Assembly (NCBI GenBank): GCA_021735655.1
Contig: JAIPGM010000001.1
Location: 96,001 to 160,000 of the forward strand
Direction of reading: 5' to 3'
Source: Candidatus Omnitrophota bacterium
GTDB lineage: Bacteria; Omnitrophota; Gorgyraeia; Duberdicusellales; 4484-171
Length of the DNA: 64,000 nucleotides
In this document: positions 1 to 64,000 of the stretch, one piece after another
How positions within the stretch are numbered: the first letter of the stretch is position 1
How the letters are laid out: the number at the start of each line of letters is the position of its first letter
Position numbers and translations under genes: made by a program
Notes under the pieces: generated by a model
The model's input: the letters and a program-made list of their open reading frames with translations, nothing else
Told to the model about the DNA's origin: nothing
The model's database searches: none

Positions 1-1
1 T

Positions 2-3000
2 GGAAAACTGTATTTATATATGATTTATGAGATAAAAGACGATGGTAAATATTATTTGAAGAAATCACCGGTTGATTTAAAGGATACAAAAGTCGTAACT
101 ATCGGCTATGAGCTTATTTCTACTGAGATTGATTCAGATATTAATATAGTAATTGATCAAGCTACTAAGAAACCGAGCACCCAATTTGCTCCGATTGTTG
201 CTGCTAATGATAAAGAAGTAGCAATCCTGGTTAACGGTGATGAACTAGTCGTTTTAGACCGAAAGAAAGGTAAAGAAACTGCCTACGGCTATGTTAAAGA
301 TAAAAAATTCTACCTTTATGCATCAATTGATGTGCTTAAGGCAATCGAAGCCGGTCGATTTTTAGAGACCAAACAAGTTGATCAGAACCTTAAACCGGTT
401 AAAGATCCGGCCACCGGAGAAGAGATAGTTGAAAAAGTACCAGTAGTTGCTGCAGATAAAACAATTGCCGTTATCTTAATTGAGAAAGAAGCCCCGGGCA
501 TTGAGAATTCACACACACTTAATGCTTTAAGCAAGGCTACTGGTAGAAAAGCACGCTACGGCTATAAAGACTTAGCCGATGATAGTCTTTATTTATTTGA
601 TTTAGTTGAAAAGATCAAGGTTGTTCAAGCTGGTCAAAGCTTAACTACTATTAAAATTGATGAAAAAGTCAATACGCTTAGTACTGAAACATTACCAGTA
701 GTTGCCTCTAATGATGCGGAAGTCGTCATTCTGATCGACAAAGAAGCGCCGGGTTATCCAAATACTAAAACTCTTAATCTTATAAATAGAGAAACCGGTT
801 TAGTCACTCGCTACGGCTATAAAGAGTTAGATGATAATAGTCTTTGGTTGTTTGATTCAATTGAAGCACTTAAAGCTGTCCAGGCCGATCAAAGCTTAAC
901 TACCACTAAGATTGACAAAAAGATAGGCACGCTTGAAACTAAAGAAGTACCAGTAGTTGCTGCTAATGATAAGGTGGCGGTAATCTTAATTGATCGACCA
1001 GCTCCTGACTATGAAAATTCAAAAACTCTTAATGTTATAAGCAAGGATAATGGTAGAAAAGTACGCTACGGTTATAAAGATTTGAGTGATGATAGCCTTT
1101 ATCTATTTGATTTGATTGAAACATTCCAAGCTCTTCGAGGACCAGGAACTTTAACTACTACCAAGATTGATAAAAAGGTAGGCACACTTGATACTGAAAC
1201 AATAACTGTAGTTGCTTCTAATGGTTCAGAGGTAGTAATTAATCCAATTGGCGATAAGCTTGTTTCATTAGACAAATCTTCAGGCCGAAAAATCTATTGG
1301 GGTCATCAAAATAGATTTGGAATGTTTTTATTCTCAATGCAAGATTTAACTTTAGTTAACGTTGGCGATCCTTTAACTGGAAGAAAGATTGATCAAAATG
1401 TAAATAGCACACCGGTAAGTGCAAAAGTAGTGGCTACTGACCATTCTAACCGAATAGTTATTTTAGTAAACGGAAATGAGCTTAATACCTTAGATGCTCT
1501 CGGTGAGGTTAGAAGTGATGGTTATGGAGAGATGGATAAAAACGGCGATTTATTTTTATATGGCACAGAGTTATTGAATGCAAGGCCAGGCCAGATTATC
1601 CCAATCTATCCGATTGATCCAGATACTGTTGAGGCCGATAAAGCTAGAGGGGCCAAGGTAATACTTAAGATTAGAGGGGTAGTTGGGGTGGATGGTGTTA
1701 CTACCAAAGCCGTTTGGTTTGAAGTTTATGAGGCTAAGAATTATGATGCTACTACCAAAACATTTACCGGCCAACCAGAATCAAGTGAAATCCATTTAAT
1801 TGAAGCTGGCTCTAAGCCGAAAAAACTATATCTAAAAGACGATAAAATAACCCTAGAAGACCTTTGGTCAGTAGATCGGGCTGATTTTGGCAATCGCCAT
1901 ATTGCTACTGTGGCTGTTGATAAAGATAATTTTGGTGAAGTTGCCAAGGCGATTTTAACTGGCAAAATTGATACCTTAGAAAAATCAGGCGTAACTATTA
2001 TGGTCCGTGAAAGAAGCGATAGCGCTATCTGGTTTGACGTATTTAATGAAACCGGAAAGCGCCTTAGCAGCGAAATCCATATAAATGGCGACAGTCAAAC
2101 TTATATTGTTACCGGTAAAGACTCAAGCGCATTAATGTTGCTTGATGCAGAGGAAAATGCCGACAAAGATGGTTTTCGTAAAGTTTTTAAAATTAACTTA
2201 AGCTCTCCTGAGTCGTTAGAAAAAGTTGCTAAGGCTTTACGTGATCCGGAGAGTAAAGCTTTACTCGGAGAGGTAACTGGTACAATTGGAAAGGTATTTC
2301 ATGACAATGAGCATATAATTTTGTTTGCTTTTGACAGCGAAGGAAAGCTATCTCGAGGTTTACTCGAAGAGGTCGGTCCTACGGCAACTGATCAGCCGCT
2401 ACCGTTTAGAGTAAGAGATGGAACCATCAGAGTTCTTTGGGGAGAGGATGCTTCACAAACTGTAATCGTTGATGGATCGGAAATGCATTATTTAAAAGAA
2501 CGAGCAGTTGACGCTAAGGCTTTTGAGGCAAAGATAAGAGAAGCCACCACCTTTAAAGAAGTAAAAGATTTTCTTGATAATACTCCCGATACTGGTTTAG
2601 TCGCTTTAATCGTCAGCCAAGATATTATTTTTAAGGGAACCCCGGCAGTATTGAACCGGATATATATTCCCGGGTTATTACCTTTATACGAAGTAATTTC
2701 CAATACCGAAACTTCTAAAGTTTCTGAGTTTGAAGGTAAAGTTGAGGCTCGTTTTTATCCCTACACTCAGGAAAGAAAACTATTAGATCCTAGCCGAAAA
2801 GACCTTTTAACTGTTTCAGGGATGATGACCGTTGACGAAGGTCAAACCTTTAAAGATTTGCCAGTTGGATTACAGCAGACTCTTACTGATAAATATGGAC
2901 CAATTGCTCCGGATGCAGCGATAGTCCATCGTCACTTCTATAAGCAAGACGGTAATAAATACGATGAAGTACGTCAGCCCGGCGGTAGGGCTGATTCTTG

Positions 3001-6000
3001 GTTGCAAGGCTATGTTATCGAAGTTGACCATGCTATCGTTGTTGGTGGAAAAGAGTTACGCCAGGTAAATGGTAAGGATCTTAAATATACCATTGAGGTT
3101 GATAGAAAAGGTAATTTTGAAATCGCCCGCGTACATATTGATCATGTTGAATTGGCAACTATTGTTAAGGATCCAGAAAGCGGTAATATAGCTGCTATTT
3201 TTAAACCGGAAACCGGTCTTGTCCCCGATGAGGCCATACTTAGGATTGCTCAATATATTGACATAAATGGTATTGATTCATTTAATGTATCGGATAGTGA
3301 AAAGCAGAAAATAATTGTTGTTGCTAACGATATTTTAGAAAGAGATCTAAGGGCAGTGCCGATTACCGATGGCGAAAGAGAGCTAGTATCTCAGTTGATT
3401 TCGCGAATAAGTTTTCAGGCTGATTTTGTGGCTAAAAAATACTATAAGCTTGGTCAATTGCATAAAATTGTACTTGCGGAAAAACCACGAACAATTAGCG
3501 ATATCATTGGTTCTGTTGGTAATGATCCGATAGCCCGCGCTAAGATTGATAATAGACTTAAGGTGATTAGCCAAGGTTTAGGCCGACAGATGCCACGCGG
3601 CGGAGTAGCAGCGTTGACTATTACCCCTAGTTTGGTTTTACAGCTCAATGGGAATATTATGCGTGAGTATCGTTTTAAAGAAGATCGTTTAGCCAGGCTA
3701 ATTGCTTTTGAACAAGGTCAGGAATTGGCAGTTAATGTAGCGTTTAATAACCGAGGTGATCCAGTTCAAACCTTTAAGCTTTCAAAAAGCGAGCATTCAG
3801 ACCGTCAGGTTGGCTCACAAGTAATTGCTTGGGGCCAAACTCCGATGGCCGAGCGTGATGGTGAAATTTCTGATGAAGCTGATAGCTCTGAAGCTAAAGT
3901 TATCTTTGAACAGGATATTCCGGAGACTGCTCGGGCATTTCAGGAATTTGCCGCTAGCTTGAAAGAGAAACATGGGGTAACGGTTACCGGAGATCTCTGG
4001 GAAGCGATGGGTAAAATGGGAATTGTTCCGTCAACCATGATTACTCGCAGCGTACTTTATGAATATCCGCATAGTGGTAATATTGGTTCAACCAGCTTTA
4101 CTTCACCGCTTATTGAAAATAACGGTAGGGTTGAGATTGATCCGCAATATCGTGATTCAACTAAACAGATTGAGATGCTTTTTGTGCCTAATGATCCGCA
4201 AGGCCGGACATTGGCAACTAGATTTATTACCGAAGAAGGGTATAACTGGGTTATTAATATGTGGGGGCTTAAGGGCACCGATGCCCCGTTAGGAGTTTTG
4301 CCGGCCAGCATAACTATTAAATATGAAAATGGTAAATATAGCGGTTATGAGTTTAGCCGCTTCAAGCAATCAATTAGCGGCGAAGAATTAAATGCTGAAT
4401 CAGGTTTGAATTTATATAGTGGCCTGCAGGCTTACGAATATGAAGTATTTAATTCCGCTGTTGTACGTAATGTAATTTATTCTTCACAGGCTCAACTTTT
4501 AGGCGAGCGTTATGCTTTTGTAACTGGCAGGCCGGCTAAGGAGATTTTAGGAACCTCAACTTTAAACAAACCAGCGGTTGAGACTTTGTTTTTTAATCCC
4601 AACTCATCTTTACGCAGCCCGGTCAGATCAGTGTTAACAGTTGAACAAGAGCTAGCTAATAAAATTATAATTCCTGAGATGATCGATGATCAACATTGGA
4701 TTACTCCGCCTGGCGAAACAGTGTTGATTCAAACCGATAAAGGCATTAAGCCGGCGGTTAGGGTTGTGGTTAAAGATCAATATAGCGTACGCTACGAAAT
4801 AGAAGAAGGTAAACAGATTACCTATATTGTTGCTTTAGAGAGTGAAGGTTCAGCAATCCATACTAGATTTTGGCAAGAGTCAAAATTCATCGGTGACAAA
4901 GCAATAACTAAATATCGCGTAAACATAACTGATGAGTGGAAGGCTGATTTAAAAGCTAGTGCAAAATATATAGCTTTTATGCCGCTTGTGCTTGCGGCAA
5001 TTGTGCTTTTAGGTTTTATTTTATCTAAGGTCGGCTTTACTCTAAGAAGGGCCTTGCAGCTTTTAGGATTAATCTTTGATGTCGTCATTAGACCGATACT
5101 TTTAATTCCTCATCTTTATAAAATATGGAAATACGGAAGCAGCAGTACCGGAGATTTCTTTAGACGTTGGCTTTGGCCGTTTGGCTTAAAGGAGTCTAAT
5201 CCTTATGTTCATGCTTATAAGGTTTGGCTAGCTATTAGCGGAAAAACCGACGAGAAATTTACTGAAGGCATTAACAACCCCGACACTACTGATACCACTG
5301 AAGCCGAGATTACTAAATTGTTTGAGGAGATGTATGAGTTCTCAGTTAAACTTAAAGACGCCCCTGATTTTGTATTGTATCTTGTTTGGAGAAAGAGGAT
5401 GGGGGCAACTGAAGCTGAAATGGAGGAGCATAAAGACATCTGGTTTGATATTATTGTAGCCAACCAGAACTTTACAAAAAAAAGCAAGGGTACAGTTACC
5501 ATGCAGCATCGTTTTCATTATGACGATCTTGGTAATTTGTTCAGAACCCGTAAGTTCATTGATCGTTATGAACAATACAGAGAAAGTGGAAATCTTGACC
5601 CTTACCGAAAGTATGTTGATTTATTAAACAGCGATCTTGGCGCTATCAACTTATCGCGCCGTCAGCTACTTGAAATAATCCACTATAGTGGCAGTTTAAT
5701 TAATTCATTAAAGTATAGGGGTCGACATTCTGAGTTTGGATTACCTAGCGAAGCAATACTTTGGAAAACATTTCGCACCCTTGACGGTGGACCTTCAGGA
5801 TTATTTGGTTGGTTGGGCATTGCTCGAATACTTTTCAGACAAGGCTCGATATTTGCTATAAGTTTCTTTGTATTCTTAGCTAAATACTTACCGTTAGCAA
5901 AAATTGTAGCCTTCCTTTTTAGTAATCCTTGGATTATCTTAGCTTTAATTGCTATTGCCCTTAGCTTAGGAATATATACTTATTTAAGAAGAAATTACGA

Positions 6001-9000
6001 CAAGGTAAGTCATATGGGTCCGGCCTCAAGAGCATTAGCTTATCCTTTTGTTTTAGTTGCTTCAATTGTTAGAAGCGTGTTGAATGCCTATACTTTAAGC
6101 ATAGCTGCCATATTTGCCGGTGGAGTATTAATGAATGATGCGGCAGCTTTCAGTGGTGTAACTGGGTTAGCTTCTTTTTCTGAGGCAGCTTTAGGTAGTT
6201 TAAAAGCAGTTTCCTTAAGTGATCCTTATGTATTAAGCTTTATATTGATGCTAGTTGCTTTGTTTGGGATATTTGGCTTTTTGGATAATATGATTTCAGT
6301 TAAATATAACCCAACCAAGAAAGAGTTCGGCTATGCACCTTTGAGAGACGCAAAGTGGTTTAGTGAAATTGTTTTTTCTGGTGGAATGATGTTGCTTACC
6401 TTTGGTATAAAATTTGTCCTAAACTACTTTACTTTTAAATTTGTAATGGTTCCAACTAGCAGTTATTTGGCGAGCTCTTATGCTCCGCCAGCTTGGGCTT
6501 TTAAAACATATTTGGCTATAATGGCTATTGTAATTGTTATTGTAATTACTGTAAAACTTGTTGCTTATATTAGAAAGCTTAATGCAGTTAGAAAGTCAGA
6601 TACGGGTAAAGTTATGGCAACAGTATGGAGTGATATCAAATCTTTAAAACTTGTTGCTTATGTTAGAAAGCTTAATGCAGTTAGAAAGTCGGATACGGGT
6701 TCAGTTATGGCAACAGTATGGAGTGATATCAGATCTTTAGGAAGAGGCGACATTGGCGATTGGATAGGATTTGCCTTTAAGTGGTTTAGTTTAATTGGCT
6801 TGCCTTTGTTGCTTTATTTCTATGGGCAAGTATTTTTAGTAATTGTCCTTTGGCTTCCTTTTGCTGCTTTTTATATACTGGATACTTTCTTTGTTTTCTA
6901 TATTTTAGAGGGTATAGCCGGATACTTGCGTGGCAGCTACCTTGGTTTAAACCGAATAAGGAATTGGCCGCAATTAGTGGCTAATTTTCCTCATTTAAAA
7001 CAGGCCATTAGGGCTAATTATGCTCATCGGGGAATTCGCAAGGCTGATGGGTCACGCCTAACTAAAGAAGAAAGAGACTCAATAGTTGAGGAGATTTGGA
7101 ATGGAATAATAGAGCATGTTTTTAAGGAGGATAGACTTTTCGAGGAAGAAAGGGATCGATATTCTTACACGGCTGATGGTGGTCCCAATCTCATAAAAGC
7201 ACCGGAAGAGGATGAGGCTTTCGATCGAATTATCTTTTTTGCAACTTCCATGTTCATGCATACACCGCGTATGCCCAAGACCTGGGCAGACTTACGTTCC
7301 CATGCTGTTGTTGATCCGGCTAATGATGAAGATGTCTTTTATAATTTTGAAGGGACAATTACTAGTTTAAATGAAGAAGCAAGGGTAGATCCTGACGATG
7401 ATTCTCTTCCCGGTGTACAGAAAACATTCTTGTGTTATGAGATTTATCTTTATTCTAACCAGTGGTTAAATTTTAAACGCCGAATGCAGGCCTCAGGAAA
7501 ATTCAGGAATACTGAAATTCAGGAGTTACAGAACATATACGATGCAGTTGTTAACGGAGACCTTACTTATAAATTAAAGTTAAAGGATGGAAGAAAGAGG
7601 CTAAGTAAAGCTTTGCAGGACGAAGTTCGTCTTTGGGCCTCTTATAGGTTCCAGCCGCTTATTCGAACTGTTCGGGGAATTGAATATCGTCGAGATGCTT
7701 TAAAGTTGATTGCTAATAGTGTTTATTTCAGGGGGCTTGGCTATACTGATGAGCAAATCAGAGAGGAAGTTAATAAGAAGTTTCGGTTTGTGCTTGGATA
7801 CCAAAGCTATGCTCGACAACAAGCGGATATGGTAAATCCAGAGAAGAAACTTTCAGAACGAATTGCAGCTAGATCTCGCGTAGAAGGCGTCAAAAAAATA
7901 ATGGAACTTTTCCCTGATATATTCGTTGCTAACTTAACTAAAGACGGAATATCAATTTGCATGCAAGGCGGCGAAGAAATAGGCAGCAAAAATGAGAAGG
8001 ATTTCTTTTGGTTAGGTCCTGAAGTTACTCAAGGTAAACCTGAACATCAAAAAGTTCTTTCAATCTGGGTTGATCACGACGGCGGTAATTATGATCATGT
8101 TGATACAGTGGATATGAACCAGGATGATTACTTTGAAGAAGCTTTAAAGCATCCGTTAGTCTTACAGGAGCATAGCCCTGATGTTGCTATTGTTGGTATT
8201 CCTGAGCATATTTTTACTGCTAGCTTTGGTAATGAGGGGAAACTGCTTGCCTTCTCTGATAGCACCTTTGCGAACATGGTTCAGAGGGTAATTGCTATGG
8301 GCGGTACACGTATGCATTATGGTCACCCGGATAGTTTCCGTAAACGATTTGCTAAACGTATGGGCTGGACAGCTTCTTCAAGCAAATTGAACGAAGATAT
8401 CTTTGCTGGATATCGGGCAATACGCTACGGTAAACGAATTAAGTTTATTGAATATCGCCGAGTCGGTAAGGCCCGTGAGGTTAAATTCGCGACTTCAGTA
8501 ATTTTATTTCAGAAATTCGGACGTGGTTCTGGTGAACAAGCTCATGATTTTATGTTATATGAACTTTATGAATGTCAGAACTTTGGTTTCACCAAAGGAA
8601 TGTTTTTCTTGATCAGCTCAATTGGTTTTTATATCAGGAAGCCGGCTGTTGTCTTAGCTGTCCAGGGTTACATCTTTACCTTAATCTTTATGGGTTTAAG
8701 TGGTTTTGTTTCTTTTCCTTTAGAAGCTTTTCTTGGAGTCTTGGGTGTTTTAGCTTCTCAGGGTATTGTGGCTACCGGTTGGTTTGAATTGATATTGCGC
8801 AAGGGCGTAATCCGAGGAACTTCTGATTTAATCGCGATGATGGCTACTGGAAATGTTCCTTTTTATATGGCTCATGTTTATACCAATGCTTTTGGGTTTT
8901 CTGAAGCTCAGGCCGGTATTGCTGGATACTTAGGAAGTGGTCGTGGACCGATGTTACATCATACTCCGATTTTCTATCCTAATTTTAAGTTAAGCTTATA

Positions 9001-12000
9001 TGGATTTTTAGAAGGAAAACAGCTTTCGAAAATGATGATTGTTAATATGGTATTTATTATAGCCGGTATAGTTATCTGGCAGAGTCCGCCGATTCTTTGG
9101 TCAGCCTTATTTATCTTGCTTCCTTTTGCGGCTTACTTTTATCCTAATATGTCTAACCCGGGAGCATTACCGATAGGCGTTACTGTCGGTAGATGGCTTG
9201 AGATATATAAATCTGATCTTTCTTTATGGCGCAAAACCATAGCTTCTGATAATCCTCTTTGGGAAGGTAAGAAATTAGACGTAGTGCTTCACGGAGCAAT
9301 ATTATTTCCTGTATTATTAATAGTCGGTGGTTTTATAGCTCTCTTTATTAAGTTACCGGTTACCGTAGGCCGTTGGTTAAATTCTCAATTTTCTGACCGA
9401 GGCCATGTAATCTCGACCTGGGCTATTAATTTGATTGGTGCGGTGTTTGGTGTGGTTTACTTAGCCAATATGTTGGTTGATAAATTACCTCAATTGGGCA
9501 ACATCATTGAAGCTTCACCGATGGCTGCGGCAATAGTTGCGGCTATAGTTATTGCTCGAGTCCTTCTTTACATTGGAAGTTACTTTTATAATTTGATCGC
9601 TGCCCGTTCTCATCAGGGAGTAAGTGAGGCAGTAGCGGCTTTAACTTTAGCTGGAATTATTCTTGCTGGGTTGAAGTGGGGTTTAGCGCTTAAGGCTTTA
9701 GTAGTTGGCTGGTTTAGCTGGTTACCAGCTTTGTTAGCTAGTCCGATTGGCCCTTGGGTTGCTGCAGTCTTATTGGTCCTTGCAGTCGCAGCAATTGTAA
9801 TTATTGCTTTACCGAGACGTATGCAAACTCATCCTACAGTACCGGCTTGGTTTGTTATTATGGGTGGTTTAGGTTTGCTACTAACAACATTAGGGGTACC
9901 AATAGTGATAAATACCCTTACTATATTTGCTGCGATTGCAGTGGGTTCGTTTGTTAATGGAATAGTTGCTCAGGATTTACCAAGAAAGGCTAAAGAGAAG
10001 AGATTAAAACGTAACCAAGCATTACCTTACCCGGCAACTATGCCAATAACTAATAAATTAGATCGTTCGCTTACTGAAAGTGAAAAAGAAAAAGTTATTT
10101 TAGCTTTTGGCGGAAGCGATGCCTTGGCAACTAATGGTATAGAGTTGAATGATCAAAATCTAGTAATGAGTCCGGCTCTTTCAGCTCCAGCTGAAGTAAG
10201 AGGCGGAGTTCTATATATAAATCCTAATACTTTAAGAGGTCCACCAGAACAGCTAAGAGTGATATTTGAAGGCCATGAATTAGCTCATTTTTTAGGAATG
10301 GATGAAATTCAAGCCAGACAATATACCATCGACTATCTTTTAGCGAATGGTTTACTTGAGAGCCACATTGCTTTCTTAGAGAATAATTCTATTGGTCTTG
10401 TAGCTGATCAGGAATGGTTAGAGGCTTTGAGCCAGAAATCAGTTTCTTTGGATAACGGAATTGAGCTTAAAGTTTATAAGTATAGGCCAGGAGTAAAAGT
10501 TGCTGTTGCTCAGATAGATCCGTCAATTTTACAGCCGCATATTTTAGTTTCCAGTGAGTTGGAAGGTAAGTTGCATTCGGTTGATCGTCGCTCTAACTAT
10601 GTATTGTATTATGATCATGAGACTGGCGAGCGTCTAGATAGCTTTCCTGAATCACGCCTAAAAGTATCTACGGTTACTAGTTTAATTGAAAGATTCCAGG
10701 ATCTTCATCCAGATTCACGAATAGAGATTATTACTGGTAACGAAAACCTTTTCTATAACAAGCCGATAGTTACAGTTATAGCCAATAAAGCTTACCATGC
10801 TGTCGGCGTTGACATAGAGAATCGTAATTATCCTATGCTTGTAATTTGGGCTGACGGTGCAGTAACTATCGAGGAAAGTGTTAGTTTCGAGTTTACTGAT
10901 TTTGATCAAAATGAAGTCAGAGTGTTGATTAATGGGAAAGAAGAAGATATACGCTATGCTACGGTTATCCAGTTAGTTTTAAATAAACAAGGTGTTGTTA
11001 ATCCGGGATCCCAGTTATATTTCTTTGATGATATCAAACATTTATTTGCGATGCCACGATTCAGCTCAGATGACTTTCCAGGAACTTTACCCAAGGGTTT
11101 GATGAGCGGAGCCATATTTTTTATGGCTGATCAACTTCTATCTGAAAATGCCCAGCGTGTAATCGACTATTACGATTCACAAAATCCAAAAACTGTTCAG
11201 GATTTTAATTTAACAAGCACCGTTTTTAGCAGAAGTGCCGATGGCCAAGATCGGGTAAGATTAATCAATATACCAGCAGAGTTATTAGAAGCTAGGTTGT
11301 TTGAAGCCGGATACTTACCTGATGACTATTCTATTGATCAAAGAAGAGGTGTAATTACTATAAAGCTTAGAGAAAATGTTTATCCTTTTCATATTATTGG
11401 AGTTACAAGTGATGGATTGGTGAAGGAGATAGTAGTTAATGGTAAATCTGGTAAGGTTGGTGTCACTGTAAGAGAAGCTGCCACTATTGCTCAAAAAGAG
11501 GGATTAATTAAGGCCGGAATAGTGGATCAAGGGATGACCGTTCGTTTAGATGTGGGTGATTTACGTTTTGGTAATGTTATAGTGGATAAACCTGGGCCTG
11601 AGAGGGCTAGTTCTTTAATCGTTTATACCCATATGCCTCTTGATAATGGTAAACAAAATAGACAATCGCCTCCCAGCGATGATAGATTAGGAGGAAGGGC
11701 TAGCCATAACGTGGCTGTGGCTGGTCCTGCTTCTAAGCCTTTGGATAATGGTCGACCAGGAAAGACCGAATGGAGCGATTTAATGAATCGCGTTGATCGG
11801 GTAAATGGCCTTAGGCAAGATGCACGAATAGCCGTAGTGCTTTATATAGTAGGAGTTGATCAAGAAATCGATGCCGGAACAAGAACAGCTCCTTTAACTG
11901 CCGGAGAACTACTGGTTAATGTTAATGGCGTAGGCCAGATAACTTCACGAAGAATTTTCCGAATAGTCGGTGAATTAAATCTTGCCGGAGTTACTTTAAC

Positions 12001-24000: not shown

Positions 24001-27000
24001 AATTCCTTCATTGCGTGTTCCTTATGATAGTAGTTTTCCGGATGCCTTGTCAGCCTTTGGAGCAAAACTGAAAGCTCCGGTGATGATGCTTGACCATTCA
24101 GCTTGTCATTTTAGCCGGGCACAGCAGCCACTTTTAGGTATGATGTATGACGAACAATATTTGAGATCTAATATCGCTATTAATTGGTTAAATAACCAAA
24201 GAGATCTTTCAGAAGTTACTGATTTGCTTTTAGAAGATACAGTTTTAATAGCGGTAAATGCAAATACATTGCTTAATGGCTCTTACGATCCAAAACATGC
24301 GTCGTTTTTAGATGATTGTGATGGAATCCTCGATCGTAGCCCCAAGGAAACAGTAAGCATCGCCGGTCAAGATACTCCGATTGGAGATGCTTTCTTCAGG
24401 GTTTATGAAGCACGCACTGATAAAGCGATAGCTAGTTATAATGCTGATGCTCAGGCTAAACCTTTAGATAACGGAAAGATAAGTCCAGCCGAACAACGCC
24501 TAGTCAAAGATACACTTTTAATTTCCTATCGAGAAGAAACAACCATTCCGGAAGGTTTCCTTAAAGCGGAAGCTGATTCAAAAAGGTTTGAGGCTTATTT
24601 AGATAAGCAAGTTAGACATATTTTATGGGAAATGAGTACAAATATAATTTTACATGCAGCCGGTAATGGCTCAGTAACTGTTAATCTAGTTACTTTAGAT
24701 GGTCAGTCGGCCTTAGAAATTATTTCTGAGAGTGATGCTTCGGAATTCTCATTAAGTAACTTTTTTGTTAGTTATGATGATTTAGTTAATTTTGCCGCTA
24801 ACCTTAGTAGTAAACATGTGGGATTATTACAGATGATGCAATATGCTGATCGTTTCCGATTTACTCATCGAGATGGCATTTTAACTATTGAAATCGTAAA
24901 GTGGCAAGATCAGACACAACCAAAGGAAATTGCTATTGATTTAGCAGTTGATCAGGCTTCAGTTGAGACAGCCTTAGCTAAAGTTAGGACTGCTCCTAAT
25001 AGTAATCGTCAGCGTTTAGAAATACTTTCTCAAGATAAGGGAGAAATTGGTGCAGTAGCTCAAATTTTTATTCAGAGCATTAGTGCGCCTTTAGATAATG
25101 GAAAGAAACTTGACCCTGAGACCGAACTTAGAAGAATCGCTCAAGAGTTAGATGATTTAGGCTTGGGCCAAGCTGATGTCAGTGACAGTATTGATAGAGT
25201 AAGGGTTGCTTTAGGGCAAGGTTGGTATATACCGGAAAATAGGCCGCATATTGAAATTCTAGGCGATGAGCAGGGGAGGCTTTTACGTGCCTTAGATGAA
25301 ACTCATCTGCATCAAGAGCTGCCGGTAGTCGGAGCCGTAGATACAATAGTTGCAAAGTTGTGTGGTTTTTGTTTTCGTTCGGCTGACGTAGTAGTTTTAT
25401 CGCCCAGAGGAAGGAGAGGTTTCTTTATTCGTCGGGCAATTAAACCATATGAGGGTTATCTTACTTTGGTTGGCGGCGGGGTCCAGAGCGGTAGTTATGA
25501 AACAACCGCAAGAATGGAGATAAGAGAAGAGTTGATTTTAAGCAGATTACCAACTAATCCAATACAGATTATTAGTTATTATATTGCCGTAAAGCACATA
25601 TCTTATCTTAAAGGTGCTTTCTTATTATATATTTTAACTGATGATGAATTAGGCCAAGCTAGGGAATCCAGTCGCCGGGTTAATTCAGCTAAGGTAAATA
25701 AGAGCCGAGGAGAATTTATTGCTTGGTTAGCTCAACAGCGCGATCAGGAAGATGGTACTGGCGAGGCTTTTGGAATTTATGAGATTGATCTTGAAACAGT
25801 ATTTGATCGTCATCTACCGAATCCTGAAGTAGCTGGCGAAATTGGCCTAAGAATTCCTGAAACTTACGTTGGTGGTGAAGTTGAAGAAGAGTTTGCCGCC
25901 TATACCCCGGATATATTACAGTTATTTATGCAAGATCCAGCAAGGATAGCCAGAGCTAAAGAGGAATCCTTGAAACTCATCCGAGGACCTTTAGATAATG
26001 GAAAAACCCAGCAAGAAAGGAAACGTATTTTAGCTAGAGCTCGGTCAATCAGAAATACCAACCACGATATTGGTAATCATCTAAATGGTTTGCTAGGCTG
26101 TTTGAAAGAATCCAAAGAAATTGAAGAAGCTTATGCGATTTTTGGAAGATTTTCCGCAGACATTGCTGGTTTAAGAAAGTATCGCGAAGGTGGCGAGGCT
26201 GTTACCGATCAAGTTCTTGATGAAATAGCTCAGGCTTGTGATCATTGTGAAGCATTATTGGAAGAGTTACGTGATAAACTTCTTGAATTTGAATTTATCC
26301 GGACTATGGGTATTGACGATTTGGGTGAATGTTTTAGTCATATGGATCTAGAAATAAGAGGGTGGTTAGTCCAGGCAACCAAAGATGCCTATGATGTAGT
26401 TTTAATGTTGTTACATGACGAGATAGCCATTTTTAGTGCAGTTGAGGCAATAACTTTTATAACTCGAAGAGAGGCTAGCGAAGAAGAACTTGAGGTTCCC
26501 GAGATAAGGGTCAATCCTGAAGGTAGTCGAGTTATAGTATCGATAAACAGTCGTTACTTTTTAGGAATTTTTATGAATATCATCAGGAATTCTTGCACAG
26601 TTTGCAAGGGAATGTCTGGTCCGTTTGCTTCGATTGAAATTGATGAATCAGGAGAAGAATTTAAAGTTGTGGTTCGCGATAACGGACCGGGCATGAATGA
26701 TGCTCAGGTGCATCAATACAATCTTCAAGCGGTCGGTGATCTAACGGCTGTTACCGGAGTAATTTCTTCAAAGCCAGCCAAGGTACATGCTGAATCAAGT
26801 GGCTACGGCCGAGGCCTAAAAGAAGTTATTGCTGATATTGTTTTGCTTGGTGGGCGTACTTTTGTTGAGCGGTTATCAGCCGGAGGCATGCAAACCGTAG
26901 TAATTTTACCGAAACGACAAATAAAGAAACCTTTAGATAATGGCAAAAAATCTTTAAAATCTCGCCTAGCTGAAGCCGATACAGTAATTATTCCTACGCT

Positions 27001-30000
27001 GGTTGGTTTAACTGAGGGTCGAATTACTATGATAGTAGGTGATAATTTTGTGTCTTCTTACCAAACAGTTTTAGAGTTTTTAAATAGTGAAAAAACTAAC
27101 ATAACCGCTCTAAAGACAATATCAGGAGTTTTAAGTGAATTTTTCTTCGACGGTCATCCTAAGGCGGTAATGGTAGGTGAAGCTGATCTAGAGGCGGTGG
27201 GTATAGTTTTACCTGAGAGTGGAATAATTGATCCATCCAAAGATAATGTAGACATAGATGATTTAAGACAAAAGATCCTTGAGCTGCGTGATGTCATTGC
27301 CGGGTTTCCTTTAAGTCAAGTTGAAGAGTTTGAACAACATAAGTTTGATACCTTGGCTGACAATAAAAAACAAAAAATAGACGAAGATTTAACCGTATAT
27401 GCTAATACTCATATCTTTGACCTTAGATTAAGGGCAAAAAATGAAAGTGAAGTTGTGGTAAGAACTTTTAAGAATTCTCCGGTTGTTTCAGATCAAGTAG
27501 AGATTTTGGGAGTTGGCCCGGAAACTATCCAAACATGGTCAAGAATAATAGAAGCTTCAGAATTAATTGCTCTTTTTGGCCAGTTCCCTCAAGAATTAAC
27601 TCCAGCCTTAGAGGATAAAGTTATAGTGAAAGTTGCTGTTCCGCTTGATAACGGCCGGAATAGTTCAGCTGATACAACTAACCAGCTATTAACCCAACTT
27701 GAGCAAATGGCTCGCGGTCAGATTCCTGACGCTCAAGCCAGTAAAATAATTAAACAACTTTTAGTTTTGGGTACCGAGCGTTCGGATGTCCAAAGAGCTT
27801 TATTACTTTACAGTCGCCTGAGAGAGAAGCCACTCGATGGTTTATTTGATAATTATCATATAAATGGTGTGCCGGTAAGATTAGCAAGAGATCAAGAAGT
27901 CGTTTATATGACTAGAACCGGAAAAACTTTTAAACAGGTTTTTGGTGGTAAAAATATTATGGTTGTCGAAGTCCATCCGGATGACGCTATGCTTAATTTT
28001 GGTGATCTTGCCTTTGCTTTAAAAATGTATGGCGATAGTAATACTATTTTTGCTATGGCCATACCTGATCCAGCCGGAGTTTCTGATTATCAAGTAGATT
28101 TTATCAGAGTCCTTTACCTGATTAGTGAGTTTCTTGCGTTCTCAAAATCTGGGGATTTCGTAACCAAAATTGCAGAAAACCCTTTTATGAATACGAGTTC
28201 AAATGTATTAAAGTCTTGGATTCGGAGCGCTGAAGCTAAACTTGGGTCTGATTGCATGGCTCAAGGTGAATATGTAGATTTAGAGATAAACTTACCGATT
28301 GATCAAGCAGCTCGTGATGAATCTGGCCGATTGTTATCATTTGAGACTATATTCCAGGAACCAACTGATGAAGATCAAGAAAAAGTAGATAATTTAGTTA
28401 AGCAGCATTCCGATAGAGATATCTATATAGTTCCATCTCCGTTTTCGAATCATCCGCATCATCGAGCAATAGCCCGGATATTTTTATCAGCTATTTATCA
28501 ATTTAATCCGAATGCCCAGATATTTCTTTGGGATGATGATTTAAGTTTTAGACAGCATCGAATGAGAGCAAACACATTCTATTTCTATAGTCAATTAGAA
28601 CAGGCTCATAAGGAGAAATGGATTGAAAAAATTTATGATTCTCAAATTCTAAGAAGAGGTAAGGGTTTTTATGCCCAGCGAGCCGAACAAATAGCTTTAG
28701 CTGCGGCTGATGCTGGATTTAAAGAGATGATATTTGAGCGTGGCGATGTAGAGGCTTTCCTGGTTATTTTGGCCCATGAGCTTTTTTACGCTGAAAGATT
28801 ATTAAAGGTGAACATTGTTGAACGGCCAGCAGGTAGGCCTCTCGACAACGGTCGTCAATCAGATAAGGTTCAAGAAATAAGCTTTAGTGATAGAGTAGCG
28901 CTCAGACTTTTAAGCTTCTTGCATTTAATTAGAATGCCTACTTGGATTGTTTGGCATCTTACGCCAATTCGTTTTCGGGGTGGAATATTAGTTAGCGGCG
29001 GTGATTGTGCTGGTCTTAACCCAGTTGCCGGATATCTTTCGCGTTATCTTTGGCAAGATGGCCATATGCTAGCCGGGGTTAAAAAAGGCTTAGATGGCTT
29101 GATTAAAGCTGACCCAACTTCTGAGATTGTTCCAATAACTAGGGGAATGGCTAAGATTATGCCTTATGCTCCGAGTTTTGAATTTGCTTCAACCCGCAGG
29201 AATTTAAAAGAGGGAGAAGCTGAGACCGCCGTAGCCTTAGATAATATCCGTAAGAATTTTGGATTTTTAGTAGTTATTGGCGGCAATGATCATCTTTATG
29301 AAGCTAAAAAATTAGGTGAATTATTGGAGAAGGCCGGGTTAAAAGTTATTGTAGTTGGCGTGCCTAAAACAATTGATGCTGACACTTTATACACTAAACC
29401 CTTAGGAATTGAGTCAGCTGCCCAAGCGGTGAACGAATATGTTTATCGGGCAGCAGCTTTACCGGGGTCAGGCGAAGTAGTAATTATTGAAGCTATGGGT
29501 CGGGATTGCGGTTATTTAGCAGCTCGGGCCGGAGATAGAAGAGATGAAGCGATCGCCTTACTTGGTGCCGAGTTAGCCGAAAAAGCCGAAAAAGCCAAGC
29601 CAACTATGGAGACTTATGTTCCCGAGCATCCTAAAACTGTAGCTGAAATCCGCCGCCGGGCTAGAGAAAAAATGGCTAAAGTCGGAGCAATAACTATTAT
29701 TCTTTCTGAAGGTTTTAGAATTAACCAAACAGATGATCCGGACTATGGACCATTGCTAGAGGCTAATCCAGTATTAGCTGAAATCCTTAGAGGGCTTAAG
29801 CCTGACACACAAGGAAATATTGTTATTCCACAAGGTATTGCTGCTGAATTTGTCGCAGCTATTTTAGCCGAATATAATCCGACAATAGAAGTATTAGGTT
29901 TTACACCGCGCGGGGCTATCCCGGTTGATCAGGAAAGAGAGCTTGCTTCCGGTTTTGCCCGTCAAGCTAGAAAAGCTATAGTTGAAAGAATCAGTGGCAG

Positions 30001-33000
30001 GGCTGTTGCCTGTTGTGATGATATTAATCATCCGGCTGATTTAGGCGTTATTGACCTTGTGCCGATAACTCGGGTTTGCGGTAAAGATGCTAAAGGAAGA
30101 TCCATCAGTAAAGATGTAGATCAAATTATGAGTTTAACTGATCAGAAAGCAGCCGGAGTGATAATTTCCGATAATCAAGAAATTATGCCGGAAGAACCAT
30201 CAGCTGAGACTATTCGGAATAAAGATCCGCCGACTACCGTTAGCGCAGTTGCTGCAACTGCAATTTCAGCCTGGGCACATCGTCGGCCTTCAATTTTTGT
30301 TATTCGCGGGCAGGAAGCTGATGAAACAGTTAATCGATTAGCAGATCTTTTAGCTGCATCAACCAATTTAGGGGTTATCTATGTACGTCAAAGAACTGAA
30401 AATTCATATCTTGTTCTTTCGCGAAATACGTCTTTATCCTTAGGGGAGGTTCTTTCTAGCGCTCACCAGATAAAAGCAGCTGTTGGCCATCTCAATGTTG
30501 TTGTTTCACCATATTTTCAAATCAGAAAGAATGATCCAGTCATAGTTCAGTTAAGCCAAGTCAGAGAAAGGCTAACTGCTGAATTATCTGCCTTAGGTGA
30601 AGCTAAGGACAATCAAGCTAAGCGAGAAGGTATAATCAAGGCTCTTGCGCCTTATCGAGAGTTAGCCTTACGTTTAGCTAATGGCGATATTTCTGATTCA
30701 GCCTACTACGAATTTAATCCAGCCTTAAATGATCTTGGTCAGGTAGTTAAATTGATACTTTCCTTAGCTGTTCCTCAGGTCGAGAATCATACAGGGCCAT
30801 TGTCCGGCATGCGGCTGACTTCTTTAGGCCGGGCTTTAGATAGAGAAGAGAGAATCTTAACTTATAAACCGCTTGACAATGGCAAATCAAAAGAAGTTAT
30901 GACAGTTTCACACTTAGCTTATCCGACAAAGGCAGCTCTTATTCTTGAATTTGGTTTTTATCATGAAATAGAGCTTACTGCGGGGTACTTTTGCCTAGAG
31001 AATGAAGGTTTAGAAACAACTGTCGGTTTTAGAAGATGGTCTGAGCAACTAGAAGACTACTTAGAACAACCAAAACGTGGTCAGCAAGGAAATTTAGTCG
31101 CGATAATATTTGATGTTCCAATTGGATGGATTACAAATGGTGAGCGGATAGTATGGCATCAAGATGTAGGTTCGACTTTTTTAAGTTTGTCATCGGAAAC
31201 AAAAGTGGAAGCATTACCGCAGGAATTTTTAGATAGATTGGCCGCCGAAGATGTTGAGTGGTGGGGCAAGCAAGGTTTAGAAATGAATCTGGCCGATTTT
31301 TTTGCTTTGCATTATCGCAGGGGCACCTTAGGCCATGTGCCAGCTGAAAGTCTAAATCTTGAACAAACCATACAGCGAAATGTAGCACATTATGATGAAA
31401 GTTTTCTTGAAACATTAGTTGGCCAAAAGTTAACAGCGATGAGCCAATTGGCACCTCTCGATAATGGCATCAGAAAGTCTGGCCCTCGTTCGCATATCGG
31501 AACTTCAGGGAAAGTGACGAAAGTTCAACCAGTTGCCAAAGTTGGTGATCGTGATGCTGATCCTGAAGAACTAAAGAAAGAAACCAAAACCAAAAAAAGT
31601 GAGCCAAAAGCTATTGATTTTGGTCCAGCGGTAATTGTTGAGCTTTCTCAAGAAGCGCAAAGGTTGTTGGCTGAATCGAAAGATGGCCCAGACAATCCTG
31701 ACGGAAAATCTCAAGCCCCACTTGATAATGGCGTTAATGGTCTTGAGGTGATCAGCCAGGAAGAAGTGTTTTATAAAAATATTCACGAACATTTATCTCA
31801 ACGATCAGTGCCAGCTGATCAGATAGATTTTATTATTAAGGCAATGCGCTTAAATGCGCGCCATAATTTTGTTTCGCAATTAAGTAGACCGGCAACCTAT
31901 AATTCAAATTATCCGATATTTATCGGTAATTGCATGATGTCTCAAGGTACTGGTGTTGCCTATCAAGCCGCGCTGTTAAAACTTGAATATGGACAGTATG
32001 TGCTTGAGGTGGGAACCGGTTCAGGCTGGCAAACCGCCATATTAGCTACTTTAAGCTATGGCGGTAGTGTTTATTCAATCGAACAAGACCTCGAAGTAGC
32101 TAGGGTTGCTCAAAGTAATATTTCGGCGGCGAGGATTAGCAATATTTTCCTTATTCAAGCTGATGCAATGCAACCAATAGATGTATTAGCCGGTAAAAAA
32201 TTTGAACGAATCATTGTTTCCGGGGCATTACCACAAGGAATACCGGTCATATTGTTAGATTATCTCGACTTGTCAGGAATAATGATTGCTCCGATAAATC
32301 ACGGTAACTCTAGTGATAGTTTATGGAGGATTACCAAGGGGTATGACGGAACCATGGCTGCATCTAGAGTAGATAAAAATATGAGATTCCAGCGGATCAA
32401 TGTTGCAAGTAGTACCTCAGTAATTCCAGTTAATCAGGCTAAGAAATTACAAGATTTATCTATTGAGCAAGCTACAGAGCTTGGTGTTCTGTTGGCTGAT
32501 AGGAAAGCTCGAGCTCCGCTTGATAATGGAAAATCTTTATCGAGACGTAGCTTTGGTTTTATGGTGACCGCTTTGGGAGTGGGGTCATTTTTGACTGTTT
32601 GTTCTAAGTCCTCTGATTTGAAACCGGAAGGCAATCTCATTGGGACTGGACTCACAGTAGGATTAACTTTCGCTCCTGGATTAGGAAGAAATATTGGGGC
32701 ATATGAGGAGACAGTATGGACTGATCAGGATGTTGAATTTTTATGCCAAGAAGCGAAATTGATCAGAAAATTATGGAATGTTCCTTTTGTTTTATTCTCT
32801 GTTTATACTCCTCCGATTGCCGGTAGCAATTACGCTCAAAGTTATCGATGGATTAAGCAGATGCATGAAGCTGGAGTTCGTCTTTTGCCACATATCTCAA
32901 ACTATGATGGTCGCTATCTTCCTTCACCAATCGATATTAATGCTTGGGGTATTTCTGGTAGGGAAAAGAACCTATACAAAGATTTTATTAGGGGTTTGTA

Positions 33001-36000
33001 TCATGAGTTTAGCTTACGCAATGAAGAGGGTATTTTTTCTGAAACTATTGTTGGTTGGAATGTTTTTAACGAATATGATTATTTAGCTGTAAATAATCCT
33101 AAATGGTTTGCCAGAACGGGCGAGATTGAGGGATTATTGCAGGGTCTGGATGAAGCTGGGATAGTTGATAATCAAGAAAGAACAAGGGTAATACACGGGC
33201 ATGTTATCGATAATATCCTTTTAGCTACAGAGGAAACAACTCGAGGCATTATTGGAGTCTATCAAGACCTAGGTCTTGATCCTAAGCCGATATATACAGT
33301 TTGGGCTGGATTGCCGACAACTGAACAGGTTGCTAAAGTTCCTTCTTTGACTGGTTGGTCATTTAATCGTTATGATAAACCAGGCCTGTTAGAATCTTTA
33401 GAAAATGCTGCTCAGATAGTTGGTGGTAAAGAAATAAATATCCATGAGATCGGGGAGAGTTCTCATGATGGAGAGGATGTTCAAGCGATAGAGCTGGCTA
33501 GAACATTAAATGAGATAGTTGGGGCAAGAGCAAAATTTCCGAATTTGCGTCACTTTATGTTTATGAGCGCTAACGATAATCACTGGAAACCGGAGCTAGA
33601 AAGCACAACAGCAGGATACCGAAGATTTGATAGACAAGGAACTCCTTTCTATGGTCAACATTGGGGATTGTTTGCGACAATATTTGATGATGATGGCAAT
33701 GCCATAGCAGTTAGGCCGAAGAAAGCTGTCGGTGCTTTAAGTGTAGAAATTAGTAAGCTGGCTAATGCAAATAAAGCTGGTCAGCCACTTGATAATGGCC
33801 GGGATAGCTCAGCATTAGGCTCAATTACTACTCGGATTAATGTTTCAGCCAATAACCATTCAGTACAATTACAGGGACATCAACATTTAGTGGTCATTGC
33901 TCCTTTCGAAGATTTAAATCAACAGGACAGAGCTACTTTAGATGAACTTCTTGAAACCAAACTACCAATTGGTGACTATGTATTTATCGGCGAAGGAACT
34001 TTTGGTCTGTTAATGGTTGCTAAGATGGCCCTGTTAAAAAATAGCGATATCCGCGATAGTCAGCTAGCCGAACATTTAGGAAATGTCATTGAACTGGCTA
34101 GCTTGATGAATCAAGGGCTTAGCTCAACCGGCTTAAACTTAGGTGAGCCTATAGCCGAGCATCTTAATCGAGTGGTTGAATATTTTCCTTTAACTAATAA
34201 TCAGCGGCTAATAGCCCTTATTCGTAATTTAGTGATAATGCATTATGGGGAACCAGTAATGTTTTTTACTCAGTTTGCTCAAGATCCCGGTCGCTTCCGA
34301 GGAGTTTATCTATCAACCCTTGCAACCAGTCCGGAGATCATCAACCAGATGGAAATACAATATCAGAGGCAAGTACCGCTTAATAACGGAAAAGATACCG
34401 CAAAATATGTTTCAACTAAAGCAGTAATCGTACTTGGTGTATCTGGTTCAGGAAAAACTACCTTTATTGATAATTTGCTTGATGATCGGCACGACCGTTT
34501 TATTTTCCCGCGACTTACTACTACCCGAAAACCACGCAGTGGAGAAACTGCTGATCGTTATCGAGTTTTTGTTAGCCAAGAATTATTTGATTCAAAAGAT
34601 CGGGCCGATCAAATGTTAATGGTAAGAAGGGGCCGTCATGGCGGCTATGCTTATGGGTTAGATAGAGGTAATTTGGATAGGTGCTGCGCCACCGGTAAAG
34701 CATTACTTTTTGATACAACTTCAATCGCTGGGGTAGAGCGAATAAGAGAAATTTTTCCTCAGGCTGAGGTAATCACGGTTATACCTAAATCATTCGATAG
34801 GCTCAAAATTTTAAGCGATGAGCAAATTAAACGTATTCTTGAGTCGCGAATGAAGACAAGACGCATGAGTAGGGTTGATACTGAAAAACGCCTTCAGGAG
34901 GCTGTAAATGAGCTTAAAAGATTTCCTGAGCTTAAACCAGAAGTGGTTGTTGTGAATGATTCAATTGATGACTTAGATGAAAATATGACTAGATTTAATC
35001 AGGCAGCCGTGGAGTTAGTTTCTAAAAATCAGCCGTTAGATAACGGAGTCGATGAAGCGCATTGGCGACACAATCTTGACTTAAAAGGTTTTACTGAATT
35101 TTCTGATGAATATATTGATTTTCTTAAGAGAGTTGATGATCGAGAGGCTAATGATGCCTTTTGGCAACCGATCGAAAGATTTAATCAAAGATTAAAAAGC
35201 AATAAAGCTTTAGCTAGAAAACTTTTAGATTTATCGCAGATAATGCTTGATCAGGAAGTTTCAGCTGCTGAGGCTTTAATTGAGGCCTTAGCGCAAGTTG
35301 ATAATCGTAATGATTCAGAAGTTGCCTTTGAACAGGTAATTGAACTAGCGGCAGTTTTCTTAAGAAGAAATTTTGACCCGAGGGCTTCGCTCATGCATGG
35401 AGTAGTGGCTATAGCCAGTGCGGCTAAATCAGCAACTGATTTAGAAAGTTGTTTGGCTCTTGCCTTGAACATAGCCGAAGATGCTTCTTGGGATTATCCA
35501 CAAATAAATTTTGCAATCCAGTTTGATATTCCTTTGATTGCTTTAGAAACTAATGATCCAGAGGTTTTAGCTACTCAGTTAGAGTTTTTAGTCAGCCGTC
35601 AAGGATATTCGCAAGCTCGAGCTTATGCCCGGACCCATTGGATGTATAATTTTAGAAGAAAAAATAGTTTTCGCACTACTGATTGTTACGAAGTTGGCCC
35701 AGATGGTCCAAATTGGAAAAAAGGTTATGTTCGCAGAGGATTAGTAGAATTAATTGCTTATAAAAGATTTATTAAAGCTATAGCTAGAGCACAAGAACAA
35801 GGATTAGGCATTGAATCTCGTATAGCTACTAAAGAAAAACAAGTTTATCGTGGTCTGGTTAGGGCTGAAACTCACAGTGATTCAGGCACCTATTATACTT
35901 GGGAGCAAGATTTAATAGTAGCCGTTTGCCCAGTATTTTTAAAAGAGACAGTAGTTTCTAAAACTGATCTGACCGGTCAATTTTTCCCCGGCTTATTAAG

Positions 36001-39000
36001 AGTCGAAAATGATCAAGATATTAGCTTATTAGATTGGCATGTTCAGCGTGTTGTTGGTCAATTCCAAAGTTGGGTTACACATAGGCATAGAAATTTTGAT
36101 CAATGGCCACGTTGTCGACGCGATAATTTATTGCTTGAAGCTTACTTACAGCACCAGATTTATGATACCTATAAAAAATTTGCCAGTATTTGGGCTCGGG
36201 CTTATCAAGAAGCATTCATTCCGCAAAAATATCCTAAGGGGAGTCAAAATGATAATCCAGTATATTTAGCTGCAGTTGAAGCAATTGCTTGGTTAGATCA
36301 GGTTGGTGGAGTTGCCAACGAGCAACGTTTGGCCAAGCTGGATGAGCTAGACGATAAACATCAATTAGGGAGATATCGAATATTACTCCAGAAAGCTTTG
36401 CTTGAACCTCAGACTACAGGAGTCTCGCAAGTAACTCAAAAAGTTATCGGAGAGGAAGGTATTTCTGGCAAACCTTTAGATAACGGGAGAGTAAATAAAG
36501 AAGAATTAGCGGTTACAGCAGTTAAAAGAGGGAACACCTCACCGTGGCTGGCGGGTCCCCTCTCTGCTGTAGCCCCTATATATATAGGTAAACAATCGCT
36601 ACCTTTGGATAATGGTAAGTCAATTCAAGAACAATTCATTGAAGATGTAATTGTTTTTTGGAAAGTTTGGGATAAACAATATCCTAGAGATATTGAATCT
36701 AGCATTTGCGTACTCGAAGGCGTAAAAGCTTTGAAAGCCAAAGGTTATATAGTCTATTCTGGCTCAGAGCATCAATTGAATATGGCAATTGCTGGTTTAT
36801 GGAGAAATGTTTCTGAAGATGATAAGTTTGCAATAAAAGAAGCTGTACGTTTATTGGCTGAAAATGTTAGACAACATGCTGACGATAGCGGAAGATTGAT
36901 AGCCTTTTTTGATCGTGAAGATGATGTGCTTTATTTAGCTATGGTTGATGTTGGTCCGGGATTTTTCCGTGATGATGAAGGAAGACCGGTTATTCGGAGA
37001 AAAGATGATCGGTTTGAACAACGTCCGGATTCTACCGGCAGAGGGGTTGGTTTAAAGTGGGTTTCAGATCAGGTAGATGATTTACAAATCCATACGGGTG
37101 GGCATGTTAGCCGACAGCCTAAACCAACAATTGAGTCCGATTCAAGGATAGAAGATCTTAAAGGAACTTTTGTTTTTACGAAAATAAATTTAGCCAGTCA
37201 AGCCAGGGAGCCTTTAGATAATGGTTATGGAGTTTATCAAGGCAGGAGACTATATCTAGCTGCTGATCCGGTTCTAAGTGGAGTTAAAAGTATTCGGCGC
37301 GTGAATTTATCAGGTCTAACCACCAAGAGACAAAAACACACTTTATTCACTAGACGAAAAATTCTCGATTTAGTGAGTGTCCATGCTTTAGCGGCGGCCC
37401 ATGGTTATTCTTGGTTAAATGATATAAATAATAGTTATGCTAAAAACCAAGCTGATGGTGAGGTTACTTATTGGTTTGAGGTTTATTATGCTATGCTTTC
37501 CTGGTTAAAGGGAGAAATTTATAATGCTGAAGGAACTCGCGATGAGGCACCTAGTCTTTATGTCGGCCAACACGTTGGGGCTGGATTTCAAAGTGATTTT
37601 CCAGAAAGAGAAGAAGCGAATGTAGCTATCGGAATTGATCCTTTAGAGGTAACTAACGGAGTAGTTTCAGCAAAATTTCTTGGTAGTACTGCTCCGGCAG
37701 TATACGCACCACGTGGTGGGATTATGAAAATAACCGATTTAGCTTATCTTTGGGCTTTATCGGTTGGTCCGGCCGCCGGAAATTGCGATTTAAATTTAAA
37801 CTACAGCGTTAGAAAAAATATGACTAATCTAGCAGCTAGTTTAGGTAAGAAAACAAGTCAGCTCAGAGGGGTAATGTTATTCAGAGAAAGGCATTCACGG
37901 GTTCCTTTGTTGCAATTGGTTGAAAGCGGAATGCAGATAGATGAAGGTGATTCAGAACTTAGAGAATTCTTAAATGAGGCCAAACGAATCGAGGATAAAG
38001 AAAAACAATGTCAGAAGCCAAGCCTGCAAGATTTTGATAGTTTGAAGCAGACTTACAAAGCTTTTGATAGCAAGGTTAAGGCAACTGGGGTTTATCAAAG
38101 CGGGAACCTTACCTTTATTGCTGACGGGAACCTTATGCCAGCTTTAGTGGCTTTAAAGAGAGGCTCGGCAGATTTTATTTTTGACTCAGGGGGAACTTCC
38201 GAAGGAATTATGGCTGCGGCTAATGTAAGGGCAATTGGTGGAAAAATGAGCGCCCGGATTGTGCCTTATCAGGCAATGGCTGAAGGAAAGCTTCAGGCAA
38301 ACTTAGTTAAAGATAAAGATAAATTTTTAGAAAATGAACTAGCTGAGCTAGCGAGATATGGTTTTTATCCTAAAACTTCAAGAAGAAAATTGCAGCGAGG
38401 GCAATATCGTCTTAATCATGTTTTTGATGCTACAGATTTAGTCAGTGCTGAAGAAGCAGTTTTCTTGGCAGCTCACATTAAAGATAGTCCTTGGGACAGC
38501 AGATTGAAGGGAGTAAGATTCGACCGTTCGAGTGGTTATTTAGTCGTTGATGTTGTGGTTAGTACGACTGCGGGTGAAGTTTCAGTTTATCGGGTAACTA
38601 TGAATACAAAAGTTTCAGACGTAGAATCAAAATACGATGCGTTATATAAAGTGCGAGGATTGTCATTTAGTAGAATTTTAGACATATTTGATGGTCGTAG
38701 TCAAGCTCAGCAATTAGCTACTGATTACTATGATTTAGCTAAGGCTCTTGGAATGTTGGGTTTGTTTGAAGATGCTATTGATACATTTAGGTTTTCCGAA
38801 AATTTAAGAAGCAGTACTTATTCTTTTAGATGTCGCGCTGCTCAATCTCATTTCTTGGGGATGAAAATGATTCTAGAAGGTCAAGCAGGCCAAAACGCTA
38901 ACGAAATTGCTGCTAAACATTTTGAAGATTCCTTAGAGAGGAGTCGAAAGAGCCGAGACCCACAGCTAAGAACTAGAGAAAGGCTTATTGACCTTTATAA

Positions 39001-42000
39001 ATTTCTTGGTGAAACTGCAGTGAAGAAGGATGAACATCAGGATGCTGAACGTTGGTTTACTTTAGCTTTAAGAAGAGACCCAACCAACAAAGAATTGCTA
39101 GATAAGCTTAATCAAATACAAGTTTTAACTAACCAGCCGCTTGATAACGGCAAAGCCTCCCTAGAAGACCAAGCAGCTAGACAGCCTCTTGATAATGGCA
39201 AGCCTACGATTTTTTCAATTTCACCACAACTTCAGGGCACTCCTTTAGGTGAACGGTTGACGCAGCTTAATACTCTTTATCAGGAAAAAGGTACTAACGA
39301 ACAAGGCGCTAGGGCTGTAGTTGAGGCAGTTTTAGTTGAGCCGGAAATAAAACTTGAAGTCTCCCAAAGAATAAGACAGGCTGATCGCTTGGAAGAGACT
39401 CAAGGTTTTTCAGTATCAAAAACTTGGGCTGATCGTCTAAAGGATGAAGTTTTGAGCCGTTCAGTTGAAAAGTTAGTTGACCGGGAGATTTTCATATTTC
39501 AGATGGAGTATGAGTTGTCGGTGGGATTCTTGCAGGCTTTTTATGATTATCAGATTAGTTTAATGCGACAATATCGTAAGGCTGAGCTTGAAGCTGCTGA
39601 TAGCTTGGATCAGCAAACCGCTCTCGAAGCTGAAATAAGAAGAGATGCTACTCACAATACTTCCCAATTTGCTAAATTGCTTATGGCTGGTGGACTAGGA
39701 AGCTTTAAGCCGGATTTAGTCCGCGGCTGGTATCGAATTATTAAAGAATACCGTAGTTTAGCGGCTGCCCGAAATCAAATTCATGTTATGGGCATATTGT
39801 ACTCAAGTGCAATCAAGGGACAGCAGGAAAATCGAGGCTTGATGCAACTTAAGGGTCCAGCTCAGATAGCTGATAGTGATATTATCGAAACAGTTATCAT
39901 CAATCGAGCCAACCCTCAAAATGGTATGCTTGAATTAGTCGATACTTTTGAAGGGCCTGTTCCTGAATTTGGTATTGGTCAGTTAACCATTGAGTTATAT
40001 CGTAACCCACATTCTGAATTACAGGAATATTGGCTATATTGTCCGTCTCAGGTGGTTCAGGATAAATACGACGGGACTAGTGAAGTTGTTGAATGGTTGG
40101 AAAACGGAAGAGTCGTAGTTAGGCAAGCTCAAGTTTTCAATGAAGCTTATCCGGGAGAAACCTCTGATTATTGGCGGGCAGTTCAATCTTTAGTTTATCG
40201 CCGAGTTTGTTTAGAATTCATTCGTCGCGGTCAAGAGAATCGAAGGAATCATGAAAAGAAGCGAAAACCGCGCTGGGGAACTTATTTTGTCGGTAAAAAA
40301 TTACTTTTTTCAACTAGCGAAGTTAACACTACTTTAGTCATTCCTCAAGTTATCGAAGCTCAATACGGCCAGGTAGAAGATAGTCGGGGAAAGAGGGCAA
40401 AAAGAGTTATTCGCGGTGATAATTTTGCCAGATATTCTGGTTTTCGCGACGTAGTGGTTCATCATTATAACCATACGATTGTTCCAGCCGGCATGCCTTA
40501 CTATCCGCAGGATGCTGAAAATGACTTTTTTACTGAATTAAGCATTGCTGAACGATTCCGTCCGGCTATCCATGACGGAAAAATTGATTTAGTAAAAATA
40601 ACTGGTCAGGTCAGCGATGTTATCACTGGCTGCTCAACCATGCATACCCGGATTTTACGTGAGGAAATATTTGCTGAGTTTGCCGAAAAGGTAGTTGAGG
40701 ATCCTTTATTTGGTAATAGTGAAGGTTCAGATCTTGAGCGTTGGCAGGGAAGAAGAATCCAGACCACGGTTGCCCATTATCGAGATCAATTAGGGGTAAC
40801 CGGAAGCCATCAAGAGTTTTTCGCGGCTTTAGGCAAAGTTTCCGACGGACAACCAAGGGTCAAGCGAGACTTCATTGCAAGTATTTTACGTGCTAAACAT
40901 AAACAAAAAGAATTATTTGTCCGAAAGCTATTTGATGGTACTTTTGGCGATCTGGGAGTAACGGAAGCGGAGTTTAAAGCTGCCGGAAAATCTATCTTAG
41001 ATATGCCATTTTTTACTTTTGTCCGCCGTTTTGTTGATTATAAATGCCCCAATCTTATCATTGATATGCTGTTTAATAAAGAATATCGCGATAGAATTGT
41101 TGCCGCTAACGCCGTAATTTTAATCGGTGGTCGCCGCTTTAGTTGGTTTTTTGAAAAACAGCGTGAACGGTTACGTCAATTAATAAGACAGGATCCGAGA
41201 ATGAGATTTCATGTTTTATTTATTGAGGAACATAATATACATACCTCTCCGATAATGCAGCAGGGCACTGATTTTGGCGGAATGCTTTCCTGGGAAGGAA
41301 AAGAAGCCGGCCCAACTAGTTTTGGTAATGCTCAACAAAATGCTTCGCCGACTATTGGAACCTTAGATGGGGTTATCCCAGAACGTTTGAGGCCGATTGT
41401 GCGTGGCCAACAGGGAGAAATCATTAGTGGAACCGGATATGTTGTTGAATACTCACAGGAGCGTAAAGGTGGAGTAAGAATTCCGGATATTAATTCGTTA
41501 GTGCTTCAAATTGAACAAGCCAGCAGAGACTACGCCGATAAATTAGTTTATGGTCAAATTGCCGTAAATGCTTTAGCTATGGGCATGACCCAAGGCGATA
41601 TTGACAATCAGGCCAAGGGCTTAATTGCAGTTTGGGGGAACTTATTAGAGCAAGCAAGGCCAGCGGCTGTACCTTTAGATAATGGAAAAGTATCTAAGGC
41701 ATCCATAGGTAATAGAAATTTTGGCCAAAAATTATTTAATTTTTTAAAATGGTTTATTGCTCCAAAAAGTCCTAAAATGCTTCAGTTTCTTACTGAGGCA
41801 ATTGTAAATACTACTGGTTTGTCAGCCGATATTACTCAAAAGTTAGAAGAAATAAGAAGGCAGATCGAACAAGCTGAAGATAAGAAAGAGCCTTTAGACA
41901 ATGGTCGGGATAAATTAAGCCCTAGAATATCAAAATTGCTTGCACAAGGAACTGAAGATCCTCAAGTGCAATATCAATTACTAGAGATTATTCGCGCCCA

Positions 42001-45000
42001 ACAGCAACCAGTAGTCGGGATGATGGATAATTACCATTTAAATGGTCAAAGGGTTCGCTTTGCGCCTGAGGAAAGTTTAGCTGTAGTCGCAGAATTTGAT
42101 CGTGGTAGTTTTAGAAGAGCATTCAGTCCAAAATTAAGGACGATGATTATTGAAACTCATCCCGATGATTTAATCATTCATGCCGGTGCTACGGCAAATA
42201 TGTTTGTTAGTGAAACTAGGGGAATGATAACTGAGCTTATTCCGCAATATCCGGGATACCGCAATAATATGCCAATTTTTGTTACAGCAGTTCCTGATCC
42301 AGCCGGAGTAACTGATAATTTTGCTTTTAATTTTTTCCAAGGCAAATTAACTTCTTTGGAGGCGGCAAAAAGAGAAGTCCGGGCCCAGGAAGCGATCTTA
42401 AATGCTGGTTTTATTGGTTGGAATCAGACTGGCAATGCCAGTGAAAGGCACATTAATCTTGATTTAAGATTAAGCTTGATTAAAGCAGTCAGAAGGCCGG
42501 ATGGAAGCCTTGATTCTTATCGTAGTGTTTTTCAGAGATTAACTAAAAGTGAACTTGAAAAAATTGACGCTGTTGTAAGGGAGAATGCGGCTGATCAATA
42601 TTTTATGGTCCATCCGTTTAGCAATCATCCACACCATCGGGTTGTAACTCATGCCTTTTTAGAAGCGATTTACACTCACAATCCGCAAGCAACTATATAT
42701 TTTTGGGCTAATCAAGAAGAACACCAACAGTTAATGACCCAGGCTAATGTATTTTTTGTTTTTAGTGAGGGCATGGAGAATTGGAAAGGGTTAATTATTT
42801 TTAACGGAAACCATTCGCAAAATGAACGCCGAGGCGGAAATGGTGAATATTATTGTGATGCTGCTCGGAGTATGGATTTAGCTACCTGGGAAAATTTACA
42901 AGAAAGACTTGCTCGAGAGGAAACTAGTTCGGTAAATTTAAATAGTTTACCGCTTTGGCGACCGCATGCAGAAAGATTTGTAAAGGTAAGGATTGAGCCA
43001 GTCGGTCAAGATGTCCTGAGCACTCCTTTGGATAATGGGAAATCAACTAAGCAGCCAGAGAAAGAGGTAGTTTCTGATTCCCAAAACGATTTTTCTTTAG
43101 AGCAACTGAAAGCGCTTACGGTTGGTAGCCCTAATCTTTCTTTCGGGGTAGGTATTTTAGCTCGTCATCAAGAGGTGGATTTAATTATTCAGGCTTTTGG
43201 TAAGAGAATAATCAAGCGCGGTGCTTTTTACCAGACAAGACCTTGGGAGGAAACCTTAAAAACCGATTTAGCTTCACCTAACGCAGCTAAAGTAGATTTA
43301 GCCATTAAAACATTAGCCAGTTTAGGCGGAGATTACGCGGCCAGAGCTAGGCGCTTTGAACAAGATATAACCGTAATTGAAGTCGACCTGCCAACCCATT
43401 TTCTTTTATACGGCCAGGATTTAACCGGCGAGATTTATTATCAGCTTACTCATATTGGTCTTGAGCGAAGAATAATTTATCTTCCAAGTAAATATCTAGA
43501 GGATGCAAGTGGACCAGAGTTTGTAGCTACTATTTTTAACCACGATCAAAGCGAGCTTGAGGAGTTCATTCCTTTTTTATTAAGTGGCCGAAATATCACC
43601 GATCAAATGGTTGAGCAGGCTCATCAACGGGCCATGCAAGACGATCCTTTTGGTGTTTACCCCCAGGTCGATGACTTGCTTTCTGATATGCAGGCTTATG
43701 ATGATATGTTTACCCAATCGATGGTTGTAGCTCAAATTGCTGCCGTAGATTCAGCTGTTACTACAAAGAATCGTCAGCTATTAGATGCTTTAGCCTCCCG
43801 CACGCCAAGTGGGCCAGAAGCCTTAAAGGCTAAAGGCCTTTTATTTGAACTAGCCAACCTTGAAACTAAAATTGGTTGTTTGTATGAGGCATTAGGCCAA
43901 AGAAAAAGTGCAATCAGTCATTATCGTAGCGGCGTAGCCGCATTGTCCAGAGTCTCAAAAACAACTATAATTGATACTGGTTTGTTGCCGCTTCAATTAC
44001 AGGTAAGAATGCTTTACCTCTATGCTCGCGAAGGCATGTTTGGCCGTCTTCGAAGTGGTTTTCGTAAATTTTCCCAAGTTAAAATTGGTCGCCAAGCTGA
44101 GGCTTCTGAGGTTGAGCTTTTTGAATGGTATATGGATAGCAATTTTGTGCCGGTAAGAAGAGCTGTGGTTGGAATCCTGCGGCATCACATTACTTGTGGG
44201 CATAACAACTACCCTAAAGATCAGGTAATGACTACTGTTAGATATATTGAACAGTGTCAATATATTCCTTCGGATATAACCCCACGTCTTAAACCAGCTT
44301 ATCTTCAAATTAGAAACACTCCAAGCTTAGCTAATGTTTTTTCAGCCGCCGAATATTTTAGGAGACATAAAGTTCCCGGCTGGGATAAGGTTTTAGCTAA
44401 AACCTTAGGCGGTAATGGCCAGATGGAGGAAGAATATTTGGGTGAATTTGTTGAAGCTAAAGCAGCTGAAGATCAAGTTTGTTATTCGCGGGTAATCGAG
44501 CTTAGCCTTGAGGGCCACGGTCCAGAGATAGATTTTGTACTTGAAGTTGATCGGGCAAAGTATCATCGTAACAATCAAGGGCAATATGGTAATTTAGATG
44601 AGGGAATTTATCTTGGTGAATCCAAGACATTTAATCGACAATTTAACTTAGATTTGGTTACCGAACATACAATTGATGATAAACAAAGCAAATATCGTTT
44701 AGTGGCCGCAAGGTTAAATAAGCTTCCCGATCCAGTTTTTAACGGCCGCATGAAGGGTATTGTTTTTGCTATGGGGGGAAGCTCGGTTACGGCAGCGGGA
44801 GTTCTAGAGTTTAGGTTAAGACAAAGAGAAGTGGATGAGGGATTAGAAACTTTGAGCTTAGTTGAATATGTAGCTTACATCCCGGATACTATTGATGCTG
44901 ACGAAGAGATAACTTTAAGTGTTAAGGAGGAAATTTATATTATTAAATGGGTAAGAGAGTTAGTTGAGCGGGGAGTAATTGAAGAAAATGAGGTTACCCG

Positions 45001-48000
45001 CGTTGAGCGTGTATTTATGGAAATAGCTTCAACTAGCAGCCGTTATGTATTACAAAGTATAGTTTGTGCAAAGTTAAGAGAAAAAACCGGGGAAGGTGAT
45101 ACTTCTTCAGCCAAGCGTCAGTCAGAACAAATTTGGCAAGAAATTATAGCTGAGCTAGAGGCTGAAGCTTTTCCAAATCGAAAACCACTTGATAACGGCC
45201 GCGATGGTCAAGCTGATTTAGCTCGTCAACAGTTAGCTGAAAGTTTGAGAGGGCGCTTGACCGGATTGCTAGATTCTGGTCTTAATCCGGAAAATAGCCT
45301 ACTTGTAACTCATGTTGGTCGACCGAATAAGGCTGGCACGCTTAGGGGTTTGGGTTTACGAGTTTACGAGATGGTTATTCAAGGAGTCAATAAACTTTAT
45401 TATGACCGACGGACTGTAAGAACCATCCCTTTATTTTCTAATAGTTTAGATTGTCCTTATCCTGGTGGTTATCATTCCCAGGGTGGAATGCTTACACCGG
45501 AGGCTAGGCAGGATATTGTTAGCCGGGGAGATGTTTTTATTCTAAGCGGAGGTGAGCTTGAAATATGCTTGCAGATGACTTTTAGCGAATTAATCGATGC
45601 TTTAAATCAAGCTGGAAGAACTACGGTGATATTTGTTCCGCTTGAAGCAACTAGTAGATTTATAAATTTAGAGTCGGCAACCGGCTATGCTGATTATTTA
45701 AAAAGCCGAGCGATAAGCTATGAAGAGTATGATTTTACTAAAAACGAGGTAACTCTAGCTCAACCGGCTACGCCACAGGTATTATTAGTTTGGACTAAGA
45801 CCGCTCAGGAAACTCTTTATTGGTTAGATTTCATAGCTAGGCATCAAAGACTTGTTGCTGAGAAACTTATTGAATCTTTGGGCTCAACTGAGGCAAATGT
45901 ACGTAAAGATGCCGCCGCTAGAATAATTACTATTGCTAAATTAATTGGTCACAACCAAGAAGATAATATATTTGGTCGTCATCCTTTAGATTGGCTTTAT
46001 GGTCATGATGACCATCGCCAGACTACGCCGCAAGAACGCAGGCTTTTATCGGAAGTTTCTTGGTTTCCTTCTGATGCTGTTCATCGAGATGAGGAGCAAG
46101 TACTTTTAACCAATCGCCGAAGAGTAAAAAGCAGAGTAACTGAAGTAAGAAAATCTTTAAGAAATAGGATTTTGTTTGACGTTAAGGCAAAATTGGAATT
46201 ATTAAAACAGCGTTTAGCTGATTCTGAAATTCAGGCTGCAGTAGATTTGGTAAGCTTTGGCTTTGATTCAAGTTTACCGGATCAAGGATCACGCAAGATA
46301 GCTGTTCTTAGAAAATTAGAGAGAAATCTCCAAGAGCTAACTACCCAGATAGAAAGGGCTAAAGCTTCTGGTAGTATTGGAGTGATAATTGTGCCTTTAA
46401 TTGATGAGGCTTTAAGTAGTCTACGGCGGCACGTAAATACGATTAGACATTGGTCGGATTATAAAAAAGGAAGCTATGTGCTTAGGCAGTTAGTTGATTG
46501 GATGGTTCGAAAGCATTTTGAGCCGCAGCATGCTCAATATCGGCAGATAAAATCAGCTAAAGTTTTGGGACGAGTCGATAACGGAGATGAAAAATTTTGG
46601 CAACTTCCGATTTGGCCGTTGGCTGATAACGGTGAGGTTGATTTAGGCTTAACTGGCTGGATGCTTACTTCGCGACAACGGGCTCCGCCAGAATATTTTC
46701 AAAGAAGAAAAGTTTCCCTAGCCGAATTAGCTGGTTTAAAACCAATCCAACTTACCTTATTTAATCTTGATGATTTTACTGGTTCTGGGCAACCCTTAGA
46801 TAATGGCCGAGTGCCTCTCGATAATGGTAAACCTTTATTAGAAAATAGAGATAAACCTAAAGAAACAGGCAGCCACCTTAGAGTAATGCTGGGTTTTCTA
46901 AGTCCGATCAGAGATGAAACCAAAATAGATGAACCCTTGAGTATTTCCGTGTTAGCTGGAGTATTAAGAGATGAGTTTAAGGGCACGGTAGACGTTGCCA
47001 CGGTCCACCCTCTTGTTGAAAAGGGAGGCCTTGAAGGGGTAAAGGAAAGGATAAGAAAAGAACAGCCGGACATCTTAGGATTATCTTTGTTTTTTGGTAG
47101 TTTAGATTATTTAAGAGAATTAATGGCTTATATACGTACTTTGCCAGAAGAAGTTAGGCCTTTAGTGATACTTGGCAATGTGTTGGCTAAATATAATTTA
47201 GGATTGATTTTAAAGGAATTTCCAGAAGTTGGAATTTGTACTGGAGAAGGAGAAAATACTATACGAGATTTTGTGCGTTATTACCGGGGGGAGATGGGTC
47301 TTTTGCAGATTACCAATTTTGCCTATATACATCAAGGGGTACCGAGAGTAAATTTACCTCAACAACGCACTGATTTGTCTGATATTGGAATGCCTCAGCG
47401 GGATATTTTTTCTCACGTCATCAGAACCGGCGGGGTCGTATTTTTAGAAACAAGCCGTTCTTGTTCGCATAATTGTGCAATGTGTAGTCGTAAGACTTAT
47501 TTGGAAGGAGCAGAATTTTCTCAAGTAGGTTGGCGTGGACGTCCGCTTGAGGATGTCATAAGAGATATGGCTGATGTAAGTCGTCAAGGAGCCAGATTTG
47601 TTAATTTCGTTGATGAAGATATTTTTGGTGGAGGCCTTGTACGGGTTATGGAGCTTGCCCAGAGAATTATTTTTGCTAAGGCACGAGGCGAGATTCATCC
47701 CGATTTAACCTTTGGCAGTTCAGCTAGCGTGAGATCAATCTATGTCCAACCAGAAGGTGATACTAAAGCTAGGGCTCAGATTGAAGCCGATAACGAGCTG
47801 AGGATAGAGGCACTTACAAGATTAAAACAAGCTGGCTTAGTGGTTTTATTTACAGGTATCGAGTCAGGTTCTCCTACTCAGCTTGCTCGATACGGAAAAG
47901 ATGCCACAGTATTTGAAAATGAAATGGCCTTACGGATAATCGATGAAGCAGGCATACACAATGTTCCTGGTTTTATTATGTTTGATCAAAAGGTCACAAT

Positions 48001-51000
48001 CGAGGAGCTGCGAGAGGATATTGCATTTTTACGAAGAACCGGGATGGATAAAAAAATTACCTATCCGCTTAGAACTTACTATCCTTTAAGGGGTGCTATG
48101 TGCACTGATCAACTGGTGGTAGATGGTCTTGTGGATGCAGAGCGATATAATGCAAGTCAGTTAGCCTATGAATACGTTTATGAGGATCAAGATGCTGCTA
48201 CTTTGTTGTGGGCTTTAAAATCTTGGGAAAAAAGCCAAATGCTATTCTTTTGGATTATTAAGATAATTTTTCGTTCTTCACGGTTTGGTGAGCTATCACC
48301 GGAGACACAAGCATTATTCAAAGAGGTTATGGCTGATCAAACTGTTATTTTACTTGATTATTTGGAAGATTTAGTTAATTGCTCATCAAGTTCTCAATAC
48401 CCAGAGATTGATCTTAGATATAGTGATAGATTAATAAATACCATGCTGTCTATTTTAGGCTTAATTAACGAAGGTCAGCTATCTATAGATGGCTCACATC
48501 TTTCGGAAGTTATTTACGGAAGCATAACCAGGGAAATCGTCCGTGTGCATCTTTTACATTTGCCATTTACTTTAAATGATATTTTTGAAATGGTAAAAGT
48601 AAGGTTTGGTGCTGAACTTAGTCTGCCTATGCTCAAGAGAGCTTTAAGCAGCTTTGTGAACGAGGGCGCTATGGAGTATTGTGAAGGCAGGTATTCATTA
48701 ACAGCTAAATTTTGGGATTTAAAAGGAATGCCTTATTATGATTTGCCAAGACCATACCGAGGAGGCGAATCTAACCTTGCTCAAGCGAGTTTACCAGTTC
48801 CACATCTTGATGTATTTAGGCAAAGAGCAGGCATTTTAGAGTTAGAGGTAGCTTATAACCAAGTCAGAGTTTTTGGGGAAGTATTATACGCTGCAGTTGG
48901 TTTTATCCTTTTTGCTATAGTTGGTGTTTTGATTATCCATACTTTGGCTGGAGGGTTTGTGGTTGGCTTTTTCGGATTAGTTATATTTGTTTATTTTTAT
49001 TCCAAATCGTTTCCTAAATCAAAATATAAAATAGTTGAGCAAGGGTTGAAAATGTTTAGTGGTCAAAGAATTGGTAGCCAAGATTTCATAAAACTATCTT
49101 TGGTGTTTAGGGACCTTTTAGCTGATGATTGCGATAATATAATAATACAACTTCTTGCTCGATCGGGAATCGAAGCAGCTAATGAGCTTGCCCAGAATAG
49201 GTACCTAGAGGAAACCTTGGGCGTGCAGTCTCCCCTTGATAATGGTAAAGATCCCTTTCTTACAGTCGATATTAGCCAATTGCCAGGAATGCTGTTAAAT
49301 AGAAATTATCAGAAAGCAATTGCAATATTTGAGAGCTTAGACGTTTTTAAAGACGGTGACGCTTTGAGAGACTTGCTTTCTGGCTTCAGGGAAATGTATG
49401 AAAATAATTACGATTTCAGGTCACGTCTTCTAGAATGTTTCATCCATTTATATGAAACCCAGCGCCAGCAGTGGTCTAAGGCCGAAAGAACCTTAAGGGT
49501 AATCTATGAACAGCAGACAGCTGAGGAAGATTTATCTTTGCTGTGGGTGAGGAAAATTGCCGTTGATATTTGGTCTGAGATTGCAAGTAGAGAGATAAAA
49601 CTTTCTGATGAACAAATGGTACCGGTTGAACAGGTAGGAGTTGATCTACAGGTAACTGAGGTCTGTTGCTATGAGTGTCCTTGGTGTTTATATCATCACA
49701 CGCCAAAAGGCCCGGCCCGGAGAAACCTTCACCGTTTAAGCGAAGCCGAGGCCGTAGACATAGTCAGTCAGTTTATGGAGGCAGAAACCTTTTCTTTGGC
49801 GCCGTTTAGTTTCACCGGCGGGGAACCTTCAATGAATCGGAAAGTTTTATTTGCTGCTCTTGAGGCAGCTACCCGACGTCAGCAAGCTGGATTTATTAAT
49901 GTATTTAGTAATGGTATTTGGGCTCGAGACGTAGAGGCTGCTGAGCGTATGCTAAACGCTCTTGCTGAGAAAGCAATCATCAGACTGGTTATCAATAGTG
50001 GGCTTTTGCCCGAAGGCCTTGAGCGGATTAAGCATATTGTTGACGCTTACGGCAGATTGGATAGTTCAATACAATACCGCATAGAACTTGGTATAGCCGT
50101 TCCTTTATTGGGCGATGAGATTATAACTTATCTTGAATCAGTGCGGCAAGCGCTTAAGGGAAAATTTCTTATTCAGCCGTCTAATGGCGCTATTACTGCC
50201 GTAGACATGTTTGAAATGTATCATTTAACAAATTGTAAGGTTGGTATTCAATTGTCTAATAGTCGTATTCTCATTATACATCCTGAATCGATTGCTATAA
50301 GTCATGCTAATAAGGGTCGCCTTGCTTTAAGAGAAAAGCAGATTGAAGCTTACCGGCTTAACCGCCCGGTTTGGTCGTCATGGCAAAGCAATGGGTCGCG
50401 CTATGTGCAATTTGTGGCGCAAAGTGACCTTTGGGTTTTAGCTAATCCTTTTTTCTGGGGCTATGGCAATCCTCGGCAGTGGAGTTTTGATTTTATGAAT
50501 GTTAGTCAGCTACATGAAGCCTATCAGCGTGATCCGCTTTGGCAGATGCTTTCAACTGTGCCAGCCGAGGAGATTATAGAACAAATGCGGCAGCTTTTTG
50601 TCACAGTCCCTCAGGGCGTTGATCGTTGGTTATCTGGTCTTCATGCGGTCCATCCGATTGCTAGCAGTTTTGCCGCTGAACTTTTACAGGATTCGCGCGT
50701 GCGTTATTGGCTAAGAAGATGGCATAGTGGTGATTCAGTTAATGAGCCATATCCGGAGTTATTGATGCCGGAATTAAGTCAAAAACAAAATTCACCTAAA
50801 TCAATTCCTTTGGATAACGGCCGAGTGCCTCTTGATAATGGTAAACCGTTCATGCAAAAGTTTAAACCTTCAGAAACTCTAGGCTATTCAGTGATTAACG
50901 GTCCTAGACATAGAGTGATGATTATTAATGTTTTGCCGCAAGATAAACAAGCTTCTTTAGAAACTCAAACTCAGAGCATAATTTCACAAGTAGATTCAGC

Positions 51001-54000
51001 CTTAGCTAGAGAGGGTTTTAATAATAGTGATGTGGTTAAACAGGATATGTTTTTACGTGATCCGAGCCAAAGACCCGAGGTTAAAGAAATGCTAGGTAAT
51101 TATTATGGAAGGGCGCCTCCGGCAACCAGTTTTATTCATCAGCCGCCGATAACCGGTGAGCTAGCTGCTACTGAATTGATTGTCATTAAGGGGGAGGGGG
51201 TCCAAGTCTACCGAGTAAATAAATATGCAACCTTAATTAATGCTGACGGACTTTGGATGCTTTATGTGGCTGGAATTGAACCGGATGCTAATTTAACTGA
51301 TACCTATCAGCAGGCCTATAATACTTTTTTAAAGTTACAGACTGTTTTAGAAGAAGTTAGGCTTGGCGCGGTAAGCTTTAAATTTGAAGATGTAATTAGA
51401 ACCTGGCTTTTTGAACGTGAGATAGTTGGTTTTGATGATCAAGAAAAAACTCAAGAGAGATATCAAAAGCTTAATCAAGCCCGACGCGTTTTATTTGATA
51501 CGGCTGATTCTGGATCAGGGGTTATTTTTGGCCGTCGTCTGCATTGTCCATCTTCTTGGCTTCTTTCCTGGCGAACGAGGATTGCTTTTTGGTTTTTAAA
51601 GTTTTCTTTTACTCATCGAATAAAGAAATTCGAAAAAATATTATTCAAATTAGCCCGAGTCAGGCCTCCGGCTTCAACCGGAATCGGTGCTTTGCCGGAA
51701 TTTCAAGCCCAAGGAATAAACGTTGCCATTGGTCCGGCTTTTGTTTTTGAAGCTTTAGCTTTGTTCGCTGAAAGTAATCGAGGCGATGTTTTAATTCAGT
51801 TTATTGAAAACCCCGAACAAACTCCGGCTCATGCTTATTCCAAAAAAGTATTACCCAAGGGAGAAAAGAAAAAGAAAAAAGCTTCCCCGGCTTTTAGCCG
51901 TGGTATGGCTGTATTTATGGATTACATTTGGATAATCATTTCTGGAACAGCTTCAGTTAAAGGTGAAAAGGTAGTCTCTGTTGGTGATGTAAGAGGTCAA
52001 GCTGAGACCACGATTGATAATTTAAGATTAGTAGTTGGTCAGGCTGGAGCCCAGTTAAAAGATATACCGCAATTAAGAGTGTATATCAAGAATTGGCAGG
52101 ATTATCAGACTGTAAGGTCGGTAGTTGAAAAGCATTTTCCCGATACTCCGGCCCTATATCTTTTGGCTGATGTCTGTCGGCCAGAGTGGTTAGTTGAAAT
52201 TGAAGCCATGGCTTTTATTCCTCGAGAAGAAGGGGTTTCTAAGCCTTTAGACAATGGTAAAAATAGAATTCGGCAAGGTGAGATCTGGTCTCCTCACCGT
52301 GGCTGGCGGGATCCAGCTCCCTTGCCGGATTATATATCTGTTCCGCTCGACAATGGCAAAAGAACTCTAGATTCATTGCCAACCAGACTCAGGGTTTTCT
52401 TAAGACTTAATAATATTGATCCAGCTAAAACTTATTTATTTGCCATGAGCGGCGGTGATTGTGCCGGGCCAAATTCAGCTTATTATGGTGCAGTTAGAGA
52501 GGCTGATAAATATGGTTATAAAGTATTAGGGGTGTTGAATGGTTTTGAAGGGTTAGGGGCTAATCCGGATTTATTCGTTGATCAACTTATTTATATTACT
52601 TCCGAAGGCATTGAGCGATTAAAAGGAATGCCGAGTATTCATGTTGGGTCTTCTCGGGCTAAATTTAAGGATAAACGCGAAAATATTTTAGTTAATTGCG
52701 CTGCTTTTGCCGGAGTAATTTTTGTTGTTGGTGATGACCATTCTAAGCAAACCGGCGAGCTAGCTGAAAGCGGCATAGCAACTATAGCTATTCCCAAAAC
52801 TATTGATTATGACTTTTTGGCGGAATCTTTAGGGTCACATAGTGCTATTTCTGAGGCCCGGCGACTTTACCTACGGGCTCATCGCATGGCCCAAGAGGAT
52901 CATTTTGTTCAAGTTATTGAATTTATGGGACGTGATGCTGGCTGGCTAACCTTTTTGGCAGCTCAGCAGGTTGCTGGAGCTAACTTTATTCTTCTCCCGG
53001 AAAAAAGCGCTGGCTTTAAGGATGTTTTAATTAAAGCTTTGTCAGTTATTTTAGAGGAAGGTTATTTGACTATCGCTATGGCTGAAGGTTATAGCTTTAG
53101 AGATTTCCAGGAAAAAGATCGTATCTTTGGAGGGCCGCTGTTTTATAAATTCTTAGATATTATACCGTTTCTTAAGGCTAAATTTTATTCTAAAGGCCAA
53201 ACCGATGTACATGGTAACCCCAAATTATCAGGAATAGCTGAGTACTTGTCTTTAGCTATTCGTTATTTGCCACGCTTGGCCAAGCATGATGCCGATATAA
53301 ATAGGCTTTATCAAGCGATTAAACTTAAGTACCCACATTATTTTGGTACTGACTTGCGTTATAAGGCTAAGGGCGAGGTAATGCAGAATGTTCGTTTATC
53401 GATTTTAGGCTATATTTTAAGAGGCCTTCCTTCAGATGATTACGATACTAGATTGGGAGAGGCTTATGGAAGAGCCGCAGTTAGGTTACTTCAGGCCGGA
53501 AAAAGCGGTTTAGAAGTTACAATTAGTAAAACTTGTACTTTGCGTTCATCTAGTTGGTTAAGAGCTATTCTTAGGGGGGAAGGGGTGAAAGCTGTTCCAA
53601 TAGTTGAGGTAGCCATAAAACAATATGTGGCTAAAAGCGATGATCCGGCTAAGGCGGCTATAGCTTTTCATCTTAGCGATAAGAAAATAGCTGAGGCCGG
53701 GGTTTGGTGGCAAGGCTCCCAAGAACTTATTACCCATAAAAGAGTAAGTCAGCTAGTCCGCGAAAAAGATTTAGGCCCGAGCCCGCGCGAACAGGCGCGC
53801 AGATCTCAATATAGCGCAGCTATTTCAGCAGCCATCCATACTACAACATCAATTTTCGGTTTTAGAAAGGTCGATGGTTTAGATTCAGATGATTTAGCTC
53901 TTTATGCTGGCGATCAAACTCCACGCGATAAGAGTTTGCTTCCGGGACATAAACAGTATTGCTTGGCTGAGACCAAAGGCAGTACCATGATTCTTTTAGC

Positions 54001-57000
54001 TAATCCTTTAGCGGAAGTTAGATCGCCTTATCTGCGTGATTTACTACTTGATATTTTAGGTAAGATGACTGAGCGTGTTAGTTTCATTGATGAAAGTACC
54101 CGAAGGCTTGTTCAACGTAAGATGCGTGGTTATGTTAATTTAGTAGTTTCCGATAAGTTTTTATTGAGAGATTTTACTGAATCGACAGATTTATTTTCAA
54201 AGCTCTTATCTTTAGATCCAGTATTAAAGGCTCGCTATGAGTTTAATCAGTATTTTTTCGATCACGGAACCCCGGGTTTTATGGAGCTAATGTGCACATT
54301 AGTTTCAGCAATTACTCACTTGCCACAACTAGCTCAAGGTGATCCAGAGTTAATTGATGCAGTTCAGAGACTTTATGCGAATCGACCAGAGGTGTTCGGT
54401 AAAGATCCTGAACGCAAAGGTGAACTTATCTTAAAAAGTTTACGCCTTAATATGCCCAATCAGGTTATCGGAAGGAAACCGACTCCTTTAAGAGAGGCTG
54501 ACCTGCGACGTAGCGGAGTTTGGCTAGGTCGTCAAAAGCCGCTTGATAACGGAAAAGCAAAAGTAGTTTTAAAGCCAGGAAATATGGATTACCATTTAAG
54601 TGTGGCGCGGAATACTCATTTTAGCAATGCTGCTTCCAAAATTGTTCCTTGTTTTTTAGATAATTTAGCTAAGGCTCAAATCAAAGGAATGCATAAAGAA
54701 ATTAGTGCGGTATTAGTCCATGACGATCAGGGGAATATTCCGATTTTTGCCTCGGCTGATCGGGCCAAGCTAGATGGTTTTGCAATTAATCATTCTTTGA
54801 TTGCTCAGGCTTCTGGTATTCAAGTAGATAGAGGTTTTGCTCGAATTGTGCTCTTTTTTAGAGTTGAAGATGAAAAAGCCGATAGTGTAGCCATATTTCC
54901 TAATTCTTTTATAGATAAAACTGAGTTACTTAGTAAAGATTTAGACATAGCTTTTAGAGCCAAAGCTAAATTATTCGGTGATTTTTCAAAAATTGCTTTG
55001 TTAATTAAGGAAGTCTTTCTCCAGATGGGTTATACTCCAGAGTATATTGACACGATTTGGCTTTCTAATTTTGATGGCGGGGCTTTCGGGTTTAGTAATC
55101 CACGGAAAAAAGTTAAGACCTTTGGCGATGCTTTAGCTTTGATTGAGTTGATGACTACCTTAGAGACACAGATACCTTTAGATAATGGTCGTAAGACAAA
55201 TGATGATCAAGCTAAATCAGAGGGTGTCAGCCGTCGCGATTTCGAGATTAGATCTCTTCTCGGTGGGCTTTGTGCCTTTTGTGGTGGAAGCTTGCCGGAG
55301 TTTGCCGGTGCTGCGGCTGGTTCAGCGGCAAGCCTATCGGAAATTCAAGCTAGACTTAAGGTAATGAAGTTATTTGAACAAGGAGTCAGAGATTTATTAA
55401 TTAATGGAGGTATAGTTGCTCGGCCAGCTTTTATCAGTCCAGCTGAGTGGGGTATTTTGAATTTTGATCTTTACCGTTTTAATTTAGTCCAAGTTATGGA
55501 TGATTGTGGTGGTTCTATGAATGCTGCCGAGCGGGTTGCTCAAGGGGTTAGAGACTTTGCCCAATACGTTAATGATCCGCGACTACAAAGATATTTTTCA
55601 CAGCAAGCTCGAGAGAAATTAGTTCAGCAGAGAAAGGATAACAGCCAAATTAGAAGAGAAATAGCTGATATCAAGATTTTACTTGAAATAGCTCGAGACG
55701 CCTACCATCACATGAGTTCGCCGGTAGATTTACCGGGAATAGTTAAGCAATTAGAATTTGAGTTATTTCTTAAAAGAGGGCAAGTCGGTTTTAATTCGGC
55801 TAGTGTTAAGTTGGAAGCTTTGTTGGTAGATAAAAATGATGAGCCTTTGGATAACGGAAGAACTATTGACCAGCAAAAAACTATTCTAAGGGAGCAGGTA
55901 CCGAGTCTTAGCGATAGAGCTCACTCAGCTAAACTCGCCGCAATTTATTCAAATCGTTTAAATGCTAAATTATCTGACAAAGGTTGGGGTATGCCCGGTG
56001 ATCTTAGGTTAGTTAAGGGAATAACCCTAACCGTAAACAGAGTTATTGCTCCTTGTTATGAGCTGTTTTTAAATATTATGCGTCACGGAAGGGGTGGAGA
56101 ATTTAAGGCGGATTATCGTCAAGGTTGGCTGGGTGAAAAAGAATTAACGGTTGTTGGTTTTGACCAGGGTTTGGGTATTGCTAATCCGGATCAGCTTTTC
56201 GCTGATAAGTTAGAGCTACTAGCTATTGCTGAAGATACAGCTGATTTAGACAAGAGGGAATTAAGTCGAGGAATTGTTCATATCGTGCTTGATCCGGACA
56301 GCGTGATGCTTGAAACCAGAGGCATAAGGTGGGCTAGGTCAATATTAGATGTTGAAGTTCGTTCAGGATTGTTTATGCCGGTAGTTACTTTGCAGCCGAG
56401 AGGCAAAAGTGAGGTTAATAAAGGTTTACGTTGGACTTTGGGATGGAAGAGGCAAGCCAGTCCTTTAGACAACGGCAGACAATCTCTGATTCCGGCTTTA
56501 GCTGCTGCTGAGCATATACCTTATGGAGAAGTAATCACAAAAATACTTGTAGTTTCAGGAATGATAATGATAGCTGTAGTAATGCTTAACTTTTTTTATA
56601 TAGTAGTTCGTATACTAATTGTCGAAGTAAATGATTTGATAAAACGATCCAGAAAGAAAACTAAGCCTAAGGGTCTATCGGCCTATGCTCGTTCAATGGG
56701 ATTATATTTTTTAAGACAAAGATCATCTGGCCTAGATAAATATTATGTCAAAGGGTCTTTCTCGCGTTTCTTTAGTGTAGATACTAATAAAAGAAAACCT
56801 AAATCTGGTCACGATAAACCGCTCGATAACGGAAAAGATAAAGACCAGAGTCCAGACAAGCGTATTCCGATAGCAAAATTATTACCACAGTTACTTAAAC
56901 AATCCCAGGCTGAGCTGTCTCAAGGTCCGCCTCATACAATTAGCCAAACCAGTGAAATATTAATGCGAGTTGGCGAGCTAACAGTGTCACTTAGCTACCT

Positions 57001-60000
57001 AAGAAGACAGTTAGGTATATATTTAAGAGCTAATCCTTCAGTTGAGATAACTCATAATATTTCTTCCGGTGGTTCAGTTCGTAATCACAGTGGTTTACTC
57101 CCTGGAGAAACCTTAATTGAGGTAAGGACCGCTGGGCGACCGACTAGATTAGTAAAAGTAATTCGGGTTGGTAGTTTTGGTTCAGAGATTGGCCTAAAAA
57201 GTCCTAGGCTCAGAGAATGGATAAATTCCCGATATCAAGAGTTAGCTGAGTTTGTAAACTTGGGCGATGAGTTTGAATGGAGAACTAAGAATGGTAGGCC
57301 GCGTTTGCCCGGTGATTTGTATCCGGGTTATGAAATTTTAGGATATCGAATGCTTAAAGATGGAAGGACCAGCGCTGATTTTATATTTATTTTTGAAAGA
57401 CAAAGCTCTAAGAAATTGAGAGGAGATGAAGGGTTAGTTAGATTAATGGTTTCTAATCCTAAGAACCTAAATCGACCGGTATACTTGGGAATGATTTGTC
57501 GCGATCCGAGATTTTTTGAATTAGCTGAGCGACTAACGACTGGTGTAACCCTTAGCGATATAGTAGCGACCCCTAAGGGTGAACCGCTTGATAACGGAAA
57601 GAATAACCCTTATTCTGATGCTGAAATCGAAGCTATGACTGCCCAGATAGCTCCTCAAGGTTTAGCTGAGTGGGATGAACAGATAGCGAGTTTAAGCTTA
57701 GCCGCTGAGAGTTTCTTGGAAACTGAAAAAGCAGTAAGAGATCATTTGGCGATGCTTAATCAACGCTTTGGTCCATTGGGAATTCGTTTCACTGCCACCC
57801 AGGTGGGTTTAGTTGCAATTATGAGTAAACCAGCAGATCTGGAACATAGTGATGCTTTACAGGAAGAGGTATTCCGTTACTATGAATTGGCTGAAGAAGC
57901 TAAACGGGCTCAAACTAACTGTCAGCAATGTCATAATAATTTATTAAATAGTTTTAGTGGTATTTTAGAACCGGCCATTAGTATGGCGGTTACCATCAGC
58001 CGGAGCCAAAATCGACCAGCTCAGTTTAATCAGCTTAGGAGTGCGATTATTGTTTCTCAAGAGCGTTGGCAGGCAGCTAAAGAAATTGAAAAAAGCTTAG
58101 CAGCTGTTGTTTTTGAGGGAGCATCTATCCATCTTCCGGAAACAATTCTTCCTCAAGGAGTAAGCTCTGAGGAAGCTGAGCGGTTGTTTAAAGATGTGTT
58201 CATCGATATTAAATCACCTTATCTAAGATTACGATTGATATCGCTTGATTTATACTTTTTATTGTTTCGTTTAGCTATCGGTACAATTGAACCAGTTCTT
58301 GGTTACAATCGGGCTTTAAGTTTAGCCCAGCGTGCGGCCACCCTTGAGAAACTTAACGAAAGACTTCTTCCAGAAAATCGCGGGGTTAGAGGAATACATC
58401 AGATTTTTGAATCAGCTAACGGCAATTTAGGTGAAATCAGAGCAATTATTGCTGAACGCCAAAGTCGGATAGTAGCAATTGATCAGCCAGCTGACTTATT
58501 AGCTTTAGATATTTTAGTTGCGCGAATTGAAGATGATTGTGTTTTAATGCAACGGGCTTTAAGTCTTGATAAAAGAGAAGCGCTACCGACTCTTGCACGT
58601 AGATTATTAAAATTAGCTGCTGATATTAAAGCACAGCGTCAAAGCACTCCGGTGGGTGCTGTATTCTCGGCACTTTTACCTAAGAACTCCCAGGGTAAAC
58701 AGAAAGAATCACCGACTAAACAGAATGCTTTTATTGTTGTTACCATGAGTGCTAACCAAGCTCCGATGGTTCACATTACTAATAAGCCGGCTGGTTTGCT
58801 GGATAATGAAGTTGGTCGGATTGCCTTTAGAGCCCTTGATTGTTTTAGTTGGCAAGATTTAGAAATTAGTGAAGGGGTTGATCGACTTAATTTATTAGGC
58901 GCACTTGGTCCGCTTAGTTATGGAATAACTCGTGAGCTTCGTCAGAAAGGTCTATTTATGTTAACCGGCGAGATATACAATTTGTTAAAAACGATAAGAA
59001 ATTTAGGCCGGGTTAAATTAATTATTCTTCCGAATCAAACAGCTCAACCTCAGGCAATACTTGATCTTGAGAGAACTTTAGAATTAGCTGATAGTCCTTT
59101 AGATAACGGCCGACCTTTGTCAGTTTATGAAGCAAATAAAAGGTTTTTTATGGCTTTGGGAGAATTAGTTCAGTGGCAACAAAGTTCACCAAAAAATTAC
59201 TGGTTTAAAAATACTGACCAGTTTTTGCAAGACTTGGCTGGTTTTCGTGAAAGATTTGAGGAATTAGTTGGTCAACCTCAGCTTGGAGAATTTCCTCAGT
59301 CATTAACTTCTTTGCTTGAAACCAATGAGAGGGTGGTGGGTGTTTTTCGTTACCAGTTTTATGCCGAAATTGAAGAGTGGCGAGATGAAGTTCTAGCTGT
59401 TCTCACCAATTTAGAAGCCGATAGCGGATATCTGTTTGAGGCAGTAACCGAATTAAAAGAGTTAGTTTCAATACACAAAGATAGTATTCTTCATTTTCAA
59501 ACCTTTATTGAGAATATAGCTAAAATTCAGAGTACTATAATTTCAGAGATAATGAGAAGGTTAATTCAAGTTGATGAGCGGCTCGATCAGTTACTTGAAC
59601 AAATTGAACAAGAAGGTTCAGAAGTTAGCCAAATTTTAACTGAGCTATCTGAGGTATTTTCTGATATATATGGTTTACATTTTGAAGTTTGTATAACTAC
59701 AGCTAGTCGTTATCTTACAAAAGGTAACGATTTAGTTAAGGAAATATTTCAATATTTTCTTGATAGATTAGATGAGGCGAAACCGCTTGATAATGGCCGA
59801 AGACCTAGGCGGCGTTCAGATAAAGGTGAAAGTAAGTGGGATATTTTAGATCGGTTTAGCCAAAAACTCAGAACTGTGGATACGGAAGTATTAGCGGACG
59901 TAGACCAACAAAGAAGCATTGGAGCTAAGAGAAGAATTTTAACTAGAATCGGTATAGATGAAGCTAGCCAATTAGACGGAGCTTTCTTGCTAGGCGCAGT

Positions 60001-63000
60001 TAGCAAAGCCTTAAAGCGCCAGGTTGGAAATTTAAGCCATGATTCAAGCCCGATTACCGTAACTGAGCCGCTTATTTATGCTGGAGTTGGTCGTTTTCTA
60101 ATTTGCTATAAAGATGAAAATATTGACGATGGCCTAGCAGTTAAAATTGCTAGCAGCGAAGCTTCTTTGCGTAATGCTGATCTTTATTCTTTAAACGGAG
60201 TCCGCATCGCCATTAATCGTTTAGGCACAGGCTTAGCTGCCAGCACAATGATTATTGATGCCCGTTGGCCAGAGGTTAGGTCTTTTGTTTTTAACGTTAT
60301 TGATCAAGCTGGACATCCTAGAAGGATTGAAACTCAAATCGCTATCGTCCAACAAAAAGTTTTACCGTTAATTGAGTATTTAAAACGTTTAGGTCGTCGA
60401 GGCTCTAAGGACCAAGATGTATTAAAGGCAATTACCTATGTTGATAAGTTTAAACAGCTTATAATTGCTATGTATAAACAAGGGGTTATTGATGATGATA
60501 CTTTTAATATTGTGGGAAATTACGGGATATTAAAGGTTAATGATAGTATTGTAATTTTTGATCTCGGTGATCTTTCTGATTCAGCTGATCGAGCTGCAGG
60601 TTTTGTTAGAAATTTAGATAGCTACAACCAACAGATGTTTGAAGCCTTTTTAGAAATAGACGGTGTTTTCCTTGATGAACGGATTGCCGATTATTTTATA
60701 AATAACCCGTTAAAAAGAGAAGATTTTATTTCTGGCCAAGGAGATCTATTCGGATCCGAATACGATCGGGAAAGTTCAAGAATGGTTTTCCCTTACGATG
60801 AGGAAACAGTAAGGATGTGGGGGGTTCGGGCTTTTGATTTAGTAAGCCCCGATACAGAGGCTAGCCAGCAACCACTCAATAATGGAAAAGCTAGGACTAT
60901 TTCTCGTTTTGAACAAGAAACTAGAACTGAGCCTTATCTTGTTCCTGAAGCTGAAGGCGTTGTATATCAAGCAGTGGCTAAATTTTTTAGAGCTAATGGA
61001 GATAGCCAGACATTTAGAGTTCTAGATCTTTTCAGTGGAGCCCATACCTATATACCGACCTTGAACCAAGTTCAGGTTGAAGAGTGTATTGGCGTAGGCA
61101 TAAGGGCGCAAGAGTTAGAATTGAATCCTAACTTAAAAGGTAACCCTAGCTACTTAGTTTTAGATTTAAATCAGGATAAGTTGCCTGAGCAGTGGAATCA
61201 GCGTTTTGATTTAGTCTTAGTGGTTAACGGGGTAGCTTACGTTGAGGATCATTTCAGATTATTTGCTGAGGCTGCAACTGTGACTAGACTCGGTGGCAGA
61301 TTATTAGTTGTTTTTACTACTGAAGCCTATTCTACCGAGATTTCAAAAACTTGGAAATATTTAGGTAGCGGTTCTTTAGGCCAGAGAAATAAAATTAGAC
61401 ATATTAGTGAATCAATAGCTAGAGTTCGCCAGTTTGGGCCTGTTGCCCATGGACATTTTACTTATACCATTCAACATGGCTTAGATATTTATGATAAGCC
61501 TTTAGAAATCATTACTGCGGTCAGAAAGAGTAGTGCTATTCCGCTCGATAACGGTAAAGTGCGTTTGCCGATAAGTCCTTTGAGGTTAGCTTCGTTAGTA
61601 ATAGTTCCCTGGTTTGCTATCGGATTATCGATTTATTTTGGTGATTGGTACGTTGATACAGTTAAATCATCGGATTTAAACGCAATGTTAGTTAAAGGGT
61701 TTTTAGGTGGTCTAGCTTGTGGTTTTGGGATGTATGTAAAGCAGACAATTAGTGGCCAAACCCTGAGCCGTAAAAATTTCGGAAAGATACTTCGTTGGAC
61801 TTTAGCCGGATCAATATATTTAGGTTTAATTGTTTTTGGTGCCTGGTATGGATTTTTGAAAGCTAATGTTCCCAGTGATGTTTGGAAGGTTATTTTAGAT
61901 ATAACTTTATTTTCAGCTTTCATCGGTTTACCGCTAAACTATTTAATTCAAAGATATATTGTTGACTATGACAGCTACCGTAAAAAAACAATTAAAAAGC
62001 ATATTGTTAATTATCTACGTCTTTGGATTTTTAATGCCAGCTGGTGGGGATTTTGGTTAGGCCTTTCTTGGTCACTTTGGCCGGATAGTATCGACCTTAT
62101 TGTGGCCAATGTAAGGATTATTTGGTCCGGCATATTTATTTATTATCTTAGTGAGTGGGTTGAATCTGGTTCAAGTAGTCTACAAGCGTCATCTAAACCA
62201 CTCGATAACGGCCATCAACCGCGTAAAATTATTTGGATTAATTTTGGTGGTTGGCGCGGCTATTGGTTTGCGGCAACCGGCATTGAAACTTTAGCCGGTT
62301 TTATTGAGAAAAATTATTCCGGCGAGTTAGAGCAGGAAGTTTTTTATTATAACCCTAGCCAGATTACTCAATTTAGCGAGCATCTAAGTCAGGCCTCAGC
62401 TGATTTTATTTGTTTTTCAGTTAATCCGATGTATTTTGATTTGGCTATGGATTTTGCTCAAGAGATTCAAGCTAGTTTAGAGGCTTCACCTAACACGAGA
62501 TTAGTTTTTGGTAACCGGGGAATATCTGGCAAGGAAGCAGCAATCCTAAAAGCTTTTCCTGAAGCTTTAGTAGTAACCAACGAAGGTGAAGAAGCTATGC
62601 TGGGAATTGTTAAAGGCGACGCCCGAGAGTCAATTCCTAATCTTTGGTATGTTGATCAAAACGGAGAAGCTAAATTTACTTATCCTCAGGTACTTTCGGC
62701 AGCTGATTACGTGGCTCCTTCTAAAAATATTCGCAAGATCAATGAACAGCCGCTTCCTTGGTATCAGGATGTTGGCTTTGTTGAGGGAACTCGTGATTGT
62801 TCAAAAGCTAGTTCGCGGCCTTGCACTTTTTGTGTGCATAGTTGTCGTCGAGCTCAGATACCAAAAAATCAATGGCGCTTGCTTAATGTTGCTGAGACTT
62901 TAAAGAGTATCGAGGCAGAAGTTAATTCCGGTAAAAGTACAATCAACATTGTAGCTGAAGATTTATTGGGTAGCGATCCAAAGCAAGTAGAACTTTTATT

Positions 63001-64000: not shown

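Follow-up and report, generated by a model that had tools for sequence, protein, structure and literature searches.

Does a 64-kb stretch of DNA that can be read from end to end without a stop codon encode one mega-protein, or a precursor that is cut into ordinary proteins? Giant ORFs of 20,000–147,000 codons, which occur in host-dependent bacteria of ultra-small size, have only recently been recognised as a puzzle, and the choice between mega-protein and cut pieces is an open question, held back by the lack of known cleavage points, which West-Roberts et al. state to be unknown (bioRxiv 10.1101/2023.11.21.568195). The initial annotation of the present locus pointed to giant genes in the Omnitrophota, which agrees with the literature: ORFs of 39,678, 85,804 and 147,155 aa have been reported (PMC10066038; bioRxiv 10.1101/2023.11.21.568195; bioRxiv 10.64898/2026.06.07.730766), the type example being the 39,678-aa protein of Ca. 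Velamenicoccus archaeovorus. We analysed 64,000 nt of an Omnitrophota contig, referred to below as the window.

Frame +2 had been described as open across the window, at a length that could not be due to chance. Computational translation (table 11) bears this out, as the probability of finding no stop is ∼10^-990 when the stop frequency is taken from the other two forward frames.

nt 2–64000, + strand: single stop-free frame of 21,333 codons (0 stops, uniform GC1/2/3, no other ORF above 124 aa)

The other five frames contain 1,041–2,590 stops each, with longest open runs of 80–135 codons. A single ORF of 120 aa or more lies wholly within the window (124 aa, minus strand), in line with the earlier remark that the ORF track lists no long ORF. 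The GC content is 40.1%, and GC1/GC2/GC3 are ∼0.52/0.38/0.29 in all 6-kb bins, which is a uniform coding signature. No long or near-identical DNA repeats, RNA genes or marker genes were found in the window, and promoter- and terminator-like sites occur there at or below chance, without any excess.

Beyond its mere support for the frame, the most informative feature of the window is a short linker peptide, P-L-[D/N]-N-G-[K/R], present in 53 copies where 0.015 copies of PL[DN]NG are expected from composition. All 53 lie in frame +2, as the initial annotation had it, and PL[DN]NG occurs 0 times in the other five frames; the array does not, however, extend over the whole frame, since the first linker is at aa 3879 (nt 11636) and the preceding 3,878 aa hold none.

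nt 11636–62215, + strand: array of 53 linkers, 18 nt each, with these starts
linkers 1–11: 11636, 11738, 12002, 12563, 12686, 13538, 15650, 16127, 18122, 18446, 22046
linkers 12–22: 22640, 23624, 24461, 25088, 25988, 26930, 27641, 28838, 30869, 31454, 31718
linkers 23–33: 32516, 33785, 34376, 35033, 36473, 36602, 37211, 39137, 39185, 41672, 41891
linkers 34–44: 43025, 45185, 46793, 46814, 49232, 50807, 50828, 52244, 52343, 54539, 55175
linkers 45–53: 55844, 56462, 56819, 57584, 59096, 59783, 60872, 61541, 62198

Fifty copies read PLDNG and three PLNNG, followed by K (29), R (17) or another residue (7). N and G are strictly invariant (53/53), the five core positions vary little or not at all, and the six positions together carry ∼23 bits. 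The flanks are unconserved, and positions −5 to +10 are strongly hydrophilic. At the DNA level the linkers come in 40 distinct 15-nt versions, in which synonymous sites vary freely and independently of each other; an association between the Pro and Leu codons is ordinary codon-pair bias, equally present in PL outside the linkers. As the core is nearly invariant while synonymous sites drift independently, what maintains each copy is selection at the peptide level. Such selection would be better explained by a single factor that recognises all copies than by a mere flexible spacer.

Three other origins for the array were considered and rejected. Spread from a founder cassette is ruled out by the 40 DNA versions with their independent sites. 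A DNA-level element (recombination site, ribosome binding site or RNA motif) is ruled out by the free synonymous sites, the absence of an Rfam family and the depletion of SD-like sites at the junctions (1 vs. 7.5 expected). Separate translation of the modules between the linkers is likewise ruled out: Met is not enriched after linkers, there are fewer SD-like sites than expected and neither promoter- nor terminator-like sites exceed chance, and the modules are thus not separately expressed genes.

A short peptide that is conserved at all junctions, with no conservation of the DNA or RNA, follows the formal logic of viral 2A sequences. The nascent hexapeptide could accordingly separate the modules during translation, by 2A-like "StopGo" skipping or by release and resumption, with no protease involved. 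Yet the linker departs from the 2A consensus D[V/I]ExNPG|P, there is no NPGP, the residue following the linker is Pro in only 5 of 53 copies, and the residues upstream are not conserved as a stalling peptide would require. To our knowledge, 2A skipping is not functional on bacterial ribosomes. We attach very little weight to co-translational separation.

The linkers divide the frame into a linker-free part (m0, 3,878 aa), 52 segments and a final module that is cut off by the end of the window. The 52 segments comprise 44 modules of 82–1,194 aa (median 275), the sizes of normal proteins, and eight short spacers. In the whole window, 39 TM-like hydrophobic segments were counted, defined as 19-residue Kyte-Doolittle windows of at least 1.6, which is a crude predictor and not DeepTMHMM.

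nt 2–11635, + strand: m0, linker-free N-terminal part (aa 1–3878), with 24 of the 39 TM-like segments (hydrophobicity windows)
nt 71–1600, + strand: six tandem copies of an 85-aa repeat (aa 24–533) with no confident family (autocorrelation lag 85, YGY-anchored register)
nt 6830–8692, + strand: FKS1/GSC2-like 1,3-beta-glucan synthase catalytic region (aa 2277–2897; Pfam Glucan_synthase 1.8e-55; PDB 7xe4/9lu8, E ∼1e-22)
nt 10028–10438, + strand: HExxH domain copy 1 (aa 3343–3479), '...INPN.LRGPP...FE.HE..H..G.DE...H..FLENNS.G', paralogous to m10 (36% identity, E 1e-17)

We propose that m0 is a membrane-embedded, TM-rich region of at least 3,878 aa. Its 85-aa repeat is covered by the DNA repeat families D1 and D8, whose copies were aligned, and gave only a weak FlaF_Ig-like match.

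Matches to Pfam, NCBIfam and PDB entries were found along the full length of the frame, which confirms what the initial annotation had claimed of protein-family motifs. They represent ∼20 different families with one to three copies each, none of them dominating.

nt 13556–15649, + strand: m6 (698 aa), HAD phosphatase with intact DxDGT plus a class I methyltransferase-like part (Pfam Hydrolase 6e-19, profile 2–188/191, onset 10 aa past the linker)
nt 16145–18121, + strand: m8 (659 aa), full-length UDP-sugar pyrophosphorylase (PDB 9uml residues 15–561 of 600, E 6e-73)
nt 18464–22045, + strand: m10 (1,194 aa), HExxH copy 2 (nt 18515–18961) and a PtsI/PPDK-type PEP-utilising C-domain (Pfam PEP-utilizers_C 3e-20; TIGR01417)
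nt 26006–26929, + strand: m16 (308 aa), minimal histidine kinase core with H-box HDIGNH (motif check; Pfam HATPase_c, the match stopping 4 aa short of the next linker)
nt 28856–30868, + strand: m19 (671 aa), phosphofructokinase with GGD, PKTIDxD and MGR motifs (Pfam PFK 5e-31; NCBIfam)
nt 31736–32515, + strand: m22 (260 aa), protein-L-isoaspartate O-methyltransferase (PCMT) with SAM motif VLEVGTGSG (Pfam PCMT 7e-22; NF001453 6e-28, profile 28–196/217)
nt 32534–33784, + strand: m23 (417 aa), Tat-/lipoprotein-like signal SRRSFGFMVTALGVGSFLTVC 2 aa past the linker ([ST]RRxF motif)
nt 34394–35032, + strand: m25 (213 aa), complete guanylate kinase with P-loop GVSGSGKT (Pfam 4e-15, profile 2–177/182; TIGR03263 3–174/180; PDB 1gky 3–176/187)
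nt 37229–39136, + strand: m29 (636 aa), class II fructose-1,6-bisphosphatase (GlpX) plus TPR (Pfam FBPase_glpX 2e-34, TPR; PDB 1ni9)
nt 39203–41671, + strand: m31 (823 aa), alpha-glucan phosphorylase-like, weak (Pfam Phosphorylase 3e-06, below cut-off; TIGR02094 2e-4)
nt 46832–49231, + strand: m37 (800 aa), B12-binding radical SAM enzyme, OxsB-like, CxxxCxxC present (Pfam Radical_SAM, B12-binding; PDB 5ul2 1e-32)
nt 49250–50806, + strand: m38 (519 aa), second radical SAM enzyme, CxxxCxxC present (NCBIfam rSAM matches at aa 16547–16664)
nt 50846–52243, + strand: m40 (466 aa), FkbO/Hyg5-type chorismatase-like/RidA double domain (Pfam Ribonuc_L-PSP 6e-23; TIGR04444 1e-19; PDB 5ag3, 4bps)
nt 52361–54538, + strand: m42 (726 aa), second phosphofructokinase, paralogue of m19 (Pfam PFK 3e-33; paralogy; motif check)
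nt 60890–61540, + strand: m51 (217 aa), class I methyltransferase-like, weak (Pfam Methyltransf_11 7e-4)
nt 62216–64000, + strand: m53 (at least 595 aa, ending with the window), OxsB-like B12/radical-SAM paralogue of m37 (PDB 5ul2 2e-18; E 2e-26 against m37)

Judged by these matches, many modules are complete enzymes of sugar-phosphate, nucleotide-sugar and regulatory metabolism with their catalytic signatures kept. No linker lies inside an annotated domain (0/53 vs. 12.9 expected, P = 4e-7). The N- and C-termini of the homologues fall within 5–39 aa of the linkers: the guanylate kinase (Gmk) match leaves overhangs of 7 and 9 aa to its two linkers, and the distances are 5 aa for PCMT, 10 aa for HAD and 16 aa for USP, with the end of HATPase_c only 4 aa from a linker.

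Module m10 is the only one with a detectable orthologue, P0006 (52% identity over 1,040 aa), an unclassified mesopelagic fragment from Tara Oceans that is internal and contains no module junction. A word-indexed protein search with m20–m25 returned only a distant PCMT without a linker (P0007), and m12–m14, from among the roughly 30 orphan modules, had no match in such a search. No relatives of m10 and P0006 were seen in genome or metagenome contigs by an alignment-guided locus search, and exact 50-mers from the window are absent from GTDB r232 representatives, JGI metagenomes and IMG/VR.

The linker system was found in no other protein among 1.84 billion representatives searched with a linker profile (hmmsearch). 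Five matches were obtained and all were rejected: one lies in an FN3 repeat, where "TPLDNGT" is within the fold, two are unrelated tandem repeats, and the remaining two are short proteins that have the motif twice and come from small, unrelated contigs. In IMG/VR, 81 loci matched a degenerate double-linker DNA pattern, which is chance level, and the sole multi-copy case (L066) is a 9-aa tandem repeat. Comparative support for a cut precursor is absent from these searches, with the motif in no other protein and P0006 without a junction, and this counts against such a precursor.

These searches also bear on a possible artefact, in which the assembly would have fused unrelated genes or the frame would for another reason not represent one natural gene. 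In its favour are the mixed functions of the modules, and the parent contig was matched in no collection searched. A chimera would not, however, join more than 50 genes in frame through one hexapeptide with independently drifting codons; the codon-position GC stays the same across the window, long or near-identical repeats on which an assembly could go wrong are absent, and a natural orthologous fragment, P0006, is present in the Tara Oceans data. An artefact is in our view very improbable. Taken together, the lack of stops, the uniform codon-position composition, the frame-specific peptide motif and the complete enzyme domains, along with the absence of repeats driving misassembly, of RNA genes and of operon-like junction signals, support the initial proposal that the window lies within one giant gene, which continues beyond it on either side.

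How, then, is the product used? With about even confidence, we propose that this is a real Omnitrophota-type giant gene whose product is a polyprotein cut at the PLDNG-K/R linkers, which is the most likely of the explanations considered. The open frame, the selection on the motif peptide, its restriction to the stretches between domains, the completeness of the modules and the absence of signals for separate translation are seen in the data; cleavage as such, the bond cut and the protease responsible are what we infer here. Somewhat more tentatively, the locus may be a bacterial "operon in one ORF": more than 50 ordinary enzymes would be made as a single chain of more than 21,000 aa, this chain would be cut at the common hexapeptide in the hydrophilic stretches between modules, and some of the released modules would carry export signals of their own (Tat-/lipoprotein-like). 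Since N and G are invariant and position 6 is not, the bond cut would more likely be N|G or G|K/R than the one after K/R.

Of the three Tat-like motifs ([ST]RRxF) that the whole protein contains, two lie 2 and 12 aa past a linker (P ∼0.008 for enrichment after linkers), and both run into a hydrophobic stretch. A Tat-like signal in this position would only make sense at a free N-terminus. Two linkers in tandem, PLDNGR-V-PLDNGK, separated by one residue, occur twice, and peptides of 10–37 aa are bracketed by linkers; both arrangements are typical of processed precursors. TM-like segments directly after linkers are not significantly enriched (4 vs. 2, P = 0.13); this result, and the Tat-like support consisting of two cases, count against a polyprotein.

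The chain could instead remain an intact, membrane-anchored mega-enzyme, with PLDNG[KR] as a non-cleaved recognition or structural element between modules. Variants of this explanation make the linker a docking peptide for a partner or scaffold, a chaperone or export handle, or a D-N-G-K type I′ beta-turn hinge. "xNGK" is a classic turn-forming sequence, peptide-level conservation demands a reader of the motif and not cleavage, and no protease was found in the window. The published view of giants is that they are intact and TM-anchored; that they are mostly treated in this way counts against a polyprotein. A hinge, however, needs no invariant six-residue sequence, the tandem copies one residue apart and the bracketed peptides would have no obvious structural purpose, and the signals just past the linkers would fail inside an intact chain. 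We regard an intact chain as rather unlikely.

A further explanation dispenses with an enzyme for cleavage. No dipeptide deamidates more readily than Asn-Gly, and several autoprocessing systems cut their chains by cyclisation of Asn. The linkers might act through this labile bond, either via a succinimide as a deamidation/isoAsp timer that is read or repaired by PCMT, or by self-cleavage upon Asn cyclisation. The strict invariance of N and G would fit such chemistry, as would the complete PCMT module (m22) in the same chain, although PCMT is a very common enzyme and the invariance of P and L is left unexplained. Furthermore, NG is not avoided outside the linkers (O/E 1.12), known Asn-lyase sites require a folded context while the flanks of the linkers are unconserved, and the spontaneous reaction leads mainly to deamidation and not to a break in the backbone. 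Autocatalytic or timer chemistry appears improbable to us.

If the polyprotein is cut by a protease encoded in the same chain, the duplicated HExxH mini-domain is a candidate, and only a candidate, for a zincin-type peptidase. Its copies in m0 and m10 contain the only two HExxH motifs in the 21,333 aa, and alignment shows the domain to be conserved in P0006. The mini-domain has no Pfam match, and its AF2 model (pLDDT 38) is meaningless. Known peptidase families were not found in the window with Pfam and NCBIfam; their absence and the low pLDDT count against a polyprotein.

The window offers 53 precisely placed candidate cut points, with units of protein size between them. Modules can then be annotated, have their structures predicted and be analysed by proteomics one by one, and the polyprotein idea becomes testable via peptide termini at the motif. 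Were it true, polyprotein expression, which has so far characterised viruses, would reach into cellular metabolism, in a bacterial polyprotein at a scale unknown even among viruses. Other Omnitrophota-type giant ORFs might then be polyproteins with lineage-specific punctuation, detectable by a k-mer enrichment scan. Even as a docking or hinge element that is not cleaved, the motif would represent a new principle by which mega-enzymes are organised.

Among known systems, the Omnitrophota giants come first. They include the "Archaeovorins" (West-Roberts et al., 2023, bioRxiv 10.1101/2023.11.21.568195, with 46 giants) and the class 1 "multi-enzyme metabolic clusters" (Nielsen and Lui, 2026, bioRxiv 10.64898/2026.06.07.730766, with a catalogue of 916 proteins). 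Like them, the window contains an ORF of more than 20,000 codons; with at least 21,333 codons and both ends open it falls into the "large" class (at least 10,000 aa), "giant" in the West-Roberts sense being at least 30,000 aa (bioRxiv 10.1101/2023.11.21.568195). Shared as well are many TM segments (39 here, by crude Kyte-Doolittle windows), little DNA-level repetition, few close relatives (80% singleton clusters are reported for the giants), and a mosaic of divergent glycosyltransferase, methyltransferase, HAD, NUDIX, HATPase_c, radical-SAM, PPDK-type, FBPase and sugar-phosphate enzymes and TPR. The domain repertoire fits the published classes. SecA_DEAD/SecA preprotein-binding domains and a C39/S8 peptidase near the N-terminus are reported as typical of the giants; SecA_DEAD, C39 and S8 domains were not found in the window (E up to 0.001, and up to 0.1 for nt 2–30001), and they may lie outside it; the gene extends past both of its ends. 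The difference is the uniform junction hexapeptide, which neither West-Roberts et al. (2023) nor Nielsen and Lui (2026) describe; the word "linker" is absent from both papers, and "motif" from the latter.

As for the site itself, an invariant Asn-Gly is common to the linkers and to sites of legumain/asparaginyl endopeptidase (AEP), e.g., Asn|Gly in cyclotide precursors. If a cut is placed at G|K, the linkers have Gly at −1 and Leu at −4, as do double-glycine leaders, the sites of C39 peptidases; the linkers differ from these leaders in that −2 is an invariant Asn, not Gly/Ala/Ser, and −7 and −12 are not hydrophobic, so the linker is not of the double-glycine type. C39 domains recur in Omnitrophota giants, and neither C13 nor C39 domains were found in the window.

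The MARTX toxins of Vibrio and relatives are bacterial proteins of 3,500–5,300 aa with at most ∼5 effectors and a C80 cysteine protease that cuts after Leu. They resemble the present protein in being very large and in having a repeat-/membrane-interacting part followed by a string of unrelated modules, the MARTX effectors being freed by linker cleavage. The modules here are metabolic enzymes, not toxins, and the window has no Pfam or NCBIfam match to a C80 protease domain or glycine-rich RTX-type repeats and shows no site of the C80 type, which sets it apart from MARTX.

The viral polyproteins of picornaviruses, potyviruses and nidoviruses (pp1ab) are products of RNA viruses of eukaryotes, measure 2,000–7,000 aa and have a cis-encoded protease and ∼10–16 sites. 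The present chain differs in its cellular, bacterial-type context, its length of more than 21,000 aa, its at least 53 putative sites and the absence of a known peptidase family from the window. Common to both are a single ORF, many distinct complete proteins, no internal starts and, here at 53 sites, a short repeated peptide of the recognition type in exposed stretches at the boundaries of complete domains.

The initial annotation had described a giant gene in frame +2, open from end to end. Six-frame translation confirmed this, with no stop in the 21,333 codons from nt 2 to nt 64000. The other five frames hold 1,041–2,590 stops and stay open for at most 80–135 codons. Given how often stops occur in the remaining two forward frames, the chance probability of an open frame this long is ∼10^-990; the GC content of the window is 40.1%. 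A single ORF of ≥120 aa is contained entirely in the window, which accounts for the ORF track having listed no long ORF. No tRNAs or Rfam families were found in the window. GC at codon positions 1, 2 and 3 is ∼0.52, 0.38 and 0.29 in each 6-kb bin, with GC skew positive all along the window. So homogeneous a coding signature counts against genes of several genomes having been joined in a chimera. Long near-identical DNA repeats are absent: the longest span 198 nt at 66–76% identity, apart from one 93-nt tandem duplication at 94%, so that repeat-driven misassembly is unlikely. We consider an artefact very improbable. The 93-nt (31-aa) duplication (nt 6549–6734) is in perfect register in the part rich in transmembrane (TM) segments and is the sole recent-looking duplication of the window.

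In a k-mer count of the chain, the translation of frame +2, PLDNG was the single outlier. PL[DN]NG occurs 53 times, all in this frame, as had been noted before, and never in the other five; composition predicts 0.015 copies. Pro, Leu, Asn and Gly are present in all 53 linkers, the third position is Asp in 50 and Asn in three, and the sixth is Lys in 29, Arg in 17 and another residue in seven. The motif is sharply bounded, with ∼23 bits over six positions, and its flanks are unconserved yet markedly hydrophilic from -5 to +10. The linkers use four Pro, five Leu, two Asp, two Asn, four Gly and eight Lys/Arg codons and exist in 40 distinct 15-nt versions. Synonymous choices across positions are statistically independent with one exception, a Pro-Leu codon-pair bias that is equal in non-linker PL dipeptides. 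This free variation indicates that each copy is kept by selection on the peptide, and we therefore reject both a DNA or RNA element and recent spread of a cassette. Such selection is also strong independent evidence that frame +2 is translated and, together with the lack of stops and the uniform codon-position GC, supports the claim of a giant gene.

The first linker lies at aa 3879. The chain downstream of it comprises a cut-off last module, m53, and 52 internal segments, namely 44 modules of 82–1,194 aa (median 275 aa) and eight short spacers of 1–67 aa. Searches of Pfam, NCBIfam and solved structures revealed a mosaic of unrelated families along the chain.

Features of the chain (forward strand, frame +2; positions within the window)
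nt 71–1600: 85-aa domain, six tandem copies (…LTTTKID…PVVAAND…VILI…RYGYKDL…)
nt 6830–8692 (aa 2277–2897): FKS1-like 1,3-beta-glucan synthase
nt 10028–10438 (aa 3343–3479) and nt 18515–18961 (aa 6172–6320): HExxH mini-domain, copies 1 and 2
nt 16145–18121: full-length UDP-sugar pyrophosphorylase (PDB 9uml residues 15–561 of 600, E 6e-73)
nt 27659–28837 and 41909–43024: orphan family with a weak PIG-L match, paralogue pair 1
nt 28856–30868 and 52361–54538: phosphofructokinases (PFKs), paralogue pair 2
nt 31736–32515: complete protein-isoaspartate methyltransferase (PCMT)
nt 32534–32620 (aa 10847) and nt 55193–55310 (aa 18410): Tat-like [ST]RRxF sites
nt 46793–46831 and 50807–50845: tandem double linker PLDNGR-V-PLDNGK-P, preceding a B12/radical-SAM and an FkbO/RidA module, respectively
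nt 46832–49231 and 62216–64000: OxsB-like B12/radical-SAM enzymes, paralogue pair 3
Further modules: HAD phosphatase with methyltransferase; PtsI/PPDK-type PEP-utilising enzyme; histidine-kinase core; guanylate kinase (Gmk; module of 213 aa); class II FBPase (GlpX) with TPR; another radical-SAM enzyme; FkbO/RidA-type domain; a further methyltransferase; weak matches to NUDIX, HATPase_c_2 and alpha-glucan phosphorylase

The linker-free part (aa 1–3878) is unlike the remainder, as it holds the six 85-aa repeats, the glucan synthase and 24 of the 39 TM-like segments of the chain. The 85-aa repeat has no confident family, matching only FlaF_Ig-like weakly; its sequence is possibly of a surface or adhesin type. 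A degenerate linker-like SLDNGI (nt 10445–10462) is found in this part, a few residues past the first HExxH copy.

The matched families are clearly homologous to known enzymes yet divergent, with scores under the NCBIfam equivalog cut-offs. Catalytic signatures were intact where we examined them by motif check: the Gmk P-loop, HAD DxDGT, the PCMT SAM motif, the kinase H-box and G1 box, CxxxCxxC in two radical-SAM modules, and GGD/PKTIDxD/MGR in both PFKs. The three paralogous pairs, at 25–30% identity, are old internal duplications of entire modules. The closest solved structures of the glucan synthase and UDP-sugar pyrophosphorylase modules belong to eukaryote-typical families (FKS1/GSC2 and plant/protist enzymes, respectively); GlpX and the PtsI-like, HisKA and OxsB-like modules are typically bacterial.

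None of the 53 linkers interrupts an annotated domain, whereas random placement would put 12.9 of them inside one (P = 4e-7). The guanylate kinase homologue ends 7 and 9 aa from its flanking linkers, PCMT and HAD begin 5 and 10 aa after one, the UDP-sugar pyrophosphorylase homologue lies 16 aa from one, and HATPase_c ends 4 aa ahead of the next. As homologue termini adjoin the linkers where a module has a well-characterised homologue, the units between them are whole proteins and not domains of one enzyme. Separate translation of the modules is ruled out, since no excess of Met follows the linkers, SD-like sequences are rarer there than expected (1 against 7.5), and sites resembling promoters or terminators do not exceed the shuffled expectation. 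We consider the best explanation, with about an even chance of being correct, to be a polyprotein that a dedicated endopeptidase would cut at the PLDNG[K/R] sites. The main rival is an intact mega-enzyme with the linker as a non-cleaved docking or hinge motif, which we regard as possible but rather unlikely.

Processing is suggested by several features. Of the three [ST]RRxF motifs in the chain, two sit 2 and 12 aa past a linker and precede hydrophobic stretches (enrichment P ∼0.008, on two cases), and that at nt 32534–32620 has a lipobox-like Cys (SRRSFGFMVTALGVGSFLTVC). Tat- and lipoprotein-type signals function at a free N-terminus. Four more modules begin with a TM-like helix, an excess over chance that is not significant. 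The two tandem linkers and the linker-bracketed short peptides, one of which is present twice, are reminiscent of processed precursors. The duplicated peptide (QNRQSPPSD…GRASH.VAV.GPASK) is found at nt 11636–11755 and 12563–12703, and the beginning of the next module (DV.RAEH.L.Q) likewise recurs, at nt 12678–12738 and 15642–15702. With 85–91% DNA identity, these two short duplications are local, linkers included.

If the chain is cut, N|G or G|K/R is a likelier bond than a trypsin-like site after K/R, judging from the invariant Asn and Gly and the variable position 6, which is non-basic at 7 of the 53 sites and followed by Pro at five. No peptidase family was detected within the window. The chain of 21,333 aa has just two HExxH motifs, both in one duplicated mini-domain of ∼90 aa (36% identity), whose FE.HE..H..G.DE is invariant in P0006, an orthologous Tara Oceans protein fragment. 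It has no Pfam match, and an AlphaFold model from three sequences was unusable (pLDDT 38); we note it only as a lead to a candidate metallopeptidase. Asn-Gly chemistry at the linkers, one form of which would need no protease, is improbable; avoidance of NG dipeptides outside linkers was not seen. The complete PCMT shares the chain with 53 exposed Asn-Gly sites. PCMT repairs isoAsp, to which Asn-Gly is the most prone dipeptide, and their co-occurrence may be coincidence or a functional link. Ribosome skipping at the linkers, where we looked for a 2A signature and found none, is hardly credible.

Neither the parent sequence nor close relatives of the gene were found in GTDB representatives, JGI metagenome contigs or IMG/VR. 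Only module m10 (nt 18464–22045, containing the second HExxH copy) has a detectable orthologue, at 52% identity over 1,040 aa. It lies on Tara Oceans contig CEQE01322443.1 (3,085 nt), a fragment open at both ends that spans no junction, from mesopelagic sea water (station 037, 0.22–1.6 µm fraction), and shows that a related lineage lives there. An exhaustive search of 1.84 billion representatives with a profile of 47 linker contexts yielded no other protein with this punctuation; all five matches were dismissed, being either an FN3 repeat protein or simple repeats. Scanning IMG/VR for a degenerate double linker at the DNA level produced chance matches only. A giant-virus MAG contig (IMGVR_UViG_GVMAG-M-3300027707-33_000001, minus strand, contig end) shares the linker pentapeptide in five copies of KPLDNGEAA, but this is a 9-aa tandem simple repeat amid many stops and was judged coincidental.

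Viral polyproteins and MARTX toxins are the nearest functional analogues. Neither a double-glycine/C39 signature at the linkers nor a MARTX signature in the window was found. As far as we searched literature and databases, regular PLDNG[K/R] punctuation where complete proteins adjoin is undescribed: "linker" is absent from bioRxiv 10.1101/2023.11.21.568195, bioRxiv 10.64898/2026.06.07.730766 and PMC10066038, "polyprotein" from the third, and "motif", looked for among the preprints in the second only, from that one. West-Roberts et al. state that they could not split their proteins for want of cleavage-point information (bioRxiv 10.1101/2023.11.21.568195). The gene itself probably belongs to a known, rare kind, the giant ORFs described from Omnitrophota. 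Most Velamenicoccia genomes contain ORFs >20 kb, and V. archaeovorus has a protein of 39,678 aa (PMC10066038). ORFs of up to 85,804 aa include the "Archaeovorins", rich in glycosyltransferases, methyltransferases, NUDIX, TPR, PPDK and glycolytic domains (bioRxiv 10.1101/2023.11.21.568195). Others reach 147,155 aa, one class being "multi-enzyme metabolic clusters", with methyltransferase, HATPase_c, HAD and radical SAM among the most frequent Pfams (bioRxiv 10.64898/2026.06.07.730766). Full-length Omnitrophota giant ORFs typically carry SecA-like and C39/S8 domains, which were not found in the window; the gene continues past both of its ends. The window shares with these ORFs their size and domain repertoire, as well as their TM content and the isolation of their sequences.

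Follow-up and report, generated by a model that had tools for sequence, protein, structure and literature searches.

What kind of gene stays open over a whole 64-kb window (the entire stretch of DNA analysed here), and what holds together the membrane glucan synthase and about twenty recognisable enzymes that its single frame joins? In a six-frame stop count, one forward frame runs through 21,333 codons without a stop, whereas the other five contain 1,041 to 2,590 stops each and stay open for 135 aa at most; the preliminary description of the modules as one polypeptide is thereby borne out. The ORF is still open at either edge of the window, which makes the gene longer than 64 kb, and the absence of TAA, TAG and TGA means that no code reassignment is needed. 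The GC content is about 0.40 and uniform over the window, and the GC skew is positive throughout. That the frame is artefactual, be it through chimeric assembly, as a pseudogene or because an unusual genetic code alone keeps it open, is exceedingly improbable, given the lack of these three codons, the uniform composition, the retained catalytic motifs, the purifying selection shown by synonymous changes across 53 conserved peptide sites, and the existence of similar all-ORF contigs among NCBI MAGs (L001 and L003).

Roughly half of the protein is without a Pfam match. The nearest relatives of four independent module types are proteins of Candidatus Omnitrophota MAGs (40-57% identity), which indicates an Omnitrophota affinity, and we are highly confident of both identity and architecture: the window is an inner 64-kb portion of a giant gene that belongs to an Omnitrophota-like bacterium. 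The gene belongs to the class of giant proteins described as “multi-enzyme metabolic cluster” in a 2026 preprint, and its sugar-phosphate and glucan theme agrees with a Pfam module, ‘sugar metabolism’, that has been reported for giant proteins of Omnitrophota. The carbohydrate and glucan theme first proposed for this gene is therefore real, with sugar-phosphate and glucan modules in one ORF, and it recurs in L002, which carries UDPGP, epimerases, PFK and ROK, and in a second Omnitrophota giant ORF, L003, which carries a complete PGI (E 4e-203, 676 bits), HPr, PRK and PFK. The features of the window are collected in Table 1.

Table 1. Features of the 64-kb window, with nucleotide and residue positions
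Feature	Nucleotides	Residues (aa)	Strand	Evidence
Single ORF, internal gene part, both ends open	2-64000		+	0 stops in frame
GT48 beta-1,3-glucan synthase unit	4970-9946		+	Pfam PF02364, yeast alignment, hydropathy
HExxH copy 1 (HELAHFLGMDE), putative zincin-like	10028-10438		+	Self-BLAST paralog pair
HAD-IA phosphatase (phosphoglycolate phosphatase / beta-PGM-like)	13586-14230	4529-4743	+	Pfam 67.5 bits
HExxH copy 2 (HEAYHLDGDDE)	18515-18958		+	Self-BLAST paralog pair, alignment
PEP-binding domain, PTS Enzyme I / PEP-utilising family	21017-21772	7006-7257	+	PF02896 62-64 bits
HATPase_c_2 (RsbW-like) unit, weaker	24563-24892		+	Pfam, below cut-off
NUDIX-like unit, weaker	25376-25654		+	Pfam, below cut-off
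HATPase_c (GHKL ATPase)	26567-26917	8856-8972	+	Pfam 36.2 bits vs 26.4
PFK#1, PFK fold with conserved ~290-aa extension	28946-30841	9661-9992 (Pfam)	+	Pfam 95 bits
PCMT (protein-L-isoaspartate O-methyltransferase)	31826-32371	10609-10790	+	Pfam 80 bits
Guanylate kinase, in 214-aa inter-motif segment	34415-34993	11472-11664	+	Pfam 59 bits
GlpX-type (class II) fructose-1,6-bisphosphatase, ~60-aa insertion	37361-38281	12454-12760	+	Pfam 121 bits
GT35-like (glucan phosphorylase-like), PLP lysine missing	39569-41671		+	Pfam 30.3 bits
B12-binding radical SAM (CSHNCAMC) and second radical SAM (CCYECPWC)	46934-49972		+	Pfam, NCBIfam, motifs
RidA / YjgF-fold unit, two RidA-like halves, FkbO/Hyg5-like	50948-52216	16983-17405	+	Pfam 88.8 bits
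PFK#2	52373-54541	17481-17830 (Pfam)	+	Pfam 120 bits
Third B12-radical-SAM-like module	62282-63388		+	Self-comparison, NCBIfam
Punctuation sites P-L-(D/N)-N-G, usually then K or R, n=53	11636-62212		+	Motif scan
Punctuation first bases (1/5)	11636, 11738, 12002, 12563, 12686, 13538, 15650, 16127, 18122, 18446, 22046		+	
Punctuation first bases (2/5)	22640, 23624, 24461, 25088, 25988, 26930, 27641, 28838, 30869, 31454, 31718		+	
Punctuation first bases (3/5)	32516, 33785, 34376, 35033, 36473, 36602, 37211, 39137, 39185, 41672, 41891		+	
Punctuation first bases (4/5)	43025, 45185, 46793, 46814, 49232, 50807, 50828, 52244, 52343, 54539		+	
Punctuation first bases (5/5)	55175, 55844, 56462, 56819, 57584, 59096, 59783, 60872, 61541, 62198		+	

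The window starts with a 3,878-aa block devoid of the punctuation motif, holding the complete GT48 unit and its two TM bundles. According to a crude hydropathy scan, about seven hydrophobic helices precede a cytosolic GT domain (nt 7202-8695) and about eight follow it. The proposed glucan synthase is confirmed by PF02364 at aa 2401-2898 (124 and 131 bits against 37.2; E 8e-36 and 7e-38) and by alignment with residues ~698-1337 of yeast GSC2/FKS1 (E 7e-22), where the ED (LNEDIFAG) and D-x-N (DMN) motifs and the counterpart of K1082 are retained and N1085 is replaced by H. An Omnitrophota homolog, P0001, shares 32-47% identity over aa 1427-2728. The scan also places TM hairpins here and there along the chain, an arrangement that would suit anchoring of an uncut chain.

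Modules were confirmed through Pfam (above the gathering score), NCBIfam or PDB alignment. This holds for most of the families named in the preliminary description, among them the HAD phosphatase, both PFK-like modules and the GlpX-type FBPase. The HAD module has all four of motifs I-IV (WDLDGT, ATGT, K, GDSAGD), and the best NCBIfam matches of this module are PGP and bPGM family members, every one below cut-off. PFK#1 shares 40-51% identity with modules of six Omnitrophota long proteins and, aligned to 1zxx, shows GGNDH and PKTIDAD and keeps MGR and R252, with a D103N replacement. PFK#2 is an ancient paralog of it (23% identity), is closer to modules in P0121, P0127 and P0128 (54-57%), and keeps D103, T125, D127, D129, MGR and R252 of E. 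coli PfkA, with G124 replaced by K. Both PFK modules have Lys at position 124, a residue that in the PFK family may point to PPi dependence. The GlpX module aligns with E. coli GlpX (1ni9, E 1e-18) and keeps DPLEVT, EGTRDEAP and GGTSEG, IPDGD being changed to IADGN. The PEP-utilising enzyme stands only in part: the PEP-binding domain retains the Glu, Asn-Asp and Cys (CGQ) of the EI C-domain 2bg5, but TIGR01417 is matched at profile positions 212-508 only, and the module has no phospho-His domain.

The glucan-remodelling and nucleotide-sugar modules fare differently. The GT35 profile matches marginally (aa 13524-13791, against a threshold of 27 bits), but the NCBIfam score is 24 bits against 553, the structure model has a pLDDT of 36, and EAGPTSFGN stands at the position of EASGTSNMK in solved phosphorylases; lacking the PLP lysine, the module cannot be a phosphorylase, and only its family likeness survives. 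Profile searches of the window at E<=1 with offset tiles detected no UDP-sugar pyrophosphorylase (UGPase) or nucleotidyltransferase, no glycoside-hydrolase family, and neither PGI nor PGM, so that neither the suggested UDP-sugar pyrophosphorylase-like module nor the GH-A-like TIM barrel is confirmed. The sole ‘GGLGS’ (aa 13230) lies 294 aa upstream of the start of the GT35 match, and it probably belongs to that module and not to a UGPase, because the N-terminal GGLG of phosphorylases presumably sits at a similar distance (rabbit phosphorylase numbering).

Other units have no relation to glucan (PCMT, guanylate kinase, RidA, radical SAM, HATPase). Of the regulatory modules, HATPase_c passes its gathering score, while the RsbW-like ATPases and the deacetylases were not upheld, HATPase_c_2 and both PIG-L matches being sub-threshold; the Nudix box of the NUDIX-like unit is incomplete by eye. 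Among the methyltransferases, PCMT is clear (SAM motif VLEVGTGSG; NCBIfam 104 bits against a cut-off of 188) and a class-I enzyme passes its Pfam gathering score marginally, but a second methyltransferase is sub-threshold. The rSAM assignment holds: Radical_SAM at aa 15816-16010 is above the gathering score and preceded by a B12-binding domain, and the second module, set apart from the first by one punctuation site and a TM hairpin, has a sub-threshold match (27.2 vs 29.5 bits) with CxxxCxxC present. The third module is 26% identical to the first and has C-x8-C-x2-C in place of CxxxCxxC. The guanylate kinase (P-loop GVSGSGKT; NCBIfam 78.6 bits against 160) shares 38% identity with an L001 module; this kinase and RidA were missing from the earlier list.

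The best NCBIfam match per module scores 24-113 bits against cut-offs of 106-824, all far under the equivalog thresholds, which points to paralogs that have diverged and not to the canonical housekeeping enzymes. Catalytic signatures are nevertheless kept in GT48, HAD, both PFKs, GlpX, guanylate kinase, PCMT, RidA and two radical SAM modules, and judging from these residues most modules are probably enzymatically active. Some may be non-catalytic, given D103N in PFK#1, the D-to-N change in GlpX and the lysine loss in the GT35-like module.

New here is a recurrent PL(D/N)NG peptide between protein-sized units. PLDNG, usually followed by K or R, occurs 50 times against 0.015 expected over the 21,333 codons, and three PLNNGK bring the number of sites to 53. 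PLDNG codons differ synonymously between sites and the flanks are not conserved: the peptide is conserved at the amino-acid level only. None of the 50 PLDNG sites lies inside a domain envelope (P ~3e-7 at 26% domain coverage). Module limits drawn by BLAST agree with the sites: PFK#1 (aa 9649-10280) falls between sites 9613 and 10290, and PFK#2 (aa 17458-18180) is bounded by sites 17448 and 18180, of which the second abuts its last residue. Behind the initial block at least 53 units follow, from 2-aa spacers to 1,195 aa, with a median inter-site segment of ~260 aa and sizes typical of whole proteins; each recognisable enzyme has its own unit. The 10 residues downstream of each site are hydrophilic, and tandem sites 2 residues apart (PLDNGRVPLDNGKP) occur twice (spacers 2-38 aa). 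L003 has 12 [S/P]LDNGG sites, also between domains, and the PFK alignment begins exactly at the motif in both window and L003. L001 has no such motif in 8,437 aa despite homologous modules, hence processing at these sites is not a general requirement of such proteins.

We give about an even chance to the following picture as a whole: a chain of mostly intact enzymes, anchored in the membrane, with a possible processing motif at its joints. The enzyme units would be held by the GT48 bundle and the scattered hairpins, and would form a co-expressed, stoichiometric set of enzymes for sugar phosphates, nucleotides and modification, grouped around a synthase that exports glucan, with no ordered assembly line. 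The joint would be a recognition site for one trans- or cis-acting partner, most likely a protease cutting the chain into separate proteins (a bacterial polyprotein), and cleavage is our leading, if tentative, reading of the joint, though on its own less likely than not. The invariant core with lineage-specific flanks, indicative of a single co-evolving partner, would also suit a docking or modification motif on an intact chain, read by a chaperone or scaffold, or acting as an Asn-Gly deamidation/isoaspartate switch with the in-chain PCMT. Asn-Gly is the fastest-deamidating dipeptide, and its Asn is never replaced by Asp in the 53 sites of the window and the 12 of L003; however, tandem sites and short spacers suit redundant cleavage better, the L003 fragment showed no PCMT and no binding domain was identified, which leaves this alternative rather doubtful.

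The proposed supply line feeding glucan polymerisation amounts to an uncut, channelled assembly line in which sugar phosphates become UDP-glucose and then beta-glucan that is made and remodelled, PLDNG being flexible or beta-turn linkers. Asn-Gly is a good turn former, the hairpins would hold an uncut chain at the membrane, GT48, HAD, two PFK, GlpX, the PEP-binding domain and the GT35-like unit share one frame, and further modules of the kind needed (PGI, UDPGP, PGM-type, starch synthase) are present in relatives. We consider it unlikely, and the ordered version is not supported, because PGI, PGM and UGPase are not detectable in the window and modules are shuffled in relatives (GuK, GuK, PFK1-type, PFK2-type, HAD in L001 vs HAD, PFK1, GuK, PFK2 here); such differing orders and combinations argue against a fixed channelled pathway. 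Moreover, many units have no relation to glucan, the PLP lysine is missing from the GT35-like one, and a passive linker needs neither 53 identical 5-residue cores kept through synonymous change nor lineage-specific flanks. It is still less probable that the modules are mostly non-catalytic and serve as decoys, for binding, or as effectors that are secreted or injected to manipulate prey metabolism, a reading that accords with the predatory-effector view of Omnitrophota giant proteins. [quoted passage not shown]

West-Roberts et al. raised cleavage of giant proteins as an open question, known cleavage points being lacking, and the PL(D/N)NG sites are concrete candidate cutting points with which to test whether these proteins are processed. 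If the joints are cut, the two conserved HExxH modules are candidate proteases, as would be a peptidase encoded in another part of the gene. The window gave no match to a recognised peptidase family, and the zincin fold of the HExxH module was not confirmed; L003 has a Peptidase_M54 domain. These two copies hold the only HExxH motifs of the whole protein, one directly behind the GT48 TM bundle and followed by SLDNG (nt 10445-10459), the other directly behind a TM hairpin. Three further Omnitrophota proteins share the module at 44-46% identity, and HExxH, a Glu downstream of it and LLxSHxxFLEN do not vary among these homologs; the module is also present in relatives without the punctuation motif.

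The + strand frame that begins at nt 2 (amino acid i corresponding to nt 2+3(i-1)) runs through 21,333 codons with zero TAA, TAG or TGA in a six-frame stop count, and the remaining five frames hold 1,041-2,590 stops each, with a longest open run of 135 codons. No closed ORF is listed in the window, since the frame continues beyond it on either side. The predicted protein has at least 21,333 aa, above the 10,000-aa limit for giant proteins, and the single polypeptide proposed in the preliminary description is borne out by this one open frame. Stop-codon reassignment is ruled out, since the frame holds no stop codon of any type. The GC content is uniform (~0.40), the GC skew is positive and the amino-acid composition is that of an ordinary globular protein with no low complexity.

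Omnitrophota giant genes encoding up to 85,804 aa are known (West-Roberts et al. 2023, bioRxiv 10.1101/2023.11.21.568195), and a later catalogue comprises 916 proteins of 10 kaa or more from this phylum (Nielsen & Lui 2026, bioRxiv 10.64898/2026.06.07.730766). The latter study defines a class of 'multi-enzyme metabolic clusters', whose function it leaves open and which has two Pfam modules, one of sugar metabolism and one regulatory (methyltransferase, HATPase_c, HAD). The present ORF resembles these giants of the Omnitrophota (class Gorgyraeia) in its length of more than 10,000 aa, in having many Pfam families with none dominant, and in combining sugar-metabolism content with HAD, methyltransferase, HATPase_c, radical SAM and NUDIX units. 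It also shares with them scattered TM helices, largely unique sequence and nearest relatives among Omnitrophota MAG proteins. Unlike the described giants, however, it shows within the window none of the C39 peptidase, S8 peptidase, SecA and dockerin domains stressed for them, and GT48/glucan synthase, callose or phosphofructokinase domains in giants are mentioned in neither of the two papers. The theme of sugar enzymes in one giant ORF is real, but its class has already been reported for Omnitrophota.

A Pfam scan in overlapping 1,000-aa tiles (E<=0.01), rerun with offset tiles (E<=1), gave 12 distinct families above the gathering score, each in at most 2-3 copies (two for PFK, two to three for radical SAM); roughly one half of the chain is without Pfam match. 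PIG-L (two copies), HATPase_c_2, NUDIX (with an incomplete Nudix box), a second Radical_SAM, TPR, a NAGPA-like unit and a second methyltransferase scored below the Pfam cut-off. The third B12-radical-SAM-like unit is missed by Pfam and carries C-x8-C-x2-C in place of CxxxCxxC. The NCBIfam scores of all modules are far under the equivalog cut-offs; judged by their sequences, the modules are divergent paralogs rather than canonical housekeeping enzymes. One motif-dense stretch (window 22019-28861, aa 7340-9620; 2,281 aa) with HATPase-like, NUDIX-like and PIG-L-like units, used as a protein query, found no homolog at E<=1e-3 in a word-indexed search of 5.8 billion proteins.

Positions of recognised modules and predicted membrane segments in the giant ORF
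Feature	Position	Strand	Basis
TM bundle, GT48 unit	aa 1657-3315		hydropathy
Glucan_synthase/GT48	aa 2401-2898	+	Pfam above cut-off
HExxH module, first	aa 3343-3479 (nt 10028-10438)	+	HExxHxxGxxE; directly after membrane segments
Single TM	~aa 4262		hydropathy
HAD	aa 4529-4743	+	Pfam above cut-off
Class-I methyltransferase	aa 4957-5083	+	Pfam, marginal
TM hairpin	aa 6060/6087		hydropathy
HExxH module, second	aa 6172-6319 (nt 18515-18958)	+	HExxHxxGxxE; directly after membrane segments
PEP-utilizers_C	aa 7006-7257	+	Pfam above cut-off
HATPase_c	aa 8856-8972	+	Pfam above cut-off
PFK (PFK#1)	aa 9661-9992	+	Pfam above cut-off
PCMT	aa 10609-10790	+	Pfam above cut-off
Guanylate kinase	aa 11472-11664	+	Pfam above cut-off
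GlpX	aa 12454-12760	+	Pfam above cut-off, 121 bits
Phosphorylase/GT35	aa 13524-13791	+	Pfam 30.3 vs 27 bits
B12-binding + Radical_SAM	aa 15645-16010	+	Pfam above cut-off
TM hairpin	aa 16294/16320		hydropathy
RidA	aa 16983-17405	+	Pfam above cut-off
PFK (PFK#2)	aa 17481-17830	+	Pfam above cut-off
Single TM	~aa 18855		hydropathy
Multi-TM unit	aa 20529-20720		hydropathy
Third B12-radical-SAM-like unit	aa 20761-21129 (nt 62282-63388)	+	self-BLAST, 26% identical to first

Ten of the 12 module types listed in the preliminary description were recovered, two of them weakly. The HAD phosphatase has all four HAD motifs, both PFK-like modules carry D127, D129, MGR and R252, and the GlpX-type FBPase-like module keeps DPxExT, EGxxDEAP and GGxxEG, with one Asp changed to Asn, a ~60-aa insertion and an NCBIfam score of 94 against an equivalog cut-off of 259. 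The guanylate kinase P-loop, the PCMT SAM motif, the RidA C-terminal Arg motif and two CxxxCxxC clusters are present as well. Other assignments hold in part. The PEP-utilising module has a PEP-binding domain with the EI-type Glu, Asn-Asp and catalytic Cys, but no phospho-histidine (swivel) domain (no PF00391/PF05524 match, the NCBIfam match beginning at EI profile position 212). The GT35-like module has a marginal Pfam match, but Asn replaces the PLP lysine, with EAGPTSFGN where phosphorylases have EASGTSNMK; going by this motif, it should not be classed as a phosphorylase, and an AlphaFold prediction of the segment from a single sequence was unusable (pLDDT 36). Among the regulatory modules HATPase_c is above the cut-off, whereas the RsbW-like ATPase is seen only as a sub-threshold HATPase_c_2; likewise, radical SAM and PCMT stand among the modifying enzymes, with one marginal methyltransferase, but both deacetylases (PIG-L) are sub-threshold. 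Two proposed modules were not found: a UDP-sugar pyrophosphorylase (no PF01704/PF00483 or nucleotidyltransferase match at E<=1 in the whole protein) and a GH-A-like TIM barrel (no glycoside hydrolase family at any threshold, Pfam tiles to E<=1). The sole GGLGS was considered as a UGPase motif and rejected, since it probably belongs to the GT35-like unit, where its spacing fits the GT35 N-terminal motif.

Aligned with E. coli PfkA, PFK#2 keeps D103, T125, D127, D129, MGR171 and R252, with G124 replaced by Lys, and has VGDDH and PKTIDYD in place of the ATP-type GGDGS and PGTIDND. In PFK#1, aligned with 1zxx, the corresponding motifs are GGNDH (D103N, G104D) and PKTIDAD, with MGR and R252 retained. 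Lys for Gly124, together with Asp in the GGDG region (Asp104), is presumably a signature of PPi-type enzymes. Since the ATP-type motifs are missing, the phosphoryl donor is probably not ATP, and it could be PPi. Both modules are similar to PPi-dependent or 'mixed' PFKs (PF00365; TIGR02483 PFK_mixed) in fold and in the presence of T125, D127, D129, MGR171 and R252, but differ from them in their scores (109-113 bits vs subfamily cut-offs of 253-431), in Asn103 of PFK#1 and in a conserved C-terminal extension of ~300-350 aa. PFK#1- and PFK#2-type modules occur only within long Omnitrophota or Elusimicrobiota proteins.

The GT48 beta-1,3-glucan synthase unit of the preliminary description is upheld by its profile match, catalytic motifs and TM-flanked layout, its activity being predicted. 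PF02364 matches with 124 and 131 bits (gathering score 37.2) over profile positions 3-509 of 819, the C-terminal TM part giving only a weak profile match, and the alignment with yeast GSC2/FKS1 (E 7e-22) runs from the last N-terminal TM helices through the entire cytosolic GT domain into the next TM helix. The residues listed as essential in FKS (FKS1 numbering) are ED, D-A-N and, as contacts to UDP-Glc, Y849, E851, K1082 and N1085 (PMC12715860). The unit keeps ED (LNEDIFAG) and the equivalents of K1082 and E851 and has D-M-N for D-A-N; the N1085 equivalent is His and that of Y849 is ambiguous. It thus resembles eukaryotic GT48 enzymes (yeast FKS1/GSC2, plant callose synthases) in TM helices, cytosolic GT domain and TM bundle as in ED, D-x-N and K1082, and shares 25-32% identity with callose synthases of plants and stramenopiles. 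Unlike these, it has a bacterial host, is embedded in a protein of more than 21,000 aa, has His for N1085 and is expected to have no Rho1-type regulator. The region has one close relative, P0001, a Candidatus Omnitrophota MAG fragment (49% identity) and the sole other bacterial homolog found in a search limited to word-sharing candidates; the other 187 matches are all eukaryotic callose/FKS synthases (25-32% identity), and the GT48 peptide pattern had no match in genome_contigs. A eukaryote-type GT48 unit with catalytic motifs largely kept, as read from alignment, is new within a bacterial giant protein.

Membrane topology was drawn from a crude hydropathy scan, which places ~7 hydrophobic helices before the GT domain and ~8 after it. 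In an uncut chain, aa 4280-18855, containing all recognisable metabolic enzymes, could lie on one membrane side. An apparent topological paradox, considered as an argument for cleavage, was dismissed, the "single" TM at aa 16294 being a hairpin.

A 55-mer of the window, searched as an exact string, had no match in metagenome_contigs. Four module types have their best homologs among proteins of Candidatus Omnitrophota MAGs (40-57% identity). PFK#1 is 40-51% identical to modules of six long Omnitrophota proteins; for PFK#2 the identity is 54-57%, to modules of P0121, P0127 and P0128; an exhaustive search with PFK#2 in 1.84 billion representatives gave 17 proteins at E<1e-30, nearly all long. The sources of the PFK modules are named Candidatus Omnitrophota/Omnitrophica, and more distant long PFK proteins come from Endomicrobiales and Elusimicrobia. 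P0131 and P0132 carry PFK modules within 4,065-aa and 7,422-aa proteins of Endomicrobiales and Elusimicrobia ('Candidatus Liberimonas magnetica'), so enzyme-string proteins are not confined to Omnitrophota. One related contig, L001 (GCA_041645095.1, contig JBAZQR010000001.1, 1-25314), is 25.3 kb of one open frame (8,437 codons fetched) and is another giant gene, without the punctuation motif. It has in common with the window guanylate kinase (two copies in L001), PFK#1-type, PFK#2-type and HAD modules, but the two PFK types are adjacent in L001 and 7,000 aa apart in the window, and the overall module order differs. P0121, deposited as a 5,105-aa 'partial 6-phosphofructokinase', is only part of this frame. 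In other relatives the PFK#1-type module is joined with NDK, dCMP deaminase, PRK, starch synthase, GH77 or ribulose-phosphate epimerase. In L002 (GCA_026387165.1, contig JAPLMG010000099.1, 1-20205), RmlD, epimerase, UDPGP, DHQ synthase, HAD, CofD, PFK and ROK modules are spread over six ORFs of 511-4,963 aa that follow one another on the same strand with short gaps, an arrangement that resembles the giant architecture in split form. These comparisons argue for a lineage-wide module pool rather than an assembly line. The module content reported in the preliminary description is largely confirmed, and its interpretation as a supply line partly supported: the sugar and glucan theme in one ORF stands, but an ordered, complete line does not, since module order differs among relatives and the steps connecting F6P to UDP-glucose are missing within the window (Pfam, E<=1).

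The modules are separated by a punctuation peptide. PLDNG occurs 50 times, against 0.015 copies expected from composition, and is followed by K in 26 cases and R in 17; three further sites read PLNNGK, giving 53 sites in all (window 11636-62212), and a single SLDNG stands after the first HExxH module. The 53 sites start at aa 3879, and the preceding 3,878-aa block with the GT48 unit has none. The motif codons vary synonymously (Leu from the TTR and CTN families, Asn AAT 30 / AAC 20) and the flanks are unrelated in sequence, so conservation acts on the peptide and not on DNA or RNA. On these grounds a function at the level of DNA or RNA (recombination joint, internal start, frameshift site) was rejected, and so was the idea that the motif arose by recent duplication. 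None of the 50 PLDNG sites lies inside a Pfam envelope or BLAST-defined module, domains making up 26% of the region (P ~3e-7). Module ends drawn from alignment to motif-less relatives fall at the sites: PFK#1 spans aa 9649-10280 between sites 9613 and 10290, and PFK#2 aa 17458-18180 between sites 17448 and 18180, the latter abutting its last residue. Profile positions 2-177 of 182 of guanylate kinase fill a 214-aa inter-site segment, and PCMT fills one of 261 aa. The segments range from 2 to 1,195 aa (median 261), and the ten residues downstream of the sites are strongly hydrophilic (KD -1.1 vs -0.21 overall). Two places in the chain carry a tandem double site, PLDNGRVPLDNGKP (nt 46793-46828 and 50807-50842); their contexts are paralogous, the one preceding the B12-radical SAM unit and the other the RidA unit. 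Written as degenerate DNA, the double site had no match in metagenome_contigs or genome_contigs. A duplicated peptide of ~29-36 aa, KQNRQSPPSDDRLGGRASH[N/D]VAV[A/T]GPASK (nt 11651-11737 and 12578-12685), has sites on both sides and would be a small free peptide if these were cut.

The punctuation recurs in a second Candidatus Omnitrophota genome (L003: GCA_041678705.1, contig JBAYNQ010000011.1, 1-13248; GC 0.40), whose 13.25-kb contig is a single open frame of 4,416 codons with 12 [S/P]-LDNG-G sites, of variable codons, between domains. Sites 1675 and 2257 enclose a complete, highly conserved PGI (E 4e-203, profile 1-486), and separate segments hold HAD with Peptidase_M54 (archaemetzincin-like, HETGH), HPr (PTS-HPr), HEAT with PRK, and PFK. 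The alignment of this PFK with PFK#2 starts exactly at the motif in both proteins. The motif is absent from all other sampled relatives (~132,000 residues). No mention of PLDNG-type punctuation was found in the searchable literature. The text of Nielsen & Lui (2026) has no inter-module punctuation motif, and linkers, cleavage and polyproteins go unmentioned in it; that West-Roberts et al. (2023) describe none is taken from the literature-wide PLDNG search. The LDNG-type punctuation is new: it is 53-fold, conserved at the peptide level, delimits protein-sized units and is replicated in a second genome.

Viral polyproteins carry many units in one chain, with short, uniform, lineage-specific sites in exposed linkers, and in MARTX toxins an in-chain cysteine protease cuts between effector domains. 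The present ORF is like both in its protein-sized independent units with a short uniform site between them, cleavage here being hypothetical; it differs in lacking a recognised protease domain in the window, in its metabolic enzymes instead of viral proteins or toxins, and in its far larger scale of more than 50 units. In the favoured reading, the giant is built from the lineage-wide module pool as a co-translated enzyme set, anchored in the membrane and for the most part active (predicted), around a glucan-exporting GT48 synthase (predicted), with the joints as putative recognition sites for one partner. That the modules are instead non-catalytic or effectors is a rival reading; most of them appear not to be degenerate, their catalytic signatures being largely kept. 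In another, the enzymes form an uncut tethered metabolon and the joints are passive linkers. An uncut chain can keep a consistent topology, so topology does not force cleavage, but passive linkers fit poorly with the conservation of the motif. The joint might also be a site of docking, of modification or of an Asn-Gly/isoAsp switch; for the switch speak the motif Asn, which is never replaced by Asp, and the PCMT unit present in the chain.

Of the roles considered for the joints, proteolytic processing that yields separate proteins is the likeliest, although it can be proposed only tentatively. It is favoured because the core is invariant, the flanks are lineage-specific, tandem sites lie 2 residues apart and the segments are whole-protein-sized. 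A fuller scheme, which must be considered doubtful, would make the PL(D/N)NG joints processing sites and the ORF a bacterial polyprotein cut into ~50 proteins. Its products would be enzymes of upper glycolysis/gluconeogenesis, nucleotide and radical SAM enzymes and small membrane proteins, and a lineage-specific protease would have co-evolved with the site, PLDNG[K/R] in the window and [S/P]LDNGG in GCA_041678705.1. If true, this polyprotein would give bacterial giant genes their first defined cleavage grammar, and core metabolism would be expressed in a way new for a bacterium.

C39 or S8 peptidase domains have been proposed as possible processing enzymes (West-Roberts et al. 2023); the window has no Pfam peptidase family match. 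The protein contains exactly two HExxH motifs, at equivalent positions in a pair of paralogous ~140-aa modules. The module is also found in three long Omnitrophota proteins (P0128, P0275 and P0276; 44-46% identity), and HExxH, the downstream Glu and LLxSHxxFLEN are invariant across all of these. The pattern makes it a candidate zincin-like unit of putative fold. As a PDB profile query it had no match, and an AlphaFold model from two sequences (pLDDT 52) gave as best Foldseek hit the BlaR1 zinc-protease domain (E 0.15, TM 0.23), which is not significant. The fold is putative, and the three relatives carrying the module are without the LDNG motif; a reading of the punctuation by this module is therefore only a lead.

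Cleavage into smaller products is a central open question for giant genes, and the lack of known cleavage points has blocked their structural analysis (West-Roberts et al. 2023). The motif supplies exact candidate points that make the question experimentally addressable, and a rational rule by which giants can be divided into units that suit expression and structure prediction. If the embedded enzymes are the cell's working copies, as the complete PGI in the L003 giant ORF suggests, pathway calls for such genomes need revisiting. In the 2026 survey, pfkA was detected across all genomes only when the threshold was relaxed (Nielsen & Lui 2026).

Finally, a different lineage-specific punctuation may exist in P0174, a 3,235-aa PFK/response-regulator protein of L004 (JGI 3300037479 Ga0394879_0001857), in which the 5-mer RSEVR occurs four times at a spacing of 154-196 aa, with unrelated flanks, in a region (L004 ~7299-8906) without Pfam match.

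Follow-up and report, generated by a model that had tools for sequence, protein, structure and literature searches.

A recurrent PL[D/N]NG(K/R) motif at unit boundaries of a giant multi-enzyme reading frame: a candidate processing site of a cellular polyprotein

For the giant proteins of Omnitrophota known as "multi-enzyme metabolic clusters" or Archaeovorin-type proteins, no recurrent boundary motif has been reported, and the cleavage points are stated to be unknown (10.1101/2023.11.21.568195; 10.64898/2026.06.07.730766). C39 domains have been reported in giant proteins of Omnitrophota, and the Archaeovorin type is defined by a SecA-DEAD-like domain together with a C39 or S8 peptidase at the N-terminus (10.1101/2023.11.21.568195). 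We analyzed a 64,000-nucleotide stretch of DNA (the window) and found that its gene resembles giant multi-enzyme proteins of this type. Like the Omnitrophota giants (West-Roberts et al. 2023; Nielsen & Lui 2026), the gene is a single open reading frame (ORF) that spans tens of thousands of codons and encodes membrane helices, and its chain is tiled by many different, divergent enzyme domains (methyltransferase, HATPase_c, HAD, radical SAM, NUDIX, and sugar-metabolism enzymes). Three features of class 1 giant proteins (Nielsen & Lui 2026) are present: an ORF of at least 10,000 codons, many families with none dominant, and membrane helices (as judged by hydropathy only). SecA-DEAD, C39, and S8 domains were not found within the window, but the ORF continues past both ends, so they may lie outside it. 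The preliminary description of this DNA made no link between the gene and the giant multi-enzyme proteins already known. Sequence relatives are very distant (23–55% over single modules) and lack the motif that punctuates this frame. When 1.84 billion representative proteins were searched with a profile of the 53 sites, no other protein had irregularly spaced copies, and such punctuation was likewise not found in genome, metagenome, and viral collections. We also found no orthologue in the protein, genome, metagenome, or viral collections.

Viral polyproteins of the picorna-, poty-, and flavivirus type have a conserved protease site at each junction and spacer peptides at some of the junctions. 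The frame described here is similar in that heterogeneous proteins lie in one frame with a short junction sequence and spacers, and the protease may be embedded. It differs in that this is a cellular gene for housekeeping metabolism, its 53 sites are far stricter than most viral sets, and the only protease candidates in the window are two HExxH domains. In plant cyclotide precursors, Asn|Gly is a classical scissile bond of legumain (AEP). As in multi-core RiPP and other peptide precursors, each cassette is flanked by the same invariant recognition sequence, but here the cassettes are whole enzymes, and the window yielded no C13, S8, or other maturase domain. The double-glycine leader sites of C39 peptidases share with the motif a hydrophobic residue at position -4 and Gly at -1 (L-x-x-G|). 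We rejected this class because all 53 copies have Asn at position -2, instead of the Gly, Ala, or Ser of the Gly-Gly, Gly-Ala, or Gly-Ser pattern; there is also no C39 match in the window. Finally, the plastid-targeted polyproteins of Euglena (RBCS and LHC) have conserved linker decapeptides that are excised by a dedicated peptidase (PMC4938576). These are cellular, and their units are parted by a near-identical short linker, as here, but they contain about eight same or related units, versus about 45 different enzymes in a prokaryote-type gene, and the linkers are unrelated.

The giant reading frame and its N-terminal part

Frame analysis showed that bases 2–64000 of the + strand (frame 2) form a single ORF of 21,333 codons without a stop. 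Each of the remaining five frames of the window has 1041–2590 stops. The ORF is open at both window ends, so this is a giant gene of more than 64 kb. Within the window, it strings together about 45–50 different enzymes.

Scans for the motif, for domains, and for hydropathy set apart an N-terminal part (nt 2–11635, amino acids 1–3878). It contains 85-amino-acid tandem repeats (nt ~432–1139), about 20 hydrophobic helices (amino acids ~1656–3314), an FKS-type beta-1,3-glucan-synthase domain (nt 7202–8695), and, near its end, a weak NAGPA-like match from the domain search. The membrane helices were called from strongly hydrophobic 19-mers (hydropathy only, with no topology predictor), and by this measure a few further 19-mers lie downstream of the cluster. 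Among named bacterial proteins, the N-terminal part is matched best by a partial one from "Candidatus Omnitrophica" (23% identity).

The motif and the boundaries between units

A six-frame search of the window identified 53 copies of PL[DN]NG (50 PLDNG and three PLNNG), all of them in frame 2 of the + strand, and in 46 of the 53 the next residue is K or R. The array of hexapeptides runs from nt 11636 to 62215 (amino acids 3879 to 20733; the last copy is at nt 62198–62215). The copies begin at nt 11636, 11738, 12002, 12563, 12686, 13538, 15650, 16127, 18122, 18446, 22046, 22640, 23624, 24461, 25088, 25988, 26930, 27641, 28838, 30869, 31454, 31718, 32516, 33785, 34376, 35033, 36473, 36602, 37211, 39137, 39185, 41672, 41891, 43025, 45185, 46793, 46814, 49232, 50807, 50828, 52244, 52343, 54539, 55175, 55844, 56462, 56819, 57584, 59096, 59783, 60872, 61541, and 62198. 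The spacing averages 972 nt (range 21–3600 nt), which agrees with the preliminary description of a motif that recurs in frame at least 53 times, at irregular intervals of 21 nt to about 3.6 kb and about 1 kb on average.

From composition, 0.015 copies of PLDNG are expected, and no other 5-mer occurs more than three times in the ORF. Because the ORF has zero copies in its first 3,878 codons, the motif is not a composition effect of this gene. The preliminary description had raised a composition artefact as a concern; the absence of the motif from this part and from the five other frames, and the lack of any other protein with irregularly spaced copies among the 1.84 billion representatives, speak against it.

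P, L, N, and G are invariant across all 53 copies, while the flanks are unconserved. Around the motif there is only a short hydrophilic stretch (-5 to +12). The motif is encoded with four Pro, five Leu, two Asp, two Asn, and four Gly codons. Since there is synonymous variation at every codon, the conserved object is the peptide and not a DNA repeat, as had been argued earlier against a CRISPR-like repeat. We rejected DNA-level repeats more generally (CRISPR, REP, or a recombination site) because the variation is only at synonymous positions and Rfam gave no match. There are almost no degenerate copies: besides the three PLNNG, there is one variant with one mismatch (SLDNG, amino acid 3482), versus 1.3 expected. 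The motif is all-or-none, which implies purifying selection on five or six residues of every copy. Such constraint is typical for enzyme recognition and not for passive linkers.

The motif coincides with unit boundaries. The 19 Pfam/NCBIfam domain envelopes take up 22% of the region, yet not one of the 53 copies falls within them (P ~ 2e-6). We also mapped the termini of stand-alone PDB homologues (of guanylate kinase, PCMT, PFK, GlpX, and FkbO/RidA) and found that they start 8–40 residues past a motif and end about 9 residues ahead of the next, so the claim that domains begin and end close to the motifs holds. Paralogous modules that have diverged to 25–29% identity still carry the motif, and their alignments begin at module residue 1. 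About 15 distinct domain families were identified in the window (Pfam/NCBIfam), none more than twice; most modules are mutually unrelated, yet the motif is present on all of them.

All of the modules are on the + strand. One combines a HAD phosphatase, which starts 10 amino acids after the motif, with a class I methyltransferase (nt 13538–15649). In a histidine-kinase core (nt 25988–26929), HATPase_c ends 4 amino acids before the next motif. A PIG-L/LmbE-like module (nt 27641–28837) has a paralogue at nt 41891–43024, and the pair aligns from module residue 1. A phosphofructokinase module (nt 28838–30868) has a paralogue at nt 52343–54538, in which residue 1 of E. coli PfkA maps about 20 amino acids past the motif. 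In the guanylate kinase module (nt 34376–35032), whose PDB homologues have chains of 186–187 amino acids, PDB residue 2–3 falls 8–9 amino acids past the motif, and the alignment ends about 8 amino acids ahead of the next. Other modules are a protein-L-isoaspartate O-methyltransferase (PCMT; nt 31718–32515, E = 2.6e-22), a class II fructose-1,6-bisphosphatase (GlpX) with a weak C-terminal TPR match (nt 37211–39136), an alpha-glucan phosphorylase-like module (nt 39185–41671), a B12-binding radical-SAM module (nt 46814–49231) with a distant paralogue that begins at nt 62198, and an FkbO/RidA-like module (nt 50828–52243) whose homologues have their C-terminus about 9 amino acids before the next motif.

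The earlier proposal of about 50 independent modules needs some correction. The motif does delimit units, but nine of the segments between motifs are only 7–88 amino acids long and are spacers, not protein modules, and some modules carry two domains (HAD with methyltransferase, and HExxH with PEP-utilizer).

Processing of a polyprotein and the competing explanations

We propose that a cellular polyprotein is processed at PL[D/N]NG(K/R) in a sequence-specific manner, and we give this about an even chance of being correct. The motif, its conservation as a peptide, and its place at unit boundaries are observed; that the chain is cut, at which bond, and by which enzyme is inferred. A giant membrane-anchored multi-enzyme chain of the Omnitrophota kind would carry the hexapeptide wherever two of its units meet. 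A dedicated endopeptidase would recognize the exposed hexapeptide, either during translation or once it is complete, and would cut the chain between Gly and Lys/Arg or between Asn and Gly, releasing about 45 separate enzymes along with small spacer peptides, and some of the released units would use their freed N-terminal Tat, lipoprotein, or signal-anchor sequences. One hallmark of a polyprotein is present: several distinct putative units in one frame with a conserved short junction sequence. Furthermore, the pattern search identified a tandem double site (PLDNGRVPLDNGK, nt 46793–46831) and a second one at nt 50807–50845; with the spacer peptides of 7–43 amino acids, these are features known from processed precursors.

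Signals just after the motifs also bear on this proposal. Only three twin-arginine-like [ST]RRxF motifs occur in the 21,333 amino acids, and two of them lie 2 and 12 residues past a PLDNG-type motif and are followed by a hydrophobic stretch. One module (nt 32516–33784) has a twin-arginine/lipoprotein-like signal, SRRSFGFMVTALGVGSFLTVC, 2 residues after the motif, and the other Tat-like start (SRRDFEI...) is in the module at nt 55175–55843. Of the five hydrophobic helices that are strongest past amino acid 3879, four are within 50 amino acids after a motif and are signal-anchor-like. Tat and Sec targeting signals normally need a free N-terminus, so the Tat-like signals right after motifs imply free N-termini. 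On the other hand, the internal hydrophobic signals could be signal anchors in an uncleaved polytopic chain. Also, modules of P0001 and P0002, the nearest multi-enzyme relatives, are 41–55% identical and lack the motif, so the giant-protein architecture does not need it. (A sortase-type, LPXTG-like signal, which would precede a hydrophobic helix and a basic tail at the very C-terminus of a protein, was rejected because a hydrophobic stretch follows only 5–6 of the 53 motifs, all of them internal.)

The chain might instead stay intact, with the hexapeptide serving as a conserved hinge or as a docking motif for a common partner (such as a scaffold, a chaperone, or a receptor module of the TPR-like or another type) that organizes the enzymes as beads on the membrane. 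We consider this rather unlikely. D-N-G-K is a near-ideal type I' beta-turn, and xNGK is a strong turn former in peptide design. The motif does lie within short hydrophilic segments between domains, one module has a weak TPR match, and giant proteins have been treated as membrane-anchored single chains (10.64898/2026.06.07.730766). No recognized peptidase family was found in the window with Pfam or NCBIfam, even at E <= 1. But a passive hinge would allow conservative substitutions, and it is hard to see why a hinge would come as an exact tandem duplication or with 7-amino-acid spacers. The free N-termini implied by the Tat-like signals argue against an intact chain as well, and the related multi-enzyme proteins do without the motif.

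Asn-Gly is the most deamidation-prone dipeptide, and it is invariant in 53 of 53 copies, so Asn-Gly chemistry could act with no protease at all, either as succinimide self-cleavage (asparagine-lyase-like) or as a timer based on deamidation to isoAsp/Asp, with the PCMT encoded in the same ORF acting on isoaspartyl sites. We judge this improbable. Asn-Gly occurs 61 times outside the motif versus 54.6 expected, so it is not depleted and NG by itself is under no special selection. Such chemistry could do without the invariant P and L. Known self-cleaving Asn sites need a folded context, while the flanks of the motif are unconserved and hydrophilic. PCMT is a common housekeeping enzyme, and other giant proteins have similar enzyme sets and no motif. 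A co-translational signal, in which the nascent peptide or its codons cause a ribosome pause or a 2A/StopGo-like skip of a peptide bond, has even less to recommend it, although a unit boundary would suit a pause site. The rare Leu codon CTC is found in 11 of the 53 motifs (versus 1.4 expected, p ~ 3e-14), and the Pro and Asn codons within the motif also deviate from the usage of the ORF. However, 42 of the 53 copies have common Leu codons, and codon-usage analysis found no rare-codon trough past the Leu codon. A 2A/StopGo peptide proper was rejected because its consensus, D(V/I)ExNPGP, is not matched and the motif has no NPGP, and 2A skipping is not known from bacterial ribosomes. Finally, the motif could be a functionless footprint of gene assembly, that is, a fusion or insertion cassette or a DNA repeat that was inherited with duplicated modules. 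Some neighboring copies do lie in a recent segmental duplication (nt 11636–11752 versus 12563–12700, 89–91%), and the codon usage of the motif is unlike that of the ORF. But unrelated modules all carry the motif, there are no decayed copies, there is neither an Rfam match nor nucleotide conservation outside the motif codons, and third positions are randomized while the amino acids are invariant. This synonymous-only variation largely refutes a footprint, which we consider extremely unlikely.

On the reading we favor, the motif would mark cut points, which have so far not been known for giant bacterial proteins. If so, phosphofructokinase, fructose-1,6-bisphosphatase, glycogen phosphorylase, guanylate kinase, PCMT, and radical-SAM enzymes would come from the polyprotein of a single gene of over 64 kb.

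Candidate proteases within the frame

Two orphan HExxH domains are the sole protease candidates in the window, and we consider them putative proteases. HExxH occurs only twice in the ORF, both times in one conserved domain of about 150 amino acids. Copy 1 (amino acids 3340–3490, nt 10019–10471, + strand), a candidate zinc endopeptidase, is right after the last N-terminal membrane helix. Copy 2 (amino acids 6170–6330, nt 18509–18991, + strand) begins 23 residues downstream of the nt 18446 motif. The copies are 39% identical and have HExxHxxGxDE...FLENNSxG in common, and no homologues of the domain were found. A zincin (gluzincin) has HExxH on a helix behind a beta-sheet and a Glu ligand farther along the chain. 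The low-confidence model of the domain (pLDDT 59.6) runs from strands through an HExxH helix to more helices, an order that fits a zincin. The top Foldseek matches of the model are minigluzincins and BlaR1, and both fold searches were non-significant.

A bolder version of the polyprotein proposal, which we offer tentatively as possible, is that a bacterial cell makes much of its central metabolism in the style of an RNA virus: the embedded protease (the HExxH domains, as a new family) would cut at least 53 PLDNG|K/R sites to yield about 50 proteins, among them lipoproteins and Tat substrates for export. Metallopeptidases of the zincin type usually choose their sites by the residue past the scissile bond, and this preference would fit the K or R after Gly.

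A recurrent motif in one uninterrupted reading frame

In a six-frame translation of the window, frame 2 of the + strand (bases 2-64000) stays free of stops over all of its 21,333 codons, and the remaining five frames contain 1041-2590 stops apiece. This open reading frame (ORF) runs off both ends of the window, and neither the start nor the end of the gene lies inside it. The frame contains 53 copies of PL[DN]NG (50 of PLDNG and three of PLNNG), from amino acid 3879 (nt 11636) to amino acid 20733 (nt 62198). The next residue is Lys in 29 copies, Arg in 17, and another residue in seven (T, Y, I, V, V, Y, H), so we write the motif as PL[DN]NG[KR]. The copies are 7-1200 amino acids apart, exactly the irregular spacing that a preliminary description made from the sequence had reported. 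An artefact of composition is not the explanation: 0.015 copies of PLDNG are expected by chance, every other 5-mer in the ORF occurs at most three times, and the 3,878 codons that precede the first copy in the same ORF contain none.

The codons of the motif include every synonymous option (four for Pro, five for Leu, two each for Asp and Asn, and four for Gly), and the base variation among copies is at synonymous positions. The flanks are unconserved, except for a weak preference for Lys at position -1 and for polar residues within about four positions. Besides the three copies of PLNNG, there is just one variant with a single mismatch in the whole ORF, versus 1.3 expected by chance, so the motif is all-or-none, without decaying copies. 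Furthermore, paralogous modules (segments between consecutive motifs) that are only 25-29% identical retain the motif and can be aligned from their first residue. Given the synonymous variation, the lack of decayed copies, and the diverged paralogs that keep the motif, we infer that each copy is under selection at five or six amino acids. The preliminary description had likewise proposed that the peptide, not the DNA, is selected. A DNA repeat or an RNA element is ruled out by the synonymous codon variation and because no Rfam family matched.

Other than the motif codons, the only DNA repeats are a few recent segmental duplications. Nucleotides 11636-11752 match 12563-12700, and 12678-12738 match 15642-15702 (85-91% DNA identity). 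The duplicated segments carry a motif, a spacer of 34-41 amino acids (QNRQSPPSD...GRASH.VAV.GPASK), and a second motif, which shows that motif-plus-spacer units were copied together.

Codon choice within the motif is biased. Of the 53 motifs, 11 have the rare Leu codon CTC (for example, at nt 13541, 16130, 28841, and 52346), versus 1.4 predicted by codon usage across the ORF (p~3e-14), and CCT (Pro) and AAC (Asn) are enriched as well. There is no trough of rare codons around the motif; the Leu codon alone deviates. Possible causes are translation kinetics or a common origin of the copies.

Complete enzymes between the motifs

Using Pfam and NCBIfam, we identified these families in the chain: HAD with a methyltransferase, PEP-utilizer/PtsI-like, NUDIX, HATPase_c, two PIG-L units, two phosphofructokinases (PFK; 28838-30868 and 52343-54538, 25% identical to each other), protein-isoaspartyl O-methyltransferase (PCMT; 31718-32515), guanylate kinase, a GlpX-type class II fructose-1,6-bisphosphatase (FBPase) with TPR (37211-39136), alpha-glucan phosphorylase, B12-radical SAM and two more radical-SAM-like units, FkbO/RidA, and a further methyltransferase. 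None of the 53 motifs is inside any of the 19 domain envelopes. As the envelopes span 22% of the region, randomly placed motifs would give this result with P~2e-6. Moreover, the termini of stand-alone enzymes adjoin the motifs. Residue 2-3 of yeast guanylate kinase aligns 8-9 amino acids past a motif, and that enzyme ends about eight amino acids before the next one. By comparison with solved stand-alone enzymes, residue 1 is at about nine amino acids past the motif for PCMT and about 38 for GlpX; for E. coli PfkA it is at about 20. Similarly, the C-termini of FkbO and RidA are about nine amino acids before the next motif. The motif marks domain boundaries, as had been claimed from the sequence alone, and these alignments indicate that whole proteins fit between motifs and that the units are complete enzymes.

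Around the motif, a dip in hydropathy is limited to positions -5 to +12. Nine of the inter-motif segments are short (7-88 amino acids each); the tandem site PLDNGRVPLDNGK accounts for two of these, and the paralogous spacers of 34-41 amino acids account for another two. Also, a single polypeptide contains two PFKs and a class II FBPase, which carry out opposing reactions; without separation or regulation of the units, their stoichiometry would be fixed.

The N-terminal 3,878 amino acids, where the motif is absent, contain 85-amino-acid tandem repeats, about 20 hydrophobic helices, and, within the region of these membrane helices, an FKS/callose-synthase-type beta-1,3-glucan synthase domain (7202-8695, + strand; Pfam E 2e-55). 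This family is unusual in bacteria. In the database, the domain matches a plant callose synthase best (28% identity) and a partial Candidatus Omnitrophica protein next. The tandem repeats (255 nt) are at 432-1139, with weaker copies from ~197 to ~1240, and are 66-76% identical; close to them is a weak hint of an Ig-like Pfam domain (FlaF_Ig-like). A tandem duplication of 93 nt (31 amino acids) at 6549-6734, in perfect register and with 94% identity, looks recent. Past this part, the protein consists of enzyme units in a row, most of them soluble.

A proposed processing site and the alternatives to it

We see about an even chance that the motif is a sequence-specific proteolytic processing site. 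Fifty-three copies that are invariant at five residues, with free flanks and no degenerate forms, show the pattern expected of a sequence that a binding pocket recognizes, and are unlike passive linkers. Processing would also fit with the units being complete enzymes and with the tandem sites and short spacer peptides, which are typical of processed precursors. Furthermore, N-terminal targeting signals directly follow some motifs. The pattern [ST]RRxF occurs just three times in 21,333 amino acids, and two of the three are at 2 and 12 residues past a motif, each with a hydrophobic stretch after it. These are SRRSFGFMVTALGVGSFLTVC (32516-32600, + strand), which is Tat/lipoprotein-like with a lipobox-like Cys, and SRRDFEIRSLLGGLCAF (55175-55290, + strand), which is twin-arginine-like. 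Of the five strongest hydrophobic helices C-terminal to amino acid 3879, four are within 50 amino acids past a motif. Finally, PFK, RidA, GlpX, and phosphorylase are obligate homo-oligomers elsewhere; given these units and the opposing PFK and FBPase, enzyme biology suggests that released proteins fit better than a fixed 1:1 chain.

If the chain stays uncleaved, the motif might instead be a hinge or a docking element. Its location and the turn-forming DNGK match this idea, which leaves the invariant Pro-Leu, the tandem sites, and the Tat-like starts unaccounted for, and we consider it possible but rather unlikely. The invariant Asn-Gly raises the question of pure chemistry, either self-cleavage or a deamidation timer that is served by the embedded PCMT, as Asn-Gly is the dipeptide most prone to forming isoaspartate. 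However, the Pro-Leu would be superfluous, and Asn-Gly elsewhere in the protein is not depleted, as it might be if it were a chemical liability (61 observed versus 54.6 expected), so this explanation seems improbable. A signal for co-translational pausing or skipping would be supported by one observation, the excess of CTC, and is very unlikely. That the motif is a neutral footprint of how the gene was constructed is contradicted by the synonymous-only variation and is hardly credible. As a separate matter, the PCMT module shares a chain with 53 invariant Asn-Gly dipeptides, which may be a coincidence or a functional link.

As for a protease that could act at the proposed processing sites, we found no candidate peptidases in the window beyond two HExxH domains (Pfam E<=1, NCBIfam E<=0.1, and regular expressions for serine, cysteine, and metzincin types). 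These are paralogous orphan domains of ~150 amino acids each (10019-10471 and 18509-18991, + strand; HExxHxxGxDE...FLENNSxG), and all HExxH motifs of the ORF are confined to them. They have no homologs among 5.8 billion protein clusters and, with non-significant fold evidence, may be a new zincin family.

In how it would work, the punctuation is most like the sites at the junctions of viral polyproteins. A second parallel is with the conserved linker decapeptides in the plastid polyproteins of Euglena, which a dedicated peptidase cuts out (PMC4938576). Unlike in those systems, ~45 different housekeeping enzymes are joined here in a prokaryote-type gene, and the site is strict. Double-glycine sites, sortase signals, and 2A peptides are defined by features that the motif lacks. 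Giant multi-enzyme proteins were already known; the exact junction code is new.

Since 2022, catalogues have listed giant bacterial proteins of 10,000-147,000 residues, for which it is explicitly asked whether the chain functions intact or is cleaved into pieces. According to the authors of the main survey, missing information about cleavage points prevented them from splitting giants for structure prediction. With 53 exact candidate junctions in one gene, the processing question becomes directly testable, and the motif offers a principled guide to where such a protein could be divided before its units are annotated and their structures predicted. If cleavage occurs, prokaryotic cells would be making housekeeping enzymes by way of a polyprotein, and the new, very specific pair of protease and site could also be used as a tool. 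If it does not, an invariant hexapeptide that recurs 53 times, with unrelated domains on either side, would be a docking or hinge element without precedent.

Occurrence of the motif and relatives of the gene

The preliminary description knew of no system with this punctuation, and neither do the sources we searched. Two papers on giant proteins (West-Roberts et al. 2023, 10.1101/2023.11.21.568195; Nielsen & Lui 2026, 10.64898/2026.06.07.730766) do not mention a boundary motif or linker, and a literature search for "PLDNG" gave no relevant paper. A profile of the 53 site contexts had four matches among 1.84 billion representative proteins, all of them unrelated tandem repeats (FN3 arrays with TPLDNGTxYTFEV, two low-complexity proteins, and one 87-amino-acid fragment). 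Because that fragment, with two copies of the motif, was detected at E 7e-4, proteins with at least three copies should have been seen. A degenerate DNA pattern for PLDNGxxPLDNG, searched against 596 Gb of genomes and JGI metagenomes, gave only chance or low-complexity actinobacterial matches. Protein searches found three distant matches for amino acids 9214-11261 and four for 1600-3912, and the motif is absent from all of these. Overall, the punctuation appears to be specific to this gene or lineage, with the caveat that protein libraries may lack very long proteins.

The domain repertoire of this gene is that of the giant "multi-enzyme metabolic cluster" or Archaeovorin-type proteins of Omnitrophota, which include methyltransferase, HATPase_c, HAD, radical SAM, NUDIX, and sugar metabolism domains. 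Functionally, the gene belongs with these described giants, whose SecA/C39 hallmarks are not seen in the window. Its relatives are very remote and match single modules or domains at 23-55% identity, and the only taxonomically named bacterial match is the partial Candidatus Omnitrophica protein. The gene probably comes from Omnitrophota. For amino acids 19928-21333, there were no related loci in genome, metagenome, or viral contigs, and plasmids and phages had no tblastn match to amino acids 18180-20290. Several relatives are long multi-module proteins on metagenome contigs and adjoin ORFs of >3,800 and >4,700 amino acids. In the distant multi-enzyme relatives, no 5-mer at all is recurrent, and the boundaries of their homologous modules are without the motif. 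Other giant proteins may use a different, membrane-type punctuation. In one distant multi-module relative (P0002, on JGI 3300041085 contig Ga0452209_031319), a near-identical segment containing PAMLFMPELAWVKPAVI, followed by a membrane helix, occurs twice.

Follow-up and report, generated by a model that had tools for sequence, protein, structure and literature searches.

The 64,000-nt stretch of DNA analysed here (the window) is read through by one coding frame, whose product carries 53 copies of a short linker, P-L-[D/N]-N-G-[K/R], between protein-sized modules. On balance, we favour the interpretation that a site-specific endopeptidase recognises PLDNG[K/R], and that the window encodes a cellular polyprotein. 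The frame runs on the + strand from nucleotide 2, and no stop codon interrupts it (Table 1). In all other frames of the window, open stretches were shorter than 300 aa, and the GC skew was positive along the entire window. As both ends are open, the ORF size of at least 64 kb is a lower bound, compared with >90 kb in the published Archaeovorin set.

Table 1. Features of the window discussed in the text (positions in nucleotides of the window).
Feature	Position	Strand	Remarks
Giant single ORF	2..64000	+	21,333 codons, stop-free, open at both ends
N-terminal 3,878 aa	2..11635	+	PLDNG-free; about 17 TM-like hydrophobic stretches; GT48 domain; collinear with Omnitrophota MAG fragment P0062
GT48 1,3-beta-glucan (callose/FKS-like) synthase domain	7202..8695	+	Pfam PF02364, E 1.8e-56; PDB FKS1/GSC2, E 2e-22
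Array of 53 P-L-[D/N]-N-G-[K/R] linkers	11636..62215	+	50 PLDNG, 3 PLNNG; at least 54 segments
HAD hydrolase + class I methyltransferase module	13538..15649	+	
UDP-sugar pyrophosphorylase module	16127..18121	+	PDB 9UML, E 1.7e-71
PEP-utilising enzyme module	18446..22045	+	1,200 aa
Phosphofructokinase module 1	28838..30868	+	
PCMT-like module	31718..32515	+	segment 22, 266 aa (aa 10573-10838)
Linker PLDNGV opening the PCMT module	31718..31735	+	AF2 pLDDT ~50, no secondary structure
PCMT (PF01135) core	31823..32374	+	module residues 36-219; AF2 pLDDT >90
SAM-binding motif I	32000..32047	+	VLEVGTGSGWQTAILA
Linker PLDNGK closing the PCMT module and opening the next one	32516..32533	+	AF2 pLDDT <50
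Tat- and lipobox-like N-terminal signal directly behind a linker	32534..32602	+	SLSRRSFGFMVTALGVGSFLTVC; visual pattern only
Guanylate-kinase module	34376..35032	+	upstream boundary is the variant PLNNGK
FBPase (glpX type) + TPR module	37211..39136	+	
Double linker	46793..46834	+	PLDNGRVPLDNGKP
B12-binding radical SAM (OxsB-like) module	46814..49231	+	
Second double linker	50807..50848	+	PLDNGRVPLDNGKP, identical to the first
RidA/FkbO-like module	50828..52243	+	
Phosphofructokinase module 2	52343..54538	+	paralogue of module 1, 25% identity, aligned from segment residue 1

The only close homologue of the product was P0062 (MDP3142822.1), a fragment from the MAG of a Candidatus Omnitrophota bacterium, which was collinear over aa 1427-2728 with an identity of 32-47%. 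When the GT48 alignment was searched against genome and metagenome contigs, no confirmed related locus was found. Giant Omnitrophota proteins of up to 85,000 to 147,000 aa are on record, and double-glycine C39 peptidases are on record in such giants. Archaeovorins (West-Roberts et al. 2023, bioRxiv 10.1101/2023.11.21.568195; Nielsen & Lui 2026, bioRxiv 10.64898/2026.06.07.730766) share with the window a stop-free ORF of tens of kilobases, a TM-rich anchor, and a cargo of glycosyltransferase, methyltransferase, HATPase_c, radical SAM, NUDIX, HAD, PEP-utilising/PPDK-like, TPR and sugar-metabolism domains. Judging from this domain set and from the Omnitrophota origin of the nearest homologue, the window is probably part of an Omnitrophota giant gene of the Archaeovorin type. 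The available text of the two papers is silent on an inter-module motif, a linker or a PCMT, whereas the window has all three.

The original prediction had described a protein punctuated about 50 times by Asn-Gly, and the count bore this out. Exact PLDNG occurred 50 times in the frame against 0.015 expected from composition, and the variant PLNNG occurred three times in the same frame, giving 53 conserved linkers between modules. The residue after exact PLDNG was K or R in 43 of 50 copies and Y, V, T, I or H in the other seven. Every other 5-mer in the protein was present in three copies or fewer, leaving PLDNG as the sole over-represented k-mer. The whole protein contained 114 NG dipeptides against 60 expected; outside the linkers there were 61 against 59.7 expected, neither depleted nor enriched, and the Asn-Gly surplus was therefore wholly due to the linker motif. 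The P, L and D positions were invariant to the same degree as N and G. On both sides, information content was back at background no more than one residue away from the hexapeptide, so that its edges were sharp and its flanks unconserved, and the approximately six residues flanking each side were strongly hydrophilic (KD -1.0 vs -0.24 +/- 0.17). In both double linkers, the two sites were only 7 aa apart.

Leucine in the motif was encoded by TTA, CTT, CTC, TTG and CTA, which belong to both Leu codon families, and the codons for Pro, Asp, Asn and Gly were likewise varied. This synonymous variation indicated that selection acts on the peptide, and a DNA-level repeat or mobile element was ruled out by the same codon spread. 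Selection on the peptide would also suit a 2A/StopGo-like nascent-peptide signal, with which the bond is skipped on the ribosome and a protease, of which none was found in the window, is not needed. The core of 2A peptides is D-x-E-x-N-P-G|P, and the linker loosely resembles it. The linker, however, is without the essential P1' Pro and the NPG tripeptide, and the 15 to 20 upstream residues required by 2A are unconserved here. To our knowledge, 2A-type skipping has no known case on bacterial ribosomes. We find ribosomal skipping at PLDNG[K/R] scarcely credible.

Several other roles of the motif were considered and rejected. Internal translation starts at the linkers were excluded by the lack of a conserved Met downstream of the motif, sortase-like LPxTG logic by the lack of a hydrophobic tail after it, and Lys-Asn isopeptide cross-linking by the lack of a fold to support such cross-links; an N-glycosylation sequon is not present in the motif. 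When 47 linkers were combined into a profile and searched against 1.84 billion representative proteins, five matches were obtained, all of them unrelated: FN3 repeats with TPLDNGT, a small T9SS-type protein and repeat proteins of eukaryotes. A second PLDNG[K/R]-array protein did not emerge from this search. The double-linker DNA pattern gave a single match in metagenome and viral contigs, by chance, in a contig of 57% GC, and searching texts for 'PLDNG' retrieved nothing of relevance.

The segments between linkers were 7 to 1,200 aa long with a median of 233 aa, a size like that of free-standing proteins; the array also included mini-segments only 7 to 43 aa long. About 20 domains were detected with Pfam or PDB, each of them within one segment and none straddling a site, and none of the 53 sites fell inside a detected domain. 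The sites were missing from the TM-rich N-terminal part. Recognised modules included GT48, HAD, UDP-sugar pyrophosphorylase, PEP-utilising enzyme, NUDIX, HATPase and two PFK, and further Gmk, FBPase, B12-radical SAM and RidA. Since the paralogous PFK modules could be aligned from the first residue of the segment, the linker and the module appear to have been duplicated as one unit. Three modules without a Pfam match (1,634 aa) had no homologue among 5.8 billion proteins.

The beginnings of the modules were also informative. N-terminal catalytic motifs (DxDGT of HAD and the P-loop of Gmk) lay about 20 aa past a site. The protein contained three [ST]RRxF Tat-like motifs, two of which sit 8 and 18 aa downstream of a linker, and a hydrophobic helix was found at the start of four further modules. 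The Tat-like signals had no match to TIGR01409, to other NCBIfam families or to Pfam. Tat-like and hydrophobic starts after linkers would be best understood at a free N-terminus.

These arrangements have to be weighed against the possibility that the chain stays uncleaved, with PLDNG[K/R] as a structural or docking element on a membrane-anchored megadalton 'enzymes-on-a-string' protein. The element would then space the enzyme modules, and could be a hinge, a type I' turn at Asn-Gly, or a short linear motif to which a scaffold, a chaperone or an export machine binds. Such a protein would agree with the short, hydrophilic and unstructured linkers, with the N-terminal membrane anchor common to the window and its relative, and with the failure to find a protease within the window, and the publications on the giants leave single-chain action open. 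A mere hinge, however, would not require five residues to be fixed in 50 of the 53 copies when the modules of the same protein have otherwise diverged past recognition. Neither the double sites, with their spacing of 7 aa, nor the mini-segments (7 to 43 aa) would make good spacers, and the signal-like and TM sequences just past the linkers better suit released proteins. We consider an uncleaved chain unlikely.

According to the processing reading, which we prefer, the window would be an internal piece of a giant gene translated into one chain, in which a membrane-embedded N-terminal part with the GT48 glucan synthase precedes 54 or more modules of protein size, each behind P-L-D-N-G-K/R. The invariance of P, L and D and the K/R next to Asn-Gly point to specific macromolecular recognition, whereas spontaneous succinimide chemistry needs N-G alone. 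The hexapeptide would be recognised by an endopeptidase or transpeptidase of high specificity that is dedicated to this task, and the chain would be cut into single enzymes, much as viral polyproteins and MARTX toxins are. Cleavage at the linkers had been suggested in the original prediction and was a sensible idea. The describers of Archaeovorins suspect proteolysis, call the cleavage points unknown, and leave open whether the giants act as one chain or are cut (10.1101/2023.11.21.568195). No peptidase domain was detected in all 21,333 aa (Pfam per segment, E <= 0.1; PDB sequence searches). C39, S8 and SecA-like domains were likewise absent from the 64-kb window, and the gene runs on past both of its ends. 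The processing enzyme would be encoded beyond the window, in the same ORF or in another part of the genome.

The scissile bond would most likely be Asn|Gly or Gly|Lys/Arg. Cleavage at Asn|Gly would place P-L-D-N at P4-P1 with a small P1' residue, which is the layout of clan CD, legumain-type enzymes, and cleavage at Gly|Lys/Arg would place Leu at -4, as for double-glycine C39 peptidases. Two other positions were considered. K/R as P1 (trypsin- or metacaspase-type) is unlikely, with Y, V, T, I or H there in seven of 50 sites, and Asp as P1 is made less likely by the three PLNNG variants, among them the one that forms a clean boundary to the Gmk module. Exposed Asn-Gly is prone to deamidation, and it would be surprising to find it in a site that serves a protease alone, except if Asn is P1 or the chain is processed rapidly.

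The window resembles viral polyproteins, MARTX and large clostridial toxins in that one chain holds many units with a short conserved site between them. It differs from all of these in its more than 50 units, its metabolic, housekeeping-like cargo, and in that no protease was found. MARTX effectors are freed by a clan CD cysteine protease domain. PLDNG[K/R] is, however, unlike the sites of CPD (Leu|Ala/Ser/Gly) and of 3C (Gln|Gly). In plant precursors, legumain (asparaginyl endopeptidase) cuts a conserved Asn|Gly between repeated units (PMC7101308, PMC4703859, PMC13388682), and its substrates (11S globulins, multi-domain cyclotide and TIPTOP precursors) have Asn|Gly between units as PLDNG does. 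Those systems, however, are eukaryotic and vacuolar, and their P4-P2 are much less constrained than P-L-D in the window, where no C13 domain was detected.

The original prediction centred on a PCMT module, whose coordinates proved to be precisely those of one segment between consecutive PLDNG sites (Table 1). The family assignment stood, with an E-value of 4.4e-24 to Pfam PCMT PF01135 (85.9 bits against a gathering cut-off of 20.3; profile positions 18-198 of 210). To call the match strong, however, was an overstatement: the best homologues are at most 38% identical, and the equivalog cut-offs of NCBIfam were missed (NF001453, 104.6 bits vs 188; TIGR00080, 79.8 vs 159; NF010549, 78 vs 282). 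The nearest homologues are ordinary stand-alone pcm genes. Searches with peptides of the module in genome, viral and plasmid contig collections revealed no related locus. When the AF2 model was compared with PDB by Foldseek, the top 15 matches were all PIMTs, and 3LBF (E. coli Pcm) gave a target-normalised TM-score of 0.89 and an rmsd of 2.5. The modelled structure is the PIMT variant of the class I methyltransferase fold. The linkers beside the module were unstructured in the model, where low pLDDT at the ends of a construct is to be expected in any case.

The SAM-binding residues on which the original prediction depended were present on alignment. Motif I (ExGxGxG), VLEVGTGSGWQTA, was aligned with VLEIGTGSGYQTA of E. 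coli, the acidic residue after beta-2 was kept (VYSIEQ vs VCSVER in E. coli), and all nine invariant family columns in an alignment of 43 sequences were retained. In the pre-motif-I isoAsp-binding loop, GQTISQP was changed to NCMMSQG with Ser-Gln alone retained, in motif II GDGxxG was changed to ADAMQP with Asp alone retained, and FD of Pcm/PIMT was changed to FE. The module thus has the fold, motif I, post-beta-2 Glu, loop Ser-Gln and motif II Asp in common with Pcm/PIMT (PF01135, EC 2.1.1.77), and unlike these it is embedded in a giant chain and is at most 38% identical to any PCMT. The segment would be a diverged paralogue of a housekeeping protein-repair methyltransferase, and it still looks able to bind SAM.

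In an extended form of the original prediction, programmed succinimide chemistry would take place at Asn-Gly, as an isoAsp timer or as cleavage by Asn cyclisation, and the PCMT-like module would service these sites in cis, by repair of isoAsp or by forming aspartimide as RiPP-associated PIMT homologues do. Asn-Gly is the dipeptide most prone to deamidation, and here it lies in exposed linkers. Functional deamidation is known from the NGR-to-isoDGR switch. The retention of motif I, the post-beta-2 acidic residue, the Ser-Gln of the substrate loop and the PIMT fold would also be in keeping with the proposal. At Asn-Gly, however, backbone cleavage is greatly outcompeted by the far faster deamidation. 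Asparagine peptide lyases and inteins have a conserved fold around the scissile Asn, whereas the flanks here are at background and unstructured; the flanks show no conservation from which an intein-like, HINT-like or lyase-like fold could arise around Asn.

The only real precedent for a link between PCMT and linkers is given by the RiPP-associated PIMT homologues, which install aspartimide in lanthipeptide, lasso, graspetide and imiditide pathways and thus carry out deliberate succinimide chemistry on a co-encoded substrate (PMC13001092). The residue methylated by these homologues, however, is Asp within a structured peptide, and they carry additional domains or motifs at the C-terminus and form distinct families (PMC13001092). 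The module was far from the cut-offs of the RiPP-PIMT families (TIGR04188, 51 vs 380 bits; TIGR04364, 47 vs 320 bits), their WxxxGxP motif was not found in it, and its substrate loop is divergent. A further point speaks against built-in repair of labile Asn: repair by PIMT yields Asp instead of Asn (PMC13001092), and the PLDNG motif is therefore not restorable by PIMT.

Several results together speak against functional coupling of the PCMT to the Asn-Gly sites. About 20 enzyme modules, unrelated to one another, are recognisable, and the PCMT is just one of these; N-G chemistry does not explain why P, L, D and K/R are invariant, the flanks are unconserved, and non-linker NG stays at the expected level. 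A specific tie of the PCMT to the linkers was not supported, as nothing in its position or copy number is special. We judge programmed succinimide chemistry serviced by this module to be improbable. It is likewise improbable, in our estimate, that D-N-G is a built-in chemical device, in which succinimide at Asn-Gly, arising spontaneously or, as in RiPP aspartimidylation, through methylation of the neighbouring Asp or the resulting isoAsp by the in-cis PIMT-like module, would time or trigger the separation or inactivation of more than 50 modules. If true, it would be protein-scale aspartimide chemistry with its own dedicated methyltransferase. In the processing reading, the PCMT-like segment would simply be cargo, as one module out of 54 or more.

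The hexapeptide at the module boundaries leads to exact predictions for the termini of metaproteome peptides, for the cut points in structure prediction, and for the specificity of the processing enzyme. If the processing reading is true, the polyprotein is a cellular one of a scale so far seen only in viruses. More than 50 enzymes of sugar-nucleotide, glycolytic and nucleotide metabolism would be supplied together in fixed stoichiometry, possibly to serve predation.

A single frame runs through the window. On the + strand, 21,333 codons from nt 2 are free of stops and both ends are open, and no other frame of the 64,000-base window contains an open stretch of at least 300 aa. At 40% GC, chance cannot account for a stop-free frame of this kind; the window therefore lies inside a single giant gene. 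GC skew along the coding strand of this ORF was positive in all 2 kb bins (0.01 to 0.21; 1-64000).

Exact PLDNG was found 50 times in the translation, against 0.015 copies expected from composition, and the variant PLNNG three times. At 43 of the 50 exact PLDNG sites the next residue was K or R, giving a linker of the form P-L-[D/N]-N-G-[K/R]. Asn and Gly were invariant at all 53 sites. Information content was 3.3 to 4.6 bits at the five core positions, 2.5 bits at K/R, and at background (<0.9 bits) directly outside the linker on either side. About six residues on each side were markedly hydrophilic (KD about -1.0, against -0.24 +/- 0.17 at random positions). Apart from the linker, no 4-, 5- or 6-mer was over-represented in the translation. 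The linker leucine was encoded by TTA (16), CTT (15), CTC (10), TTG (8) and CTA (1), and the Pro, Asp, Asn and Gly codons were mixed too; this synonymous variation indicated that the conserved entity is the peptide and ruled out a DNA repeat as its origin. The punctuation by about 50 Asn-Gly noted in the original prediction is therefore precisely this linker motif and nothing else: NG occurs 114 times in the whole translation (60 expected) and 61 times beyond the linkers (59.7 expected).

The first 3,878 aa, which are free of linkers, include about 17 hydrophobic stretches that look TM-like, together with a glucan-synthase domain of the GT48 (callose/FKS) type. From aa 3879 onward, the chain is divided by the 53 sites into segments, or modules, of 7 to 1,200 aa (median 233 aa). 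All domains detectable by Pfam and PDB sequence searches were confined to single segments, none straddling a site. Besides the modules in the table, these were HAD plus methyltransferase (one segment), PEP-utilising enzyme, NUDIX, HATPase-like (two), PFK (two), guanylate kinase (Gmk; 219 aa), glpX-type FBPase plus TPR, phosphorylase-like, PIG-L-like (two), radical-SAM (three, two of them OxsB-like with B12), RidA/FkbO-like and a further methyltransferase. The UDP-sugar pyrophosphorylase module had no match in Pfam or NCBIfam at E <= 0.1. Because PLNNGK exactly forms the upstream boundary of the Gmk module, this variant may still be functional.

Features of the giant reading frame (positions in nt)
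Feature	Position	Strand	Remarks
GT48 (callose/FKS-type) 1,3-beta-glucan synthase domain	7202-8695		
Mini-modules between linkers	11636-11737 and 12563-12685		34 and 41 aa, 68% identical
PLNNGK variants	12563-12577, 34376-34390, 60872-60886	+	Asp to Asn, one-base change
UDP-sugar pyrophosphorylase, full length	16127-18121		665-aa module; E 1.7e-71 to PDB 9UML/9UMK 'MbUSP'
PCMT module	31718-32515		
Twin-arginine-like signal	32534-32602		SRRSFGF, then h-region, then LTVC|S
Double linkers, two identical	46793-46834 and 50807-50848		PLDNGRVPLDNGKP; 4 kb apart
Twin-arginine-like signal	about 55229-55290		SRRDFEIRSLLGGLCAFCGG

The modules resemble complete proteins. About 20 residues separate the preceding linker from the DxDGT motif in HAD and from the P-loop in Gmk, and alignments of paralogous modules (PFK/PFK, OxsB-like/OxsB-like, segments 18/33) begin at segment residue 1, indicating that linker and module duplicate together. 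An invariant, sharply bounded hexapeptide, conserved at the peptide level, stands before each protein-sized module.

The protein-L-isoaspartate methyltransferase (PCMT, or PIMT/Pcm) module is exactly one inter-motif segment (aa 10573-10838). Its proposed family assignment held: it passes PF01135 at 85.9 bits (cut-off 20.3), its predicted fold is that of PIMT with all top 15 PDB matches in structure comparison being PIMTs, and the model gave a target-normalised TM-score of 0.89 against E. coli Pcm. The module retains each of the nine columns that are invariant across a 43-sequence alignment of the family, including motif I (VLEVGTGSGWQTAILA, nt 32000-32047) and the Glu after beta-2, and the predicted SAM-binding residues are present. 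The match did not reach equivalog level. The score was under all NCBIfam equivalog cut-offs, identity to any PCMT was at most 38%, and the substrate region departs from near-invariant residues (GQTISQP to NCMMSQG, GDGxxG to ADAMQP, FD to FE); specificity for isoAsp is uncertain. In an AlphaFold model with both linkers, core pLDDT was >90; that of the linkers was about 30 to 50 with no secondary structure, which is weak evidence because the construct ends lack alignment depth.

The original prediction had coupled this module to succinimide chemistry at the linkers, which is chemically coherent but improbable. Deamidation at Asn-Gly far outruns backbone cleavage, the linker Asn has no surrounding fold, and conservation of P, L, D and K/R is left unexplained. 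A real precedent exists in the RiPP-associated homologues of PIMT that introduce aspartimides (PMC13001092), but the module is remote from those families, and PIMT repair yields Asp (PMC13001092), so that the motif could not be regenerated. Singling out the PCMT module as tied to the Asn-Gly sites found no support; about 20 unrelated enzyme types occur in the chain, and PCMT is one among them.

The cargo modules appear to be housekeeping-enzyme paralogues that have diverged. The closest homologues of the PCMT module are encoded by ordinary, separate genes (200 to 245 aa), and one lies in a housekeeping neighbourhood (xerC-like, scpA, scpB and rluB-like genes); the Gmk module scores far under its equivalog cut-off; and the PFK and FBPase modules matched solved enzymes of their own families weakly (about 40 to 60 bits). 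A search of 5.8 billion proteins detected no homologue of three consecutive modules (41891-46792, 1,634 aa), and most C-terminal cargo appears orphan or very fast-evolving, unlike the invariant linkers.

From the conservation and placement observed, we infer, on a slim balance of probability, that a specific endopeptidase or transpeptidase recognises the hexapeptide as its site and that the ORF encodes a polyprotein. K/R is unlikely as P1 because it is the least conserved linker position (non-basic in 7/50), and the D-to-N variants argue against Asp. A cut at Asn|Gly would give P-L-D-N as P4-P1 and a small P1' residue; P4-P1 tetrapeptide logic is that of clan CD enzymes. In plants, legumains also cleave the Asn|Gly bond in the precursors of 11S globulins and in multi-cyclotide precursors (PMC7101308, PMC4703859, PMC13388682). 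Cutting at Gly|Lys/Arg would leave Leu at -4 and Gly at -1, in part like the double-glycine sites recognised by C39 peptidases, a family present in published giants; unlike those sites, the linker has Asn at -2 and no hydrophobic residue at -7. Ribosomal skipping is highly improbable, as 2A needs an NPG|P core and a conserved upstream segment and the linker has neither.

No peptidase was detectable in the window (21,333 aa) by Pfam per segment or PDB sequence search, so the processing enzyme must lie elsewhere; its absence is the main weakness of the endopeptidase explanation. This absence agrees with the linker being an uncleaved hinge or docking motif, which we consider unlikely: extreme linker invariance would be unaccounted for, and double sites 7 aa apart, mini-segments of 7-43 aa and signal-like N-termini fit it poorly. 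With processing, cutting both sites of a double linker would free one heptapeptide from each. The mini-modules share the pattern GKQNRQSPPSD...RGRASH[ND]VAV[AT]GPASK, and the modules at 12686 and 15650 have the common start GKDV[ES]RAEH[VI]LGQ; such repeated pieces could be small released peptides. Two of the three [ST]RRxF motifs in the whole protein sit 8 and 18 residues past a linker, and a hydrophobic stretch comes after each. Neither signal was recognised by curated Tat models, and the resemblance of one, SLSRRSFGFMVTALGVGSFLTVC|S, to a Tat lipoprotein signal is suggestive only. Four other modules start with a hydrophobic helix.

In the genome, metagenome, viral, plasmid and protein collections searched, the only close relative was MDP3142822.1, a partial protein (978 aa) that takes up the whole of a 2.9 kb contig in a Candidatus Omnitrophota MAG and is collinear with the GT48 region (aa 1427-2728; 32 to 47% identity). 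The remaining matches to this region were all plant callose synthases (about 28% identity). For the GT48 domain of this bacterial giant, plant callose synthases and fungal FKS1/GSC2 were nearest besides the MAG fragment; judged by sequence, these relatives point to an unusual distribution or horizontal transfer. When 1.84 billion representative proteins were searched with a profile built from 47 linkers, no comparable array emerged, so the exact motif seems lineage-specific; alternatively, that set under-represents giant proteins. Scanned for the DNA pattern of the double linker, metagenome contigs gave a single match (Ga0315338_1000043, 3502-3536), a small secreted-looking protein with PLDNGLAPLDNGG on a 57% GC contig; it was judged to be due to chance.

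The domain repertoire agrees with the Archaeovorin class of Omnitrophota giants (10.1101/2023.11.21.568195; 10.64898/2026.06.07.730766). Neither text mentions a linker motif or PCMT, and a full-text literature search for PLDNG returned nothing relevant. The Archaeovorin authors suspect proteolytic processing from the C39 and S8 domains present in such giants, and state that information on where cleavage occurs is lacking (10.1101/2023.11.21.568195). Giant multi-enzyme proteins and the polyprotein principle are already known; the motif and scale are new. The linker-punctuated giant protein is a real and striking observation, and the linker array itself, not the PCMT module, deserves follow-up. 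With this array, an Omnitrophota giant protein has explicit candidate processing sites for the first time, and the question of one chain or many proteins can be tested directly.

Follow-up and report, generated by a model that had tools for sequence, protein, structure and literature searches.

OxsB (5UL2, 5UL3 and 5UL4) and its homologue AlsB are cobalamin-dependent radical-SAM (rSAM) enzymes responsible for ring contraction in oxetanocin A and albucidin biosynthesis, acting on 2'-deoxyadenosine phosphates. OxsB is a free protein that works with a CX4CX2C cysteine loop (PMC9204698), the active B12-rSAM enzyme PoyC has Cx7Cx2C (PMC5682303), and RadicalSAM.org lists variants from CX4 to CX11 (PMC9477430). 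The class 1 cobalamin-dependent (Cbl-)rSAM fold includes a five-stranded Rossmann domain and a β-hairpin (PMC13331322), and the residue beneath cobalt varies in bona fide enzymes, being Asn, Arg or Trp (PMC9204698).

Within the Omnitrophota, a 2026 preprint counted 90 proteins of at least 10,000 aa with the rSAM family PF04055 (10.64898/2026.06.07.730766). The occurrence of rSAM domains in Omnitrophota giant proteins is therefore already on record and not a new context, and the description of such modules as unexpected in a metabolic polyprotein, made in an initial annotation of the DNA analyzed here, was overstated. West-Roberts et al. (2023) noted a lack of information on cleavage points, for want of which the giant proteins could not be split (10.1101/2023.11.21.568195). 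Neither preprint describes the type of rSAM module present or a conserved inter-module motif.

Here, we analyzed a 64-kb stretch of Omnitrophota DNA (hereafter, the window) and consider it likely that it encodes three genuine, probably active rSAM modules, M1, M2 and M15, fused in frame in an Omnitrophota-type giant multi-enzyme open reading frame (ORF), with M1 and M15 being OxsB-like class 1 cobalamin-dependent enzymes and M2 unrelated to them.

Three rSAM modules in a giant ORF

All modules are held by one ORF:

2..64000, + strand: single ORF of 21,333 codons, open at both window ends

The + frame from nt 2 contains no stop in 21,333 codons, compared with 1,041-2,590 stops in each of the other five frames, confirming that the modules are situated inside a giant multi-enzyme ORF. 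Pfam domains fall in this frame along its whole length, and at least 17 distinct Pfam families tile its at least 21,333 aa, including PFK, FBPase, phosphorylase, methyltransferases, HATPase, HAD, NUDIX and radical SAM. A Kyte-Doolittle scan found 23 strongly hydrophobic segments, with transmembrane (TM) helices scattered across the ORF. These features, namely a single ORF of at least 10,000 aa (here far more), many enzyme families and interspersed TM helices, are those that define giant proteins, and the ORF shares them with the Omnitrophota ‘multi-enzyme metabolic cluster’ proteins (10.64898/2026.06.07.730766; 10.1101/2023.11.21.568195). The best module homologues also come from Omnitrophota genomes. 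An Rfam search of the 64-kb window gave no match. A scan of the entire translation gave exactly three Cx(3-9)Cx2C motifs, one each in M1, M2 and M15, where the initial annotation had placed three rSAM modules, and the alignment of each module's family shows these cysteines to be conserved.

The features of M1 are as follows:

46814..49231, + strand: M1, 806 aa, OxsB-like cobalamin-type rSAM module with C-terminal extension and TM hairpin (Pfam, OxsB match, homologues)
46934..47272, + strand: cobalamin-binding-type Rossmann domain, aa 41-153 (PF02310; alignment to the OxsB Cbl domain)
47078-47095, 47171-47185 and 47243-47257, + strand: Rossmann motifs GLSLFF, LGNVL and GEGEN, respectively
47447..48031, + strand: radical-SAM core (PF04055, aa 212-406; motifs equated with those of OxsB, PMC9204698)
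47462-47485, 47609-47629, 47855-47872, 47882-47899 and 47969-47986, + strand: core motifs CSHNCAMC, VDEDIFG, GIESGS, LARYGK and GFIMFD, respectively
48881..49003, + strand: C-terminal hydrophobic hairpin with two putative TM helices (Kyte-Doolittle scan, sequence)

M1 scores 39.8 bits against the Pfam Radical_SAM model, above the gathering cutoff of 29.5, and 29.7 bits (E 6.3e-7) against the B12-binding model PF02310, slightly below the cutoff of 32.1. Its best PDB sequence match is OxsB (5UL2, E 9.4e-34), and its homologues, 51, 44 and 43% identical, are stand-alone or fused proteins, the 51% and 44% ones being from Omnitrophota MAGs. Searches of the GTDB genomes using the M1 protein and a degenerate DNA pattern for PLDNGRVPLDNGK returned no match and no close orthologue, and the window contains no taxonomic marker gene. 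The modules would be located in the cytoplasm, tethered by TM hairpins.

M2 follows M1 directly:

49232..50806, + strand: M2, 525 aa, single-cluster rSAM module of a rare family, without B12 domain (PF04055, family alignment)
49646..50152, + strand: radical-SAM β/α core, with CCYECPWC at 49664-49687 and TGGEP at 49814-49828
50243..50797, + strand: conserved C-terminal domain, W.YP..EFWGYG.PR.W ... AELTQDA.VRY.LR ... YPEL.MP.L

Its Radical_SAM score is 28.9 bits (E 1.5e-6), marginally under the Pfam cutoff of 29.5. Both Cx3Cx2C and TGGEP are kept in all three family members that cover the region, and the core alternates β and α elements in both alignment and predicted structure. The initial annotation had described the motifs of M1 (CSHNCAMC) and M2 (CxxxCxxC and GGEP) as canonical. 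M2 would comprise a helical N-terminal domain (the first ~120 aa are predicted helical), a canonical Cx3Cx2C/GGEP core and a family-specific C-terminal domain, with no cobalamin domain. This C-terminal domain is also found without an rSAM core, in P0022 and P0023. A search of 1.84 billion representatives gave only 9 homologues, and another Omnitrophota giant protein contains at least one of them; one Omnitrophota homologue is 28% identical. By sequence, M2 finds no relative in the PDB, nor any match in a word-indexed protein search, and its AlphaFold model is poor (pLDDT 56), the weak Foldseek match to the radical-SAM epimerase EpeE (E 7e-4) being only a hint.

The first 90-110 residues of the M2 core, from Cx3Cx2C through GGEP to the third strand, resemble YydG/EpeE, viperin, MoaA and HxsC (E 3e-6 to 1e-4). 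However, M2 scores at least 10-fold below the cutoffs of these families and lacks both auxiliary-cluster cysteines, of which none was found in the family alignment, and the viperin C-terminal motifs, while its helical N-terminal and family-specific C-terminal domains are peculiar to it. Identity as a prokaryotic viperin (pVip) was rejected, as only model positions 3-85 match, at 21-24 bits, and the NCBIfam viperin model gives 25 bits against a cutoff of 180. The order of M1 and M2 recalls AlsB/AlsA, in which a second, non-B12 rSAM also comes directly after a B12-type one. No homology was found between M2 and the second rSAMs beside plasmid-borne OxsB-like genes.

The third module lies at the end of the window:

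62198..64000, + strand: M15, 601 aa in the window, OxsB-like cobalamin-type rSAM module with a Cx7Cx2C loop; runs off the window, folded part ending near nt 63770
62222..62677, + strand: five-stranded Rossmann domain and β-hairpin, aa 9-160 (model secondary structure, OxsB alignment)
62414-62425, 62507-62521 and 62579-62593, + strand: Rossmann motifs FSVN, FGNRG and NEGEE, respectively
62771..63397, + strand: radical-SAM core (OxsB alignment, model)
62798..62833, + strand: Cys loop CSKASSRPCTFC, with C201, C209 and C212 (family alignments)
62951-62971, 63173-63190, 63200-63217 and 63287-63304, + strand: core motifs VAEDLLG, GFESGS, LKRYNK and GFINFD, respectively
63416..63769, + strand: C-terminal helix bundle, aa 407-524 (model helices, pLDDT 86-98)

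M15 has no Pfam match to PF04055 or PF02310 even at E<=1. HMM recognition, the test set in the initial annotation, therefore succeeded for the M1 core, fell just short for the M1 B12 domain and the M2 core, and failed for M15, whose relationship was recovered by BLASTP against M1 (E 5e-28, 26% identity), by phmmer against OxsB (E 4.8e-19, or 3.5e-66 with the M15 family profile), by NCBIfam B12-rSAM models (E 6e-6 to 2e-5, far under cutoffs) and by Foldseek. The AlphaFold model (pLDDT 81.6, pTM 0.81) has a barrel at pLDDT 88-98, strands at 9-16, 44-50, 70-75, 101-105 and 124-126, and a hairpin at 149-152/158-160. Its first Foldseek match is OxsB 5UL4 (E 4e-24, TM 0.67, 17% identity, 645 columns aligned), followed by MgmA (9CCB), TsrM (6WTE/6WTF), CysS (9N1B/9N1D) and TokK (7KDX), all at E 6e-15 to 6e-12. 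These four share the domain order and fold of M15, but all are methyltransferases with canonical Cx3Cx2C, and their sequence likeness to M1 and M15 is far below that of OxsB. Two of the modules therefore carry an N-terminal cobalamin-type Rossmann domain, as annotated at the outset: M1 by PF02310 and OxsB alignment, M15 by its model and OxsB alignment, with none in M2.

In both M1 and M15, a Rossmann domain for cobalamin would be followed by an rSAM domain that forms a partial TIM barrel and by a bundle of helices on the C-terminal side, an arrangement shared with OxsB, including its β-hairpin. Also in common with OxsB are the GN, GE, GGE-type, ribose (GxESGS), Lys and GFIxFD motifs and a variable or non-canonical Cys loop. 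In contrast, domain I at the N-terminus of the four-domain OxsB is absent here: only about 10-40 residues precede the Rossmann domain in M1 and M15, and the alignments begin at OxsB residue 120-169. OxsB is accompanied by the HD phosphohydrolase OxsA, whereas M1 and M15 are modules of a >21,000-aa ORF in which Pfam found no HD domain within the 64 kb. M1 and M15 are paralogues that separated long ago, and both belong to the OxsB-like branch of the class 1 Cbl-rSAM enzymes. Because each is nearer to stand-alone genes of other genomes than to the other, they represent separate entries into the giant gene.

Cysteine loop and cobalamin-type domains

In the alignment of the two modules, CSHN----CAMC of M1 is placed against the M15 Cys loop. 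C201, C209 and C212 are invariant in a 19-sequence alignment, and would hold the M15 [4Fe-4S] cluster with 7 residues between the first two ligands. The initial annotation gave the motif as C-x7-C-x2-C-x3-C, which is literally present, but the fourth cysteine (C216, in CVHSC) is not conserved among homologues and so is not part of the motif. Across 23 relatives, the first spacing is Cx3 in the M1 family, Cx4 in OxsB, Cx5 in the stand-alone M15 homologues and Cx7 in M15, and the alignments indicate that the Cx7 spacing arose inside the Cx5 family through a 2-residue insertion. The SAM-binding motifs of both modules (xEDxxG, GxESGS, the K of RYxK, and GFIxFD) align with OxsB E363, E436, K448 and I474 (PMC9204698). 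In M15, D255, E328, S329, K340, I366 and D369 are invariant in alignments of 16-19 relatives including M15 itself, and G105, N106, G130 and E131 are invariant or nearly so across the M1 and M15 families. M15 would keep the geometry of the last two ligands together with the SAM and cobalamin contacts.

It had been proposed that the module at 62215 may bind its cluster differently or be inactive, and neither idea is supported by the conserved cysteines or by the loop lengths of relatives. A degenerate, catalytically dead M15, retained as a structural or binding domain with a disrupted Cys motif that no longer binds a SAM-cleaving cluster, would fit the missing Pfam Radical_SAM and B12-binding matches, the non-canonical Cx7 spacing and the lower model confidence in the Cys loop (pLDDT only 66-72), yet we regard it as very unlikely. 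The three cysteines and the SAM-contact residues, E254/D255, E328, K340 and I366, are invariant, and the whole family of stand-alone homologues (36-43% identity) has Cx5Cx2C, with members carrying precomputed PF04055 matches. Given that M15 retains the ligand cysteines and the residues that contact SAM and cobalamin in OxsB, that loop length varies within the clade, and that the OxsB loop and the PoyC Cx7Cx2C loop are both functional (PMC9204698, PMC5682303), inactivity is improbable, and Cx7Cx2C appears from the alignments to be a longer loop in a clade of varying loop length and not the sign of a dead enzyme. The likeness to PoyC and PoyB, B12-rSAM C-methyltransferases of polytheonamide, extends to this motif in an active enzyme, but no specific sequence relationship was detected, and RiPP C-methyltransferase models match only M1, weakly. 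A separate question is whether the Rossmann domain of M1, M15 or both is vestigial, which would make them rSAM enzymes of the ordinary type whose B12-like domain has a structural role and binds no cobalamin. The subthreshold B12-binding score of M1, the missing PF02310 match of M15, and the position of OxsB Asn186 (loop L-S-V-N186), which lies beneath the cobalt in OxsB and is Phe in M1 (L-S-L-F) and Phe or Gly across its family, would be consistent with this, and cobalamin goes unmentioned in the 2026 preprint (10.64898/2026.06.07.730766). We nevertheless judge vestigial domains unlikely, as both families keep the GN and GE motifs, which position cobalamin, with little or no variation, M15 retains S-V-N (in FSVN) with its Asn at the Asn186 position, the M15 model has the class 1 five-stranded Rossmann fold and β-hairpin (PMC13331322), and bona fide enzymes themselves differ in the residue under cobalt (PMC9204698). 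Cobalamin binding by M1 and M15 is thus the reading that we prefer.

Substrates and partner genes

No equivalog function can be assigned to the modules, as all NCBIfam matches are far below their cutoffs. By analogy, the substrates may be phosphorylated nucleosides or sugars. This tentative suggestion draws on the known case of OxsB, on the phosphohydrolases with which relatives are paired, and on enzymes for sugar phosphates and nucleotides in other parts of the ORF. The paired phosphohydrolases comprise a HAD fusion, EEP or Metallophos, SurE with NUDIX, NUDIX alone, and a diphosphatase. The conserved neighbors of stand-alone M15 homologues are a TPR/FRG protein and an EEP phosphoesterase; HMMs built from these neighbors found no TPR/FRG or EEP counterpart in the giant ORF within the 64-kb window, so the giant gene, as far as the window covers it, did not take up the M15-family cassette. 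Among the PADLOC models, none covers M1, M15 or the stand-alone cassette of the M15 family, and no M15 relative was found in viral contigs.

The rSAM modules might instead be protein or peptide modifiers, methylases or epimerases acting on the giant protein or on neighboring modules and not on small phosphorylated metabolites. Among the best NCBIfam matches are the MCR glutamine C-methyltransferase and RiPP C-methyltransferases for M1, and the YydG peptide epimerase and HxsC for M2; the M2 model weakly matches EpeE, MgmA ranks second structurally for M15, and a Streptomyces relative has a PqqD gene nearby. We consider such a role improbable, since these scores are far under the family cutoffs (for instance 57 against 360 bits), M2 is without the auxiliary-cluster cysteines of YydG/EpeE, the relatives are paired with nucleotidases and NUDIX hydrolases, and the nucleotide-modifying OxsB is by far the nearest characterized relative (E 1e-19 to 1e-34, against 2e-7 for MgmA). 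As OxsB is not a methylase, the earlier statement that B12-rSAM enzymes typically methylate was too generic for M1 and M15. An alternative of another kind, that the 64-kb frame results from faulty assembly or annotation, or is an array of pseudogenes in decay, with modules that are not expressed as described, could draw on the fact that neither the start nor the stop codon of the ORF lies within the window and that public collections gave no relative more than 51% identical to M1, M2 or M15. It is extremely unlikely in our view, given 21,333 stop-free codons where every other frame has more than 1,000 stops, 53 in-frame junction motifs written with 40 different 15-mers, intact catalytic residues in the modules, and a chromosome-scale Omnitrophota record that contains a similar giant fragment with a junction motif of its own, hundreds of such proteins having been reported.

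Junction motifs and the polyprotein reading

The motif PLDNG[K/R] divides the ORF into protein-sized modules, and is doubled immediately ahead of M1:

46793..46831, + strand: double junction motif PLDNGR-V-PLDNGK, directly upstream of M1

A second double motif, at 50807-50845, lies upstream of a RidA module. M1, M2 and M15 each have stand-alone homologues whose ends match the PLDNG[K/R] junctions. A nucleotide-level origin of the motif was ruled out by its 40 distinct 15-mers and by D-codon use equal to that of the rest of the ORF. A 2A-like ribosome-skipping reading was also considered, but PLDNG[K/R] does not fit the 2A consensus, DxExNPGP, which is described for eukaryotic ribosomes. Other giant genes have other motifs, [NS]HGMSQG in the Omnitrophota chromosome CP070807.1 and the prepilin-type G|[FS][TS]L[IV]ELL in another contig.

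The junctions may be candidate cleavage sites, a newer point than the rSAM context. On this basis we raise, as a possibility that falls well short of even, that the ORF codes for a genuine metabolic polyprotein in a bacterium, from which the rSAM and about 50 other modules are freed by site-specific cleavage at PLDNG|[K/R], with giant genes differing in their lineage-specific ‘punctuation’. If so, this would be the first time that candidate cleavage sites have been defined for giant proteins of the Omnitrophota, and cleavage would explain how cytoplasmic Fe-S, SAM-dependent and ATP-dependent enzymes share one frame with N-out membrane proteins.

M1, M2 and M15 add new and divergent representatives to enzyme classes already known. 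M2 defines an rSAM family that is very rare, and M1 and M15 carry the OxsB-like branch, the least understood cobalamin-dependent rSAM type, into an uncultivated phylum, displaying with their relatives a graded Cys-loop series (Cx3, Cx4, Cx5 and Cx7) inside one clade. The three modules are good probes of whether giant bacterial genes act as one protein or as many, and the junction motifs provide concrete sites at which cleavage of giant proteins can be tested.

Three radical SAM modules in one open frame

The plus-strand frame from nt 2 runs across the entire window as 21,333 codons without a stop; the remaining five frames contain 1,041-2,590 stops each, and no conventional ORF of at least 150 aa is present in the window. 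GC content is ~40%, with positive GC skew throughout. In this single frame, Pfam identifies an FKS-type 1,3-beta-glucan synthase, HAD, NUDIX, several methyltransferases, a PEP-utilising enzyme, HATPase_c, guanylate kinase, protein-isoaspartate methyltransferase, a double RidA, two phosphofructokinase modules (28838-30868 and 52343-54538, plus frame), FBPase and a module resembling phosphorylase; Pfam gave no protease domain anywhere in the 64-kb window. The FKS domain is of eukaryote type (PF02364, E 2e-54, about nt 7200-8700). With many Pfam families in one frame, the ORF agrees with the 'multi-enzyme metabolic cluster' giant proteins known from Omnitrophota (10.64898/2026.06.07.730766). The same work counted PF04055 in 90 long Omnitrophota proteins, and radical SAM (rSAM) within such proteins is thus already recorded, at census level.

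The motif Cx(3-9)Cx2C occurs only three times in all 21,333 aa, once in each of the following modules.

Radical SAM modules of the giant ORF
M1, 46814-49231, plus strand: Pfam Radical_SAM 39.8 bits (cutoff 29.5); B12-binding domain 29.7 bits, E 6e-7 (cutoff 32.1, not reached)
M2, 49232-50806, plus strand: Pfam Radical_SAM 28.9 bits, E 1.5e-6; TGGEP; B12 domain absent
M15, 62198 to window end, plus strand: no Pfam match even at E<=1

These are exactly the three modules that the initial annotation had placed here; its observation is confirmed and its interpretation supported in part. It had named failure of HMMs to recognise the B12-binding or rSAM core as refuting it, and read literally this is the outcome for M15. 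BLASTP nevertheless aligns M15 with M1 (E 5e-28, 26% identity over 389 aa), pairing CSHN----CAMC of M1 with CSKASSRPCTFC of M15, and at the sequence level M15 is clearly a paralogue of M1. The three modules comprise OxsB-like class 1 cobalamin-dependent (Cbl) rSAM enzymes and one rare new rSAM family.

M1 and M15 as relatives of OxsB

The closest solved structure by sequence to both M1 (E 9.4e-34) and M15 (E 4.8e-19) is that of OxsB, a cobalamin-dependent rSAM enzyme from the oxetanocin A pathway. A 16-sequence family profile matches OxsB at E 3.5e-66, and the second-ranked structure, MgmA, is at least 7 orders of magnitude weaker. An AlphaFold model of M15, computed from the 16-sequence family alignment, is confident (pLDDT 81.6, pTM 0.81); its parts are a Rossmann domain of five strands with a beta-hairpin behind it, a beta/alpha barrel and a helix bundle, the class 1 Cbl-rSAM layout (PMC13331322). 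Foldseek with this model places OxsB at the top (E 4e-24, TM 0.67), followed by MgmA, TsrM, CysS and TokK. When cofactor-contacting residues of OxsB (PMC9204698) are mapped onto the family, the GN and GE cobalamin-positioning motifs, the GGE-type Glu, the ribose-motif Glu of GxESGS, the Lys of RYxK and the Ile of GFIxFD are all kept, invariant or nearly so across 16-19 relatives. At the position of OxsB Asn186, M15 and its family retain S-V-N, whereas M1's family has Phe or Gly. NCBIfam B12-rSAM equivalogs match the modules only far below threshold, and therefore a specific function is not transferable.

The initial annotation read the cysteines of M15 as C-x7-C-x2-C-x3-C and considered that the module might bind its cluster differently or be inactive. 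The fourth cysteine (C216) is not conserved among relatives and drops out of the motif; the three ligand cysteines are invariant in their alignment.

Spacing of the cluster-binding cysteines
M1 and five relatives: Cx3Cx2C
OxsB (PMC9204698) and one metagenomic group: Cx4Cx2C
All 11 stand-alone M15 homologues: Cx5Cx2C (SRGCSKKSACTFC)
M15: Cx7Cx2C

Set against these clade loop lengths, M15 carries a 2-residue insertion in an already variable loop. Precedents also exist: PoyB and PoyC are proposed to have Cx7Cx2C, PoyC being an active B12-rSAM enzyme (PMC5682303), and RadicalSAM.org holds megaclusters with CX4 to CX11 spacings (PMC9477430). The unusual spacing is thereby explained and, because the loop varies within the clade, the ligand cysteines are invariant and precedents are known, inactivity is unlikely; the sequence suggests an active enzyme.

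M1 is 51% (1,328 aa), 44% (1,219 aa) and 43% (688 aa) identical to three proteins, the first two encoded by ordinary genes in Omnitrophota MAGs, one of them as a fusion with a HAD hydrolase. For M15 the relatives are stand-alone proteins of about 540 aa (36-43% identity), whose start codons fall within a few residues of the M15 N-terminus in the alignment. The 26% identity between M1 and M15 is far below that of each to free genes, and by this comparison the two are old paralogues, each of which joined the giant gene on its own.

Genes for the stand-alone M15 homologues lie in a conserved cassette: a gene for a TPR or FRG protein (330-370 aa) stands directly upstream of the rSAM gene and overlaps it, usually with an endonuclease/exonuclease/phosphatase (EEP) gene upstream of that; at one locus EEP and Metallophos are fused in a single protein. 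Frequent neighbours are of defence type (KwaA/KwaB, type ISP, HEPN/NTase, HNH). Within the window, the giant ORF lacks all of the cassette partners. The cassette is not in PADLOC and may be an uncharacterised nucleotide-modifying system. Plasmid-borne relatives of M1 adjoin SurE nucleotidase and NUDIX (Sphingobium), a second rSAM and NUDIX (Agrobacterium), a second rSAM and inorganic diphosphatase (Enterococcus), or EEP (Streptomyces).

Loci of relatives
M15-family cassettes: L003 1833-5237; L004 6687-10077; L005 7020-10386; L006; L008 2337-5055; L010 2939-7617; L011
Operons of plasmid-borne OxsB-like M1 relatives: L015 5015-8176; L018 3785-6918; L019 3503-7373; L020 2827-7335

These phosphohydrolase neighbours, compared with the OxsB/OxsA and AlsB/AlsA pairs (PMC13331322), hint that M1- and M15-type substrates could be phosphorylated nucleosides or sugars. 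One OxsB-like plasmid relative of M1 sits between two further rSAM genes, next to PfkB and SIS genes.

M2, a very rare family, and the proposed working of the modules

HMMER, run exhaustively against 1.84 billion representatives, returned only 9 M2 homologues at E<=1e-3. Among them are a partial protein of 835 aa encoded in a MAG, an N-terminal half (301 aa) that is anchored in the membrane, and the N-terminal end of a protein of 4,662 aa in the Omnitrophota chromosome-scale record CP070807.1; in the locus as read, this protein begins just past a stretch of N. The family alignment comprises a helical N-terminal domain, the Cx3Cx2C and TGGEP motifs, a core of beta/alpha type and a conserved C-terminal domain also found without the rSAM core; cysteines for auxiliary clusters are absent. 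Confidence in the AlphaFold model is poor (pLDDT 56). Its match to the epimerase EpeE is weak (E 7e-4), as are NCBIfam and PADLOC matches to YydG, viperin, HxsC and MoaA, and all of these likenesses are confined to the N-terminal half of the barrel, which is generic. The description that fits M2 best is a member of a new and very rare rSAM family.

Directly after M2 lies a double RidA/L-PSP module (M3, 50828-52243), with a 688-aa homologue (E 1e-66, L013 50-2116) encoded 2.7 kb upstream of P0022, a protein that includes the C-terminal domain of M2. Two unrelated sequences therefore place M2-type and RidA-type units near one another.

All three modules would use standard rSAM chemistry, a reduced [4Fe-4S] cluster cleaving SAM to a 5'-deoxyadenosyl radical, and M1 and M15 would hold cobalamin beside the cluster by analogy with OxsB. 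They would face the cytoplasm, given their need for Fe-S clusters and SAM and that of neighbouring modules for ATP, would be tethered by TM hairpins (e.g. 48881-49003), and would act either inside the intact protein or once released.

Recurrent junction motifs

From nt 11636 onward, P-L-[D/N]-N-G occurs 53 times (range 11636-62215): 50 copies of PLDNG, against 0.015 expected from composition, and 3 of PLNNG. The next residue is K or R at 46 of these 53 sites. Their DNA takes the form of 40 different 15-mers, and the constraint is therefore at the protein level. The motif cuts the ORF product into modules 33-1,200 aa long; M1 starts precisely at a junction (46814), and the ends of modules between junctions coincide with the termini of stand-alone homologues. 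TM segments frequently start 15-35 aa past a junction. The first 3,878 aa (nt 2-11635) lack PLDNG and have about 17 hydrophobic segments.

Junctions and associated features (plus frame)
46793, 46814, 49232, 50807, 50828, 62198: example junctions
12686-12850, 18122-18310, 56462-56818, 61541-61650: stretches in which a hydrophobic segment begins 15-35 aa past a junction
11636-11737 and 12563-12685: mini-modules between junctions, PLDNGKQNRQSPPS...AV[AT]GPASK twice
12686 and 15650: recurring module start, PLDNGKDV[ES]RAEH[VI]
31718-32515: protein-L-isoaspartate O-methyltransferase (PCMT) module

The repeated mini-modules and recurring module start point to internal duplications. The PCMT module shares its ORF with 53 Asn-Gly-containing junctions, and no sequence deamidates and forms isoaspartate more readily than Asn-Gly. 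Just 3' of the stand-alone rSAM gene at two M15-family loci (L005 10555, L006 5273), a frame encodes ...CCKAPVDNGF..., whose faint likeness to the junction motif is probably chance.

The Omnitrophota giant-protein fragment P0020 (L007 3001-16989, CP070807.1) carries a different motif, [NS]HGM[SF]Q(G), in 13 copies at module-sized spacing; it shares the M2 and PCMT module types with the window, and in both the local motif borders them at equivalent positions. On a third contig (L012 2-7614, JGI Ga0366832_1061835), modules are parted by prepilin-like G[FS][TS]L[IV]ELL and then TM hairpins. Its large consecutive genes encode P0028 and P0019, with an M2-type rSAM, and its prepilin-peptidase-like sites read GFTLVELLLVL, GSTLIELLIGL, GFSLIELLIAL and GFTLIELLVAT; a TM hairpin follows every one of these sites.

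The simplest reading of these sequences is that the lineage-specific motifs are candidate cleavage sites, although a conserved element for docking or linking could possibly account for the junction motif. In the module at 56462, KRSRKKTKPK follows a single long hydrophobic stretch, which suggests an N-out, C-in orientation that would be hard to attain without a free N-terminus. West-Roberts et al. (2023 preprint) noted that absent cleavage-point information blocked their analysis; the words 'linker' and 'polyprotein' were not found in their text, nor 'linker', 'motif', 'cleav', 'polyprotein' or 'fusion' in that of the 2026 preprint (10.64898/2026.06.07.730766), and a literature search for 'PLDNG' returned no relevant paper. 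The junction motifs are a more novel lead than the rSAM modules themselves.
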